From: Paraspadella gotoi
Taxonomy: Eukaryota; Animalia; Chaetognatha
Reading direction: 5' to 3'
NCBI GenBank assembly: GCA_051294375.1
Contig: CM119264.1
Coordinates: forward strand, 5,873,621 to 5,937,620
Length of the DNA stretch: 64,000 nucleotides
The notes under the pieces were generated by a model. It made no database searches and was not told the DNA's origin. It was given only the letters and a program-made list of their open reading frames with translations. This document shows, one piece after another, positions 1-64,000 of this stretch; the first letter of the stretch is position 1; the number at the start of each line of letters is the position of its first letter. The position numbers and the translations under genes were made by a program.

Positions 1-3000
1 GTAAATACTACCTTTGCTACCCTCATGGTCCTTGGCAACAATTATACTCTTAGGCTAGGAGATGGCTCTTGTTTCTGGACCAGACTGTCACTCAGGACGA
101 TCCCGACGTACAAATAAAATTTCTAGGTAAATTAGCATACTATTCGATCTCTACCAAACAGCCCGATCACCTAATTGAAAGTCGAATTCTACATACAGAG
201 GATGTGTTTAGAAATGTAAAGTTGATTCATATCAAATGTATCCAGCATATACAGATGAGGCACACTAGTTATATTTAAATCTACATAAACGAAACGTTGT
301 ACCTATCGTCATTAATGTATTCAATGGAAAACTATCGGAGCATACGATCGTTTTTCGCTGAAGAGTATATGAGAGGAACGGATTAATTTCAAGCGTTTAT
401 ACTATACCACGGGAGGCATTCTGCTTATACAGATAACATAGGATGCTCTATAAATAAAGCTACCAGCGAATACTATTTCCCTATCTATTAACATCGCACA
501 AAAATCAACATTAATTGGTACTATGTTCTGGTTCGAACTATCAGCATATTGATAACAATCTCTAATCATTTGGTATAGAAGTCGATAGTAATTCATTCTA
601 TTTTATTTAAACAATCATGATTTTGATATATTTCCTATTTATCACTTTGAATCATTAAAACAATATTATTATTCTAAAATTGACAATAGACCTACGACAG
701 ATGTAGGTTGGAAGACTCATGTGTTAATACTGATTATATGAATGCTTATTAAAATCTATATATTTTTCACAATAAACTGAAATTTCACAGCTATATTACC
801 TTTGATCGGAATATCAGATAATTCGTATAAGTGGTAATTAATTTTATAACTATTGAGCGGATCTAAGCACAATAGAAGTTCGGTGCAACATGATTTATTC
901 TAAAATGTCCTACGAATTCCATATTTTCGTAAGGACTACAGCTTACTAATTATGCTAAAACGGAAAAAAACTGGATTCATAACATATTTGATCAGATCGC
1001 AATTTTTACTTTTCATTGATTCAAACATGGAATTGATTCAGTACAAGACATAAAATGAATATCAAAGCCAATACCTATGTGGGGGTTTTATATATCAAAA
1101 CATACACCAATGAATAGGTTAATTACTGTACATTAAGCTGATTTAATAAGAGTCATGTCTATTCTGCACATTTTAAGCCATTGGATCTGTGGCTTCTAAC
1201 AATCAGACAACTCTATAATTAATAAAATTTTTTTTCACAATTTGTTTAAAGCAGTGAAGTTCGCTGTATCTGGATAATTTAGATCAGGTCCTATCGACAA
1301 TTAATATAAGTTCAACCTTTTAGACATTAGCTTACACATTAATAGGCGTTATCCTCCCGAGTCGGTCACACTCTCATGAAGAATCACATTTTTCACCCAT
1401 CAATTCTATCATAGCGTACTTGTCCGCCCCTTACAAGAAATTTCTCGCAGAGTATACAGGTCAGAGTAGCTGATCCCCCCAGGTAAAATGTCAACTAATT
1501 ACGTTCATTGTTCAACACTTGCAGATCTCACCCCTCTCTCAAAGACTTCCGATCTAACGCACGATCATACATGTTATATCACATTACGATTATTTATATG
1601 ATGAGAATATAAACTCATGCGTTTCATTTCATTATATGATTAATTGTGTAACTACACGGAATTCCTGTTGACTATCACAACTTATTTCTCTTACAACGGT
1701 GGGGTCCCCGTCCTCAACCTTGGTGAGCTCAAGCGCGTTTCTACTATGTGTAAGTAGTAATGATCTGAACCGATAAATATCTAATTATCAATTCATACCG
1801 GCAGCTGATAATACGATTACGTTTATGCTTGTCATGCCTCGCATATTACTAGATTCGTTGTCTTAACTCTCGATTCTGGGCTAGCGTACCTCAATTCTAC
1901 ACAAAATCACCAAAAACTAAACACAAGCGAGTAACAATGCCGAAATCACGTTATCACCTGAATGAACCGAACGACGAAGGACAACAAGACACGATGCAAT
2001 ATCAATCATCATGTAAATAACAATTTGCCAATTTAATCTATTGCATACGGTTTATTCGTGGTGCAACATCTTTTATTGCATTTTTCGTTTGTGTACACAA
2101 TTTTAATATAAACGATCGATGATATCGTCATGTTAAAATAAGTTTTTTGAAGATAGCATTACGAAACTACTGTGGATTATATTTATATTCAATTTGTAAT
2201 GACGAAAAGTCAATAAAGCTTGCTAGTTTGACGTAGAATAAATAAACCAATATAAATTTATATTAGTCCACATTCTTAAAGATCTTTTTGTTATATGATG
2301 TCCTCAACATTAATAAAAGTAAAGTATAGATCAAGTATATCAATACACAACTTGCCTCCGGCATTTGTCAGATTAACCAGCTAATAGTACATGACGGATC
2401 GATGTCTAGTACCAAACCGGCGTATCGGCAGATGGTATAGCGCGGCTAGTCCTTTCTTCTCTGAAGATTTGGTCGGAATGCTTTCATGGCGATCGGCTGT
2501 CCATCATGTGTCAGTTCGTTATCATCGCAATCGCTCGTAGGAATGCCGACAGATTGGCTTCAGTCTGGGAAACCATATGCACTTTATTAACGGCATGACA
2601 GCCGGGACTGAAATTCTGCCAAGGAGGCAGATCATGTGCTCCCTTGATTCTACAGCAGATAGCGCTAGAGCGAGAACTGTCCGACGACTGGGCGCCGGCC
2701 TTGCGAAGGGAAGGATCGCTGCTTTGACGACTCGTTGATCTAATTCCTTCACCATAGGAAGGTAGTCACATCCCCACCTAACTTTCCTGTGAAAAGCGAC
2801 GATTCCACAGCAACACTGGATCAAAAAACGCTGTGAGTGGGACCTGACGACAGCCAGAATTTGTGTTCGCATGGGGAAGGTCTTTGGCGTGCAAAGACGA
2901 AGGGGAATATCGGCATATCGCACTGAACACATAAGAGACAGAATGGGAGCAGAACAGGACGAGACTTGCCCATCCTATTCAGGGACTCGCTCGTCCCAGA

Positions 3001-5569
3001 ACCCAGCCGCAGGTAGCCACTCAGCCCCTTTAGTTGAGCATGACTAGCACTGAAGTACGGACTGAGAGAGACGTAGACGCGAGTGACTAAGGCAGCATAG
3101 CCCATATAATCCCAAATACGGGGTGTAGGTGTGTAGATTGGGTGGCCAAGAGACACTCTCCCCATGTTTACTTCTTTGGTTCCACACTTCCTCAAAGCTC
3201 TTCTTCCTCTCACCAATACACACACTCCATTCTTCAGGCTTTTCATTCCGCTCTTGGCGTCAGGCCCTGCCTGTTTTCAAGCATAATCTCATTCAATTTC
3301 TCTGCAGCCTATTCATCTACGTTTCGTCGTCGCATGCATCCACCTACTCTGAGCTTACCGTGCGATCTCTTGCATCCGTCTGCTAGTTTCGAGCTAGCGC
3401 CCATGCGGCTCGCTCCAGTCAGTACTTCTTCACTTCCTTTATCGATTTCAGTCGCCTTCGAGACGAAGAGAGCATCTTTACGTTCCGGCACTAGAGGATC
3501 TCGATAGAAGCCAATCTCATGAGACGACTAGCATATCGCAAGGCACAAAGCCGGACGGCACTTGTATCCACTTCTGCTATTTCACCTGCTTGTCAGATTA
3601 GCAAACGGTCCTCACCTGGCCGTTTTGCGTACTCTACAGTCAAGAATACTACGGTCGATGGTGGGGGAGGGATAGTCTTATCTCCAATGTGAAGTCTCTT
3701 AAGGACGATGCGAATCAGCACGCCATTTTGTCTAAGCGCTTCAATTATTGAGGACAGTGCTGAGGATTCACTTTAAATGCATTGATGACCTGATCTTACT
3801 TTGCACACCACTGACTGCGACGTGGGTTTTGCTCTGCGATACCGTGTGCTCTGCTGCTACGATATGATCTCTGTTAAGTCACTGAAGTGGCACGCCTCTA
3901 CTTCCCTACTAGTTTCTAAAGTAGTTGTCTTACTCAATATATTCCACGATAAAACAAGAATCTACAAGAAGAGTACCCGTCAAATGATTTGCAGACTTTT
4001 ACTTACGTTATTCTTACTAATGAATGTCTCTAGGGGAGTGGGATCGCGAAGAACACAATATTATTTTGCGCTGATTTTATTGTAAAACTGAAAGATAAAA
4101 AATGTTGCTCGCGTCGTGGAAGGATGCTATCACCGGGTGGAAGAGAATCTATCTGATGGGCGAGCAATCGCGATAGCCTTTGAAACCTAATGCGCGCTGC
4201 AAGACGCGCACGTCGATTGGAACGTCTGTTTGTTGGACAATTGACGCTCACATGAGTTGGGCAGCGATAAGCCTCATCATTAGTGGCGGACGTAGTGGAG
4301 TGGCAAAAGACAGTCGGTTCTACTGCCTTGGCGGTCCGTGTGCAGATTACAGGCTCAGGCATAAGCTCTGATGGGCCCCTAGCATGGCTGCAGAAGTTGA
4401 GGACTTTTGTCTCCACTACACTCCAAATTTACGTAGTGTAGGTTTGTCGTAGTATCTCCAAAAGGTGGCGTGCATTGGCATGTAGCTGATGATGTCTATT
4501 AGTTCTGATCAATGACGGATAAGGAACGTAACATAAGTTCAGACTAGCTTCTTTTTACGAAGGACATATAATTTGCGGTCGCCAACAGCCGTCCCTTGAG
4601 TCTGGGGCTGGTGACCCAACCCCACGCACTTCCCAGGAGTAAGGGCTAAATTACTGAATCTCTCGACCAGTTGATCTGTGACGCCTATTTCGTAAAGTGA
4701 CTGCAAAAAATGGGGTAGAACCGGGGCGCATGCATGATTAGGCGCGAACTGCCAAGTACACGAATGTGTTCTGAGTCTTACGGGTTCAGAGTCATTCTGT
4801 CGAGTCTGCTTCAACCCCCCCCCCTCGTGCCGCTGGCCCAATCAGCCCACTTCCCCTCTTCGTTGCTTCTGTGGTGCCGCAGTGCGCGCGTTTACCGGCG
4901 ATGTCATTTTGCGATAAGCTGTAATAAACCTTCCTAATCGGGGGGGAAAGCAATTTAAGGAAGAACCAGCGACAGAGACAGAAGATAGAACATGACCCCC
5001 AATTTCAACACGGAAGACAAATAAAAAAACCAATGCGTGTAATTACAAACAATAACATATGAAATCCACAATCTTCCAATGTTATTAAACACTACTCAAG
5101 CCAATAGTACAAACGATTAGTTTGAGGAGGAAGGGAAGCTCATGGTCCGCCCATTGCCGCCCTTTCGCCCAGAACCAACTCCAAGGCTGGACCGGTCGCT
5201 CCACATTATGAACAATACGGGTCAGAGCCGGAGAATCCGCGCGGAATTCTGGGTGCTACAACGTTCTCAACAAAATTCAAGACGCTGCATAACAATCCGC
5301 GCACATCTCAACCGAAAAACGCGCTCACAATAAAACCAAATCTCATACCTGAAAGGCGAACCAGCATCGCCACGTATCATGGTAACTCTTCAAACCAAAA
5401 ATGACCTCTAGTTCAGACTACTAAAAAAAACAAAGCGCTACGGTATTGCAACTTCGCAGTCCGTCAACACGGCACAACTCGCCGACCCCAGGTGAGGGCA
5501 CAGCCGCGAGGCAGGGCCGCGGGGAGCTGTGGGGAAAACAACCCACTCTGACCGCGCCGAATGTACTCC

Positions 5570-8287
5570 AAAAAAAAGGCGGGGAAAACAAACAACCAAC
5601 AAAAGAGCGACACAACACAACAAAGACCACAGCAAAAGTAACCACCGCCGGAATGACCTCGTCGACGCGCAATGCAACTCCGACGACACGAGAAAGCCCG
5701 AAGCGCTGCATCCCCGAAATCCCCCACAACTCCTTAAAGCTTACTGCCGCCCGACTACTGCTCGTACCACCTATAACGAACGCTAGAAAAGAGCGTTGGC
5801 TAACATTTGGAGTATCAGAAACGCTGCCTCCATCTAGAAGGGGCATACTTCGGACCCTGACCAGACAAAAGAGCCCGGAATGGCTGATGGTGGGAGGCGG
5901 TGGAGTGGCGGTGCGGCTGCGGCGAAGCCGGCGGCGGAAAGCAGACACTGGAGGGTAGTCGCAGTTGAAAACACGCGCCTCAGTCCAAAAAAACGGAGAT
6001 GAGCACTGGTGAAGCAAGGGGGCAAGAGGAGGCCGAAACAAGGGTGTCTTCCCCCTGCAGCCGTACATAAGACGCTCCGAGGGGCAAACGAGTCAGGAGG
6101 CCCGAGTCGCGGCTCTTCCGCTCCGCAGATCCCGTCACAGGGGCGTCCGAGGCGGCAAGGCGAACAGGGCCCGCAGTCAAGGCTCTTCCTCTCACGATAT
6201 GCCACGTCACAACGAAGACGAGAAAAGATGGCGGCCGCTGAAGAGAGAACTTCAAAAAGCCAGGTTGAGAATATCTGTATTCTGAACTCCAAAAAAGAGA
6301 AACGAAAAATATGCAAAATTATTTCAACAAATAATAATCAAAAAATTTTTCGTAAAAAAAAAGCCGTCTGGAGGACTGACGCAAATGCCGGCGAACAGAA
6401 AGAAGTAGATTTCTGTCTCGGCGTCGACGCGTACTGACGGTAGCGTACGGCGAGCCGGAAGCGGAAAGAGAAGGCGGGGAAGAGGCAGTTTTCCTCTTAC
6501 GTTTTTCTCTCGGGAGAGTGTCGCGTTTCGCAGAGAGCAGAGCTCACTTGTGGTGGGGAAGAACTACATTGATAGAATCTCAAATGTGTGAAAATTAACA
6601 AAAATAGTAGCCTATTGAATAGGCTTTTAGACACCTATAAAATATCAAAAAAACTTTTGCTGTTTAGCACAAATTAATTTTTAAAGACGTCTTTTAATTT
6701 AGTGACTTTTTTTGCATCTTGGCATTTATTTTGATAAAGAGATTATTTACAACATCATTTATTAGTTTTTAAAGATGAGGTACATACTGACCTTGATTAA
6801 TAAAAAAAAACCGCCATCCTTTTAATCCACTGGAAAAGCATCAGGACTTGTTTTCTCAAAAATCGACAGATTTGTGCTGCGAAAAATTTTCCGCAAAATC
6901 TGGTCGATTTTATCTAATATTTGCTAGGCCAACCAAAATTGAAAGAAACAATTCATGCGCTACCATTATTTTCTTTCTTTATAATGGCTTATTAAAGGAA
7001 TTTTCTTAGTTGCATTTGGCTCAATGTAATGTAGTTGCACAGTGAAGACGAAAGGGAAATACTTATTAAAGATAGAGAAGGGTGAGAGAATGAAACGAGA
7101 GGGTGAAAGGGCAATGAAATACGAAGGCAAATGGGGGAAAAAATAGTGAAACCAATTGCTAGATAAAGAAAAGAGGGGAAAAATGGCAAAAAAAAAGAGA
7201 GGTGAAAAAAAGAAGGGAAAAGAATGAAAATGAGAAAAACAAAGGTGAGCGAAAGTGCATCGAGCTTGACCGGAAAAACGTGTGGTGCCAAAACATGGTA
7301 ATGACAGCCTGTGAGAAGATAAGGGAAGAAAGAGGGAAGAAGGATAATATAAAGTAAGAGAAGAAAAAGAGGTGAAGAAAAATTATCAGGAAAAGCGTAT
7401 GATAGAAAAAAAAATTGATATCACGTATACTGCTAGGCGTCTTACCCTAAAAATATTTTGTGTCAGTAAAAACGATGAGATTCTTATAAAGGAAGTTCGA
7501 TCTTTAAAAATCATCTGCTACCATAAATAATTCAAGCATACTTTTTTTTCTCAACAATTAAGCAGTTATGATGAGATTAGAATTGGACAAAGCATTGAAG
7601 ATAATCATGTTCTTACCGTATTTTTTAACTCCTATAGAAATTTACATTGGGAAGCTTCTAAAGTGTGATAAGAAGGAGATAACTTGAGGCTACCACGTTT
7701 TTTTAAATGAAGAAAGCTTTTCGTTACTAACCAATGAGTCATCAAGAAATATAGCGCTAAATTATTGAGAAGCTTCAGATTCGGTTGTCTAATAAAGACA
7801 TCCCGGATTGTATGCGAAACCATAATACTATATAGATATACTACACCTATATATATACACTAGTATATATACTATAATAAATATATATATATATACTAGT
7901 ATATATTATACTATAATTAAATGTTATACCTTTGATATCGTGTGCTTCAGGTTGTCACCAATATCATCACCATCTCTTCCAAAGAAAACTCCGATTTGCT
8001 CCGAGCGTAACGAAATAATCTCAGCGTCAGGTTTCTGCACGGAAAGAGAAAAGCGGAAAAGTTATGCCATCTAATGATGCCTTTATCGAGAGACGGACCG
8101 ACGGACGGATAAATATTTGCGAATTGAGGAAAGATAAGTAGATAGATATACATTGACAGAAATAAAATAAAGAAAGTAATACGTAGGCAAAACCTTGCAG
8201 TCGTAATCGCCGCTGACGATGACGCAGTCGAAGAGATCCCGGACTCCGGTTCTCTCCAGCTTCTGCCCACTGAATGATGCCAGGAGT
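5570..8287. repeat. Direct duplicate of ~10715-13428, with many small indel differences, flanking the N-gap
   Basis: Colinear matches throughout, e.g. 5791 gagcgttggctaacatttggagtatcagaa vs 10934 gagcgttggctaattggagatctagaa, and 8037-8200 vs 13174-13340. Differences are mostly 1-2 nt indels, typical of uncorrected long-read sequence. Confidence 0.9.
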
Positions 8288-8460
8288 GCCAATTGGTGCT
8301 ATTGAGGGACGAGGGCTGTACTCGCTGACGCAGCCGCGCGCAAGCATCGCCTCTACGTCCTCGTTCACCAGCGCGAGGTAGTCGAGGCGCCTGCGACTCA
8401 GTATGAGGATGATCAAGCGCCACGGAAGAGGCGCGAATCGTATTCGGGAGCAAGGACTCG
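7930..8460 (-). pseudogene. NANP: Frameshifted duplicate copy of two NANP-like exons (probably sequencing error rather than a true pseudogene)
   Basis: Pieces across frames read RRRLDYLAL-NEDVEAMLAR ... QKLERTGVRDLFDCVIVSGDYDCK | KPDAEI ... IGDNL. These match NANP/HDHD4 (RLQHMTLAEDVKAML ... FDAVVVGGEQREEKP ... VGDTLETDI). Confidence 0.7.
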
Positions 8461-8485
8461 NNNNNNNNNNNNNNNNNNNNNNNNN
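8461..8485. other. Assembly gap (25 N)
   Basis: Run of 25 n in the sequence. Confidence 1.
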
Positions 8486-8978
8486 CTACGTTTTATTTCG
8501 TTTCCTTAAGAATTAATAATATTATACTAATATATATGGCTGTTCCGCGTTAACAAAACGTTGCACTTTAGGAAAAAAACGACTCTTTCCACTCATTGCT
8601 TCAGTGTCTTACTTACAATGTTGTATAACTTTGTACCACAACACAAATGTAGCCGTGAACGACAGGATTGGTTAAAAACATCTCCACCCATTTTCTTACA
8701 TGAGTAAAATAGTACCATTTTGGCAATTTATTAGCCAAAAAAATTTATGTCATTTTTGTTCCCATTTTTACTTACGACTTACCTGATTTGAATTGCCATA
8801 GGAAGCTTGAGAAAATTTTTTTACTTGTGGAAATCCGTTCTTTCCTTATCTTTCTTTTACCTCTGGGTAACATTTATTAGCTTAAATCATTTATAGTTTG
8901 ACCTATAAAATTAATTTAAACGTTAACAAGTCAAAAAGTTGAGTTCTAGTCTTTATCATAATTGTTAAATCAAAAATA

Positions 8979-11714
8979 AATTTTTGCGTTCTTTATGGAA
9001 CCGGGATGTCTTCATGGTTCTTCTCCACCAGACAAGTGAGCATCTGCTTCTCGAAACGCGACATTCTCCCTGACGAGAAAAAACGAAGAGGGAAAACTCC
9101 TCTTCCCCGCCTTCTCTTCCCCCTCCCGTACTCCTTACCTTCGAGTACGCCGACACGAGATCAGAATCACTCGTAGCAAGCAAACAAGAGGGGGAATTTC
9201 CCGCGAAGACTTCCTGGTTGACGTGCCACGCCATGGCACCGGACGTCGTAGAGGGGGCGATGAGAACCGCCCAAAAAATACCAGTTTCCATGGACGTAAA
9301 GCCGGGCCCTGGAGAACCTGCGGACGGCCCGGTACGATGGCAACGGGCCGAAAGAGCCTGTCGGGCGAATCAGTACAGCGCTCCTTAGACGTCCTGGAGC
9401 CCCGCCCCTACGCTTGGGAGGCGGCGAAAGACTTTGCGAGGGCCTGTGTAGGGACGTGCGAGCCGGGACTACGCGGACTAGCCACTGCCCCACGTCTTGC
9501 GGCTAGCAGAATCAGGCGCAATTGTGTGGCGCCCCGAGAGCGGAGAAGCGAAAGAATGGTAACGCTTGAGTGACGTCTGCTGGATGCGGTCTCCGAAAAA
9601 GAACGAACGTGGAGGAGCGGATAACTGGACAGAACTGTTCTTGAGATCCGTAGCGGGCAGCGTCGTGACAACTAAGCGCCGAGACTCGCGAGAGGGCCGA
9701 ACCCAAAAATCGCCGCCAAACCCGACGAGAGCGTCTCAAGCGGGCTTGGCAAGAGTCGTCAAGTGTGGCCTGCGCCACTGCATCCGGGCCCCTCCGAGCC
9801 GTAGGCCTCAACCTATGAGGCGGAAGCTAGTCAGCGATCAGAAAGGACAGCATGAGCGGACGCTCCGGCGTTCCCTCATTGATGCGTCAAAAGCCTTGGA
9901 TACATGCGCGCGTCGTCTTGGAAGTCCTTCCGTAACTGGCCGTTTCGAATACTGAGCGGCAAGGCAATATCTCTTTGAGCAGGGACGATAACTCCGCCGT
10001 TGCCGTAAGGAAACATCCGACCAGCGGCCGGAAGCGCGTATTGCGGAAAGCACGTCCCACGACGCGTAAAAGAACGTCGTCCTGGCCAACTCTGCGCAAA
10101 CCTTCCATCTGCTGCAGGACCCACTCCGTAAGGCTGTTATAGAGCACGACGAGACAAGAAGTTGTCATAAAACCCGGCCCAGCAGACTTTTCAGAGGAGG
10201 CAAACCCTCCTCTGATCGCGAAAACGGACGGCGTCTGTCGTCGACTTGCGCAGACCTGGGGCTCGACTGCAGGAAGGCTACGTGACGCAGTCACCCGCTT
10301 CGGATGCGCGAAGGCCGATTCCGCCGCCGAATGAGGCACCGCCAAAAGAACGCCTGAAGACTCGCAAGTCGCCCTGGCCGAACAAACGTAAGATTACGAC
10401 GAAAGAACGGCTGAAATGGCGAACAGAGGCGTCCAAGAACATGAAGCAAACCACGTACATGGGAAAAAAGAGAAATCATAAAAAATGACCAGTCTCAAAA
10501 AAAGGAACCCCAAAAACACCCACCAATCAAGACAAGCGAGCCTGAGCGCCCTCCTACCACGGGTGGTGCCGAGGGCGTGTGACGGTGGGTGTTGCGGTGG
10601 AAGAACCATGAAGAATCCCGGTTCCATTAAAGAACCAAAAATTCTATCATGTATTCTGTGACCCCAACCAACAATAGTGAGCCTGTAACAAGACCCAGGC
10701 GAACAGGCCCGACAAAAAAAAGGCGGAAAACACAACAACATAAGTCGATATATGGCACACAGGAAGACCACGCAATACCGTACGCCGAAGACCTGTCACG
10801 CGCAAAAAAGCTGCCGAAAACCGAGAAAGCCCAGAAGCAGTCTGCACCTGCCGAAGATCCTCTCCAACTCCTAGAAGCGATGTACTGAGCGGCCGACTAA
10901 CTCTCGTTATTCGCCAAGACGAGACGCTAGAAAGAGCGTTGGCTAATTGGAGATCTAGAACGCTTGCCTCCATCTGTAAGGGACATACTTCGGCTACCTG
11001 ACCAGAAAAGAGCCCGGAATGGCTGATTGGTGGAGGCTGGTGCGAGTGGTGCAGGCGGCGGGAAGCGCGGCGGCGGAAGTAGACATTGGAGGGTAGTCGC
11101 AGTTGAAAACACGCGCCTTCATGTCCAAAAAAACGGATGAGCACTCGGACAAACGAAGGGGCAGAGAGGGGCCGAAACAAGGGGTGTCTTCCCCCTGCAA
11201 GCCGTACATAAAGCGCTCCGAGGGGCAAACGAGAGGGAGGCCCGAGTCGCGGCTCTTCCCCTCCGCAGGTCACCGTCCAGGGTGCGTCGAGGGGCAAGGC
11301 GAACAGGTGCCGCAGTCAAGGCTCTTCCTCTCACGTTATGCCACGCCACAACGAAGACGGAAAAAGATGGCGGCCGTTGAAGAGAGAACTTCAAAAAAGC
11401 CGAGTGTTGAGAATATCTGTTATTCTGGAATCTCCAAATAAAGAGAAACGAAAAATATGCAAAATTATCTTCAACAAAAATAATCAAAAAATTTTCGTAA
11501 AAAAAAAGCGCGTGGGAACTGACGCAAAGGCCGCGAACAGAAAGAAGTAGATTCTGTCTCGGTCGTCGAGCGTACTGACGGTAGCGTACCGGGGAGGGAA
11601 AGAGAAGGCGGGGAAGAGGCAGTTTTCCTTCTTACGTTTTTCTCTCGCGGAGGATGTCGCGTTTCAGGAGAGCAGAGCTCACTATTGTGTGGGGAAGAAC
11701 TACATTGATAGAAT
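8979..11714 (-). mobile_element. DIRS-like tyrosine-recombinase retroelement, internally deleted and degenerate
   Basis: Imperfect inverted terminal repeats of ~180 bp (~8995-9180 vs ~11535-11710). An internal complementary region at ~10590-10675 equals the reverse complement of the left end plus the reverse complement of the right end. Frameshifted YR-like remnants on the minus strand at ~9200-10100 (WDVLSAIRA, FCPV, GQWLVRVV, SPPP). AAT at both termini. Confidence 0.7.
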
Positions 11715-13068
11715 CTTAAATTGCGTGAAAATTAATCAGAAAATAGTAGCCTATTGAATAGGCTTTTGAACAAACCTATGAAAATTATCAAAAAAACTTT
11801 TTGCTGGTTTAGCCACAAATATTTTTAAAGACGTCTTTTATTTAGTGACTTTTTTGACTTGCATTTATTTTGATAAAGAGAATTATTTTACAATCATTTA
11901 TTAGTTTTTAAAAGATGAGGTACATACTGACCTTGATTAATTAAAAAAGAACCGCATCCTTTTAATCCACTGCGAAAGCATCAGGACTTGTTTTTCTCAA
12001 AATCGACAATTTTGCGGAAAAACTTTTCCGCAAATGATCTGGTCGATTTTTACTAAATTTGCTAGGCCAACCAAAAATTGAAAGAAACAATTCATGCGCT
12101 CACCATTAGTTTTCTTTCTTTATATATGCTTATTAAAGGAATTTCTAGTTGCATTTGGCTCAATGTAATGTAAGTGACAGTGAAGACGAAAGGGAAAACT
12201 ATATTAATAGAGAAGGGAGAGAATGAAAGACGAGGGTGAAAGGGCAATGAAAAATCGAAGGCAAATGGGGAAAAAATAGTGAAACCAATTGTCTAGATAA
12301 AGAAAAGAGGGGAAAAATGGAAAGAAAAAGAGGGGAAAAAAGAAATGGGGAAAGAATGAAAATGCAGAAAAAGGTGAGGAAAGCATGCACTGAGCTTGAC
12401 CGAAAAACGTCGTAGGCCGGCAAAAAACATGGTAAGTGACAAGCCTGTGAGAAGTGAGAGGAGGAAAGAGAGGAAGAAGGAAAATATAAAGTAAGAGAAG
12501 AAAAAGAGGTGAAGAAAATATTATCAGGAAAAAGCGTATGATAGAAGAAAAAAAACTTGTATCACGTATAACTGTAGGGCGTCTTACCCTTAAAATATTT
12601 TGTGTGCAGTAAAAAACATGAGGATTCTTATAAGGAATTCGATCTTTTGAAAAATCACCTGCTACCATAAATAATTCAAGCATACTTTTTTTCTCAACAG
12701 ATTAAGCAGTTATGATGAGATTAGAATTGACAAAGCATTGAAGATAATCATTGTTCTTACCGTATTTTTAATCCTATAGAAATTTACATTGGGAAGTTCT
12801 AAGGTGGATACAGAAGGAGATAACTTGAGGCTAGCCGTTTTTTTAAATGAAGAAAGCTTTCGTACTAACCAATGAGCTATCAAGAAATATAGCGCGTAAA
12901 TTAATTGAAGAGTTCAGATTCGTTGTCTAATAAAGACCACCGATTGTATGCGATAACCATATACTATATAGTAGTATACTACACTATATTATATACACTA
13001 GTATAATATACTATAATAAAATAATATATATATACTAGTATATATATTACTATAATTAAAAGTTATAC

Positions 13069-15716
13069 CTTTGATATCGGTGCTTCAGGTTGTCACCAAT
13101 TCTATCACCATCTCTTCCAAAGAAAACTCCGATTTGCTCGACTGCGTAACGAATATCTCAGCGTCAGGTTTCTGCACGGAAAGAGAAAAGCGGAAAAGTT
13201 ATGCCATCTAATGATGCCTTTATCGAGAGACGGACCGACGGACGGATAAATATTGCGAAATGAGGAAAGATAAGTAAGATAGATATACATTTGACAGAAA
13301 TAAAAATAAAGAAAGTAATACGTAGGCAAAACCTTGCAGTCGTAATCGCCGCTTGAGTGACGCAGTCGAAGAGCATACCCGACTCCGGTTAATCTCTCCA
13401 GTCTTCTCCCACTGAGGATAGCAGGAGTAGGAATCTCTCTACATTTTTTGACACAGCCTGAAATGGGGAGAATTCAAAATGGCTGCCTTTCCTTACCTTA
13501 CTATTTCGACACCGCGGGTAACGCTGGCAAGGGTGAAGACTGAAGAGGACGGGGGTCATAATCTCCAAAGATATATATAACCAAAGATATATATAAACAA
13601 AGATCATAGGTTCAGATGAAGGAAAAAAAAATATTATTCTGAAGGTTCTTTGCGATTGCCCTACGGGGGCAGAGGATTGAAAGAGACCTTCCTTAAATAA
13701 GCAGAAGTTATTTGTGGCATCGCTGGAATTTTGACTACTCGCCTTTGACCAGAGCATTATCCTCCAGTCGTCGACGCCGGTGGACCACATAGGGTCCACC
13801 GGATATTTGTTGATGAGATCTTTGAATTGGATCAGAATTTGGTTCGATGCGTCTTCGCCGATACCCGGAAGATACTGTTGCAAAATGCTTTTGACCTACG
13901 GAATAATCGAAGGGTTGTTGGGACTCGGTATCGAAAGCTACTAGAACTCGAACACTTTTCCATATTCTCGGAGATAAATGTTTCGCCATCACGAAGAAAA
14001 TTTTTTTTTTTTTTTTGAGGCAGACACTGGGGGGGGGGGACATCTGGTTACACAAACTACGGTTAAAAGATTATTATTCAAAGCTCTCTCCGTAAAACGA
14101 AAAAGCTCCCAATTTTAAATTTCAAAACTCCCTTTCAAGATTCCTCAAATTTCCAGTCAAACGCCTTCCGTATCCGAGTGGCTCGCCTGAGAATAAGCGT
14201 GAATGTCGGCGCCCCGCGTATCCACCAGAGTGTTATCGAAGTCGAACACGACGGCCTTTGGCTTCATGTCGAAGTCGAAATCCGGCTCAGGATTTGCCTC
14301 GTCTGCCAATTACAACAACGACGAATTAGTCACTGGACGACTTTTTTTTTCACAACAAAACACACACCGAAAGGCATGGAGGTGGCGGGTGAGTGGAGGG
14401 AGGTCCCATCGTCGAAGGCGGCGTCGCTGCTGGGACTCGGCGACGACGTCGACTCAGCTACGGATGTCGTCGACGACGCGGGCGACGACGACAGCGACGA
14501 CGACGTCGAAGGATCCTCGTTCGGCGAAATTCCTAGCGTTTGGCAGGACAACATCTGCGGGATAAGAGGAAGAGTAGTTGGTGAGAAGTAGAAAAAAATC
14601 TTAAAAGCAATAGGATCGTCGCAATCGCATAAGAAAAATCTGGATTGACGACAAATTTTGATACTAAAAAAAATCAAATTTGAGAAAAGAAAAATAATTT
14701 ATAAACAAAGAAAAAGAAAAGAATGAATATAAAGACAGAATAGAAAGGAAAGAAAATTTCTATTTTGCGATTGTCAATTTAAAAAATAAAAAATTATTGT
14801 CAAAACGAAATAAAAATCCGATGTTGCGATATGCAAAATGATAACATGCACGAATGCGATGCCTAATTTTTACGAGTTCAATCCTATTTCAATTTTTTTT
14901 TTTAATAAAAAAAACGCAGAGAGAAAGAGAGAGAAAAAAGAAAGAAATCAAAAGGCAGTAGGCAGAAGCAGCAGGCAGAGAAAGAGAGAAAAAGAAAAGA
15001 GCCCCTGCAGAGCCAGCTGGCAGAGAAGAAAATCAAAAGGCAGCAGCAAAAGCAGCAGCAGGAGAAAAGAGAGGAAAAAGAGAATAAGCCCCTGCAGAGC
15101 CGAGCTGCAGACTCGTTTTTTCCCTGTTCATAGGGAAAAAAAGGCTATGATTATGTATCAGTGAATAGGGAAAAGAGAGAGGGAAAGAGACATGTAATTA
15201 AAAGAGAAGAGAGAGAGAGAGAGAAATATGAAAATAAAAGAGAGAAAATTTGTTTGTTTTGATAAAACGTAAACAAAACATATTTAATAACTGTCCAGAC
15301 TCAATTTTAAGCACATCGGTGATGAGAAGCTGTATATAAATTTTCAGCTTCATAAACCCAAATTTAATCATAAAAAAGGCGATCTATAATTTGGAACGTC
15401 GACGACGACGACGACGACACCACTTATGGGCAAAAGCGTTACAATATCGTCGCAAACGCTTTGCGATTGCGACGATAAAAAGATCGATCATAGTTCGTCG
15501 GACTTAACATCATAACTCTTGCGCAAGATTTTTGACATTCGTAAAATAAGGTAAAGTTCTCAAAATGATTTTGCATTGAAGAGAAATAAAAAGAAAAACG
15601 CGAATAAGAAAGCGCATAGTCAGTACAGTACTATTTAGTGTATTACACCTTACCTCTAAGGCAGACATGGTTCGGGCACCAACGTAATCGAGTTGATATG
15701 GAGCTGACGTCTTCAT
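13069..15716 (-). CDS. NANP: N-acylneuraminate-9-phosphatase-like HAD hydrolase (NANP/HDHD4); 3' exon(s) not found, exon 5 damaged in this copy
   Basis: Exons ~15716-15654, 14554-14368, 14302-14187, 13895-13743, 13457-13333, 13171-13069. HAD motif I KAVVFDFDNTLVDTRGA, then VKSILQQYL...WRIMLWSK|AVSK, then KPDAEIF and GDN..DIKG motifs. The first two exons are inferred from splice sites and phase only. Confidence 0.85.
14592..15480 (-). mobile_element. HINE/DINE-1-like non-autonomous Helentron derivative (family 1)
   Basis: Subterminal inverted repeats atcgtcgcaatcgca (14615-14629) and tgcgattgcgacgat (15462-15476), with an adjacent partial inverted copy and a (gac)n microsatellite. Sits in A/T runs. 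A partial second copy lies at ~21490-21822. Confidence 0.6.
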
Positions 15717-17269
15717 GGGTTTCGTGTCAGGGACGACGTCATCCGCGCATCAGAGTTCCCCCTCCATCCTCGCCCACCGGACCGGCGGGTCGAGGAATTT
15801 TTTGGTTCGAAACGCGGCGGAGGAATGCTATTCCCGGCAAAGAAACAATCACAAAGCATGACGAAATATAATGAAAACGTTCATAGACCGAAAGGGGTTA
15901 AAAATTACAATGATATTTAAACAACCAAGATTCGAAACAAACTGAAATATATCCTCTAGCTTAATAGGCATGATGAGACGTGTCTATAGTCCAGTGAGGA
16001 ATCTGCTGGTTGAATGCGACATCAAATTCCAGTTCAGTTCGATCCGATCTTGAAACATGAGATCAGTTATGAAATGAAGAATGTAAGGGTTGCCGTTGAT
16101 TATTCGCATTCACATTATCTCAAAACTTATGACTAAATTTATAACTAAATATCGATGATCGAGTTTTTAGGTAAATAGAGGTGTGGACTGTACAAAAGTT
16201 CGTAATCCAAAATTTCGAGAATTATTCCAACTGAAAGAAGTGCAAGAAAATTTGATTGACAAATTTACAATTAACGAAGCTGTCTTTTAAAATAAAGCAA
16301 CCGACAACCAAACATCGACAATTTTAAAAGCTGCAGTCGGGAAATAAAACCCGACTATACACATTAAAACTGGAAAACTCTGATTTTTTTAAATAATATT
16401 AAGAAATCATTCAATTACAATTGTGGCTATCGCTAAATTCAACATTCAACAACCGATAAACATCGTTAGCACTAATTTCAATTGATTTTGCAATTCACAA
16501 TCGGGGGGCAAAGAGGGGCGAGAAGCCGGGATTGGCGGTGGTGGAAGGCGAGGCTGCAATTGGTTGGAAGGCGGACGTCGTAGAATTCGAAGGGCGAATC
16601 ACGAAAGGGGATGTGGGCGTCAGAGAGCTCGTTCCACCACCACTACGGTGAAGAATTGAACCTTTTTCAAAGAAAAAATATTTAAACGAATTTTTAAAAA
16701 AATTGTACATTTATTCATGATGTTGAACCTCAGATAAATTTTACTCTATAAAGTTGCAAGTATGGGAAATCAGTCGCGTCGCAGTCGTGAAAAAAAAAAA
16801 AAAAATTAGCGAATAAGTTACCCCACTACAAAAACAACTTTGTCCGCCCGTATAAAACTTATTTATTTGACGCGGGGATAAAATTATAAAAGAAGTCACA
16901 AATTCGGATGAATTCACAATTTTTGGCAACTGTCATTCTTCATGTGCAAAAACTTACTAAGAGAAAAAATCAGATTAGATTTTAAGATTTTAAAATTGTT
17001 AAATTTTAAAACATACGAAAAGGTGAACCACTGTAAAAATTTAAATTTTTTTGAAAGTAAATACTTCAACACACTTTATTTGTAAAGGTATAAAATGTTA
17101 CAAAAATCAAAGAATTAAATCAGTCAAAATTTATAAATAAGTCAATGACTAGCTTTCTTTTTTAAAACTGCCACAAAACGATTTTTTGGGATTATGCTCC
17201 GTGTTTTTGTACAAGACATAATTTAAATCTTGTTTCTAATATCGAAAAAAAATATTAACAATCATTTTT

Positions 17270-18326
17270 AAAGAAGAACGGCGATTCCAATGTTGCGCCG
17301 CAGTGACTTTATTTTCACGTGAATTTCCCTTCGATCACATGATATATTACTAGGAGTCTACGTCGTTCTTAGAGATCGAGGAAGACTTTTTCAATGGAGA
17401 TTTTCTTTCAAATCTGACTCCCAAACAATATAAACGCTCCTGGTAAAAATTCCGGTAAAATATCGATGTAAAACACTTGATTCCGATCCTGTTGTATCTG
17501 AAGGGCTCGCTATTTTTTTCTCTTGTCAAATCATCAACATCTTGATATCAAACAACCCAGAACAAATAGACTGCTTCTGGACGGAAAAATTTTTCATCTC
17601 TGATTTTATATAGAATGAAAGGGATTTTTTTCCTTATAAACGTGACTGAGGTATGTTCCTGTTCAACAAATGAGGTCCAATTTTGGAATTCTTGGCAAAG
17701 TGTCTGAAGGGCTCTCAAAATTTTTCTTTACATTTTATTTGGTTATTTGATATGATACAATCATGGTAAAGTGAATTAGTCCATTTTGGTGAAAATTTTT
17801 ATTTAAAGTAAAAGTAAAAGAGGAGCTAATGATCGGAATTCTAAGAGTTTTTCAACCGGGAGTCAGATTCGGGAAAAATCTTCATGGCGAAAATCTTCCA
17901 AATGGGTGGATTTCCGAAGATTTTGTTAATATTTTCATATTTATGGTCGGATTTTTTTGAAACTTAATATTAACAATATTGCCATCATTCTACCTTGGCC
18001 GGTATAAGAATATATAAAAAACCTCGGGCTTTGTTCGTCAGAGCTTGGTCCTAATATTACATGACATGACAAAAAAATTTTCTTAGCCCATGTATTTATG
18101 CACTGCATCGAAATTCCTTATATTTTTAGGATTTCCTGAAGGCGGCGCTCGCAGTCCCTTAGATTTGAAGTTTTTTCCTGTCTTAGCAAATGAGCAACCA
18201 ACTATAAGCGAATTATATGCATTTTTAACATAAGTGGGACAGATCGACGGACAAAAATCGACCGACAGACCTTCCAAAAAGTGACTTATAGAGTTGCTCC
18301 GCGAGTACACGCGGCGCAACTAAAAA
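17270..18326 (-). mobile_element. HINE/DINE-like interspersed element
   Basis: ttgcgccgc near 17292 is inverted with gcggcgcaa near 18311. Terminal hairpin agttgctccgcg-agtaca-cgcggcgcaact followed by an A run. gacagacc/gacggac short repeats lie nearby. Confidence 0.45.
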
Positions 18327-19035
18327 TTAAGAAAAAAAAAATCTTAAAAGTATAGTGATCTCGCCAGACGTTACTAACAAAGAAAATTTATTAAAAAAAT
18401 CCGGAGAAAAAAACGATTGATCCCATAATGAATTATTGATGAAATAATAATTGATTGATTTAATAATAATTGATTGACGCGATCATTCATCGTAAATAAA
18501 ACAAACAAATGCGTGTTTAAATGAGAGAGAGAGAGACCTTTAAAAACTGTTTTTTCCTAGAAAGTAATTTACATATTGCAGTAAATCATAATGAGAAAAA
18601 AATACAAATAAAAATGACTTAATCTATATAAAATATGATCTAAACTTTTAACTTACTATGATTGCACGCTTTTATAAAAATCCATCGTAATTTGTAATAA
18701 TCTTTATTTAAAAAAAATTATAAAAAAAAGACGCAGACAACGACTAAGACAACGATGTCAGAAAGAAGCTAAAGTGATCCAAAATCTAGCCAAGACCGGC
18801 TTAAGCCCGTCTGTCAAGATAATTAATACTTAGTATTTGATATTTATTATAAATAGTTATTTCAAGTTTACAGGTATTCATCATTAAACATTTTCTTTAA
18901 ATTTAATAACTCTTGAGAGAAAATAGCGACTAAGCCGACAATATATTAACTGCATTTTTGAGATGCAAATAAGGATCAGAAACTGCCATCAAAGAAATCT
19001 GAAACAATAATTGACATTAACTATCTGTCAAAAAA

Positions 19036-22000
19036 ATGGATTTATTGAAAAAATTGTTCAGACTTTCAAGCATTATATTGTTCACAGAACTTATTTGGAA
19101 AATAACAGCTGAAGATGGCTGTGAAGTAAATAGAACAAGCAAACCCAATGAATTTTCTATAACAGAATCATGTCTCAATAAACCATTGGAACTTAACCTT
19201 GATATGTTTCACTGTCTATACGACAGGAAAGAAAAAGATATACGAATGCTGGTGCCAGTATCGCTTGTTCAAGGAAATAAATTAAAAAGTTTTTTTCAAG
19301 ATGCTTGCCGTGATAGTTATAAAAAAAATAAAAATGAATCTAAAAATTTTAACAAATGCGTGCCGCGAGAGGAATGCGGAGACACGCAAAAAATATGCAA
19401 CGGAAAAAAAACAGTAGGATTGAGGGCTGGTACGAACAACACATGTAAGTATTTTGTAAATCCTCCTAAGCTTAATCAAAAATATTTTGTCGTAAGCTTT
19501 ACTTAAATTATTATCAAAGTTAATTTATAAAAAACACACATCTCCATCCATGGGACATCACATTATACCAAGTATTAACTAAAATGATGCAGGATAACCA
19601 GAGTTATGGGCATTTAAAATGTACGTTTGAAAAGCCAAAAAAGAAAAGACTAATTGTACAAGACGTGAACAAGCCAAACCCTAACGATAATGAAACTAAT
19701 GATAATAATTGTGGCTTGCTCGGTAGTTACGGGAAACTTGTGATCTGGCGGAAGGATTACTCGAATTGTGTTAACCAGTTCGTTCCACTAGTGCAAGGAT
19801 CGCACCGTCTGGATCCAAAAAGGATTCGGGGGGACCTTTAGGAACGGAGATGAAGCGTTAGCCCCCGACGGCCCAACACTAATGTTGATGCCGGAACAGT
19901 TCTTTGCAATATTATGTAATGATATAATCAGTTTTAATCTAATTATCATCGTCTTTTTTCAGCTATTTGGAAGTGTGACGCTGGTCCACTAGATAAATCA
20001 AGTACGTATAATCGTATATTATATGCTCTGATAGAAATTTTTTTCCAAGACCTCTCAAAGTAAGGAAAGGTTCTTGGGAAAGGGAAAACCAGAAATCGAA
20101 ATTTTCTATTTCTGGACCTTTGAAATCCAAAATACCAGTCCAGAAAATCTGTAGTTGGGCATCGTATAAGTTCACCTCGATTATATGCATGACACCTTCA
20201 GTCGTGACCCGGTGGCTCATTGAGTAAAGCCATCAGCTCATGACCACAAGATACCGGGCCATAAACAGCCTTTAAGTGCATGGAAAACCCTCAAGCTTGG
20301 GTTTCAAGCCCAGGACCTGTTCCATTGCTGCTGAGAGGGCACAAAAGTTACAGATAGTAGGCTTCAGCCCACTTAGCGCCTTATCCACAAATCCATGTGG
20401 CATATTTCAATTTTCATAATCCTTACCGTTTTTTCAATGTGCAATTATTTTAAATCTATTACAAAGACACAAATTATAATATAATATAATACATGAGGGA
20501 GTTGTGCTTTTACATAATTGAAACATTCTTTGAAATATTATTTCCATTTCATTGATAGGGAAGCGAGGTCCTCTGGGAGTGAATAAACCAGATTGTGAGA
20601 GCAAGCTTGCAGGGCCCTGCTTTATAATTAACTTGAAAGAGTGATAGAAGCCTTAAACCGCCAAGTCTGTCCAAATTCAGGAGCAACATAGCCTATTTAT
20701 TAAATGAATAGATAATTTTTATATTGTTTGTAGAAATTTTATAAGTATATAGCAAAAATTGTCATAAAAAAATTCACAGCTTGTTGTCCAAATGGAATAT
20801 CTGTAAGAGGACCAAAAAAATTATGCGAAAATAATACAAAACCGCTTCACAGACTAGCAGAAAAATCAAATAGTAATCGACTAATTTGTGTCCAAACTAC
20901 AAAAAAAATATCGGTTTTAGTCCCGGACTTTACAAGCCATCTTGAAGGTAAAACATTTTGAAAGATTTAAGTATAATATCTTAAAAACCATAACAAACAA
21001 AATTTTTTTAAGAGAAATGGTTATTCAAATCTACATAAAAAAAAGCCAAAATTATTAAAACAGATTCAAAAAGCTGAGCTACTGGCGATTCCAAAAATTT
21101 ATTCACTTTTAACATTTGATGCATTCTTGGCCATTTTATATATCAATCTAAATTATAATAGAAAATAAAAGAAACCTATCTGGAGAGTTATAATTAAAAA
21201 AAATTAATATATAAAATTATTTTTTTCTTATAATAATCTAATTATATAAACCATTTTATCCATTTATCTGTCTAACTCTCATATCTTGTTGGTAAATTAC
21301 TTGGTTCATCTTAGAATACTGAATTATAAAAAATTATCCGAAAAAATTGAATTTTTTTATCTTTCCATACATCTATTTGTTACTTTAACCAGTCATTACA
21401 CTTGAGTCAATTAATGGATTGATCTAAAATTTTGTGTGTGGCCAGAAAGGAGGTTGATTATGCTTAATCTAAAAAAAAATAAAAATAAAAAAAATCTTAA
21501 AAGCATAAGGATCGTCGCAATCGCATAAGAAAAATCTGGATTGACGACAATTTTGATACTAAAAAAAAAAAATTGAGAAAAGAAAATTAATTTATAAACA
21601 GAAATAAAATTATATTTTGCGATTGTCAATTAAAAAAAAATAATAAAGTACCAAAGAAAATTAAAGTTACAGTTTCTGAAAAAAAAAAGAAAAAAAAACA
21701 ATTAAAAATTTTTTTTTAAAAAACCCGATGTTGCGATAGCAAAATGATAACATGCACGAATGCGATGCCTAATTTTAAGAGTTCAATCCTAATGCAATTT
21801 TTTTAAAATAAAAACGCAGAGAGAATTGGATAAATTAATTGTGCAAAAGAAGAGTGAGAGAAGAGAGAGAGAGAGAGAGAAAGTTTCCAACAAAGTGGTG
21901 AGACAGAATAATGGTCAGAGATGAGGACAGGGTAAGTTGAACACAGATTGAGTTATCTTAAAGTGACATTAAATAATGAATATTCAAACATTTTTATTCC

Positions 22001-25000
22001 AAACCGCGTGGAAAAAACGAGCAGTATAGTGGACTAAAATTTACCAACCATTCATCAGCGGCCAATGGTGCAGGAGACAAGTCATTCGCCTCCCAGCCCA
22101 AAGGTCGCCTAGCAGTTAAGAGGGAGGGGCGCGCTTAACCCGCCTGTAATACGGTGTTACAGCCTGATCCGAAGCTCAGGAACAACTTACATTGAACGGT
22201 GAACGGTTGTCACTAACTCATAACTGTCTCTTTAGCAGTTGCTTTTGCTGCATCAAAGAAAACATTATATCCAAGAATTTCAAAACAATCGTTTAAGGGG
22301 ACCAAGTGAACAGGGGGGGTAAAAAGCTGAAACATAACGTTGACCCTTTAACTTTAAGCTGGTTCTGATCATATAATTTTTCTTCTATAATCATTTGGGA
22401 AAGTAGTTAAAAAATTCGATAAAATCAGCGAGCTTAATTTTCTTTAAAAAATCGGTAAGAAGAAAAATCTTTTTCAAGTTTAAAATTTTTTTTCCAAAAA
22501 AGGGTAAGATCTAATTTTAAAAAGATTTTCAGCTTTTATCATAAAAATTTATAAGAAAAAAAACTAGGAATGAATCAAAATTTAAGGTATCGACTGATTT
22601 TATTTAAACTTTCTTTCAAATGATTCTGTTAATTGGATGAAAAATAAAACTCTTTGAAGTAATATAAATATATAAAGAAGAAAAAGATTCTGTACTTTTT
22701 GCTAAATTTTTAATTGTTATAATTAGGAATCAATATAGTTTAATTATACATTTAAGGGATGAATATGAATATTAATTAATAATTATTACAGTTTTGTTTC
22801 TGTAAGAATAGAATTTAGGTTTGATTTGTCTGCTTTTAAGTAAATATAAAAATAAAAAAATATTAGTCTTGTAAAGCCTTTGTTCAATGAGGCTTAAACC
22901 TAAAATATAAGCTTTGTACAGTAAAAAATAAAAAATTGGAATTTAGTAAAAAATACTTTCTAATGCAAAAATAAAATAATGGATTATATAAATATTTAGG
23001 TAGGGTCAACTAAATTTTTTTTTCATAATTATTAAATTTTTGTTTCCGCTAGAATAAGAGATAGAATTTTTTTGCCACTTTCCCGTGCAAAGAAAAATTA
23101 ATGACTATCACCATTCAAATTCCTTTGATGATAGACCCTTAAGCTTATGATATCATTTTTATCACTGGGTCCCCTTAAAAGCCAAGAAAGTATTATTTGA
23201 ATATTTATTCAGATTTTAATAATTATTAACAGTTTTAGAATAACTCTATAATTCACTTTGTCGGTCCGTCGGACCGCCCCTCAATTTTGTCAGGCATTCA
23301 CTTATATCATGTCAGAACATCGAATTATGATAAATTATACAAAAAAAACTATGTCTGTCCGTCTGTCTGTCCGTCCCACCTTAGCAAAAAACACAATTAC
23401 TCGTGATTGGATGGATGGATTGGAATGAAATTTTGTGTGTGGGTAGGGAAGTGTGTGATTGAACTGGATATGAAGTTTTGATGGAATCGTCCGAGTGGAA
23501 ATGAGTTTAAACGGAAAAAAATGTCACTATTTGAACACAAATTACTCATGAGTGGATTGACTTGGAATTTTGTATTTGGGTAGAAAAGTGCGTGATTAAA
23601 CTGGAAATCAAGTTTCGATGGAATCGTTTGAGTGGAGATGAGTTTAAATGGAAAAAAAACAAGAACCTGTTTCACTAATTGATTATGCTTTTTTTTCTTT
23701 TAAATGTAAATTTTAATGTAAATTCAAAATGTATTAATTAGTCAATTAATTAATCAATAATTAATTAATCAATCAAAACAAAAATTTCGAATCAAATTGC
23801 CTAATTAATTAAATAATTAATTTGAATAAATTAATTATTAATTAATTACCGATAATGATCGTGGGCAGATCCGACATTGTTTGCTCAAACTTGTTAAAAT
23901 ATTGTCTATATATTTGGTCCCACCCCTGTACAAGAATTTACTCAAAAATAAAAATAAAGTTGCTTCTAGATTTTTTTTTAAAGCGACCATTTGTTTAATG
24001 TTAATATATTATATTATATTACTGGATGGTACAATTATCAAACTACCGTGAATGAAAATATGAACATTTTTTAACCTTAATAATCAAAAATACAATATAA
24101 TAAAAAGGATTTCCAGTTCATTAATCAAATTTCAAATATTCTTTACAGATGGAGCTAACATCAATCCACTGGCCAGTGAATTGAACTTAAATATATTACC
24201 AAATCATAGTATTTCAACCTTAAATCCTCTCATTGAAAAAACAGTAGAATATTTATACGGGGAGTATATGGAAAAAATTACTACGCTAGCTATGATATGG
24301 CTTTTTCAGAACGAGAATGCTGCAATCAATATCACTGTAATAAGTTTACAAGATGTAAATGGTAATTATCCTTTCTTTTTCGTTGTTTGAGAGATTAACA
24401 AAGTTTGATTTTATTTTGCAACGAATTTTATTTTATAAGAGCAGACATGTTTCGGCTCACAATACGAGCCTTCATCAGCGCACAACTCATGTGCGCTGAT
24501 GAAGGCTCGTATTGTGAGCCGAAACATGTCTGCTCTTATAAAATAAAATTCGTTGCAAAATAAAATCAAACTTTGTTAAGATGTAAATGAAATTGGTAAG
24601 TTAAAAAGTTTTAAAACCTAACCATGTTTTGATAAATTATAAAAAAATACTTTGATAATTCAAAACAAACAAATAAAAACAAATAAATTTAAGTAAAACT
24701 AGAAAATCTGAATGTATTCTTTGAGAGTCATCGCATGTACCGAGATAATGAATTAGAGATTACACATGGGAGTACAGGTACAGTATTTTTATTTATGACC
24801 AATATTTCGATCCATTGGACAGATTTATCTCCAGGACCAAATGAGTAAGTTAATAGACAGACCAAAAAAAGAAGAGATAGAGAGAGAGGAGAGAGAGATT
24901 ATCCAGGATTATCGACCAAATGAAAAAAAACAAAAAAACAAAAAAACAAGCGGAATCAAAATCAGCTGAATATCGGCAGCTGCAAATTCGCGATTTATTT

Positions 25001-28000
25001 GCCGTCCTCCCATTTCACAATGCGGAAAATATTGAAATGCGCCCTTATGCCACATTACCCTACATCCCTGGAGTGACCCATCAGCTACAGCAGGCCTACG
25101 CGAGGTCAGGGGCCAATCTGTTCAGCAAGAGTGGTCTATAAATTTTCTTGTTCTTGCTCTGACAAAGCAATCTACGTTGGAGGAACTCGACGAAGCTTTG
25201 ACATTTGTGCGGAAGAACACCAGAAAACCGCTGAAAGCAGCTCTTCAAATCTCTCGGGAATCTCACAGCATAGAAAAAACTGTTCAGCGCCATTCGATTG
25301 GAAACCTGAGATCCTGTCGCAACCCAGAATAAAAAATCCAAAAAGCCTAAAACATCATCTCAAGGTTGAAGAGGCTTTGTGGATAAGGCGCCTAGACTGT
25401 GGCCCAGGACGTGGACATAATGATAATAATAATCTTGGATCCTATGTGAAAACAGACGTTTGGAAACCTGTTCTTGATGACTTTAAAAACAAGGAGGGGC
25501 GGGGGGGTGGAGGGATTAATCCCTGATTTTGGTCACTAACTTAATCATTTGGCCCTGAAGATGATCTGTCCAATGGATCGAAATATTGGTCATAAATAAA
25601 AATACTGTACCTGTACTCCCATGTGTAATCTCTATCAAAATCTGAATGAATATAACTGTTTTCCAACTATTTTAAAATAACATTCCAAGAAATAAAATAA
25701 AGTTATTTACAGGAACACTTGGAACGATTGCAATTTCATCAGATTGCAATGACCTCGTAAAGTTTGATGGAATTGATACTGTTCAAAACAGAACATCTTA
25801 TGCAACCTTTTCGAAACAAATATCGTTTACAATATCTCAACAATCACAACCAGCACTAGATCCCGGGAAAATTACCTATATAGCTTTGTATCTTGATTCT
25901 GAAAAGTTTGAAGAATATAAACCTCTTACTTTCCGAATCATGATAAAGCCATTAGAAAAAGAATTATTTCATGTTTACATAATGACAGTTCTGTCGGTAT
26001 TTTTAGGCTTGATGGTTTTAATATGGTACCATTGTATTTTTTTCTTAACTCGAGGGCATACGACTATGAAAAAAAAAATATCTTTAATAAGCACGGTAGT
26101 CAATTCCTGGTTCAATAACAATGACCAAACTTATACTTACTTAACTTTAATTTTTATCATCATATTTTTTATTCCGGGAGTACAAATTGTTATTGAGAAT
26201 TACTTATCGATGAAAATGACGGGAAACCGAGACAAATGTTTTTATAATGAACTGTGTTACATTCCTTTAGGGTAAGTCTTTGATATATGCACCATAATAA
26301 TTATAAAAAAATTATATTAATAATATATTGAGAAAAACAAAGTTTCTTTGTTAACAAAACGATTTTTTAATTAAAAACATGTTTAAACTGTTTTGCGAGT
26401 CATCATTTTTGAGCTTTTTTTAATCTTAAATTTTCACTTGAAGAGACAGTGATAATTGTTATGTGTTAATGACAGAACTGTTCAATATAAGCAGTCCCTG
26501 AGCTTCGGATCAGGCTGTAACACCGTGTTACAGGCGGGTTAAGCGCCCCGTCCCTCTTAACTGCTAGGCGACCACCGGGCTAGAACCCCGGACCTTTGGG
26601 TTGTGAGGCGAATGACGAGCCTCCGGCACCAATGGCCGCTGATGAACAGTTGGTGGATTTTAGTCCACCATACACTTCTTTTTCTCTTAATGTTTTTCTA
26701 TCGTATCTATTTCACTTTTCACGATTTAAATTTTCATAAATTTAGATTAAAAACTTTTACTTTACTTAAAATTTCTAATTTTAGTCTTTCAATTTATTAT
26801 TGTTGTACATTAATTATATGCAATCTTTTTCAAATAATTTCCCCTTCTCTATCTCAATTGACCTATTTCATTTCTCTTCAATCTCTTTCAATATCTCTTC
26901 TCCTCACTTTCGGCGAAAAGGTCATAGGACGGCTGACTAAAAATTCATCAACATTTTTCATTAAAAAATTGTTTGTTAACAAAAACTATTTTTCTCCATA
27001 AATATAAAAACGCAACAAAAATAAAGTTGAACATAATGTAAATAATAATATCTAAAATATGTAAAAATATTTATTAAAATAATGGTAAATACAATTTGCA
27101 ACACAATAACTTCCTAGTAATACATTTTGTAATATTTTTAATGTTTTTCAATTCTATTCTTAGGTATGGTTGGAACGTCCCGATTAACGCTCTTGCTTCA
27201 AACATTCCATACATGTTACATGGTGTAATGTTAATCCTGTATACTTTTTATCTTGAAATTAACTGCAAAAGTCAAAATCACAAGTTCTATGATTATAGCA
27301 CTTCATATGCTTTAGGAATTGCCCTAACTGGAGAAGGGGTATGTATAATACAGTGGAAAAAAAACTCGGTCAAAATAAACAAATTATATTTCTTAATTGT
27401 TACTCCCTACCAAAAAATGTTTTCTCTAAAGTTGGAGTACGCATAAATATATAAACGGTAAAGAAAAGAAGAGCACTACTTTTCGGTAGACAAGACTGAC
27501 ACAAAAATACTTGTTCACAAGGCTATACTTAGTATAGGGAAGGTTTCTAATAAAGCCATAGCACGCATAGATAATGATGGAGCATTTTTGAAGACCGCCT
27601 TAAGAGAAGAGAAACGCTAAGTGGAAAGCGGGCCGTGCTGGAAGCAAAGGATCCAGATGCCAACTAACGTTGATCCTGGTCCAAACCGAAAGTTTTCAAA
27701 AGCTTAAAAGGTACAAAATCAGCATTTTCTGCAATAAACATGTTGGGACCACAACGCGACACAGTAAAGCCAACTTTAAGGCCGCCTGGCAGAGGCCAAG
27801 GGAACCAGATCAATCACTTGATGCATATGCCATCTTTAAAGAGCAATTTTTGGTAGGAATCAGTCGAATGTTAGAATTTGAATATTAAATTTCCACTAAA
27901 AAAATTCTTAAAATTTTAAATAATTTGCAATAATCAAATCAATTTTTCTGTCAGGTATTTTCATGTGTTTACCATATTTGCCCAACAAGGTATAAATCAG

Positions 28001-31000
28001 TATTTTTTTTATTTTTTCAGCATATAAGTTGGTAAATGAAAATCTTTTAAAAAAATTAACAGGTCTATTTTTCAAATGGATACAGCCTGCATGTTTTTAA
28101 TATCTGCTTTACTAGTGGTCTCAGTGTATTATGGCTGGAGTTTTACAAAAAATGATAAAGATTTAGCTATGTTACTAAATCTTACTGAAGTTAATTCTAA
28201 CGACTATGTCGTAAAGCACATGAAATACTGGAAAACAAAAATTCAAAAAAATCCTAGACAACCTATTCCAGCATTAAAGTTGTTTCTTTTTTTTATATCT
28301 CCATTATTGATATTTAACTATGCTGGATCTCTAATTAACATGGACTTAAAAAGTAAAGAAATTGCTGGACTGAAAGACGCGGATAATCCCTTGAAAGCAA
28401 TTTTTGGCCCACTGGAAGCAATATGGTTTATTCTGCTGGTTTGTTGGGCATGCAATAAAAATCAAATGTTTGAAAAAAAGTAAGTGTTGCGATTTCCTCT
28501 TAATATAAAAGATAGCTATTTTGTAACAAGTACTTTTTATTTTAACTTGAATCTACCAACCGTTTCATTGGTCTCCAATTATTGGAAGTGGTCAATCTCC
28601 TTAATTATTTCATTTTTCCAGATCCCACGTGGTTGACAAAGAAGACCATGAAAGAAAAGAATTAAAAAGGCTCTCTCTCGTCGTTAAGGTAAAGTTTAGT
28701 GAGACAGAATTTATGTTTCCAAATGGAACCAGGATTCTTCATGGTTGTTCCCCACCAACAAGTGAGCATCTGCTCTGCAAATACGACATCTTCCGAGAGA
28801 AAAACAAAAGAGGAGTCCTCTTCCCCGCTTTCTCTTCCCACTCCCGTACGCTACCTCAGAACGCCGCCACGAGACAGAATCACTCGTAACCAGCAAACCA
28901 AGAGGGGGGAATCCCGCGAAGACTTCCGGTGAAGCGCCACGCCCACTTGACCAGACGTCGTAGAAGGGGGGATGAGAAGCCGCAAAACCAGTCCATGGAC
29001 AAAAACCGGGTCTGGAAAAACTGTCGGCCAGACAAGGCAACGGCCAAAAGAGCTGTCGGGCGATCAGTCGGCGTCCTTTGATGTCCATGAAGCCCCGCCC
29101 CTACTCTTGGGAGGCGGCGAAAACTTGCAAGGCCTGTAGGGACGGCGACCGGGACTATGCGGACTAGGCCGGAACAGGTTGAAAACTAGAAGTTCTCTCA
29201 AATAAATAATGATAAATGACTGTTAGAGAATATGAAAATAAAATAATTTTAAAAAATTATCTTATTAATAAGCGCACGAAGCATTTAAAGATTATTTTAT
29301 TACTATATAAAGTTAAAAATTGTTTTTGAATTTTTCAATTTTTTTTAATGGATTCTGATAGAGCTTTAAAAGTTAGATAAAGGTTATTAATACAAATTTT
29401 TAAAAATTTTTTTGTTTTATTGATAAAAATTTTAAAAAACTATAAAATTCAGCCAATGATGATGATGATGATTTTTTAACGTTTTTTCTGTTTTTAACCA
29501 ATTTCTTGTCAAAATTTTTAAAAATTGTAGTACTAACTTTCATTTAAACTTTTCAAGCTCTATAGGAATCCGTTCTTAAAAACTAATTTTTTTAAAAAAA
29601 TTTTTGTCATTTGTTATATTTAATAAATATTTAAAAGCTTCAGTGCAACAACCCAATGACTAATTCAAAAAGTTGCATTGAAAATCGATTTAGTAATAGA
29701 AGGAAAAAGGAATTTTTTGAGAGAATTAAAAGTTAATAAAAAGTGTTCAATTTTGGCCCGCCTTAATGCGGACTGCCACGCTCACGCTTGCGGCTAGCAG
29801 AACAGGCGCAATTGTGCGGCGCCCCGGAGCGGAGAAGCAAAGAATGGAACGCTTGAGTGACGTCTGTGGAATAGTCTCCAAAAAGAACGCTGTGGAAGGC
29901 GGAAAACTGGACAGAACTGTCTTGAGATCCAAAGGGGCAGCGTCGACTACCATGCGCCAAGTCCCGGAGAGGGCCGTGCCAAAAATGGTCGCCAAACCCG
30001 ATGAGGCGTCTCCAAGGGACTTGGCAAGATCATCAAGGTGGCCTGCGAGCGAAGAGCCTCGACCATGAGGCGGAGAGCGTCAGGGACAAAAATAATAGCA
30101 TGAGCGGATGCTCTGGCGTCTCTCAAGATGCGCTCCAAAGCCTAAAAAGGGCGTGTCGCCTTGGAGTCCTTCCGAACGGCGTCAAACTGAGCGGCAAGGC
30201 AACTTTCCTGAGCTGGAGGACGAAATTCCGCCGGCGAAGAAGAATCCAACCAGCGCGGAAAATATGTCCCACGATGGCAAAAGAACGTTGTCTGGGCTGA
30301 CTCAGTTTAAAAATACTTCAAGTAAATATGACTTTTGTTTTTTCCATTTAACTCATTTCCACTCGCACGATTCCATCGAAACTTTATATCCAGCTCAATC
30401 ACACACTTTCCTACCATCTATACAAAATTTCAAGTCAATTGCCCTATCCACTCATGAGCAATTGGCGTTCAATAGTGAAATTTATTTTTTATTTTTTCCA
30501 TTTAAACCAATTTCACTCGCACGATCCCTCGAAACTTCATATCCATCTCAATCAACACGAGTTTCCTACACCACACACAAAATTTCATACCAATCCATCC
30601 ATCCAATCACGAGTAATTGGAGTTTTTTGCTAAGGTGGGAGGACGGACAGACGGACAGACAGACGGATGGACGGACTTTTTTTTGCATAATTTGATGTTC
30701 GACGATGATATAAGTGCGTGCCCGACAATATTGAGGGGGCGGACCGACGGACCGACAAAGTGAATTATAGAGTCGGGATCTGCTGATAAGCAGCATCCGA
30801 CTAAAAACTAACTCACAAAAACCCACCCAACAAGAACAAGCGAGCCTGAGCCACCCTGCACTGGTGGTGCCAGGGGTGAACGGAGGGTGGTTGTTGGTGG
30901 GGAAGAACTACATGATAGAGTTTATGGTTCCGCATGGAACCGGGAGCCTGTAACAAGACCAGGCAAAGGCCCGACAAAACAAGAAGTTGAGTTAGGTGGG

Positions 31001-33569
31001 GCACAGGAAAACCCCTCTGTACGCTGAATGTACGCCTAAAAAAAGGCGAAAAAACAAAAGAACTCACCGCTGAGCGGCGAAACTCCTTAAATTAACGATG
31101 AACGCTAGAGAAAGAGTTGCTAATTTGGAGAAGGATGGCCTCCATCTGAGAAGGCACGGCCTCGGCCTGACCAGAACAGCCCGGAATGGCTGGCGGTAGA
31201 GGCGTTGACGAAATTAGCAAAAACTATAAAAATTATGGTACGACGAAGATGATGATGATTTAAAAGAGTTTTTCCATTATTTGACCCACTTATCATCGAA
31301 ATATTGAAAAACGCATTATACTTTGTGAAGACAACTTTTTATGGGCTATCTGAATCCGTTCTTAAAAAAAAAATTTAAAAAAAAAAATTTTATTGCTTAT
31401 GCATTGATAAATATTTAAATGCTTTAATGTTATACTGTGCTTCGCTAGTTAAAAAAGCGATATTACATATTGATTAAATATATGATGGACAAATGAATTT
31501 ATATTACAGAACTCTTAATGATAAAAAGTGATCAATTTGGCCCACCTTAATATCCAATAATGCTTAAAAATATTAAATACCACAAAAAGGCATAGAATTA
31601 TAAAAACAGAAAGGTTTTCTGAAAGAAGGATAAAAAAGGTTCAAGATCTTATATTACAAATTAGATTATGTACATTTGGTAAGGAACTGTATCAATATAA
31701 ATAAAGAATGTTTACATCGAAAAGGCGTCAAAGATAGGTAAACCGTAGAAGGTTGTTTTTCTCTGTATAAGCCCTTCAGATCGCTTACTATTGATTATTG
31801 AACCTTTCTTTTAAAATTAGATTACCGCTACTGGGTAAGGATATTTTCCTGGAGGCATGTGGCACCGTGCCACGTTTCAAAGAATATCTGTATTCGAAAG
31901 AACTCAAAAACGAATAAAAAAAATTCGCAGAATTCAAACAAAATAAATTCAAAGAATATTTTCGAAAAAATCGGGAGACTGAGCTCGAAAGCGCGAACAG
32001 AAGAAGTGATTGTCTCGTGGAAGCGTGCTGAGGAGAGGGGGAAGAGAAGGGGAGGAGAAGAGGAGATCCTCTTTCGTTTCGCTCTCGGGAGATGTCGCGT
32101 TTGCTGAACAGATGCTCCTTTGTTGGTGGGGAAGAGCTACCCTTTACCAACTCTTTTGGAACGAACCTTGGCATTTTAAAGATTGGGGCCTTTATGCCTC
32201 ATATCTCGAATTTTAAAAATACCCTCGATAGTCCTAGCTTTATAGCCATATGTACGTTAATTTCATTTGTTAAAATAGTTAAAACCATTTTAATCCTTTA
32301 GATTCTAGAATAAAATAAAATTCTAAATTCACTCAAGATTCTACTTGGATTGACCGCAGTGGCGAATTTTACAGCAGTTATGGCTTGCTTCCTTGAAAAA
32401 ATAGATTTTTCCCAAATATTTCTTTTTGGCTGCATTGGTGTGTCAATGATAAGTTTACTTGCAACAGAGAAGAAATTTCGTATCCAAATAAAATACAAAT
32501 ACGAAAAACAGGCAAGAAAACAAAACATACCGTACATTATTCAAAAATCACTTTCTCAAGAACTTGTATTTCAGAGGGAAAACGATCTTTATACGAAAGA
32601 AAAGGAAGCGGACAGAGGAGAAACAATTTTTTTAGTGTTGTCTCGACTTTATTATCTACTGTTTTTCTTGGTATGGTTTGGAGCCTTTTATTTCTTTGTC
32701 ATCGTCGGGTCGTCGGACAAGTCGGCACAGCCACACGTCTCTCGGACAAAAAACAAACCGTGCGTGATTTTTATTTGGGGTCCTCATGACGTTTGGCACT
32801 TTTTATCCTCACTGGGTCTACTCATGACTGCGCTAAGGTTTGAAATCGTCCAATTCTATACTGAAAGTCAATTTTTTTGTAATCACCTTCTTTAAACAGT
32901 TATTTTAAGAAAATTCATAAACAAACTTTTTTGTCAAAAGTACAATAATTTTTCATTTTTTCGTGTAAAAACACTTGACGCTAAAATGTTTATTATCCCA
33001 ATTGTTTTTATTGTTGGATTCAAATCCATTTACAATAAGTTTAATTCTTGTTTTCCAGGGGCCTATCCTTAGGATTTCCCTGTCGTCGGTGTCGCCTGGA
33101 TATTCTCTATTACGATCCGGATGGGATTCTCATGAACGAGAATAGGGAAGAGCCCCAGGATGTCGAAGTTGAAAATGAATTGGAAATGAAAAGACATCAA
33201 CAAGCTGCAGAAGCAGATATTTATATAAACGTAAGAAATGCAGAAAAATATTGGTTGATAATTTTTTTTTCATTTCAAAAAAAAAATTTTTTTTAAGACG
33301 CCATTTTTCTGTCCAAAGGACACGTCATTTAAAGACCATAAATAACAACAAAGTTTAATTGAAAAGGCGAAAATGATTGGCTATGTAATCCACAGTACTT
33401 CCGATACTAATTTTAAACTCAATTTTATATTTTTTTTTAGTCAAGAGAAGAAGAAGGCAGCGCAGGAGGCCGAATTCTAAACAACCACGAAGAACCCATC
33501 ATGCACTCTGTAAATAATCATTATGAAGAACCAGTTGATATTTATATGAATTTTAAAGAAATCAACTAA
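19036..33569 (+). CDS. SID-1/SIDT transmembrane family protein (divergent)
   Basis: Signal peptide. Exons ~19036-19491, 19593-19620, 20780-20947, 24150-24361, 25713-26271, 27163-27338, 27955-27990, 28063-28479, 28622-28688, 32338-32837, 33059-33230, 33441-33569. Family motifs GNRDKCFYNELCYIPLG, NALASNIPY, YALGIALTGEGVFSCVYHICPT, FQMDTACMF and SRTKNKPC...HDVWHFLSS correspond to SIDT GNQDICYYNFLCAHPLG, EGLLSACYHVCP, FQFDTSFMY and HDIWHFLSS. Confidence 0.9.
20640..20765 (+). repeat. Interspersed repeat shared with ~36640-36760 (ZMYND8 intron)
   Basis: gccttaaacc..c...gtccaaa.tcagg.gcaa.atagc.tatttattaaatgaatagataa.ttttatattg occurs at both places. Confidence 0.75.
21490..21822 (-). mobile_element. 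Partial copy of HINE-like family 1
   Basis: Near-identical to 14592-14920 (aaaatcttaaaagca..ggatcgtcgcaatcgcataagaaaaatctggattgacgac...). Confidence 0.75.
22024..22162 (+). mobile_element. tRNA-derived SINE-like repeat (inverted copy at 26495-26673)
   Basis: The two copies are reverse complements of each other. The 26.5 kb copy read on the minus strand has A-box-like tggtgccggag and B-box-like ggttctagccc. Confidence 0.5.
22297..23174. mobile_element. MITE with TTAA target duplication (Kolobok-like termini)
   Basis: TTAA|ggggaccaagtga ... tcactgggtcccc|TTAA: imperfect 13-bp TIRs starting GG, TTAA on both sides, AT-rich non-coding interior. Confidence 0.7.
23240..23660 (+). mobile_element. 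HINE/DINE-like element with (gtcc/gtct)n microsatellite; inverted copy at ~30320-30806
   Basis: actctataattcactttgtcggtccgtcgg...gtctgtccgtctgtctgtccgtcccaccttagcaaaaaac matches the reverse complement of 30620-30775. The 30.8 kb copy ends in hairpin agtcggga..tgct gata agca..tccgact followed by an A run. Confidence 0.65.
24362..24577. mobile_element. Minimal Penelope-like (pLTR-only) palindromic insertion with 12-bp TSD
   Basis: Perfect 90-bp inverted repeat (24395-24484 / 24490-24579, loop actca) preceded by a 33-nt extension. Direct repeat aagatgtaaatg at 24350-24361 and 24578-24589. Each arm carries a hammerhead core. Confidence 0.8.
24491..24535 (+). ncRNA. Minimal type I hammerhead ribozyme motif (mirror copy on minus strand at ~24439-24483)
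   Basis: CTGATGA-A-GGCTC-gtattgt-GAGCC-GAAA-CATG-TC: conserved core boxes, stem II, and the palindromic mini stem III typical of Penelope-associated hammerheads. Stem I is short. Confidence 0.7.
24715..25636 (+). mobile_element. 5'-truncated Penelope-like retroelement with GIY-YIG endonuclease remnant and inverted pLTRs
   Basis: ORFs LPYIPGVT and VYKFSCSCSDKAIYVGGTRRSFDICAEEH...GISQH...EALWIRR match a PLE GIY-YIG C-terminus. Inverted repeats at 24754-~24866 and ~25527-25634. Hammerhead-like CTGAAGA-T-GATC...GATC-GAAA at 25555-25583. TSD aaaatctgaatg at 24703-24714 and 25637-25648. Confidence 0.85.
26495..26673 (-). mobile_element. tRNA-derived SINE-like repeat
   Basis: Reverse complement of 22024-22162, with a B-box-like segment that the other copy lacks. 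Confidence 0.5.
28708..32140 (-). mobile_element. Second DIRS-like copy, interrupted by nested insertions
   Basis: Colinear with 8979-11714 (atggaacc.ggattcttcatggtt... at 28723; right ITR at ~31990-32140). Nested inserts at ~29170-29766, ~30300-30806 and ~31205-31880. Confidence 0.75.
29170..29766. mobile_element. AT-rich nested element; related partial copy at ~31205-31551
   Basis: Both share aaaactataaaa...gatgatgatg...aatccgttcttaaaaa...taaatatttaaa.gctt and end in tgataaaaagtg.tcaatt(t)tggccc.ccttaat. Confidence 0.6.
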
Positions 33570-34052
33570 TAACTGTCGTGTCTCGTGTGACATTAAAAAG
33601 TAACAAAATTCTAATTTTTGCTCTTGACAAAACATCAACATCCCCTTAATTTGAAATCAGCGTTTAAAATTTATTTCATTTATATCCATAATCTCGAATC
33701 TATGTGAATTTATCACGATGTACTTATCGATGCCTGGGCATTCAGACAAAATAAAGTCAAGTGACTGACCAATCCGAAGTTCGGGACCTTGTGTGCAACG
33801 GACGGTGAACAAGAGTTTGTTCCCGACACTACTCGCGGCATCGTCTTACCGTTAATACACCTCTGCCAGGGCATGTTAACACACCTATGCCCTCGACCAT
33901 CGTGTGTGAAGGCGGGAGCAAGAATAGGCATTAGGCAGCCCTTCCTTGAGTGCTCGGGCACAACGTGCTTTATTTAGCACGGCGTCGCTCGCTACAAGAG
34001 TTTCTCCCTCCCTTGTATCGCCATTGGGACGGACCTCAAATGACTCGCTCTT

Positions 34053-37000
34053 TCATAAACTTTCCCACATTTTACCCGTGGCAGTCCGCGCCCCCGGAGA
34101 CGGCGTGTAAATGTTGTGTTGGGAAAGCGCCGACGGAGGAGTGGCCACCGCTCCGACTGTGATTGCGGAAGCACCAGCAGAAATACCGACCCGACTAGGC
34201 GTGGAGGACTGAGAAGTATCGCGATTTCGTTGGCCGATTACTTGAACCTAAACGAATTGGATTAGACTTAGTCACCATTTTAACATAGATGTGATGAGCG
34301 GTATTTATTGTAGTAAAGTAAAGTAAAGTGTTAATACATTAGCAATACTTCGCATTCTGACCTCCGAGTCTCCGTCCCGATTCATTTTCTCTTCTTCCTT
34401 TTTAATCTTTTTCGCGTTCGGACCTTGAGCGCAAGTGGCCATGTGCACCGGCCAGTGCGCCTGTTGGCAGGGGTAATCGCAGTAAGAGGTGTTCCAGCAG
34501 CAGTAAAAGATAGCCTCCTGAAGAACCAGCGAAGTTTAAACAAATAAAATTAATCTCTGTAGATTAAATTTAACGTTAAAAATAAAAATCACAGTATATG
34601 CTCCATCCAAAATGAAGACCTTGAAACACTGAGAGCACCACTGCTTTTTTTTAGTCTCCTCGACGAGAAATTTTTTCTCGTCTTCCGATCTCCGCTTGAC
34701 CTCCTCGATTTCCCGGCTCCGGTCAAGATCCCAGACGGCCTGCCACTCGGCCATCGTCAGTTCCATGTTGTGCCGTAATTCCCGCATTTCCTGCGAGTGG
34801 AAAATCAAGAAAGAGGGGCAAAGAAAGATTTTAATGTAAAGTGTTAGGGGGCGAATACTGCGTGCCTAAGAAATAAAAGTACTTTAAAAAAATACTAATT
34901 AGTAATTTAAAGATCTGATAAGTTGGAGACATATTCGTGCGGACATCGATGGACTCGAGATGAAGAAAAATTTGCAATGAACATTTTAGGAACTGTTTTT
35001 CAATAATGACCGCTTTGATTTATCCTATTTGTTACTCTGTTTACATTTCAGATAAATGAGTAAATGAATACTGTGTTCTTGGTCAGCGTCTCCCTGTCAT
35101 ATTGTCCCTCGCTCCCACCTGCTTGTGGCACCACTTGAGCTCCTGCAAGGCCTCTTCGGTTCGCCTCTCCTCTGCCTTTTCATGTTCGCCGCCTACGACA
35201 CCGTTGACGGCCGCTGGGACGCTGTTGTTGTCGGCGCTGTTGGAGGAGGATGTGGCAGAGACAAGTTCGACGACGAGGTCCTCGACGCTCGCGCGGAGTC
35301 GGTCGAGCACGCGCGCCGTCAGCGCTTCAACGCGTGCATCGATCGGAGGCGCCCGAGATGACGGAGGGGGAACTATGGAATTAGGATGAAAAGAAATTGA
35401 TAATTATTGAGGAAATGAAACATAGCTATTTAACTATTAATCATGAACGTTGAACTTACGTTGTTCGGGGGACCTTTCCCCGTTCATATGCACGTGAGAG
35501 ACGCTCGGAACGGACTCTTGCCTCGGACGCGTCGAAGTTGCAATTCTGGTCGTTGTCGTTGAATTTGATGCTTCCGGCGTTATCTCTGTCGTACCGGTGC
35601 CCTCCGAAAGCGTCGAGGGCCAAGTGGACCGGCCGACATCGATGTTTACAAGTTGAACGCGCGGTGATCGAGTTGTCGTCGTACTCATGTTAGGGGAGAC
35701 AGTCGACGAATGATTCGCAGCGTCGCCTGACACAAAATAATTGATCGTTGAAAAAGGAATTAGGATCGAAAAACAAGGAGACGAAATTAAACAAACCTTT
35801 GGAATTTATGATGTTGTTGTTGTTGTTTTTGGATCGCTTTGATCGTGTTTTGCCGACTTCGCATTCTTCATCGCTGCTCGCCGAACTGGATCGCCGTCTT
35901 TGGGAAAAAAATTATCGTCATTAACATTATTCCTCTCACCTTTACTCTGCCTAAATTATCATTCTCGATGTCATTCTCCTCTTAAAGAAACTCCCATACA
36001 TTTCCCCTAAGCCCGTGCTTGCCTCGCCGGCCTTTTTCGACGAACGTCCAACTTGCGTCCCGTGTCGATGACTAGTTTTGAATCGTTCTCCGACTCTGAC
36101 GAACCCGAAGTCGCGTCCGGCTCGTCCTCGTCTTCGTCTTCCTCGTCGTCATCGGATGGCATCGTTCTGGTCGCTGGTCGTCGTTGTCGTCGCTGTCGTC
36201 TCCCCTGAATGAAATGACGGGAAAGTAGAGAAGGGATGGAGACAGAACATTCGACGTAGCGACCGTCGCCTCACCCCGTCCTCCTCTTCGGCCTCCGACG
36301 GACGAATCCCGCGATCTTTGGCTTTTTCGATCATCTTCGCCAATTGGTCGTTGGCTTTGGGGCGCATCGGTCGCCGACTTTCCGACGATTCCATCTCTAT
36401 ACAATCATATCAGATTTTAATTAGACCGAATCCAAAGAAAGGTTAAGTGAGGTGATATTAAACGGATTTAGTTCCTTAATTAACTAAATTTTACTAATAA
36501 TTTCTCTCTTACTACAAATACATTTGGTATTTTGTTTGTGGAAACCTGCTACGTGAGCCACCTTTACCCACCGATGTTTCTACATGAAAACCCCTCCAAC
36601 ATTTTGTTTGTGGAAACCTGCTACGTCATTATCTTTGTAAGAGTGATGGAGGCCTTAAACCACCAAAGCCTGTCCAAAGTCAGGGGCAAGATAGCTTATT
36701 TATTAAATGAATAGATAAATTTTATATTGGTTGTACCAATTTCATAAACAGTAGCGCTAAAATGGGTCATATTGATATTCTATTTCCTCTGTCTCGCACC
36801 TTCCATAGGTTCTTCCTTCCCCTTTTCGTTCTCCCCTTCCTCCTTGGCCGAACCACTAGTTCCTCCTTCTCCTCCTCCCCGCTCCGCCTTCATCAACTTC
36901 TCCTGAAGGCGAACGGCAACGTTGTCCTTCCTCTTCTTCCCCTTTTCCGACAACAACTTTCCCAGCGGAAGGATGAGCTTCTCGCCCTTTTCGGCTCCCA

Positions 37001-40000
37001 GAGGCGCCTCGGGGTTGGAGCCTTCGAAGACGCCCGTCGGTGCGTCCTTGGAGGCGGAATCCTCCGTCTCCGGTTTGGAGAAGAGAAGAGAGTCGGGGGC
37101 GTTGTTGGGGACGGGGCTGGAGGAGGAGCGAGGACCGAGAAGGGAGCCGGAGGTGAGTGGAGCTGGGGAGTTTGACACGCGACTGGCCGTTGAGCGCTCG
37201 GGAGTCTCCTTACGCCAGGATCGCTCTCGACGCGACGTTGAGCTGAGCGATGACAACAAAAATACATTATTATTAATAAAAAAACGAACGTCATAAAAGA
37301 AAAACTCTCAAACCTCACCCAGCGTTCATCAGCTTACGGACTCCGAAGGAATCCTCGAAGGACGTGTTGGGCGGCCTCTTGGGAGAAGGTTCGGTCGAGG
37401 GAGGAAGGTGAGGGAAACCGGGACCCGGGAAGTGGACGAGGGGATCGAACTGTTGCTTGTGTGGCGCGAAGGAGAAGGGAGCCTTTCGTTGGCGAAGCCT
37501 GAGGGCGAGAAAAAGAGAAAGTGAGAAGATATGTAACAAACGTGACGTGAAAGGCCACAGCCTGCTCCCATCATCACTTGTTAACGTGTTGTTGGAGCTC
37601 CTCCAAGGCGACGTCGAGACCCGCCGCTTTTTTTCTGTTCTTGTTAGAAACGGGCATATCCTCCGAAAGGTCGTAACACTGGTTGGTCGGCACCCAAGCC
37701 CGATCGTGGGCACCGAAAAATCGACAGTCCACCTGACCATTGTGTTCCCGAACGGCCTTAGCCGGCCAAAAGGGGAACCCCTTTAATTTGGCCCATACGA
37801 GAGGGTGTAATCTAAAAATAGAAGGATAAAGAAATGACTACTAATGAGGGTACGCATCGAAATATCTCGACAAACAACAAACAAATAAACATACAAATCA
37901 TACAAGCCAACGATTTTGTCAAAACAGCACGGAGAAACTCGCCTAGAACATGGCTCGACGAACCAGCTGCCGGCCGGGTGTTGAACTGCGTTCAAGTAGC
38001 ACTCAGGACAAACGTCTATTTCTTGCATCTCCACTTTGCAAATCTTCACTATCTGCGGTTGAGAATGCAAAAGGTTTGATTTTAGTAAAGGCGTCAACGC
38101 CCCGTTATATCCCAATGCATTCGACCTGACGGGCGACGCTGGTCAGTTTGTTTGAAGACCCATTGTAGACGATGCAATTGTGAAGAATCCACTTGACATC
38201 GGCGAGGAAGGCCTCCGTCGACCCGTAGACTTTGTTGTTGAGATTTTTTTCGATCGTCCCGAGATCCATCGGGGAAATTATAAAGTCTTTATAATCGGGA
38301 GCCTGGCCGGAGGGGAGGCGCAGTAGGGAAAGTTAGGGAAAAACAAAATATTGGGGCGGGGACGGGAAGTGAGATGAGCTGATGAGATCGACGGATACAC
38401 GCGATAAAAAAAACAGAATTTCGACACAAAGATATAGTTTTATATGATTTATGCTTTATTGAATAGAACTATGTATTACTTTAAATAAGCATTTATGAAT
38501 TTCGGAATATCTTTGTCGATTAAGGTCATTGGGATGTTCCTCAATCCATAAAATAATTTTCGCAAAAAGAATCAATAGATGTATTTCGTATCATTCAGGA
38601 AACTAACTTTTCTTAACAACCGAAAGAACTATCGAAAGATCTGTTGTTCCCGAAGAATGCAGCTGAATTCACTAGTTACGTCTTAAGAACATTCTCGTAA
38701 TTTAGTTTATCAATTCCGATCGAAAATCTACAAAAATGATAAATTAAAACGTATAATCGAATATTCTACCTAATTATCTCGAACCGAAAGCAGGAGAAAA
38801 ACAATAACGATCCTTTACGTTAACTTGCCCGATATGAGCTCTTTGTTGTGCTATATGGCCACAAACGTGGGCGGCACTGGATATCAAATGAATCAACGTT
38901 TTGTGCTTTAAAAATTTATAATTAAGATACTAAATTAGAAGAGGAAAAATTTCAGAGGCACTTCCCACCTGAGTCTCGTCGACAGGCTTCCGAAAAGGCT
39001 CGCTGCCTGGATTCTCCGTCATGCGAGACAGAGCGTAGCGGAGCATCGTGGTCAGCTGATCCATGTTGACGGAGGCCAAGGCCGACGAGCGACTGTCAAT
39101 GCACTCGGCGTCCGTAATACGCTGGCACTCTGAAGCGGTTGGGGGGGGGGTTGGAGTTGTAAAAAAGAAAATTATTCATATTTCTCTCTCTCTCTCTCTC
39201 TCTCTCCACCTGGACAAATCCATTCGCTGGCGTTGGGTTCTTGCGAAAGTCCGAGGCACTTTGGGTGGTAGACTCGAGGGCAGACTTCGCAGCAAACCAT
39301 GTTGCCTTCTTTGTGACATTCCCAGCAGTAGTTGTCGTTCTCTTCCTTGGTCGATGACGAGGAAGACTGAGTCGTGACTGCCGGGGCGCGTAACAAGACC
39401 GGTTTTCTGGGAAATCGAAAGAGAGAGAGAATATACTTAAAAGCTGAGCAAAAAAGGAAGAAAATAATAAAAAAAAACAAAAACAAAAAGACAAAATCTA
39501 TGACGTATGTAAAACGCAGAAAGGAACCCCCACTTCCCCCCCCCAAAAGGGGAGAAATCGAAGATCGCAACATGCAGGACGATACTCACTCTTTTGTCAG
39601 CGTTTTGGGTAAGGCAGCGTCGGTTTTCGTTTTTCTCGAATTAGCATTGAGAGAATTTGGGGCTTTGTCTCTGACGGGCGACGGTTGGCCGACAGTGACG
39701 CCGGAAAAGTGCGCCGCATCTTTCGACTCCGCCGGATGATCAACGACTGGAGCGACATCGGCGACATGAGCGAGGGAATCGTTTTCATCACAGACGGATC
39801 CGACGTTGTCCTCGACGGCGTCATAGTTTTCTTCTTCTTCTTCCTCTTCTTCATCCTCGTTATCATCGTCGTCGTTGTCGTCCCCCAACGTGTCGCAAGT
39901 GGACCCGCCGTCGTCCTCGGCCGTCTCCGTCGACTCGGACTGCGACACGAGGATCGGGGCGAGCTCCTTCCCGTCATCCTCAACGGCGTCGTCATCAATT

Positions 40001-40491
40001 CCTTCCGACGCCAGCGTGGCGTCCCCCTCGACGTCCACCACTCCTGATTCTGCCTCTTCATCCTCCTCCCCATCGTTCTCCGCCGGAGCGGGATCGGAAA
40101 CGTCCGCCATGACAGCGTCGCTGCCGGGGAATTCGTCAGAATCGTTCAGAATAGGTTCTTCGTCTTCGTCTTTGGAATCTTCGAGAATTCTCTCATCCTC
40201 CTCCACCTCTTCTACCTCGTCTCCATCCTCCAAGACCTCCCCGACCCGCCCGGCTCGGTCCTCCGCCTCGCTGTCCCCGTCCTTGATCTCCCCTTCCTCC
40301 CTCTCCTCCTCTTCCGTCATCAAGAGTTTGTCCTCCTCCTCTTTGGAGAAATCCTCGAACTCGATTCCGTCCTCGACGTCGAGCCCGTCCTCCTCGTCCT
40401 CCATCGAGGTCGGCGGGCAACGGCGCCCGCCCTTATCGTCCTCCATCGAGGAAGGCGGGCAACGGCGCCCGCCCTTCTCACCCGCGTTCAT
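34053..40491 (-). CDS. ZMYND8: ZMYND8/PRKCBP1-like chromatin reader (PHD-bromodomain-PWWP-MYND), multi-exon; exact 3' end uncertain
   Basis: [31 protein letters not shown]. Bromodomain EPFRKPVD...[10 protein letters not shown]...[85 protein letters not shown]. Confidence 0.92.
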
Positions 40492-40908
40492 TCCGCTCGT
40501 CGTTGGATCGGGACAGAGGCGGACGTCCTTCCCGGCATTTACGAGTCGGTAAGGAAAAAGATGTTTTATTAATTACGTATAACTAAAAAAAAAGAATATA
40601 GCAAGTAAAGCGGGACTAGTTAGTTTATTGCACTTAAAATTCCCCAAAAAGTGCAATAAATAAGAAAGAAAAATCACTGTCGATAGGAAAAAAAGGAATT
40701 TAATAATTAAAAACTCGACTTAATTATCATCCATCTAAAGCGATCACAGCTGATTTTTAAAAAAAATAAACATACGCTCCGTGAAAATATAACAGTACCA
40801 AAAAATATCCCATTCACCCTTTCACCATAGAAATAGAAAAATTAAAAATTAAAAACGAATTAGTTTTTGAAAGCCTTTCGACTTCCGGCCAACCATCGGA
40901 AAGTCGGT

Positions 40909-41272
40909 TCAGGAGGCCAGCCCGACATATTTGACTTCCTTGCCCGACTTTTTCAGCGCGGCCATCATCTCATCTACGGACATACTGCTCGACGTAATCT
41001 TCACCTCTTGGTTTACGAGATCGACGGCGAAATCCTCGAGTTTCTCTCCTGAGAAACGGAAGTTTTCATGCTACATTATTTTTCTTATAAAAGTTATTAT
41101 TATATCTAGTTCTAAATGTTACTTTTATTTTTTATCAACTTAACAGCGATAAGTAAAATGACTAAAAAAAATACTAAATAGGCTAACCTTTGAACTTATT
41201 GAGAATTCGCTCAACAGCGCCCGAGCATCCTCCGCAAGTCATCGCGACGTTAAACAAGTGTGTTTGAGACAT
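40909..41272 (-). CDS. ATOX1: Copper chaperone ATOX1 (2 exons; absent from the ORF track)
   Basis: Exons 41272-41188 and 41048-40909 give MSQTHLFNVAMTCGGCSGAVERILNKFKGEKLEDFAVDLVNQEVKITSSSMSVDEMMAALKKSGKEVKYVGLAS*, with the MTCxxC metal site and the KKxGK motif. Confidence 0.95.
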
Positions 41273-41389
41273 ATTAGGGAATAAAGATTTTAATCTAAAA
41301 AAAAAAAAAAATTTCAGATTCACAGTAGAAACATATAAAAAATATTTCGTAATAAAAAAAGAAGTTGGAGAAATGACTTCTCTCGGTCA

Positions 41390-44300
41390 TCAGCGTCTCG
41401 ATCGCTTCGTAGGAAGCGAAGTGATAAAATCGTCGTCCTGTTTGACTTTTCTCGCTCTGCCCGATTGTCGGACGGGAGTGACCACGGGAACGGGCGAGTT
41501 CTCTTTTCTAGCCTTCGGTCGGCCGAGTTTGTTTTTGGAGTCGATGGGCGCCGCGTCAGCCCCCGCGTCAGCATCACGGACGGCTGAAGAAGGTCTTTCC
41601 GCGATGGCCGAAGAATGCTCGGCGTCGGGGGGGATTTGTGATTCGATCGACGAACAGAGTTCCGGGTTGGGGGTAATCGGATGAGGTCGAAAAGCTCCGG
41701 CTTCGGACTCGAGATTTGATTGTGGACTAGTTGAGTGTTTCTCCTCGGCAGAGATCGGCTCATTTTCAGTCGGGTTATCTTCCCTCGTCAAAACTTGTTC
41801 AAAATGAAGATCTTCCGCGGCAATCGGAGCGGATCCTTCCTTCGCGGGGAGATTCAATTGCGAATGAGAGGATTCGTCATTAGCAGCGCCGGTCGAGGAT
41901 TCGCTTTTTAAATGGACGAAGCTTTCTCCCTTGGTATCGGTGTGCATTGGCCCTTCGTCTTCGCGGACAAGAAGCAACGACTCTGATTCATTTGAATATT
42001 TTTTATCCGGTGAGTTTTGTCCCAGTAGAGCGTCATCGGCCAAATTACAATCCTCCGGTAATCGCGAGAAATGGTCGTGACGTTCTTCGTTCAACGAAAC
42101 ATTATCAGAATCGGAAGTAACTTCCATTTTAGAACCCTCCACTTGCCCCGGGCGACAGAAAGATCCCACATTAGGTGAAACTCGTTGATTTTGTGACTCG
42201 TATTCAGGAGGATTCTCTTCAACGTTCTCCCTGACGATCTCGAACTGTGTCTGTGAAGAAGTCGCTTTACACTCGGAAAAATCAATTTTAGATTTAGGTA
42301 AGCAGCTCGTTTGAACCTCTGCCGAATCTTTTTGAAAGGATTCGACTCTCGATTGGTCGATACTGGCACCTTCACTGACAGTCGTTTCAATGGAGGAAAA
42401 ATGAGAAGGATTTTCGAAATCGCCGAACTCATTCTCTTCATTTCTCGAAAAGTTTTCATTGCAAAAAGATTCGACTGGTTTTTGCATCAAAGCCTCGCCT
42501 TCCGCAACGACGGGCGGCCTCTCGGCGAGTTCATTTGCTTCTTCCTCTAAGGACGGCTTCTCATGGAGTTTGTTTTTTTCCGGGTCTTCTTCTATCAATG
42601 AAGACCTGTCTTTGTAATCCTTGATTACCGAAATCGGCGGTTCCTCATTACAATTATCATTATCACAGGCATCGACGATTTTTTTATTATTTTGAATCAA
42701 TTCTTTCGACAGAGATGAGTCAGAATCTGCCTCTCTTTCATGAATATTTTTGTCGCTATCACTCACTTGGATGATATTTTTTTGGCCGATTGATTTGTCA
42801 AAGTTCATGACTGTGGGTTCGACAATGGTCACTGCTTCGGAGATTTCGCTTTTTTTAGTGTTAGACCCAGGATTTGTTAAGACGACTTCTTGACAGATCC
42901 GAAAATTAATTCCCGTTCTATCAAATTTTTCATTTTCTTCTACTTTTAAATCGTTACTTTCTAAAGATTGGCTCGAGATGTTTAAATCTTTCTCGACAGA
43001 TTCACAAGAATCCCTCGTTAACGAATTCTGAAGCTCCGTCTTGGAGACTTCTCCTTCGTCATAGTCGACTGCGGAGACGTTAATGCCTGCCTCGTTGGAG
43101 ACTTCATTTTCGACTCGCAATGAAACTTTAATGTTGGGAAATTTTTTATCAGTTTCGTCTTCGGAAATATTTTGTCCCATTTTCTGATTCTTTTCTACCG
43201 ACTTTTCTTCCTCCTCCTCCTTCTCCGATTTAACTTCGCCCAGACCTATTTCCATTTCATTTTTCTTTTCATCTGATTCTTCGGCCTGGCCGCTCGTCTC
43301 TCTCTGTCGTTCGGCTTCTTCGGCAAGAATGGAGGCGGGACTTTTAGGAATCTTACAGGACTCGGAATTTTTCTCCTCGAATAGTCGGGGTTCTCCGTAC
43401 AAGACTTTCGCCCGCTTCAAAATCCCGCTGAGTGCCATGCGGTATTTGACGGAACCAATGGTCTCTTCTTCACTGGCCGAGGATTCTACCTCGCCCTCGC
43501 TCGCCGCAGACGGTTCTTCCGCCTCGTCCTCATTCGTCTTAGTCTCTTCCTCCCTTTCTTCTCCTTCTTCGGGCTTCTGGTGAATGATCCCCTCCTCCTC
43601 TCCCGTCCATTCCTCGTCGACTTCCCCGTCCTCCCAACATTCGTCGTCGGACACGATCTCCTCCACCTGAGGCTCCTCCTCCTCCGCAGCAGTTTCGGGC
43701 GTCAAACTGCGACGCCTCTTCCACAGATTGGATTGTTCGTCGAGCACTTTGACCGGCTTTCGGACTATTAACTGTTTCTCGACGTAAGTGGCGAAGTCGA
43801 CGATGACATCCCGGCGTAGAAGCGGGTCGGGTTCCGGCTTTTCCTTCGGAGAATCGCGCGCAGTGGGCGAGATGCTCTTTCTCCGCCGATAAAAGATTCG
43901 GCGGTCGTCGTCCGGCAACGGTTTTCTTCTATCCGTGATTTTCTTGACGGGCGAGGATTCTGGTTCCGAGGAAAGAGGATACTTGCCTTCCCTCGCCGCC
44001 CTCCGACGGTCGCGCTCCTCCATCCAGAGCCTGTGTTGTCGCTTCTGTTCGTCGGTGTCATCTTCGGACCGCTTCACGTAGAGAATGCCAGTCTCTTCGC
44101 TCTCAAAAGGCGGAGGAGGAAGAGGAGGCGGTGGAGCAGTCGCCTTTTCAACCGCATCTTTTGCATCATTTTTTTTATCGTCATCATCTTCATCTTCGTC
44201 GTCGTCCTCTATTTCTCCTTCGCTCACTTCTCGAGACGACGGTTTCGTTCCTTGAGAAGAATCTTTAACCGGAGATTCCTCATCTTCGTCGGAAGAGGAA

Positions 44301-47300
44301 GACGAAGACGACGAAGAGGAGGACGAGGAAGAAGAGGAATCTTCATCGGACTCTTTTTTAGACTTCGGTGTCGTCGGCTTAGGACGTTCAATCGAAATTA
44401 GTTTGCCCAACTCCTCGTCCCCGCTTGAGATGTCCTCCAAATTGGAGGAGCGACCCTCATCGCTCAACATTGACCCGCGAGGAGACAATCCCGGCGGCGG
44501 CATTGGCATCGGCGGTGGAGGCACCGAGGGTAGCGCTGGTGCCAAAGGCGCTCGCTTTTTCGGCGGCGAGGCCGAGCGACGTCGATCGGCGGGGGATAGA
44601 GATCTTTTGCGCTTTGGCGCCTGCGGTGAGGGCGTTCTCCGCTTGTAGAGCGGCCGCGGGGAAGGCGTTCGCCGCCGGGGTCGGGACGGAGACGAGGTAG
44701 CACCTTTTATCGTCGGATCATCTCTAGGCGAGGGCGGGCGCCCGGCATGGCGATACCGGGATTGCGGCGACGGAGTACGGGGTTGCGTTCTTTCTTTACT
44801 TTGAGAAGGATATTCTTTTTCGTGAGTGTGGTATTCCTTTTCGCGAGCGGGGTATTCCTTTTCGCGAGCGGGGTATTCCTTTTCGCGAGCGGGGTATTCC
44901 TTTTCGCGAGCGGTGTATTCCTTTTCGCGAGTGGGGTATTCTTTTTCGCGAGGAACATACTTCTTATCGCGAGTGCTTAATTCTTTTTCCCTAGAAGCAT
45001 AATCCTTTTCACGATGATAATAATACTCTTTCTCTCTGGCGCCGTAATCCTTTTCGCGATGCGGGTATTCTTTCAGCTGGGCATAGTCTTTCTCTCGTGT
45101 GACGAAATCATCGCGGAGAATCGTGGGAGGAGTAGAGGGGCGTTTTGACGGACTAGGCGACCCGCCTCTCCGATGCCCCAGAGGATAATCTCTTCCTCCG
45201 GAAGAGGAGAGGGAAGGGCCGAGAGGCGCGGGCGGCGATCCTTTATCGGCCTGAAACATCCTGGCCTTGTCCACCAAGTTGCTGCGGACGATTCGGGCCA
45301 AAGGATCGCGATCCCGTTTCCGCGCATCCTCGTCGTCGGCCTCCATTCTTGATGATTCTTTATAGGGCGACGATCCATGGGTACGTTGAAGCTTTTCTCG
45401 CCGATCTCGCTCCGACGGTAATTCGCCGGTGCTCTTGATGGCAGGGCGGGGCGACGCGGATGGGCGGATGACTTTTTCCTCCCGTTGTGATGGCGGCGTT
45501 TGCACGCTCTGACGAGGCGGAGTAAATGCTTCAGAGTTGGACTTTGTCTCCGCATCAACTCGGCGTCGATCGATTTCGCCGGGAACAAAGAGCGGCGCTG
45601 AAAGTTTCTTCGGCGTTGGCGAACGCGACTTGGTTCGGCTGCGCGATCTGAGTTCTGGGGTCCCCGGCGGAGTCCGCGGTCCGGACACCGATGATGAGGG
45701 CGGTGGTGTTCGAGGGCCTTCGCGAGAGCGGGAGAAAACTCTCGCCGGGATTCTCGGCGGCGTTTTGGGTGGCGTTTTCGATCCTTTAGTTGTGACGAGA
45801 GGCGAGATCTTGGGAGATTCTCGCGATCGAGACTCCAGGCTCCGGCCGATGCTTTTCTCTAAGTCGGAATCGACTGCTTCATCAGTTGATTCGTCGTCTA
45901 TGATGTATCGATCATCGAGAAAAGAATGCCGAGAGGATTTGTCATTGAAGATTGTCTCGAAGGCACCGTTGTCGTACCTCTGGTTGCGCTGCCTCGATCT
46001 TCTCAGCACCATCCTTTCCATGATCTTCTGCTCCCTAACTTCCGTCTTTTTCTCTGCCTTACTCTTTTTCGGCGATCGCTCGCTGTTTCGCGACGTGGAG
46101 CTGGCAGAATCGGCGTTCTCCTGCGTTCCGCCGCTCGATTCCAACGCGCGTTGACGGCGACGCTCCTCCAACTCCTCTCGTCTCTTCTTCCTCCTCAACG
46201 CCCGCTCCTCCTTTTCCTTTGGCTTCAATTTGATCTTGTCCCTGCGTGTCTTGGTCGAGGCGACGCTACCGCTGGCGTCCTCGTAATCGTCGTCGCTGCC
46301 GCCTTCCGAATCTCGTCGAGGCTTCTTCCGATTCAAAACTTTCCTCCTCTCTCCTTCTCTCATTCCTCTTCTTTCCCCTCTGCCCTCCTCATCCTCGTCC
46401 TCTTCCGTAAAGTCGCTCAACGAGAGATCGGACGTGTGAACGCTGGAGACGCTAATTTCGCTCATGAACTCGCTCAGGTCGTCCTCGGACATATTCTCCC
46501 AAGCGAATTTATATTCCTTGTGCGACGGGGCGAAAGCGGACAATTCATTTCTCTCATCCTTGGGTAGCGCTTCCAGCTCGGTCTTCCTACATTCCCTCGC
46601 GGCAAAACAGTCGACTTTTAGGTTGGACTCTATTTCTTCTTTCAAAGTTCCCCTCTCAGTGGTCGTTTTAACCAAGCCGACTTTTACATCCGGCTCTTTA
46701 GCTTTTACTGCGTCTATCTCAGCTTTGACCGCTGAGGATGGCGCCGGACTGCCATCTTTGTTCTCGGAGTTTTCAGCCGGTGGCATTGGCGCCGTTTCAG
46801 GTTCAGGAGGCAACGGAGCATCCGGTGCGGGAGGAGGTCCAGAAGGCGGTACAGAAGGCGGTCCAGAAGGTGGCCCGGAATGTGGCCCGGAAGCCGGCCA
46901 AGCACCCCAAAGACCCCAGGCGCCGGGCATCTGGGGTGGCATGCCTGGGACCCAGGGAGTCATGCCTGGAGGGTACATGCCCCAAGTTGGAGGCATGGAA
47001 TAAGGATATCCAGAATAGCCTGGTTGGCTCGGCAGGGGAGGGGCTCCCGAGGGGGGAGGAGGAATTGAATCAAGAGAGAGGTTCGGGGGAACAGGGGGCG
47101 GGGGCGGCAATGGAGGAACATGGCCAGGTGGTGGCGGGGCGTCTAACGGACCATACGCGCCGGGCGGCGGCCCGGTGGGTGGAATTAACGTCCCAGTGGG
47201 AGCAGAAGAAAGATTTGAAGTCGGCGGTGGAGGGCCGCAATCGAGGCCAAGAAACTCATAGGTGATCTCTTTGATTTTTGGTCGGAAGACAGTTGCTTTT

Positions 47301-47722
47301 TTGGGCTGAATGACTTGGTCGATCACCCTCTCCACGCCCGTTTGCAGGAAAGTCTGGAGATTGAGAGCGCGGCGAAGTGAATCCCGCACGGCGTTCTTGT
47401 TCATCCCTGGCTCCCATTTCTGCTTCGCCAAATGGTCTTGAACGAAGTTCTCCACGCGTTGTCGAAGATTCTTGCACGAAGATTAAACAGTGGTTGAAAA
47501 AATAACATGGAAGACTAAGTTCGAGACATCTTTTACTTTATTGCCTAAAAAAGTTTTAATGACAGAAATTGACACCTGATAGGCCGGTTTCGTATCCACG
47601 TCGGAGATCAATTCCCTCCTCAGTTCATCAAAGGTCCCTTGAGCTTTAACATGATCGATTATGGCCTGAACCAGTTTCGGGTCGCCAGGAGGAAGAGCGG
47701 AATAGTCTACCGTCGCCGTCAT
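41390..47722 (-). CDS. BOD1L1: BOD1/BOD1L1-like protein (Shg1/BOD1 domain plus ~2000 aa low-complexity tail)
   Basis: Exon 1 47722-47576 (LPPGDPKLVQAIIDHVKAQGTFDELRRELISDVDTKPAYQ) joins exon 2 47470-41390 (NLRQRVENFV...KWEPGMNKNAVRDSLR...GVERVIDQVIQPK). Also SEISVSSVHTSDLS. Confidence 0.9.
44810..45100 (-). repeat. Coding 21-bp tandem repeat (REKEYPA heptads) in BOD1L
   Basis: Repeated ggggtattccttttcgcgagc units translate to REK(E/D)Y(P/T/A)x. Confidence 0.9.
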
Positions 47723-47869
47723 TGTTTTCTGGTCCCAAAAAATGGAAAATACAAGATAACAAATACAACCGGGAAGAAAGAAAAGCTAAAAAACGGCATT
47801 GAGAAACAAACGATAGGATGAAATGATATTTTTTTTTAGTTTATATTGAGAACATACAGAAAAACAGCG

Positions 47870-49648
47870 TCAGTTAAGATCGTCGTCGCTATAATCGCTC
47901 CATGTATCCGAGTAGGCTTCGACACCACTCTTCTTAGGGTCTTCATCTTCTTGCTCCACATTCAACCGAGTTTGGCGCTCCATATGCTCCATAAACGACG
48001 GCTCTCGATCGCTCGCCGCGCTCGTCCACACAACCAAATTTCGATCGTTGCCTCCCGAATACAATTCGTGATACCAAGGATGCAGCGCGACGAAATTGAC
48101 ACACTGAAAGTGACCTCGCAAACCGGCATCAATTCCGGCCTCCTGACCCGGCGAAAGTTTGGCGCCGGTGTAAACGTCAAAAACTCGTATGTCGTCACCC
48201 GATGGACAAAAAACGGCGCTCCGTAGGCCGGCGTCGAGTATTACCATCGAGGACTTTCGGTCGTTGTTGATCTGAGGGACGTCGCCGAAAAAGGCGGCTC
48301 GGTCGAGGCGCCCAGAGCGAGCGTCCCACAGGCGCATCGCGGCGTCGACTCCGAGAGAAAGGATGTGATGCCCGTCGGGGGTAAAACGGACGCACTTGAC
48401 GCAACCGCGATGGGCGTGGGCGTTCGTGGAGGCCCTTAGAAAAGAGACAGCAATTTAGTTAATACCAAAGTGGGAGTGAAAGAGAAAGTTTTAATCGACT
48501 TTAGCTATCCTGTGGTTTTCTATACCTTCTTTTCCAGTTGTCTTCGCCGCTCGACAAATCGAGGCAGAACAAGACGCTTTTGGCACGGCGAATGTCCCAG
48601 ATCAGAATTCGACGGTCTTGGCTTGCTGAGGCGAGGCGGTACTGATCTCGAGGAGACCAATTCAGGGAGAGCACTGGACCTTCGTGTCCTTTTAAAATGT
48701 GGGAGGCAGAGCCGGTCTAAATATAAAGGAAGATAATACGTCCTCCAATAACTTGGACTTTTTTTGCCGTTTAAAAATGTGACCCTCCCTTCAATAAAAG
48801 CCTAACCTTCATGTCAAAAATGTGACCCTCCCTTCAATAAAAGCCTAACCTTCATGTCAAAAATGTGACCCTCCCTTCAATAAAAGCCTAACCTTCATGT
48901 CAAAAATGTGACCCTCCCTTCAATAAAAGCCTAACCTTCATGTCAAAAATGTGACCCTCCCTTCAATAAAAGCCTAACCTTCATGTCAAAAATGTGACCC
49001 TCCCTTCAATAAAAGCCTAACCTTCATGTCAACCAGCTTGATGCGCGAGGAGGAGGTGGCGACAGCGATGAGACAGGAGTTTCCGGCGACAGAAGACACG
49101 TCGTGATCATTAACCGTCGTTGAGAAATGAAATTCGTCGACCGGCGTCACGGCGTTCGCGTCCCAAATCTTGAGCGTTTTGTCGCATCCGCTCGTCAGGA
49201 ACATCCCCGTGTCGAAGGGGTACCACGAAGCAGTCTCGACGCTGTAGGCGTGAGCAACATCGGGTTTGGAACGCTTGTCCACCACCAGGACCGACTTATA
49301 GCTCGAGAAGATCTCGCCGTCCGGGTGAACAGAGTCTGAGACGTCGTGAATCGCCACCGTGCCGTCGACGCCGCCTATACGTAGATAAAAACAAAATAAG
49401 AAATTTTAAATTTTAAAAACAAAAATCCATTTAACGTTCCCCTCGCCTCGGGCATTACCTGAAATGAAGTAACGACACTCGGTCGGATCAACCGATCCGC
49501 ACACGACAGGCGTCCTATGCACGGGTTCGAACCCCTTGTATTTTGCCAAGTCTAACGAGGTCGCCCGCCTGTCCGCTTCCATCGTCTCAAATAGGACGGG
49601 CGTCTTTGCCAGAGAACCACATTCTCGATCTCTTAGCCGTCTCAGCAT
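47870..49648 (-). CDS. ERCC8: DNA excision repair protein ERCC-8 (CSA), WD40, 4 exons
   Basis: Exons ~49648-49459, 49374-49022, 48716-48526, 48435-47870. Motifs RYFISGGVDG, AHAYSVETASWYPFDTGMFLTSGCDKTLKIWD, DMKTGSASHILKGH, IWDIRRA, LRGHFQCVN...ELYSGGNDRNLVVW and C-terminal DTWSD. Confidence 0.93.
48773..49030. repeat. Perfect 6 x 43-bp tandem repeat spanning an ERCC8 exon/intron junction
   Basis: Unit aaaaatgtgaccctcccttcaataaaagcctaaccttcatgtc starts at 48773, 48816, 48859, 48902, 48945 and 48988. Confidence 0.95.
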
Positions 49649-49709
49649 CTTTCTCAGAATCGGTTAATGACTTTCAAAGAAAATCACGGATCCATCGCCG
49701 ACGTCTTGG

Positions 49710-50530
49710 TCAGGTGGACCAGCGGAAACGATAAACGGCCAGCTTTTCGCGGCCGGCCCTTCGCTCCAGGATTTTCTCGCCGGTCAGGGCAAAAGCTTCT
49801 AGCGCTGCTACAATTTCCTCCGGGTCGTTCTCTGGGACGGCGACGAGATAGAAGAGGCCAATGGGTTTGCTCAAAAGATTCGGAACGAGCGGAAGGAGGC
49901 GATCGGTGACAAGGCGGCCGCGTTCACCTCCGGCCCAACTTGCTGCGATCCCGCGGGCGCCAACTTCTTCCGGGGGCGTCGGGACGTAGGGAGGATTAAA
50001 GACGAGAACGTCCACCGAAGATTGTAACCTAAGGGGAGTGGTGGAAGATGGTCAACCAAATTATGTAAAATTAAAAAAATATGACTTGAACCCGTACCTC
50101 GTCAAAAAGGGACCAATCAAATCGGTGACGATCGGCTCGACTAAATCAGATCGATTTCTCGCAGCCGTCGCCCGCGTCGCCGCCGCCGCCCGTGAATTTA
50201 GGTCAGTCGCGAAACAAATTGGTTGAAACTGAAACGACGAAATCAGTTGAGACAAAAACGCGAGCGGAGCGCCGGAGCCGCTGTGGTTGGAGAATGGGGT
50301 GAATTTAACAAAATTAAAACTGGAGAAAATAAAAGAAATTGCCTTGCACGTAATTAAAACCATTTTTAAACAAACCTTCCGACTTCAAGGCATATTGAGG
50401 GCTGGGCAGATTTTAACAGTTCCACGTCCTTTTCCAAAGCGTCCATGAGCAAAAAGGTATCCTCGGCCGGCTCGTAAATATGGTTGTAATCTTCGGAAGT
50501 CAAATGCCTCAAATCCGGCGTCGGAAACAT
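49710..50530 (-). CDS. N6AMT1: Methyltransferase N6AMT1/HEMK2 (3 exons)
   Basis: PTPDLRHL...YEPAEDTFLLMDALEKD...ICLEVGSGSG, ATDLNSRAA, DVLVFNPPYVPTPPEEV, WAGGERGR. Confidence 0.95.
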
Positions 50531-50662
50531 GACACGTGACTTGATATTTGCGCGGACGACAGAAAAAATATCATTTTGCAAATGCAGCAGAATGTAGTAA
50601 ATTAAAATTTTTAAAATAAATTTGAAAGTAAAACTAAAAGGTGGGAAGGGAAAGGATGACTG

Positions 50663-50665
<3 letters not shown>

Positions 50666-50753
<88 letters not shown>
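50666..50753. repeat. (AG)n microsatellite
   Basis: Uninterrupted ag run of ~88 bp. Confidence 0.98.
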
Positions 50754-50756
<3 letters not shown>

Positions 50757-50852
50757 GACGCACGAGGTTTCAAGAAATTATATGGAGAAATATGATGCTA
50801 TGATAACGGAACAACAGGAAGAACGCTGAGAAGATCCGAGAAGCGAAATATT

Positions 50853-52757
50853 TCATCTGTCGGACCTGAGTTTTCCCCCCGATTCGGCAACGGCGAAGGC
50901 CAACGAGAGATTACTCTCCACGCGATCAAACCTTTCCATCTCCAGTCTCCGTTTCCGCGAACGCAGGTCGCCGAGACGAGCCTGAGCGGGCGCCGACTCC
51001 AGATCGGCGCGCATCCCGAAACGCGGCCGTCCTCCTTTGCCACCGATCCTATCGCGAAGGTCGCAATCGCCACCGCCACCGCCTCCGCTCGCGAACTTTT
51101 TTATCGCGGGTCTTGAGAATTCGTCGTCGTCGGTGAACCGATCGTCTCCATCTGAGTCGCGGGGACGAACCGCGCGCTGCCGGGCCTCGGACTTAGACCG
51201 CCGCGGCGCCGAGTTGATTTCCATTAGGGGCTGGATCTTAGCGGGAGCGGCGTCTTCGCGCTTCCGAGTGGGAGGCGCAGCGCGTTTCCCGAGTCGGGAA
51301 TGCAGAGATGCTCGAGGAAGATCGCCTCGCAAGCGGGATATAACGTCACGGCGGCTTAATGGTCTATCACGAGTGTGAATGTCGTCGTCCTGGTCGTATT
51401 CGATGCGCACGTCTCCATCAAAGGCGTCGCCATCATCTTCCGAGTCGAGATCGCGTCCGAATCGCTCGGCGAGACCCACGAATTCGCCCGCGCGAAGCGG
51501 ATGCGGCGGGCGTCGCAGCCGTTCTTCTTTCAAACGCTGACTTATGGACGGACGAGCAATGGGGCGACTCCCGTTGGTCGACGCCCCGCCGAGACCGGCG
51601 GCGCCGAAGGTTTTGTTGACGACGATCGCGGGCGATTCGCTCCGCTGGACGCGGCGCAACTTGGAGCGAGAATCTGGCGAGACGCGTTCGAAGGGAGTCT
51701 TGATGAGTTGGGATCGAGTCGCGAAGACGGGATAAGCGTTCCTCCTCCGTTTCTCCGCTTCAGAATCCGTGGATTCACTGGACGACGACGAAGAGTCACT
51801 GGAGGAAGAAGAAGAGCTGCTGCTGCTGTCCCGGCGGCGCCCACTTTTCTCCACAACCCGTTCCACAAAGCGAGATCCGTTTTCCGACGAAACCGTGGCC
51901 TCGCCCCTTTGTCGTCCATTGAGCTTCGATTTGGAATCGGGGGCAAGTCGTTTGTTAGTCGTTGCCTTAGTCATGGCCTTAGTCATGGACTTTTTGATTG
52001 GCGCAACTTCTTCCTCTTCCTCCTCTGAAGAATCCTCGTTGTCCATCGTGATGACGATCTTAGCAGGATCGACGTCGCCGAATTCTTCTCCGCCCTGACG
52101 ACGCTTCTCCGCGCGCAGCAAATCGGCAAAGTCGCGCCCCTTGCGGGGCTTGACACGTCCCTTCAGAGAGACGGCGCCCTTCTCGCCCTCTTCGGCTTCA
52201 ACGTCGGCATACATTCGCATTTTCGTCTTTTGTCTTCGGTTGAAAAGTTCCGCTCTATCTTCTTCCTCTTCACTCCAGACGCCCGATTTTGAATCCTGGA
52301 CGCCGTTGCCGCCACCTGATTCGATGGAGAGTTCCTCGGCTCGACGAAGCTCCTCCTCCAACTCCTCATCCACTTGCGTCTTTTCTCGTGGTGCGGCGCC
52401 CGTCTCGTCATCCTCATCCACTTCCATCGAGCCGAGCTCCGGGCCGCCGGCGAGCTCTTCGGCCCGGCGCAGTTCCTCGCGAAGTTCCTGGTCGACGTCA
52501 AAGCGGCCACTCTTTACATCGTCGTCGTCGTCGTCTTCTTCGTAGTCCGGGGCGACGTCGTCGTCGACAACGACTCGTCTTTTGTTTCGGTCGACTGCTA
52601 TCTCTCCATCCAAGTCCCGCTCTACTTCGCCAACTTCGTCGTCAGTATCGCCTCCCGCACGGGCGTCGCCGAAGATGTCGCCGATCTCGTCGTAGTCGAG
52701 GATCTTGCGATGCTCCACTGCCTTGGTGCCATCCTCCACGACTTTCCTCAGTGGCAT
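50853..52757 (-). CDS. 634-aa single-exon acidic/Arg-rich protein resembling the C-terminal half of NCBP3
   Basis: Long ORF with exon-like GC content. KMRMYAD resembles NCBP3 KMTMYAD, followed by LHSRLG/DLRDRIG/DLRSR repeats and a C-terminal SNLSLAFAV (cf. SNLPSLQIEV). No RRM is visible. The ORF is well supported, but the identity is tentative. Confidence 0.5.
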   Translation of the reverse strand: MPLRKVVEDGTKAVEHRKILDYDEIGDIFGDARAGGDTDDEVGEVERDLDGEIAVDRNKRRVVVDDDVAPDYEEDDDDDDVKSGRFDVDQELREELRRAEELAGGPELGSMEVDEDDETGAAPREKTQVDEELEEELRRAEELSIESGGGNGVQDSKSGVWSEEEEDRAELFNRRQKTKMRMYADVEAEEGEKGAVSLKGRVKPRKGRDFADLLRAEKRRQGGEEFGDVDPAKIVITMDNEDSSEEEEEEVAPIKKSMTKAMTKATTNKRLAPDSKSKLNGRQRGEATVSSENGSRFVERVVEKSGRRRDSSSSSSSSSSDSSSSSSESTDSEAEKRRRNAYPVFATRSQLIKTPFERVSPDSRSKLRRVQRSESPAIVVNKTFGAAGLGGASTNGSRPIARPSISQRLKEERLRRPPHPLRAGEFVGLAERFGRDLDSEDDGDAFDGDVRIEYDQDDDIHTRDRPLSRRDVISRLRGDLPRASLHSRLGKRAAPPTRKREDAAPAKIQPLMEINSAPRRSKSEARQRAVRPRDSDGDDRFTDDDEFSRPAIKKFASGGGGGGDCDLRDRIGGKGGRPRFGMRADLESAPAQARLGDLRSRKRRLEMERFDRVESNLSLAFAVAESGGKLRSDR

Positions 52758-52985
52758 TTTATTAGTTGTTTGTGAATGTAATGCGATGTTTAAAAACTAA
52801 AACAAATAAATAATAACGAGCGAGTTTTTAAATTCCATCGGGCTAAAATCACACAGAAAAAGATGAACGAAAACTTTTAACACGTTAACGGAAATTTCTG
52901 GCATTATCAAACATGGCGAGCCCTCAAACTTCCCGTTAACATCTAGTGCACATTCAAGATATTGTCCACTAGGCAAAAGCTTGCG

Positions 52986-53762
52986 TCACGTCGTCAATTT
53001 GTCGTAATGTTCGGTGAGCATCTTGGCCAGCGCGTCGATCTCTCCCCGCTTATCATCGAGCGTCTGTTTCCGTTTTGTCGACGACGACATGCCCGCCATG
53101 TTGACGGCGTGAAACTCTTCGAACCCGACCATGGCGAAGATTAGTTTAAGGTAAGGCGCGAGAAAATCTCGATCCGGGCTGGCCGCACCACCGGCCGACG
53201 TAAAAAGGATGAGCGGTCGGCCGGGCCGGACAGGTCTTGGCGGCTCTCCCCGCTTCTCCTTGAAATTAATACCAGGCTGGATAACGATATCAATGTACTG
53301 CTTGAGTATGTAGGGAATGCTGAAGTTCCACATGGGCGTAGAGACGATGAGCACATCGACCAGGTTTATCTCTTTCGCCATAGCGAGCACTGGCTCGAAC
53401 TTTTCCAGGTCCTCGGCGGTGCCCTTACCGCGAAGGATACGGAGCTTAGAGTCGGCGTATCCCGAGTCGTAGTGGTAGAGTTCCTGCCAGAGGTCGAGGG
53501 CTTTGACCCGGTGAGGAATCGTCAGTTGATCGAGCAGGTTACACGCGGCGACGGAGACGATAGAGTTAGGATTGTGGCCGACATCGAGATGAAGAATGTT
53601 GATGTATTTGTTGTTGTTTTTGTTATTGTCCTCCCCCTCGAACTGGTGCCAGAATTCGCCGGCAAAAATATTTTCGTTTCGGTAGAGACGGAGGAAAACG
53701 GGGAAGACGGGCAAGAATCTCGCTTGGTTCGACCAGCGACCGGAGATTCTCGCCAAAGGCAT
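52986..53762 (-). CDS. FMN-dependent NADH-azoreductase/quinone reductase (AzoR/AcpD flavodoxin-like fold), intronless, with N-terminal extension
   Basis: INILHLD...S+S, LDLW, DVLIVSTPMWNFSIPYILKQYIDIVIQPGINF, FTSAGG and DFLAPYLKLIFAMVGF match AzoR motifs (APMWNFSIP..LK.YID; TSRGG; DF..PYL..IFGF+G). Probable ATG at 53762, giving 258 aa. Confidence 0.9.
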   Translation of the reverse strand: MPLARISGRWSNQARFLPVFPVFLRLYRNENIFAGEFWHQFEGEDNNKNNNKYINILHLDVGHNPNSIVSVAACNLLDQLTIPHRVKALDLWQELYHYDSGYADSKLRILRGKGTAEDLEKFEPVLAMAKEINLVDVLIVSTPMWNFSIPYILKQYIDIVIQPGINFKEKRGEPPRPVRPGRPLILFTSAGGAASPDRDFLAPYLKLIFAMVGFEEFHAVNMAGMSSSTKRKQTLDDKRGEIDALAKMLTEHYDKLTT

Positions 53763-53900
53763 GTTTGATTCACTCTCTCGTCTCTCGCTTTTAATCTGTA
53801 GGAGCAAAGTCAATAACAATGCAGTCGAAATCTATTATTTTGGGTTGACTAGAAATGGAATGCGAATATCGCGCCGGCAAGCGTCCCCGCGAACTTAGTT

Positions 53901-56233
53901 TCAGGCGGACGGGTTGGACGTGGATTTGACGACGAGTGGATTAGAAAGACGAAAGATTCCCGGCAACATGTTGCAAAACGTCTGATCGAAAAGAAATAAT
54001 TTCTTTTGTAAAAAATAAAAAATGTCGACAACGAAAAAAAATCCTAACCTGAAAAAGACTATCGTCGATTCCGGATGGAACTAAAAACTGAATTTCTCGA
54101 TTCCGCTGACCGGAAGAACCGGCACTGCCGATAGAACCGGAACCCGAAGTTCCTGTCGCGTTCCACGTCGCCATCTCCATCATGAAACCTTTGACGCACT
54201 GAATGAAGAAAAAGATGGAGAGGATGTCGCGGAAATAAAAATCAGGAACCCTAAACTACCTAATTTATTAACAGCATTTTTACCTTGAAGACCAGCTCGG
54301 CCCTCTTCACGCACCATGGTATCGTCATTTCTTCCCCCATCTCGTGAGTGAGGAGGAGGGGAACGCAAACCGTAGTGATGTCGTACTGAGAACAGAGTTT
54401 GAGTATGTTGCGAATGGAGAGGATCGAATAATGACGCGAGGTGAGGTTGCCGTCCCTGACCGAGTCGTCGACGGAGAGGTGGAAGACGGCGTGCACCTGC
54501 GCCAGATTCGAGTGGCGTGTCACGTAAAAATCGCCCGGCCGCAAGTGGGTCGTTTCTCGTTCCACCACTTCGGCCACGTTGAGGAATTGGGAAGGATCCG
54601 TTGGAGAGTTGAACTCCGGCGGAAGAGGATCTTGGATTGGCGGGGGACGTTCAATTGATTAGAATGAAATTGGCATAATGGACGAAAGGATGAAAACTGA
54701 CAAAGTAACATCCAAAAAAAGAATAGAAAGTATCAATCTAATTATCACATCAAAGAGATCATAATATCCTGGCTTTCTCACCTTCTCCCTTCTCACATCT
54801 TGAGAGGTTGACGGCATCGAGATCTTCCCGGATCCGCGCGAACTGCTTCTCTAAATCGTCAAAGTGGAAGTCGGTGCTCGAGTCGCAGGCGCGGGCAAAG
54901 CGGCGCTTCATACCCGAGTAGGTGTTGAGGCGAGAGTCGACGAGGAGAATCATTCCTGGGATCGAGGGGGAAAAGGATGAAAGAAGAAGGAAGGAAAGAA
55001 TCGAAGGCAAGGGATAAAGGAAAAGTAGAGAGGAAAAAGCAGAGCTCACTTGACATTCTAATATTGAAAAAATTGATATTATTCCACATCTTTCTGTTAC
55101 CACTTAATCTCTAAAATCCGTCCTTGGCTTAAAACCCCTTGAGGGGGTTCATAGAAGTTAACGAACACAAACTCTGAGTCTGAAGATAGATTTCTGCCTT
55201 CCGTATGTCACTGTCCGTTTGTTTCAGCCAGACAACTCCATTTTCGATCTTCCGAGCCGAGGTCGAGCTAACCGGTGAGAGAGTTGGCATAAAGGCCCAT
55301 AGCCGTTTGGAGTCGCTGCGGTGATGGCAACAAATGACCATCGACTTTCATGGGGCGATGAATGCAGAGATGATCGATGACATCGCAGCACAGTAGGCGA
55401 AGGTTAAAACTCGTTTTCATTTGAGTCCCTGAAAAAAGAAAAAAAAGAAAAAGAAAAAAAAAGGAAAAAAAAATAAGGAGCAGTAATTTTTAATGTTCAG
55501 CGTTTGATGTCCGTTTCTTGTGTTTACCCAAATGTATTGTGAAGCTCTCTTCCATGATCGATCGCAAGGCCCTCGTATCGGCTTCCACCTCCGGCGACTC
55601 TTTCGATTTGTTTTTGCGAAGACCGACTAAATGGGGAGCCGAGGTCGTTGCGGCGGCGGGGGGAGTCGCCTGTTCGTAATATTATTTCAAACTTAACAAA
55701 TTATGTATAATTCGATTAAATATAAATCCGCCACTCGACTCACAGTCGGCGAGGGAGTTTTGGAATCGAACAAACTTTGAATCTTCGTCAGATAAGAAGT
55801 TAAGTCGTCGCTGGTTTGAATTTCCTCGTGAACTTGCATTACCCACGACCTTGTGAATTAAAAGAAAGGAGAAAAGGATATGCCATATGGGCTCAAACGT
55901 AGAAGGAAGTTCTTAAGGAAATAAAAACAATAAGACAAAAAAATGGAAGGAAAGGATCGGCAAATATCATTAACGGGTTCCGGAATTTCCTTCACTATTC
56001 CTCCTCTGGGGAGGGGGGGGGGAGAAAAACCGGAGGTGACGTTTATCATGTTTATCTCGTTGACCTCGATAAAGTCGGGATTGACAAGAATTTGGGGGGG
56101 GGGAGTTAGGCGCGATACAACGATCCGAAAAGGCTTTCGCGGTCACGGGGTCAGAAAAAAAATCGGCAGGGGTTGGATTTGGCCGGGACTAACGTCCTTA
56201 ATCCGACGGACAACAGTGGGAAAACGTGTGTGC

Positions 56234-56316
<83 letters not shown>

Positions 56317-59300
56317 TCAATCGTTTATGTATGATGTATATGCAAAAAAGGAGAATTTTAAGGTTTTCAATAGAGTTTTCCTAAGTTTGTATGCGATTCC
56401 ATTCAACAGAGCCAAAACTGCGAAGTAAAAAAGAAATTTATTTTGCCATCGCCCACCAAAATCGCCGTCCCCATCGGCAATGGCCAATGGCCATTGTCCG
56501 CGATCACTTTGTCTCGAAGTCGTGGGTCCGTCGATCCTCGACGATAAATGACCCTGACTTCGGTCAACGCGACTGTGTCGATCGGCTGTCAACGGCTTAA
56601 AAATCGAGAGGCGAAGAGAGCGAGAGAAGGATTTTTCATTCTGAGTCTTGATGACTGCAAGCACAGCTATTTGTTTTTTTTTATTTCGCGTGGAACGTAA
56701 AATCGAAACTCAACAACAACACAAAATAAACACAAGACAAAATAAAAATTCGAAACTATGGTTTTTGCCGTGGTAATTCGCCTGTTGGCGTTGCTCGCAA
56801 TAATCACCGTCAATCCCTCGGACTGTTTTAAATTAAAAAACCTTTTTCAATTTGAGTCCGACGTCTGGGATTCGCCACGTCCACGTCGATCGGTTCGAGT
56901 CTCCGACGAGAAATTACTAGGGGTAAGATCGTGAAGAAATAGAAAAAAAAACCCAACTTGGTCATTTCTTCTATGAATTCCAAACAACACGAATTGCATA
57001 AATATATTTATATATCTTTTGTTTTTCATCATCATTTTAGAATGTAGTTGACCCGGGCAGCGACGATGACGAAGACGAAGCGGACGACGATATAAATGAC
57101 GAATTAAGCGAAGACGACGAAACGACGAGCGAAGAAGAATTTGAAGAAGAATTTAACGACGACGACGAAGAAGGAAAAGAGAAAAAAGTAGCTCAGGCCT
57201 TGGAAAGCCTCTTGAGAAGGTAAATCAATGTTCAACATCAAAATCAACGACTTTCATTTTAAATACAATAGATTATTGAACCTCGGCCCCATTTTCTCCT
57301 ATATTCCTTTTTTACTCCTTACAGGCGTCAACTGCTCTCGCCGACCGGATTTCGCCTGATGATCACACAGAATGGAACGGTGAGGGGCACGAGAAGAGAT
57401 TACGCTCTGCACGGCATTTTGGAACTGTTCCCCGAGGAAAGCCTCGACGATAACGTTACCGACGAAAAAATTAAGCGAGTTTTCGCCGAGGCGAGAGCCA
57501 ACGGTGAGTTTTCATCTGGTCAAAATTTTGTAGATGTTAAATCAATGTTTTAACCCATAAATATTTAACATTAATACCCTCACCTTTATCCCTAATTAAC
57601 AACTTAAATAAAGAGTCTTTATGCTTAGCAGGAAGCAGTACATTTTGTCGCTCGTCGTTTTAGATCTCCGTCGTTTCGACCTTCTCCCGTCTCACGCCAC
57701 CGTCCCCCCCACACGCGCCTTTATCAGAGGCGTCAAGAGCGACCTCTACATTTGTATGACGGACAAAGGCGAAGTGGCGGGCAAGGAGACGCTCGACACG
57801 AGTTGTATTTTCGACGTCGATACGCAGCCCGATAAAACCATCACTCTCTCGAGAAGAATGCCCAAAGGAGGTAAGGGTTGTTAAAAAAATTACTGGCGAT
57901 AAAAAACGTTCTCATTAGAATCAATTAAAACAAGATTGGATCCGAAAATCTTTTTCCCCAGACGGCCGCCCTCGCCGCGATGTGACTGACTTTCGCAACA
58001 TCCAAACCTATTACTTGGCTGTGTTCACACACCATCCCTATAAAGGATTCGTACGCGGCTTGGACGCCGTCACATTGCTACAAACCGACCCCCATTCCCT
58101 CTCCCGCATCGCAAAGCAAGTCTCCTTTCTCGAGCGGCCCGTCGACCCGGAAAAAGTCCCCAAACTTTATAGCTACGAAGAAGCCGGTCTTCTCGTGCTG
58201 GACACCGTTGATTAAACGGTCGGGATCCGCAAACGTAACATTCGTTTTTAGCATGCCTCTATCTACGTTTCTAGATTACACATGTCTGATTATCTGTTGA
58301 GTCGTTAAGATATATCACTATTATCATCCGCTTTTTAATTTTGCATTAAACCATTTTAACGGCAAACAGCTCTCGTTTTTTTCTTATCCTTAACCGCTCC
58401 ACGCTTCCTCGACTCGAATCCCACCTGTACTCCCTCCTCTGCGCCTCACGAAAAGCGCAGATCTCCGAGGCCCACTTGGACTCGGCGACCTGCACGGCCT
58501 CGAAGTGTCGGGCGGCGACGTCGTTGATGGCCTTGTCGTCGTGGGTGGAGCCGAGTCCCTTCACCGCCGTCGCCATCTCCTCCTCCTGTTTGGCCTCGAG
58601 GATTTCTAGATCGTCGTCGCGCCGGCGGACGAGGTCCTCCATTGCCAGAGCGTAGCTAGAATTGGGGAGGGCGATGGAGAAGAGACTTAGTCGTCAGGGA
58701 ACATTTGTGATAATCCACAAATTAATCTGCTACAAGAAGACGTTTACATCGGCAAAATGCAAATGAATTTGAAGTTGCGGTCGTACCGATGCTCAATATG
58801 TAGCAGTGTTTCCATCGCAGGAGAGTGGATGAGGGAGTGATAAACTTCAGAGAATAGCAGCGTGTCCGAAGCCTCCTCCGGTTTGGCGAATTGACGCCAC
58901 TCGCGCGAGTAGGCTTTGGCCCACGACTCGGCGAGCTCGATGACGTCTAAAGTGGGAACAACGATCTCAAGATGAACTCTCCTTGGACGCCCGAAATCAC
59001 GTTTGTAGCCGTTCTTCTCTAACCTTTTGACGTCTTGCCATCCTTCATGGATCGTATGGAGGCTTCGGCCGCCTCGTCCTTGATTCGGTTGGACTCGTCG
59101 GTGACAAAGTCCTTCAACGTCGCCTTCAGGTCTGCCTCAACGAAGCAAGGGAGCCCGTGGGCAGCGACGAGGCGTTCTGCCAGCTCATCTACGTGCAAAG
59201 CGGAGGAGGGAAGCGCGATTGGGACGCGGAGGGTGTGTCTGGAATTTCAGACGAATGCGGTGTGCAAAAATAAATTCAATTAAGTTTTTATAAAGTAATA

Positions 59301-59391
59301 TATTACTTTTTTCTCACCTGAGATTCGGCTTTCCCGTCTTAAAAGAAAAGACAAACTCTTTCAACTTCTTTGTGGGAGAAGTCGCGACCAT
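53901..59391 (-). CDS. C12orf4: C12orf4/FERRY3 homologue (DUF2362), multi-exon
   Basis: [56 protein letters not shown]|[84 protein letters not shown]. Confidence 0.93.
56237..56313. repeat. (AG)n microsatellite
   Basis: Uninterrupted ag run of ~76 bp, upstream of the nested FGF gene. Confidence 0.98.
56758..58215 (+). CDS. Fibroblast growth factor, FGF9/16/20-like, 5 exons, nested antisense in a C12orf4 intron
   Basis: Exons 56758-56922, 57041-57219, 57325-~57503, 57664-57870, 57962-58215 with compatible phases. [56 protein letters not shown]...CIF, YYLA and [15 protein letters not shown] align to FGF9 (ILRRRQLYCRTGFHL...GTRKDHSRFGILEF; IRGVDSGLYLGMNEKGEL; FLPRPVDPDKVPELY). Confidence 0.9.
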
Positions 59392-59865
59392 TTTTGATAG
59401 ATATGATATTTGTTTAGACTCGAATCACAAGGAAGTTCAGAGTCAAGTGGAATAAAAGAACAAGATTGTTGAATGTTGATGTCCCTGTTACTACCACGTA
59501 GCCTTTTTTTGTTTCGACATTTGGAAATGTCTCGTATTTTTTCTATTTTTTTCTGAGCGATTTAATGAAATAATTTTTACAATTAACAATATATTTAACA
59601 AGAAGCTTCTCGCTAACATACGTATTTAAATTTTTTTCATTACACCCCTCCGCGAAATAATCATTAACCATCCGTAACTTAATACGATTTCGAACAGCGA
59701 GTGAGTGAGTAGTGACAACAAAAATAAAAACGAAAAAAAACTATAATCGTTCTCCTACATCGCTTTTTTTGTCGGTTCATCTTTAAAATTTAAATTAAAA
59801 AATTTAATACATATTTTAAAGAATAGACCTTAACAATTCGAATTAAAATAAATGTAAAAATAGTG

Positions 59866-61966
59866 TCAATACATCGTGTCGTGGTTTGCCGTCCTCGGCT
59901 TTTTAATTTTGTCCCAGTTTTTGCAAATAATGTCGTGAAGAACCGCGTAGTGATTTCGAAGTTCCACAGCGATTAACCGAATGGAGAGAGCCTAAATTTT
60001 CCCCGAAAAAAAATATATCAATAGTCTTGTCTTGTCATTCTCTAAAGAACTTCACTTCCAACAATGATGTACGGAAGGCTTCATATTATAAAATGATATC
60101 GGGCTTTCTTACCAAGCATGGTTCCGAATAGACTACTCGACAAAATATGTTGACATTTGGTATGCACGATTCCGATGGAAACTATCGAGGCGAATTTAAA
60201 AATTTGACACCTGGGCCGAGATATAGGCCCCACTAAGGGGCAAAAAATAGTCAAAAATTTAGTCCCAGGGCCCTCTATCTCCTCTAAGGGGTTGAATATC
60301 AAAATTCGCCTCGATTTTTTTTATTAATAATATAAATTGTTCGATTCATTTAGTTATTAAATGTAAAATTTCACAAAATTCTATCAAGTAGTTTGGTGGG
60401 AACCGTGTCTGATTAGAAAAAATCTTAAAAGTAGAGTGATCTCGCCAGACGTTACTATCAAAAAAATTAATGAAATAATAATAAAAAAATAAAAAAATTA
60501 AATGATTGATACGATAACAAATTATTGATATGATAATAATGAATTATTAATGCAATGATAACGAATTATTATTTTGCAATGGTAAAATAATAACTTGCGC
60601 GCCTGCGATGATTAACGTCATGAGTTCGATCCTGATAACTCGTTTTTAGACGAATCAGAATAGAGAGAGAGAGATAGAAAAAGAAAAAAAGAGAGCGAGA
60701 TAGAAAGGGAAAAAAAAGAGAAAAAAAGAGAGGGGGAAAAAAAAACTGCATGCTTCAGTTAGTCATAATATAAAAGAAATTTAAACATAAAATATTTTAA
60801 TCCATATGAAACATATCATTTTAAGAAATATTTAATATATATATATATAATTTTTATCTTCTTACAAATACATACTTTTACAATTTCTAACTGTAAAAAA
60901 AAGCGTAATGATGACGTCACTAAAAACAATAGTAAACCATTCTCTCACCCAACTCAGGCGTAGGCCCATCTGGCGAGATAAAAAAACATTTTCTACTCAA
61001 GCCTTATTTTCATTAAAAAATTCGCGAATTATGCATCATCAGCACAGAGTCCTCACCTGCTTTTCGTCTAGCTCGACGATGGTACGGCGAAAGTCTTCAA
61101 CGTGCGGATATTTGGCAATTTTTGTGACGACTTTTCCGCGATTCAGGTGGTAGCTGGAGATTGCATCCAAGTACGAGCACCCGTCCGATTCCACCTGTCG
61201 AATCTCGCCAAGGGTGTCCTCCTGAAGGAGGGAGATGAAATTCGGTGATTGTTTGATTGTCGCAATCTCAGTCTCAATCTCAGCCTCATTCTCTCTCTCA
61301 CCTGAACGGAGACGCCGAAGTTGTTACCGTCCTCGATTCTCGGAATCAAGAACGTGACCCACATCTTCAGCATGTTTGCCGACTCTACTAATTCCACGAT
61401 CTGTCGAGGGTCGTGAAGAAAATTATATTACATTGACTGACTTGAGATAAAGAGTGACAGGGGAATTTGAATAAAATGCGCATTGCCCACCATGGGTTTG
61501 ATCTTGGAAATCATCCCGGCGATAATGGAATTGCAGGGAGACGTCCCGTGGGGCAGGAGGAGGACTTTGGATCCCGAGACGCGCGACAACTCGTCCTCCT
61601 CGACGACCGCAAATTCCGAGTCGATCTGGCGGGACAAGGAAGGACAATGAAGGAAAATGAAGCATGTCAGTAATTCTCAACTTTTTTAAAATCTTCCCTC
61701 TCCCTTTCCCTCACCTTCCTCTTCTTGCCCACGGTCTCTTTGTCACCGGAGGAGTCCCCATTCGGCGAGTTGGGCGGCGGCTTCGGAATGGGAATGTTGA
61801 CAGGACATTCGACGGAGACGGGAGGGTTGAGCTTGAAATCCTGCGTTAGGATGAGTTCCTCCAAAGCCATAATTCGCCGAGGGAATTCCTTCTTGACGAG
61901 ATTTTCAGCTTTGGATTTAAGCGACTCTTTGTAGGACGTCAAACGGGACTCGGCATCGGTCGACAT
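59866..61966 (-). CDS. PSME3: Proteasome activator subunit PA28gamma/REG (5 exons)
   Basis: KAENLVKKEFPRRI, LKMWVTFLIPRIEDGNNFGVSVQEDTL, ISSYHLNRGKVVTKIAKYPHVEDFRRTIVELDEKQ, ELRNHYAVLHDIICKNWDKIKKPR. Confidence 0.95.
60417..60986 (-). mobile_element. HINE/DINE-like element (family 2) in PSME3 intron; partial copy at ~18335-18480
   Basis: Subterminal inverted repeats atctcgccaga (60439-60449) and tctggcgagat (60969-60979). Same aaaatcttaaaag terminus as family 1. Confidence 0.55.
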
Positions 61967-64000
61967 GGTTTTCTTTGTTGATTAAAGTTGGGTACAAATA
62001 ATATTAGAGAATCTGCAATTGGTACCAACTGAAACTCAAAAAAAGTAAAAAAAATATTTAGTATTCCTACTCAGTGACTCAGTATGCCTCTATTAAATCT
62101 TTTTTCATTTCTGAATTCATTTCAATATATTAATGTCAATTGCTGAGAAGTCCAAAGTTCTTGTTCAGGTCTATTATGACTTGATCAATGGTCATTTTAA
62201 CGTCTGTGATGATGAAATTTCGTTTTCTTTTGTTCCTGGATACAAATTTTAAGGGTTTTACGAATTTTCTTCAATTTTAATGGTTCATCTAAGACTGGAC
62301 AAAATGCCAAAAAGAAGAACCTGGATAAACTGCAAAGCATTTTCTAATTTACATAATTTAAATTAAGACCTAAAGATTCAACAAAAACGCGACAAAAAAA
62401 ATTATTAAAAAAACATTTTATCGGTTAAAAAAACGCAGCGATACGATATAGAAAATTATTATCATTACGTTTTCATTTTGGTGAAAATTTTCACAGCTCC
62501 GCAAAAATTCAGAAACTCATCTCCTAAAACGAGACAGTTCTATGCTCCGGCAACGGTTCAAGCACGACCAATTGTCAGAGATCAATGATCTCAAATGCAT
62601 TTAAAACGAAAAAAGTTAATGCTTTTAACTCTGATATTAAATCATATCTGCATAGAAAATGAGTCAGGAGGAAATGATTATGAACGTGATGTCCTCTTCC
62701 AATGATCTCGTCTTCATCTAAAACAAACGCGTTCTATTTTCGATAAAAAATATAACTTATTAAATCTAATATGTATAGAAAATAGATTTTTTGAAGTTAA
62801 AAAAATAGAGAATTTCTCTAAAGGGGGTCTTGGCGTTTCGTCGTAACAAAATACTTGCTTACTGCTTAATAACGAAAAAGAAGAAATTTTTTTTTTATCC
62901 AAGAATATATTGTTAAGAAATTCACTCTGAAAGGAATAAAGTATAAACGAACAAGACCGCCACAGGATTAAGAAAAACTGAGTATTTTTTTTACTTTTAG
63001 CACCAGTTCAACGCCAACAATCTACAGTAAATAGTGAACTATTTCTTTACAATAGATTTGTGAAAAAGTTAAACTATTTGCAGTATTCATCTTGGTTTCA
63101 TTTTTAGGCTTACAGTTGGTAAAACAAGCATTATCTGGGTAATCCTTTGTTAACTAATTAATTTTAAGCCCGTTCGTAAAATTAATCCCTCGCAGTGACT
63201 AAATTACTTAAATGTAGCGCTGGAAATAAAAATGAAATAAAATAAAATCTCGAAAGGCTTATTCTTATGTACTATACGTAGTCGCAATGATTGACAGCGA
63301 ATTGGTAAAGATGAATTGACAAAAGGACATTTAACTGCAACATCAATGGGCTAAAGCTAAATTTATTCCTCCTTCAAAATTTATCACTGTTTTCTGTCTA
63401 TCAAGGCCAGGCACGTCTTGCGTAGCTGATCCACTGGGCCTGCCACCAGGGTAAAACTTATAAGGCGAGAAAAGCGAATTTCAAAAACGCTGGCAAAATA
63501 AGTCAACAAAATCTAGACCAAAAGCCGCAAAACATTAATAAAGGCAGCTTAGAAATTAGTCCCAATAATAACCGATGGGAGAGTGGGGCGAATTCAGTGG
63601 AAAAGCATTTTTTATTCAAATATTAAAACAGGGCAGTTCCGTAAATCCAAAAGCCATTCTTTCAGAAATTAAGATAATTGTGATCTAATTTTCATATTTT
63701 AATTTACCGAATTTAATTTACAATATTACTGTGAAATAGTAAAAATTAAAAATGTTATTACGCCATTATTAAGTTGCAACAGCTAGACCTCTGGTGACAC
63801 ACGGTGAGAAATACAATACACTATAAGCACAATGCTTATAATATGTAAGGAGAGTAGAAGTTATGTAGGTTAATGATTAGCTCAAAAAAAATTCTTTTCC
63901 CAGAGGGTAATTGGTGAGGCGAGGAATTTCCCAAAAATCTTAAGATTGCCGGCGTTGCTTTCAGAAAAGACAAAAAACGGAGTCATTGAAAGAAGAAACC

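What the first reader, a model, noticed from the sequence alone, without database searches (positions are those of the whole stretch)
34053..62015. Nine co-oriented genes with tiny spacers and apparently unpaired splice acceptors: candidate SL trans-spliced operon
Seen: PSME3, C12orf4, azoreductase, NCBP3-like, N6AMT1, ERCC8, BOD1L, ATOX1 and ZMYND8 are all on the minus strand. Stop-to-ATG distances are about 474, 138, 228, 322, 61, 147, 117 and 417 bp. Most spacers contain a pyrimidine tract plus AG just before the ATG, with little room for a promoter and 5' exon: T15-AG at 41305 (ATOX1), ccAG at 47729 (BOD1L), cctacAG at 53796 (azoreductase), gttttAG at 52797, T9-AG at 40583 (ZMYND8), ttgcAG at 62013 (PSME3). 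Known: this layout characterises polycistronic units resolved by spliced-leader trans-splicing in nematodes, tunicates and flatworms. Inference: a ~28 kb operon rich in nuclear chromatin and DNA-repair genes.
Basis: partly seen in the sequence, partly recalled or inferred. Interest (0 to 1): 0.8.

Follow-up and report, generated by a model that had tools for sequence, protein, structure and literature searches.

The report
Nine-gene operon hiding an FGF gene
Nine housekeeping genes lie head to tail only 61-474 bases apart in what is likely an arrow-worm genome and are likely read as one or a few long messages cut apart by leader splicing, a mechanism already described in arrow worms; an overlooked growth-factor (FGF) gene sits backwards inside one of their introns.

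Summary
The layout is real: nine minus-strand genes, spacers exactly as reported. 'NCBP3-like' is unsupported, and a tenth gene was missed: a five-exon FGF9/16/20-like gene antisense in C12orf4 intron 4. Pyrimidine-AG sites before the ATGs exceed shuffles collectively (p 0.01-0.10 by method) but are weak in three spacers; donor absence is within chance. One run's contigs (X1, spliced) bridge ERCC8-BOD1L, run through the ATOX1 acceptor, and hold 0.88 of words where 0.884 is expected if five spacers are transcribed (0.778 if not). One ATOX1 contig ends T-tract-AG-A7 at the ZMYND8 acceptor, like Ciona's intercistron-less junctions. No leader was seen, but contigs cannot show 5' ends. The host is likely a chaetognath (single-gene tree, indirect), where SL-resolved operons are published (18% of genes, longest nine). 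Verdict: likely a long candidate operon of a known kind, trans-splicing unproven here. This scan earlier noted another nine-gene candidate operon elsewhere in this genome (e1-10588163).

The parts
59866..61966 (-). PSME3/PA28-gamma, 5 exons, 258 aa; first gene; candidate acceptors (G) at 62029 and 62013
53901..59391 (-). C12orf4/FERRY3, 11 exons, 611 aa; only a weak acceptor (59419); intron 4 (58424-55850) hosts the FGF gene
56758..58215 (+). Nested antisense FGF9/16/20-like gene, 5 exons (56758-56922, 57041-57219, 57325-57503, 57664-57870, 57962-58215), 327 aa, hydrophobic N-terminus; expression not shown
52986..53762 (-). Intronless azoreductase-like Flavodoxin_2 gene, 258 aa; acceptor G 53796
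50853..52757 (-). Unassigned intronless 634-aa low-complexity ORF ('NCBP3-like' not supported); acceptors 52843/52797
49710..50530 (-). N6AMT1/HEMK2, 3 exons, 218 aa; strong acceptors 50660/50634 behind a 43-copy TC microsatellite
47870..49648 (-). ERCC8/CSA, 4 exons, 432 aa; 61-nt spacer with only a weak acceptor (49671)
47723..47869 (-). ERCC8-BOD1L spacer, bridged by one 3724-nt contig spliced on both sides; acceptors 47786/47729
   Evidence: record 4
41390..47722 (-). BOD1L-like, 2 exons, 2075 aa
41273..41389 (-). BOD1L-ATOX1 spacer with T15-AG (G at 41295); the ATOX1 contig follows the genome through the AG into the T tract
40909..41272 (-). ATOX1, 2 exons, 74 aa
40583..40908 (-). ATOX1 3' UTR, covered by contigs down to the T9-AG acceptor of ZMYND8 (G at 40583); contig end reads T8, AG, seven A, then foreign letters
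   Evidence: record 1 and table 7
34053..40491 (-). ZMYND8-like (PHD-bromo-PWWP-MYND); last gene; AATAAA 78 nt after the stop; full exon chain not completed
26100..33480 (+). Convergent SID-1-like gene closing the block on the 3' side (start approximate; two exons seen about 6 kb apart)

Best explanation
The nine genes are likely transcribed from one or a few upstream promoters into polycistronic pre-mRNA that is likely resolved by spliced-leader trans-splicing at pyrimidine-AG sites 6-130 nt before the ATGs, as published for arrow worms. Shown: the layout, RNA across or up to three junctions, collective acceptor enrichment. Inferred: the host taxon, the leader, the number of promoters. At ATOX1-ZMYND8 the upstream poly(A) would be added on the G of the downstream acceptor (no intercistronic DNA), so the trans-splicing cut itself could form the 3' end, as proposed for Ciona. 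The nested FGF would be transcribed separately from its own promoter in the 908 nt of intron upstream of its ATG and be spliced out of the operon precursor with C12orf4 intron 4. That all nine genes form a single unit is less sure (about 0.4); the 474-nt PSME3-C12orf4 spacer is the likeliest break.
For: Spacers 61-474 nt next to a loosely built convergent SID-1 gene, so compaction is local. Run X1 shows four GT-AG introns removed and zero depth inside the ATOX1 intron, so its cover is RNA-derived. Record 4 bridges ERCC8 to BOD1L with introns removed on both sides. Word share 0.88 versus 0.884 expected with all five spacers of 44500-54400 in RNA and 0.778 without (sd about 0.01). ATOX1 RNA runs to the ZMYND8 acceptor and leaves the genome as AG plus seven A; that string is nowhere in the window and matches the boundary described in PMC1488885 section 14. 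No A(A/T)TAAA before the acceptor in 6 of 8 internal junctions, present after 3 of 3 terminal stops (weak, the spacers are short). Acceptor enrichment on the sense strand only. C12orf4 groups with three unnamed transcript-sized proteins (100) beside lophotrochozoans (SH-aLRT 94; quick tree); chaetognaths trans-splice about half their genes and place 18% in operons, with a 3-nt intercistron at RPS14-PCNA.
Against: No leader seen: the ATOX1 contig is genomic through the acceptor (0 other letters) and the BOD1L acceptor is passed without a break; the tool states that contigs cannot show a start. A contig across two genes is not one molecule, and a single break per spacer (expected share 0.869) cannot be told from continuity. 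One run, one study, possibly the assembly's own material. The AG-A7 end rests on one contig, has T8 against T9 in the window, and is followed by unexplained letters. Three spacers have chance-level acceptors, the cis-matrix test gives p 0.10 for the 8 internal spacers, donor absence is within chance. No named chaetognath sequence was in any tree or hit list of mine.
Confidence: 0.65

Rival explanations
1. Each gene has its own promoter, lying inside the 3' part of the upstream neighbour, and its short outron is replaced by a spliced leader: trans-spliced but monocistronic.
For: In P. gotoi about half of genes are trans-spliced but only 18% are operonic. Outrons overlapping upstream UTRs would also fill the spacers with RNA and leave genomic T tract on the ATOX1 contig.
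Against: Needs up to eight promoters inside UTRs or coding exons; the N6AMT1-ERCC8 spacer is 61 nt in all; does not explain A7 starting exactly at the acceptor G.
Confidence: 0.15
2. A compact housekeeping cluster without trans-splicing: independent capped transcripts with abutting or overlapping UTRs and some read-through; the T-rich AG sites are mostly UTR composition.
For: No leader in two inspected acceptors; acceptor statistics modest and method-dependent; host taxon indirect.
Against: Sense-strand-specific acceptor enrichment; canonical poly(A) hexamers missing in 6 of 8 junctions; nine co-oriented genes in a row (0.4% for one given run of random strands, by arithmetic); likely host uses SL widely.
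Confidence: 0.14
3. Some junctions are not resolved at all: stable dicistronic or read-through mRNAs (e.g. ERCC8-BOD1L) are the main product, and the downstream frame is reached by re-initiation or not translated.
For: The ERCC8-BOD1L contig is fully spliced and unbroken.
Against: The ATOX1 and BOD1L contigs are separate records, and ATOX1 has its own 3' end; assemblers merge paths, so one contig is not one mRNA.
Confidence: 0.06

Closest known systems
Chaetognath SL-resolved operons: Spadella cephaloptera RPS14-PCNA (PMC2481426) and Paraspadella gotoi operons (PMC12460157)
   Same: Co-oriented housekeeping genes, very short spacers, near-zero distance from poly(A) site to acceptor (3 nt in S. 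cephaloptera); nine genes equals the longest P. gotoi operon reported.
   Different: The reported nine-gene operon includes ribosomal protein and ubiquitin genes, absent here; no SL shown here; 3 of 8 stop-to-ATG spacers exceed 250 nt; a signalling gene is nested inside although operonic genes are reported as depleted for signalling. Their Supplementary Table 1 (xlsx) could not be read, so this locus may already be listed.
Ciona intestinalis intercistron-less operons (PMC1488885)
   Same: Poly(A) added on the G of the downstream acceptor AG; canonical hexamer usually absent within 40 nt (here 41 nt upstream at ATOX1, absent in six other junctions).
   Different: Ciona operons are mostly dicistronic and mapped with SL-bearing full-length ESTs; here one contig at one junction.
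C. elegans operon CEOP3416 (PMC1657053)
   Same: An operon spanning an opposite-strand gene inside an intron of one member.
   Different: Nematode operons use SL2 and about 100-nt intercistrons; the nested gene there is not described as an FGF.
Chordate Fgf-C12orf4 neighbourhood (PMC13591910) and bystander/target microsynteny (PMC9002814)
   Same: C12orf4 is listed among shared neighbours of amphioxus FgfB-FgfE and mouse Fgf clusters; here an FGF lies inside C12orf4.
   Different: The chordate neighbours are FGF4/5/6 and FGF19/21/23 types; the nested gene best matches FGF9/20 in all three core exons, so shared descent of the linkage is unsupported so far.

Membership tests
SL-resolved eukaryotic operon | Run of co-oriented, closely spaced genes | tested here: met
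   Spacers 61-474 nt; the antisense gene is intronic, with precedent.
SL-resolved eukaryotic operon | Acceptor without upstream donor before each downstream ATG | tested here: inconclusive
   Collective p 0.011 or 0.10 for 8 spacers, three at chance level; donor absence within chance.
SL-resolved eukaryotic operon | Spliced leader on downstream mRNAs | tested here: inconclusive
   None in contigs at ATOX1 or BOD1L; contigs cannot show 5' ends; no raw reads offered.
SL-resolved eukaryotic operon | Polycistronic precursor across junctions | tested here: inconclusive
   ERCC8-BOD1L bridged by a spliced contig; spacers largely in RNA by word share; single molecules not shown.
SL-resolved eukaryotic operon | Single upstream promoter, none in spacers | not testable with these tools
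   Needs CAGE or chromatin data.
SL-resolved eukaryotic operon | Host encodes an SL RNA | tested here: inconclusive
   No Rfam match and no chaetognath SL-like pattern in the window; no whole genome held; host taxon inferred.
P. gotoi operon (operational rule of PMC12460157) | [quoted passage not shown] | tested here: inconclusive
   5 of 8 stop-to-ATG spacers are under 250 nt; ATOX1's UTR fills its spacer to the acceptor; UTRs at the other two not mapped.
Ciona-type intercistron-less operon | Upstream poly(A) attached to the G of the downstream acceptor AG | tested here: inconclusive
   One contig, AG then seven A at 40583, followed by unexplained letters.
FGF9/16/20 subfamily (nested gene) | FGF core with closest similarity to FGF9/16/20 | tested here: met
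   Pfam FGF E 3e-6, above cut-off; FGF9/FGF20 are the top four PDB hits for exons 3, 4 and 5 (exon 5 only E 0.04). No tree built.
NCBP3 | Detectable NCBP3 domain | tested here: not met
   No Pfam, NCBIfam, PDB or Atlas hit.

The most novel reading that the evidence does not exclude
A single 28-kb, nine-gene arrow-worm operon, tied with the longest on record, in which trans-splicing itself cuts the upstream 3' end at zero-length junctions (Ciona-type, convergently evolved), and which carries a developmental FGF9/16/20 gene antisense in a C12orf4 intron, an FGF-C12orf4 linkage that may date back to the bilaterian ancestor.
Probability: 0.2. Interest if true: 0.62.

Novelty: new member of a known kind. 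Interest (0 to 1): 0.36.

Why it matters
If confirmed it is one of the longest animal operons outside nematodes and gives named junctions at which to test how 3' ends form when no intercistronic DNA exists, a question left open for Ciona (PMC1488885 section 17). The nested FGF offers a test of how a regulated signalling gene is insulated from constitutive antisense polycistronic transcription, and a candidate chaetognath FGF ligand: my searches found no paper describing one. The mechanism itself is already published for the likely host phylum, which limits the surprise.

Tried and rejected
No whole genome is held. In one search no contig covered 40480-40585 (ZMYND8 5' end); a hole proves nothing. 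In one search the loose-end table showed 6 of 49 rows, all in low-complexity stretches, and the T run before ATOX1 was skipped as a repeat, so the BOD1L-ATOX1 link could not be read; the idea of a 16-nt leader on ATOX1 from that call was rejected. Relatives' transcripts with leaders were sought in metagenome contigs with the azoreductase alignment: 80 of 130 loci kept, none close (best 51% over part). Cluster look-up gave no names for 8 relatives. The letters after the A7 match nothing in the window (0 hits at 3 mismatches; best 9 mismatches of 28) and do not resemble the published chaetognath leaders; haplotype difference, a second ATOX1 copy or a library chimera stay open. No close FGF relative found (17 candidates, none at E<=10; 3 uninformative long hits), so FGF expression in relatives is unshown. 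Rfam: 0 matches. The sigma-70 scan is irrelevant to an animal. Gene names not found in the three readable supplements of PMC12460157. The ZMYND8 exon chain stopped at exon 10. Literature search returned nothing.
Full report
Observation. I rebuilt the genes from the sequence. Eight of nine translate without a stop through GT-AG introns; ZMYND8 was chained for nine exons only but its PHD, bromodomain, PWWP and MYND exons hit Pfam. The spacers are 474, 138, 228, 322, 61, 147, 117 and 417 nt. PSME3, C12orf4 and BOD1L are confirmed by Pfam, ERCC8, N6AMT1 and ATOX1 by PDB hits. The azoreductase is a Flavodoxin_2 protein under the curated AzoR cut-offs. The 634-aa ORF has no hit in Pfam, NCBIfam, PDB or the Atlas, so 'NCBP3-like' should be dropped. 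Downstream, a convergent SID-1-like gene ends at 33480, with two exons about 6 kb apart (2 of 27 flank ORFs hit Pfam, both SID-1); the one long ORF tested upstream of PSME3 had no hit.

A missed gene. C12orf4 intron 4 (2575 nt) holds a five-exon + strand gene, 327 aa, open frame, GT-AG introns, hydrophobic N-terminus. Exon 4 passes the Pfam FGF cut-off, exon 3 hits below it, the other three do not hit; FGF9 and FGF20 are the top PDB matches for exons 3, 4 and 5. Lophophorates have one FGF9/16/20 and one FGF8/17/18 (PMC8180254, passages). An operon spanning an opposite-strand intronic gene has a precedent in C. elegans (PMC1657053, passages). C12orf4 is named as a shared neighbour of amphioxus and mouse Fgf clusters (PMC13591910, section 15 part 1), but of other subfamilies, so an ancient linkage is only a lead.

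Acceptors. With a simple pyrimidine count before the best AG within 130 nt of the ATG, the nine regions exceed 1000 dinucleotide shuffles each with Fisher p 0.005 (0.011 for the eight internal ones); the reverse strand gives 0.34. A matrix from 36 cis acceptors of the window, run first with a 100-nt limit, gave 0.04 and 0.10. PSME3-C12orf4, N6AMT1-ERCC8 and ERCC8-BOD1L are at chance level in both. Donor-like sites are absent from 6 of 8 spacers, but 3 in total is within the shuffled 4.3+-1.9. A(A/T)TAAA is absent before the acceptor in 6 of 8 junctions and present after the ZMYND8, FGF and SID-1 stops; the spacers are short, so this is weak.

RNA. Of three runs listed, one (X1, contigs, kind guessed) holds 0.88 of 1017 sampled words of 44500-54400. 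It shows four introns removed at GT-AG ends and no depth within the ATOX1 intron, so the cover is from RNA. The share expected is 0.884 if everything but introns is present, 0.869 with one break per spacer, 0.778 if the five spacers are absent: the spacers are largely transcribed, but continuity is not proved. Record 4 (3724 nt) runs from spliced ERCC8 exons through the 147-nt spacer into spliced BOD1L exons. The ATOX1 contig follows the genome through the AG at 41295 into the T tract with no other letters: no leader there. The ATOX1 3' UTR is covered down to the T tract of the ZMYND8 acceptor, where one 179-nt contig leaves the genome as T8, AG, seven A and 21 further shown letters. That string is not in the window. 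In Ciona operons poly(A) is added on the G of the downstream acceptor, giving AG followed by A's (PMC1488885, sections 14 and 17 read). I read the contig as such a 3' end joined to a foreign fragment (inference, about 0.55); a haplotype difference, a second copy or a pure chimera are not excluded. The tool warns that contigs show neither starts nor single transcripts, and this is one run of one study.

Host. A C12orf4 exon matches three unnamed transcript-sized proteins at 79-84% and named animals at up to 72%. In a quick tree without bootstrap (47 of 101 hits plus the window) these four form a clade (100) beside molluscs and unnamed rows (94), apart from rotifers, arthropods and deuterostomes. 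I guessed chaetognath from this before consulting earlier notes (note); several unreviewed notes on this genome say the same, which is a lead, not support. No named chaetognath was in my data; I put the assignment at about 0.85 and leave the species open.

What is known. S. cephaloptera has SL trans-splicing and an RPS14-PCNA operon with 3 nt between poly(A) site and acceptor (PMC2481426, passages and section 13). In P. gotoi 10,197 of 21,072 genes are trans-spliced, 18% are operonic, there is no operon-specific leader, signalling genes are depleted and the longest operon has nine genes including ribosomal protein, ubiquitin and proteasome genes; candidates were called at under 250 bp (PMC12460157, passages, sections 5 and 10). 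Its three PDF supplements do not name these genes; the spreadsheet with the operon list was too large to read and may already hold this locus. PMC7986045 and PMC9002814 were seen as passages. Searches bearing on novelty; none of the listings described this cluster or a chaetognath FGF nested in C12orf4.

Verdict. The layout is real and most likely (0.65) one or a few SL-resolved polycistronic units in an arrow worm; all nine in one unit about 0.4. It works like a published chaetognath operon, but membership is not shown because no leader was seen. The additions of value are the nested FGF and the possible zero-length ATOX1-ZMYND8 junction. Interest 0.36; new member of a known kind.

Noticed in passing
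window 56758-58215 (+): Intact five-exon FGF9/16/20-like gene nested antisense in C12orf4 intron 4, with an acidic linker exon and insertions in the FGF core; a 39-copy GA microsatellite (56236-56313) lies about 450 nt upstream of its ATG.
   Followed up: partly
window 52986-53762 (-): Intronless azoreductase-like gene; groups with 12 unnamed transcript-sized proteins and, one step out, Tigriopus (99) apart from prokaryote-type AzoR (quick tree); Arg-rich N-terminal extension. Possible old horizontal transfer with patchy animal distribution; not tested.
   Followed up: partly
L002 420-665: A metagenome contig carries an azoreductase-like relative (51%) that appears to be interrupted by GT-AG introns.
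   Followed up: no
window 48773-49032: Six perfect 43-bp tandem copies in ERCC8 intron 2, each repeating the exon end and the GT donor, giving six identical donors.
   Followed up: no
window 26100-33480 (+): SID-1-like dsRNA channel gene, convergent with ZMYND8.
   Followed up: partly
window 60970-60860 (-): An acceptor inside PSME3 intron 4 opens a short in-frame stretch that could be an alternative last exon.
   Followed up: no
window 50853-52757 (-): 634-aa intronless acidic/SR-rich ORF with no family match in four libraries.
   Followed up: partly
window 5400-12000 and 28600-32200: Several diverged copies of a GC-rich repeat element around an assembly gap at about 8460-8486.
   Followed up: no

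What the first reader, a model, noticed from the sequence alone, without database searches (positions are those of the whole stretch)
52986..53800. Bacterial-type AzoR azoreductase embedded in an animal gene cluster: probable domesticated horizontal transfer
Seen: an intronless gene with AzoR/AcpD motifs (PMWNFSIP..LKQYID, TSAGG, DFLAPYL), 138 bp from C12orf4 and 228 bp from the next gene. Its composition matches its neighbours and it has its own splice acceptor 33 nt before the ATG. Known: the AzoR family is mainly bacterial, and the usual animal relatives are NQO1/NQO2. Inference: a transferred gene could be expressed without its own promoter by landing in a trans-spliced operon. Flanking intron-containing animal genes argue against contamination.
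Basis: partly seen in the sequence, partly recalled or inferred. Interest (0 to 1): 0.75.

Follow-up and report, generated by a model that had tools for sequence, protein, structure and literature searches.

The report
Animal azoreductase shared with copepods, corals
This animal carries a real, transcribed gene for a bacterial-style quinone-reducing enzyme, likely sent to mitochondria, whose closest relatives are in copepods, corals and protists rather than bacteria, so it likely arrived from another marine eukaryote or is an old gene that most animals lost.

Summary
The gene is real: 258 intronless codons at 52986-53762 (-), AzoR fold, all five rubric residues present. It is tied to its flanks in DNA contigs of two studies and in one spliced contig. 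It is not a bacterial transfer into this lineage. It sits in one eukaryote-only branch (100/99) with copepods, anthozoans, oomycetes and other protists; bacteria reach at most 34% identity. Forcing its group next to bacteria is marginally rejected (p-AU 0.042). Its group pairs with copepods (99/99). The anthozoan copy is already listed in print as a transfer from dinoflagellates. An N-terminal extension looks like a mitochondrial presequence. Six gaps of 61-472 bp suit a trans-spliced operon, but no leader was seen. Unchecked scan notes call this genome an arrow worm's, a phylum with known operons. If so, the tie to copepods, their usual prey, suggests a eukaryote-to-animal or animal-to-animal transfer. 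Inheritance with many losses is not rejected (p-AU 0.28). Verdict: new member of a known kind; interest 0.42.

The parts
52986..53762 (-). AzoR-type flavodoxin-2 gene, 258 aa, intronless (P0001)
   Evidence: inside spliced contig of X9
53682..53762 (-). Codons 1-27: likely mitochondrial presequence (4 basic, 0 acidic residues in the first 25; low pLDDT)
   Evidence: composition only, no targeting predictor was available
53652..53669 (-). Codons 32-37, IFAGEF: motif shared with copepod, anthozoan and protist members
   Evidence: matched in 1 of 71 bacterial homologues
52998..53600 (-). Flavodoxin-like core, about residues 55-255, with S67, P143, K154, D158, F167, G191
53796..53815 (-). Candidate unpaired splice acceptor, 33 nt before the ATG (rival acceptor at 53849)
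   Evidence: leader addition not observed
53763..53900 (-). 138-bp gap between the C12orf4 stop and the AzoR start; no donor site; covered by the spliced contig
53901..59390 (-). Upstream gene C12orf4/FERRY3, spliced GT-AG introns
   Evidence: Pfam Fy-3; joints
50853..52757 (-). Downstream intronless gene, 634 aa, no Pfam family
49710..50530 (-). N6AMT1/HEMK2-like gene (name recalled from motifs), 218 aa, 2 introns
47870..49648 (-). WD40 gene, ERCC8-like (name recalled), 432 aa, 3 introns
41390..47722 (-). BOD1-like gene (Pfam COMPASS-Shg1), 2075 aa
59863..61966 (-). PSME3/PA28-like gene (name recalled; bounds approximate); its last exon lies on one X9 contig with the first C12orf4 exon

Best explanation
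The gene is a transcribed chromosomal gene for an AzoR-fold flavoprotein that belongs to a eukaryote-only branch with copepods as nearest kin; it likely works as a mitochondrial FMN-dependent NADH:quinone reductase, is likely cut out of a multi-gene transcript by spliced-leader trans-splicing, and likely reached this lineage sideways from another marine eukaryote rather than from a bacterium. Shown: the ORF, fold, conserved residues, linkage, transcription and tree position. Inferred: (1) the presequence takes it to the matrix; (2) it forms the AzoR homodimer and passes two electrons from NADH through FMN to quinones, which avoids semiquinone radicals (established AzoR chemistry, recalled); (3) it is transcribed from an upstream operon promoter and gets a leader at 53795 or 53848; (4) the bacterial origin is old, before the eukaryote branch split, and the later step was lateral, from a protist lineage that also supplied copepods or from the copepod line itself.
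For: Top structure matches are all AzoRs (model pLDDT 83.6). The AzoR rubric of PMC10132220 (section 5 read) maps to S67, P143, G191, K154, D158 and F167. Eleven of 12 window-group proteins have 3-6 basic and no acidic residues in their first 25. DNA contigs of X1 (50762-55428) and X5 (51074-55428; a second study) bridge both flanks. One X9 contig holds spliced C12orf4 exons, both gaps, this gene and the next, while the intron bin 48722-48958 has zero depth. A different organism in run X11 has a matching piece, 16 differences in 94 nt. Trees: eukaryote branch 100/99, window group plus copepods 99/99. Five columns (H63, V69, N133, I165, N166) are shared by the window group and copepods but rare elsewhere. 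Named animals found in three word searches: only Tigriopus and six anthozoans. Of the best 150 exhaustive hits, the non-cnidarian animal-type ones form three subgroups, two anchored as copepods. With the species tree forced, the stem shared by the window group and copepods is 0.33, the copepod stem 0.08 and the animal stem 0.014, the reverse of what steady vertical descent would give (copepod crown 446 +/- 47 Ma, PMC5244711 passages; older splits recalled). PMC4878875 Table 1 already lists the anthozoan gene as a transfer from dinoflagellates.
Against: Animal monophyly is not rejected (p-AU 0.28), nor is copepod monophyly (0.36), so nesting in copepods (88/63) is unproven. The base of the eukaryote branch is unresolved. 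Most hits are unnamed, so other animal phyla may hide among them. The word searches are lossy: one search missed Tigriopus and all the named anthozoans. I did not establish the host phylum myself. No leader was seen, and a contig across genes shows no single transcript. The FMN-phosphate loop is shorter and altered (VGHNPNSIV against SPRxxxSxS in bacteria). NCBIfam AzoR cut-offs are not reached. Branch lengths come from one fast LG+F+G4 search with no control gene.
Confidence: 0.5

Rival explanations
1. Same enzyme, but inherited vertically from the cnidarian-bilaterian ancestor or earlier and lost in most animal lineages.
For: Animal monophyly not rejected. Anthozoans, copepods and the window group share a presequence-like start and the F-x-G-E motif. 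41% identity to Tigriopus suits an old orthologue. A copepod-type locus, L006, has three GT-AG introns, so the gene is old in animals.
Against: It needs many independent losses, and retention in a lineage described as losing thousands of families (PMC12460157 passages). The animal stem is near zero and the shared stem long. No named bilaterian other than Tigriopus was found.
Confidence: 0.35
2. The host is not an arrow worm but a copepod or close crustacean relative, so the pairing with copepods is plain inheritance.
For: Window group plus copepods 99/99; copepods have spliced leaders (PMC4664967 passages); my only direct source for the phylum is unchecked AI notes.
Against: At least five separate notes on other pieces of this genome point to arrow worms. 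The window group falls outside both the calanoid and the Tigriopus-containing subgroups. Runs of sub-250-bp gaps match described chaetognath operons.
Confidence: 0.07
3. A bacterial azoR moved directly into this animal lineage, independently of other eukaryotes.
For: AzoR-type sequence and fold; no intron; nearest Atlas clusters for P0001 are bacterial.
Against: Best core identity to 69 named prokaryote homologues is 34%, against 44-46% for copepods. No bacterium lies inside the eukaryote branch. The forced grouping costs 28.6 log-likelihood units, p-AU 0.042. The N-terminal motif is shared with other eukaryotes.
Confidence: 0.05
4. The ORF is an alternative last exon of C12orf4: the last C12orf4 donor (54048) and the 53796 acceptor are both phase 0 with an open frame between, so a fusion protein could form.
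For: The frame is open from the acceptor to the ATG.
Against: No such joint in X9. Relatives are stand-alone proteins with their own presequence-like starts. A phase match has a one-in-three chance.
Confidence: 0.02
5. Contamination or misassembly, for example prey or bacterial DNA.
For: None found.
Against: Bridged to both flanks in two DNA studies and one spliced contig; orthologue in another organism's run; a family of 55-67% identical relatives.
Confidence: 0.01

Closest known systems
Bacterial FMN-dependent NADH:quinone oxidoreductase / azoreductase AzoR (E. coli 1v4b/2d5i, Bacillus AzrC 3w78/9c0w, P. aeruginosa paAzoR1 4n9q)
   Same: Flavodoxin-2 fold (TM by target about 0.8); FMN-cradle and dimer residues conserved.
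   Different: About 55-residue N-terminal extension with a presequence-like start and IFxGEF motif; shorter phosphate loop with His63; about 20% structural identity; below NCBIfam cut-offs.
Anthozoan 'fmn-dependent nadh-azoreductase' listed as a transfer from dinoflagellates (Bhattacharya et al. 2016, PMC4878875 Table 1 no. 31; passages read)
   Same: Very likely the same eukaryotic branch: Stylophora, Montipora, Nematostella, Actinia, Exaiptasia and Dendronephthya proteins group with it. I did not see that paper's sequence or tree.
   Different: That paper treats it as anthozoan; here it is in a bilaterian and in copepods, which form their own clade and do not group with anthozoans in the best tree.
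Copepod AzoR-like proteins (Tigriopus californicus TCAL_05267 / XP_059080915.1; calanoid transcript L001)
   Same: Nearest named kin, 41% identity; five shared diagnostic columns; L001 begins with the calanoid spliced leader.
   Different: The copepod-type locus L006 has three introns; the window gene has none.
Chaetognath SL-resolved operons (Spadella RPS14-PCNA, PMC2481426; Paraspadella gotoi, PMC12460157; passages read)
   Same: Same-strand housekeeping genes with gaps under 250 bp (138, 228, 61, 147 bp), bridged in spliced contigs.
   Different: No leader shown here; two gaps (322, 472 bp) exceed that paper's 250-bp rule; host phylum not established by my calls.
Vertebrate NQO1/NQO2
   Same: Flavodoxin-2 quinone reductases of the same superfamily.
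   Different: Far weaker matches (E 2e-5 to 0.06); they use FAD (PMC4274662 passages) and are cytosolic (recalled).

Membership tests
AzoR-type azoreductase | Flavodoxin-2 fold | tested here: met
   Pfam 89.8 bits; Foldseek top hits all AzoR, E 6e-15
AzoR-type azoreductase | FMN-cradle residues S16, P95, G142 (E. coli numbering) and no Pro at 97/98 | tested here: met
   S67, P143, G191; W145 and N146 are not Pro (S67 mapped through the profile alignment)
AzoR-type azoreductase | Dimer salt bridge K105/D109 and aromatic F119 | tested here: met
   K154, D158, F167
AzoR-type azoreductase | Curated NCBIfam score cut-off | tested here: not met
   28 bits against 188 (PRK13556) and 23.6 against 143 (PRK01355); both are narrow bacterial subfamily models
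AzoR-type azoreductase | Binds FMN, forms a homodimer, reduces quinones or azo dyes with NADH | not testable with these tools
   Needs an assay; no complex job was sent
NQO1/NQO2 | Closer to NQO than to AzoR | tested here: not met
Bacteria-to-animal transfer specific to this lineage | Nested among bacterial sequences, apart from other eukaryotes | tested here: not met
Bacteria-to-animal transfer specific to this lineage | Physically linked to host genes and transcribed | tested here: met
Copepod-to-host transfer | Nested inside copepods with copepod monophyly rejected | tested here: inconclusive
   88/63 with calanoids; p-AU 0.36
SL-resolved operon | Same-strand genes under 250 bp apart | tested here: met
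   138 and 228 bp on either side
SL-resolved operon | Leader joined to the downstream gene's acceptor | tested here: inconclusive
   No loose end at 53795 among the rows shown for X9; contigs cannot show starts
SL-resolved operon | One precursor RNA spanning the genes | tested here: inconclusive
   One spliced contig bridges the gaps, but overlapping UTRs would look the same
Mitochondrial matrix protein | Cleavable basic, acid-free presequence | tested here: inconclusive
   Composition fits in 11 of 12 window-group proteins; no predictor or localisation

The most novel reading that the evidence does not exclude
An arrow-worm ancestor took a mitochondrial azoreductase from the copepod line, its prey, as an intronless copy that landed inside a trans-spliced housekeeping operon and was expressed at once without a promoter: an ancient predator-prey gene transfer between two animal phyla.
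Probability: 0.22. Interest if true: 0.8.

Novelty: new member of a known kind. Interest (0 to 1): 0.42.

Why it matters
It corrects a tempting 'bacterial gene in an animal' call: the gene belongs to a little-studied eukaryotic AzoR branch that in print I found only as one line in a coral transfer table. It extends that branch to copepods and a second bilaterian group and suggests a mitochondrial FMN quinone reductase unlike NQO1/2. If the arrow worm-copepod pairing is lateral, it would be a rare functional gene transfer between animal phyla and a test of the idea that trans-spliced operons are easy landing sites. If it is vertical, it is an ordinary case of heavy gene loss.

Tried and rejected
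P0001 is not in the protein collection letter for letter. No RNA holder is on record; X9 is a guess supported by GT-AG joints. X10 gave no match on the gene, which shows nothing. No viral relative among 58 candidate stretches. No chaetognath leader start in the window beyond chance (1 match, 1.76 expected). No tRNA and no Rfam match near threshold in 40000-64000. The 101-row careful tree did not finish; its quick tree is cited. In one search the BOD1-like and ERCC8-like starts were off by one; one search replaces it, and the two gaps are 147 and 61 bp, not the 148 and 62. Codon fit does not separate host from bacterial genes. A C-terminal SAM domain that I guessed in the protist group was not confirmed by Pfam. 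Three readable supplements of PMC12460157 hold none of six gene terms; its large table file could not be read and may list this gene or operon. Paper searches with no relevant hit: azoreductase + HGT + copepod (19), + arthropod (28), + metazoa (47), + Tigriopus terms (82), + chaetognath (93); chaetognath + HGT (65) and animal-to-animal terms (85) were seen as listings only. Scan notes held nothing on this gene by sequence, place, words or relatives.

Full report
Observation. The reading frame runs from ATG 53762 to the stop at 52986 on the minus strand and gives 258 residues. It matches Pfam Flavodoxin_2 at E 2.4e-25, and its best solved relatives are bacterial AzoRs. That AG scores like a modest true acceptor (3.8; top 7.5% of 1228 AGs), but another at 53849 scores 5.4, and the gap holds no donor. 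GC matches five neighbours; GC3 is a little higher (0.69 against 0.54-0.66), and 17 of 71 bacterial homologues fit the host codon table as well, so composition says little. The next gene downstream is intronless too.

It is part of the animal's genome and is transcribed. Of 11 runs listed, 9 hold the stretch. Laid on the window, a contig of X1 (a possible source) spans 50762-55428 and one of X5 (another study) spans 51074-55428, apart from a skipped repeat. Run X9 skips 15 shown introns at GT-AG ends, so it behaves as RNA. One X9 contig carries spliced C12orf4 exons, the 138-bp gap, this gene, the 228-bp gap and the next gene, while an intron bin has zero depth. A second organism (X11) has a piece matching the core with 16 differences in 94 nt. 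Contamination is excluded.

Setting. Seven genes run head to tail on the minus strand: PSME3-like, C12orf4, this gene, an unknown 634-aa gene, N6AMT1-like, ERCC8-like and BOD1-like (several names recalled). The gaps are 472, 138, 228, 322, 61 and 147 bp. X9 contigs bridge five of the six; the 322-bp gap breaks at a CT repeat. This fits operons resolved by spliced leaders, as described for arrow worms (PMC12460157 and PMC2481426, passages). No leader showed as a loose end at 53795, but contigs cannot show starts, and overlapping UTRs would bridge gaps as well. Unchecked scan notes on other pieces call this an arrow-worm genome; I could not test that directly.

Protein. The model (pLDDT 83.6) has an unstructured start to about residue 50 and a flavodoxin core; all listed Foldseek hits are AzoR-family structures. 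The five-residue AzoR rubric and the extra aromatic of PMC10132220 (section 5 read) map to S67, P143, G191, K154, D158 and F167. The phosphate loop is shorter and carries His63, and narrow NCBIfam models are not reached. NQO2 and NQO1 match far more weakly. The first 25 residues hold 4 basic and no acidic residues; 11 of 12 window-group proteins and most copepod and anthozoan relatives look alike, followed by an F-x-G-E-type motif found in 1 of 71 bacterial homologues. I infer a mitochondrial FMN-dependent NADH:quinone reductase; this is untested.

Relatives. The closest are unnamed proteins at 54-71% identity, then Tigriopus californicus at 41%. Profile searches add oomycetes and six named anthozoans. 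Locus L001 begins with the calanoid spliced leader of PMC4664967 (passages; match in 1 of 160 loci), which anchors its subgroup as calanoid. L006, a copepod-type genomic locus, has three GT-AG introns. Of the best 150 hits of the exhaustive search, nearest-neighbour sorting puts 56 in this eukaryote branch (7 window group, 8 calanoid-type, 23 Tigriopus-type, 2 anthozoan, 4 oomycete-type, 8 C-terminally extended protist-type, 4 unplaced), 16 in a separate tandem-domain group and 78 with bacteria. Only one copepod, six anthozoans and the oomycetes carry names; other labels rest on tree position.

Trees. Domains covering under 140 profile positions were dropped and the rest thinned at 70% identity (470 to 265 rows). 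That tree, a 101-row quick tree and a hand-picked 52-row careful tree all give one eukaryote branch with no bacterium inside (100/99). The window group pairs with copepods at 99/99 and with calanoids at only 88/63. The 16-row outgroup held 13 named prokaryote loci, two further bacterial-type proteins and one tandem-domain row that is probably eukaryotic. AU tests: window group with that outgroup, p 0.042 (marginal); copepods as one clade, p 0.36; animals as one clade, p 0.28. So a direct bacterial gain is disfavoured, and vertical descent in animals is still open.

Which history. For a lateral route: no named bilaterian besides Tigriopus turned up, the exhaustive search shows only three bilaterian-type subgroups, five columns tie the window group to copepods, and under a forced species tree the shared stem (0.33) is four times the copepod stem (0.08) while the animal stem is 0.014. 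With a copepod crown near 446 Ma (PMC5244711 passages) and older protostome and cnidarian splits (recalled), even rates would give the reverse. Against it: the AU results, lossy searches (one search missed Tigriopus and the named anthozoans), unnamed hits, no control gene and an unconfirmed host. I put lateral among eukaryotes at 0.5, vertical with losses at 0.35, host is a copepod relative at 0.07, direct bacterial gain at 0.05.

What is known. PMC4878875 Table 1 lists an anthozoan FMN-dependent NADH-azoreductase as a transfer from dinoflagellates (passages), and the Atlas holds a mostly cnidarian cluster nearest the Tigriopus protein. Five searches found no paper on the copepod or arrow-worm gene; the large supplementary table of PMC12460157 could not be read. 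The gene is a new member of a known kind. Its interest lies in the likely mitochondrial targeting and in the possible transfer between prey and predator, which I rate at 0.22.

Noticed in passing
window 55850-58424: A 2575-nt intron of C12orf4 holds an FGF-like gene on the opposite strand (Pfam FGF at 57612-57884).
   Followed up: partly
window 48770-49030: Six 43-bp tandem copies in an ERCC8-like intron, each repeating the exon end and donor site; the spliced contig uses the first donor, and DNA contigs break here.
   Followed up: no
window 58702-58734: A short hairpin-like element in a C12orf4 intron; many contigs match it and run on into other sequence, so it is likely a dispersed repeat.
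   Followed up: no
window 52026-52254: Contigs of DNA runs X1 and X5 replace this stretch of the 634-aa gene by 17 other letters: a deletion allele or another copy (table 5c).
   Followed up: no
window 50853-52757: Intronless 634-aa acidic and Arg/Ser-rich gene without any Pfam match, on the same spliced contig as the AzoR gene.
   Followed up: partly
P0038, P0056, P0059, P0062 and relatives: A separate branch of proteins with two to four AzoR domains in tandem, one ending in a SnoaL-like domain; unnamed, probably protist.
   Followed up: partly
L001:1-32: The calanoid copy of the gene carries the copepod spliced leader, so it is trans-spliced in copepods.
   Followed up: yes
L003-L005: Coral-type copies are intronless and seem to sit head to head with another gene a few hundred bases upstream.
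   Followed up: no
window 41390-47470: The BOD1-like gene has a single coding exon of about 6 kb.
   Followed up: no
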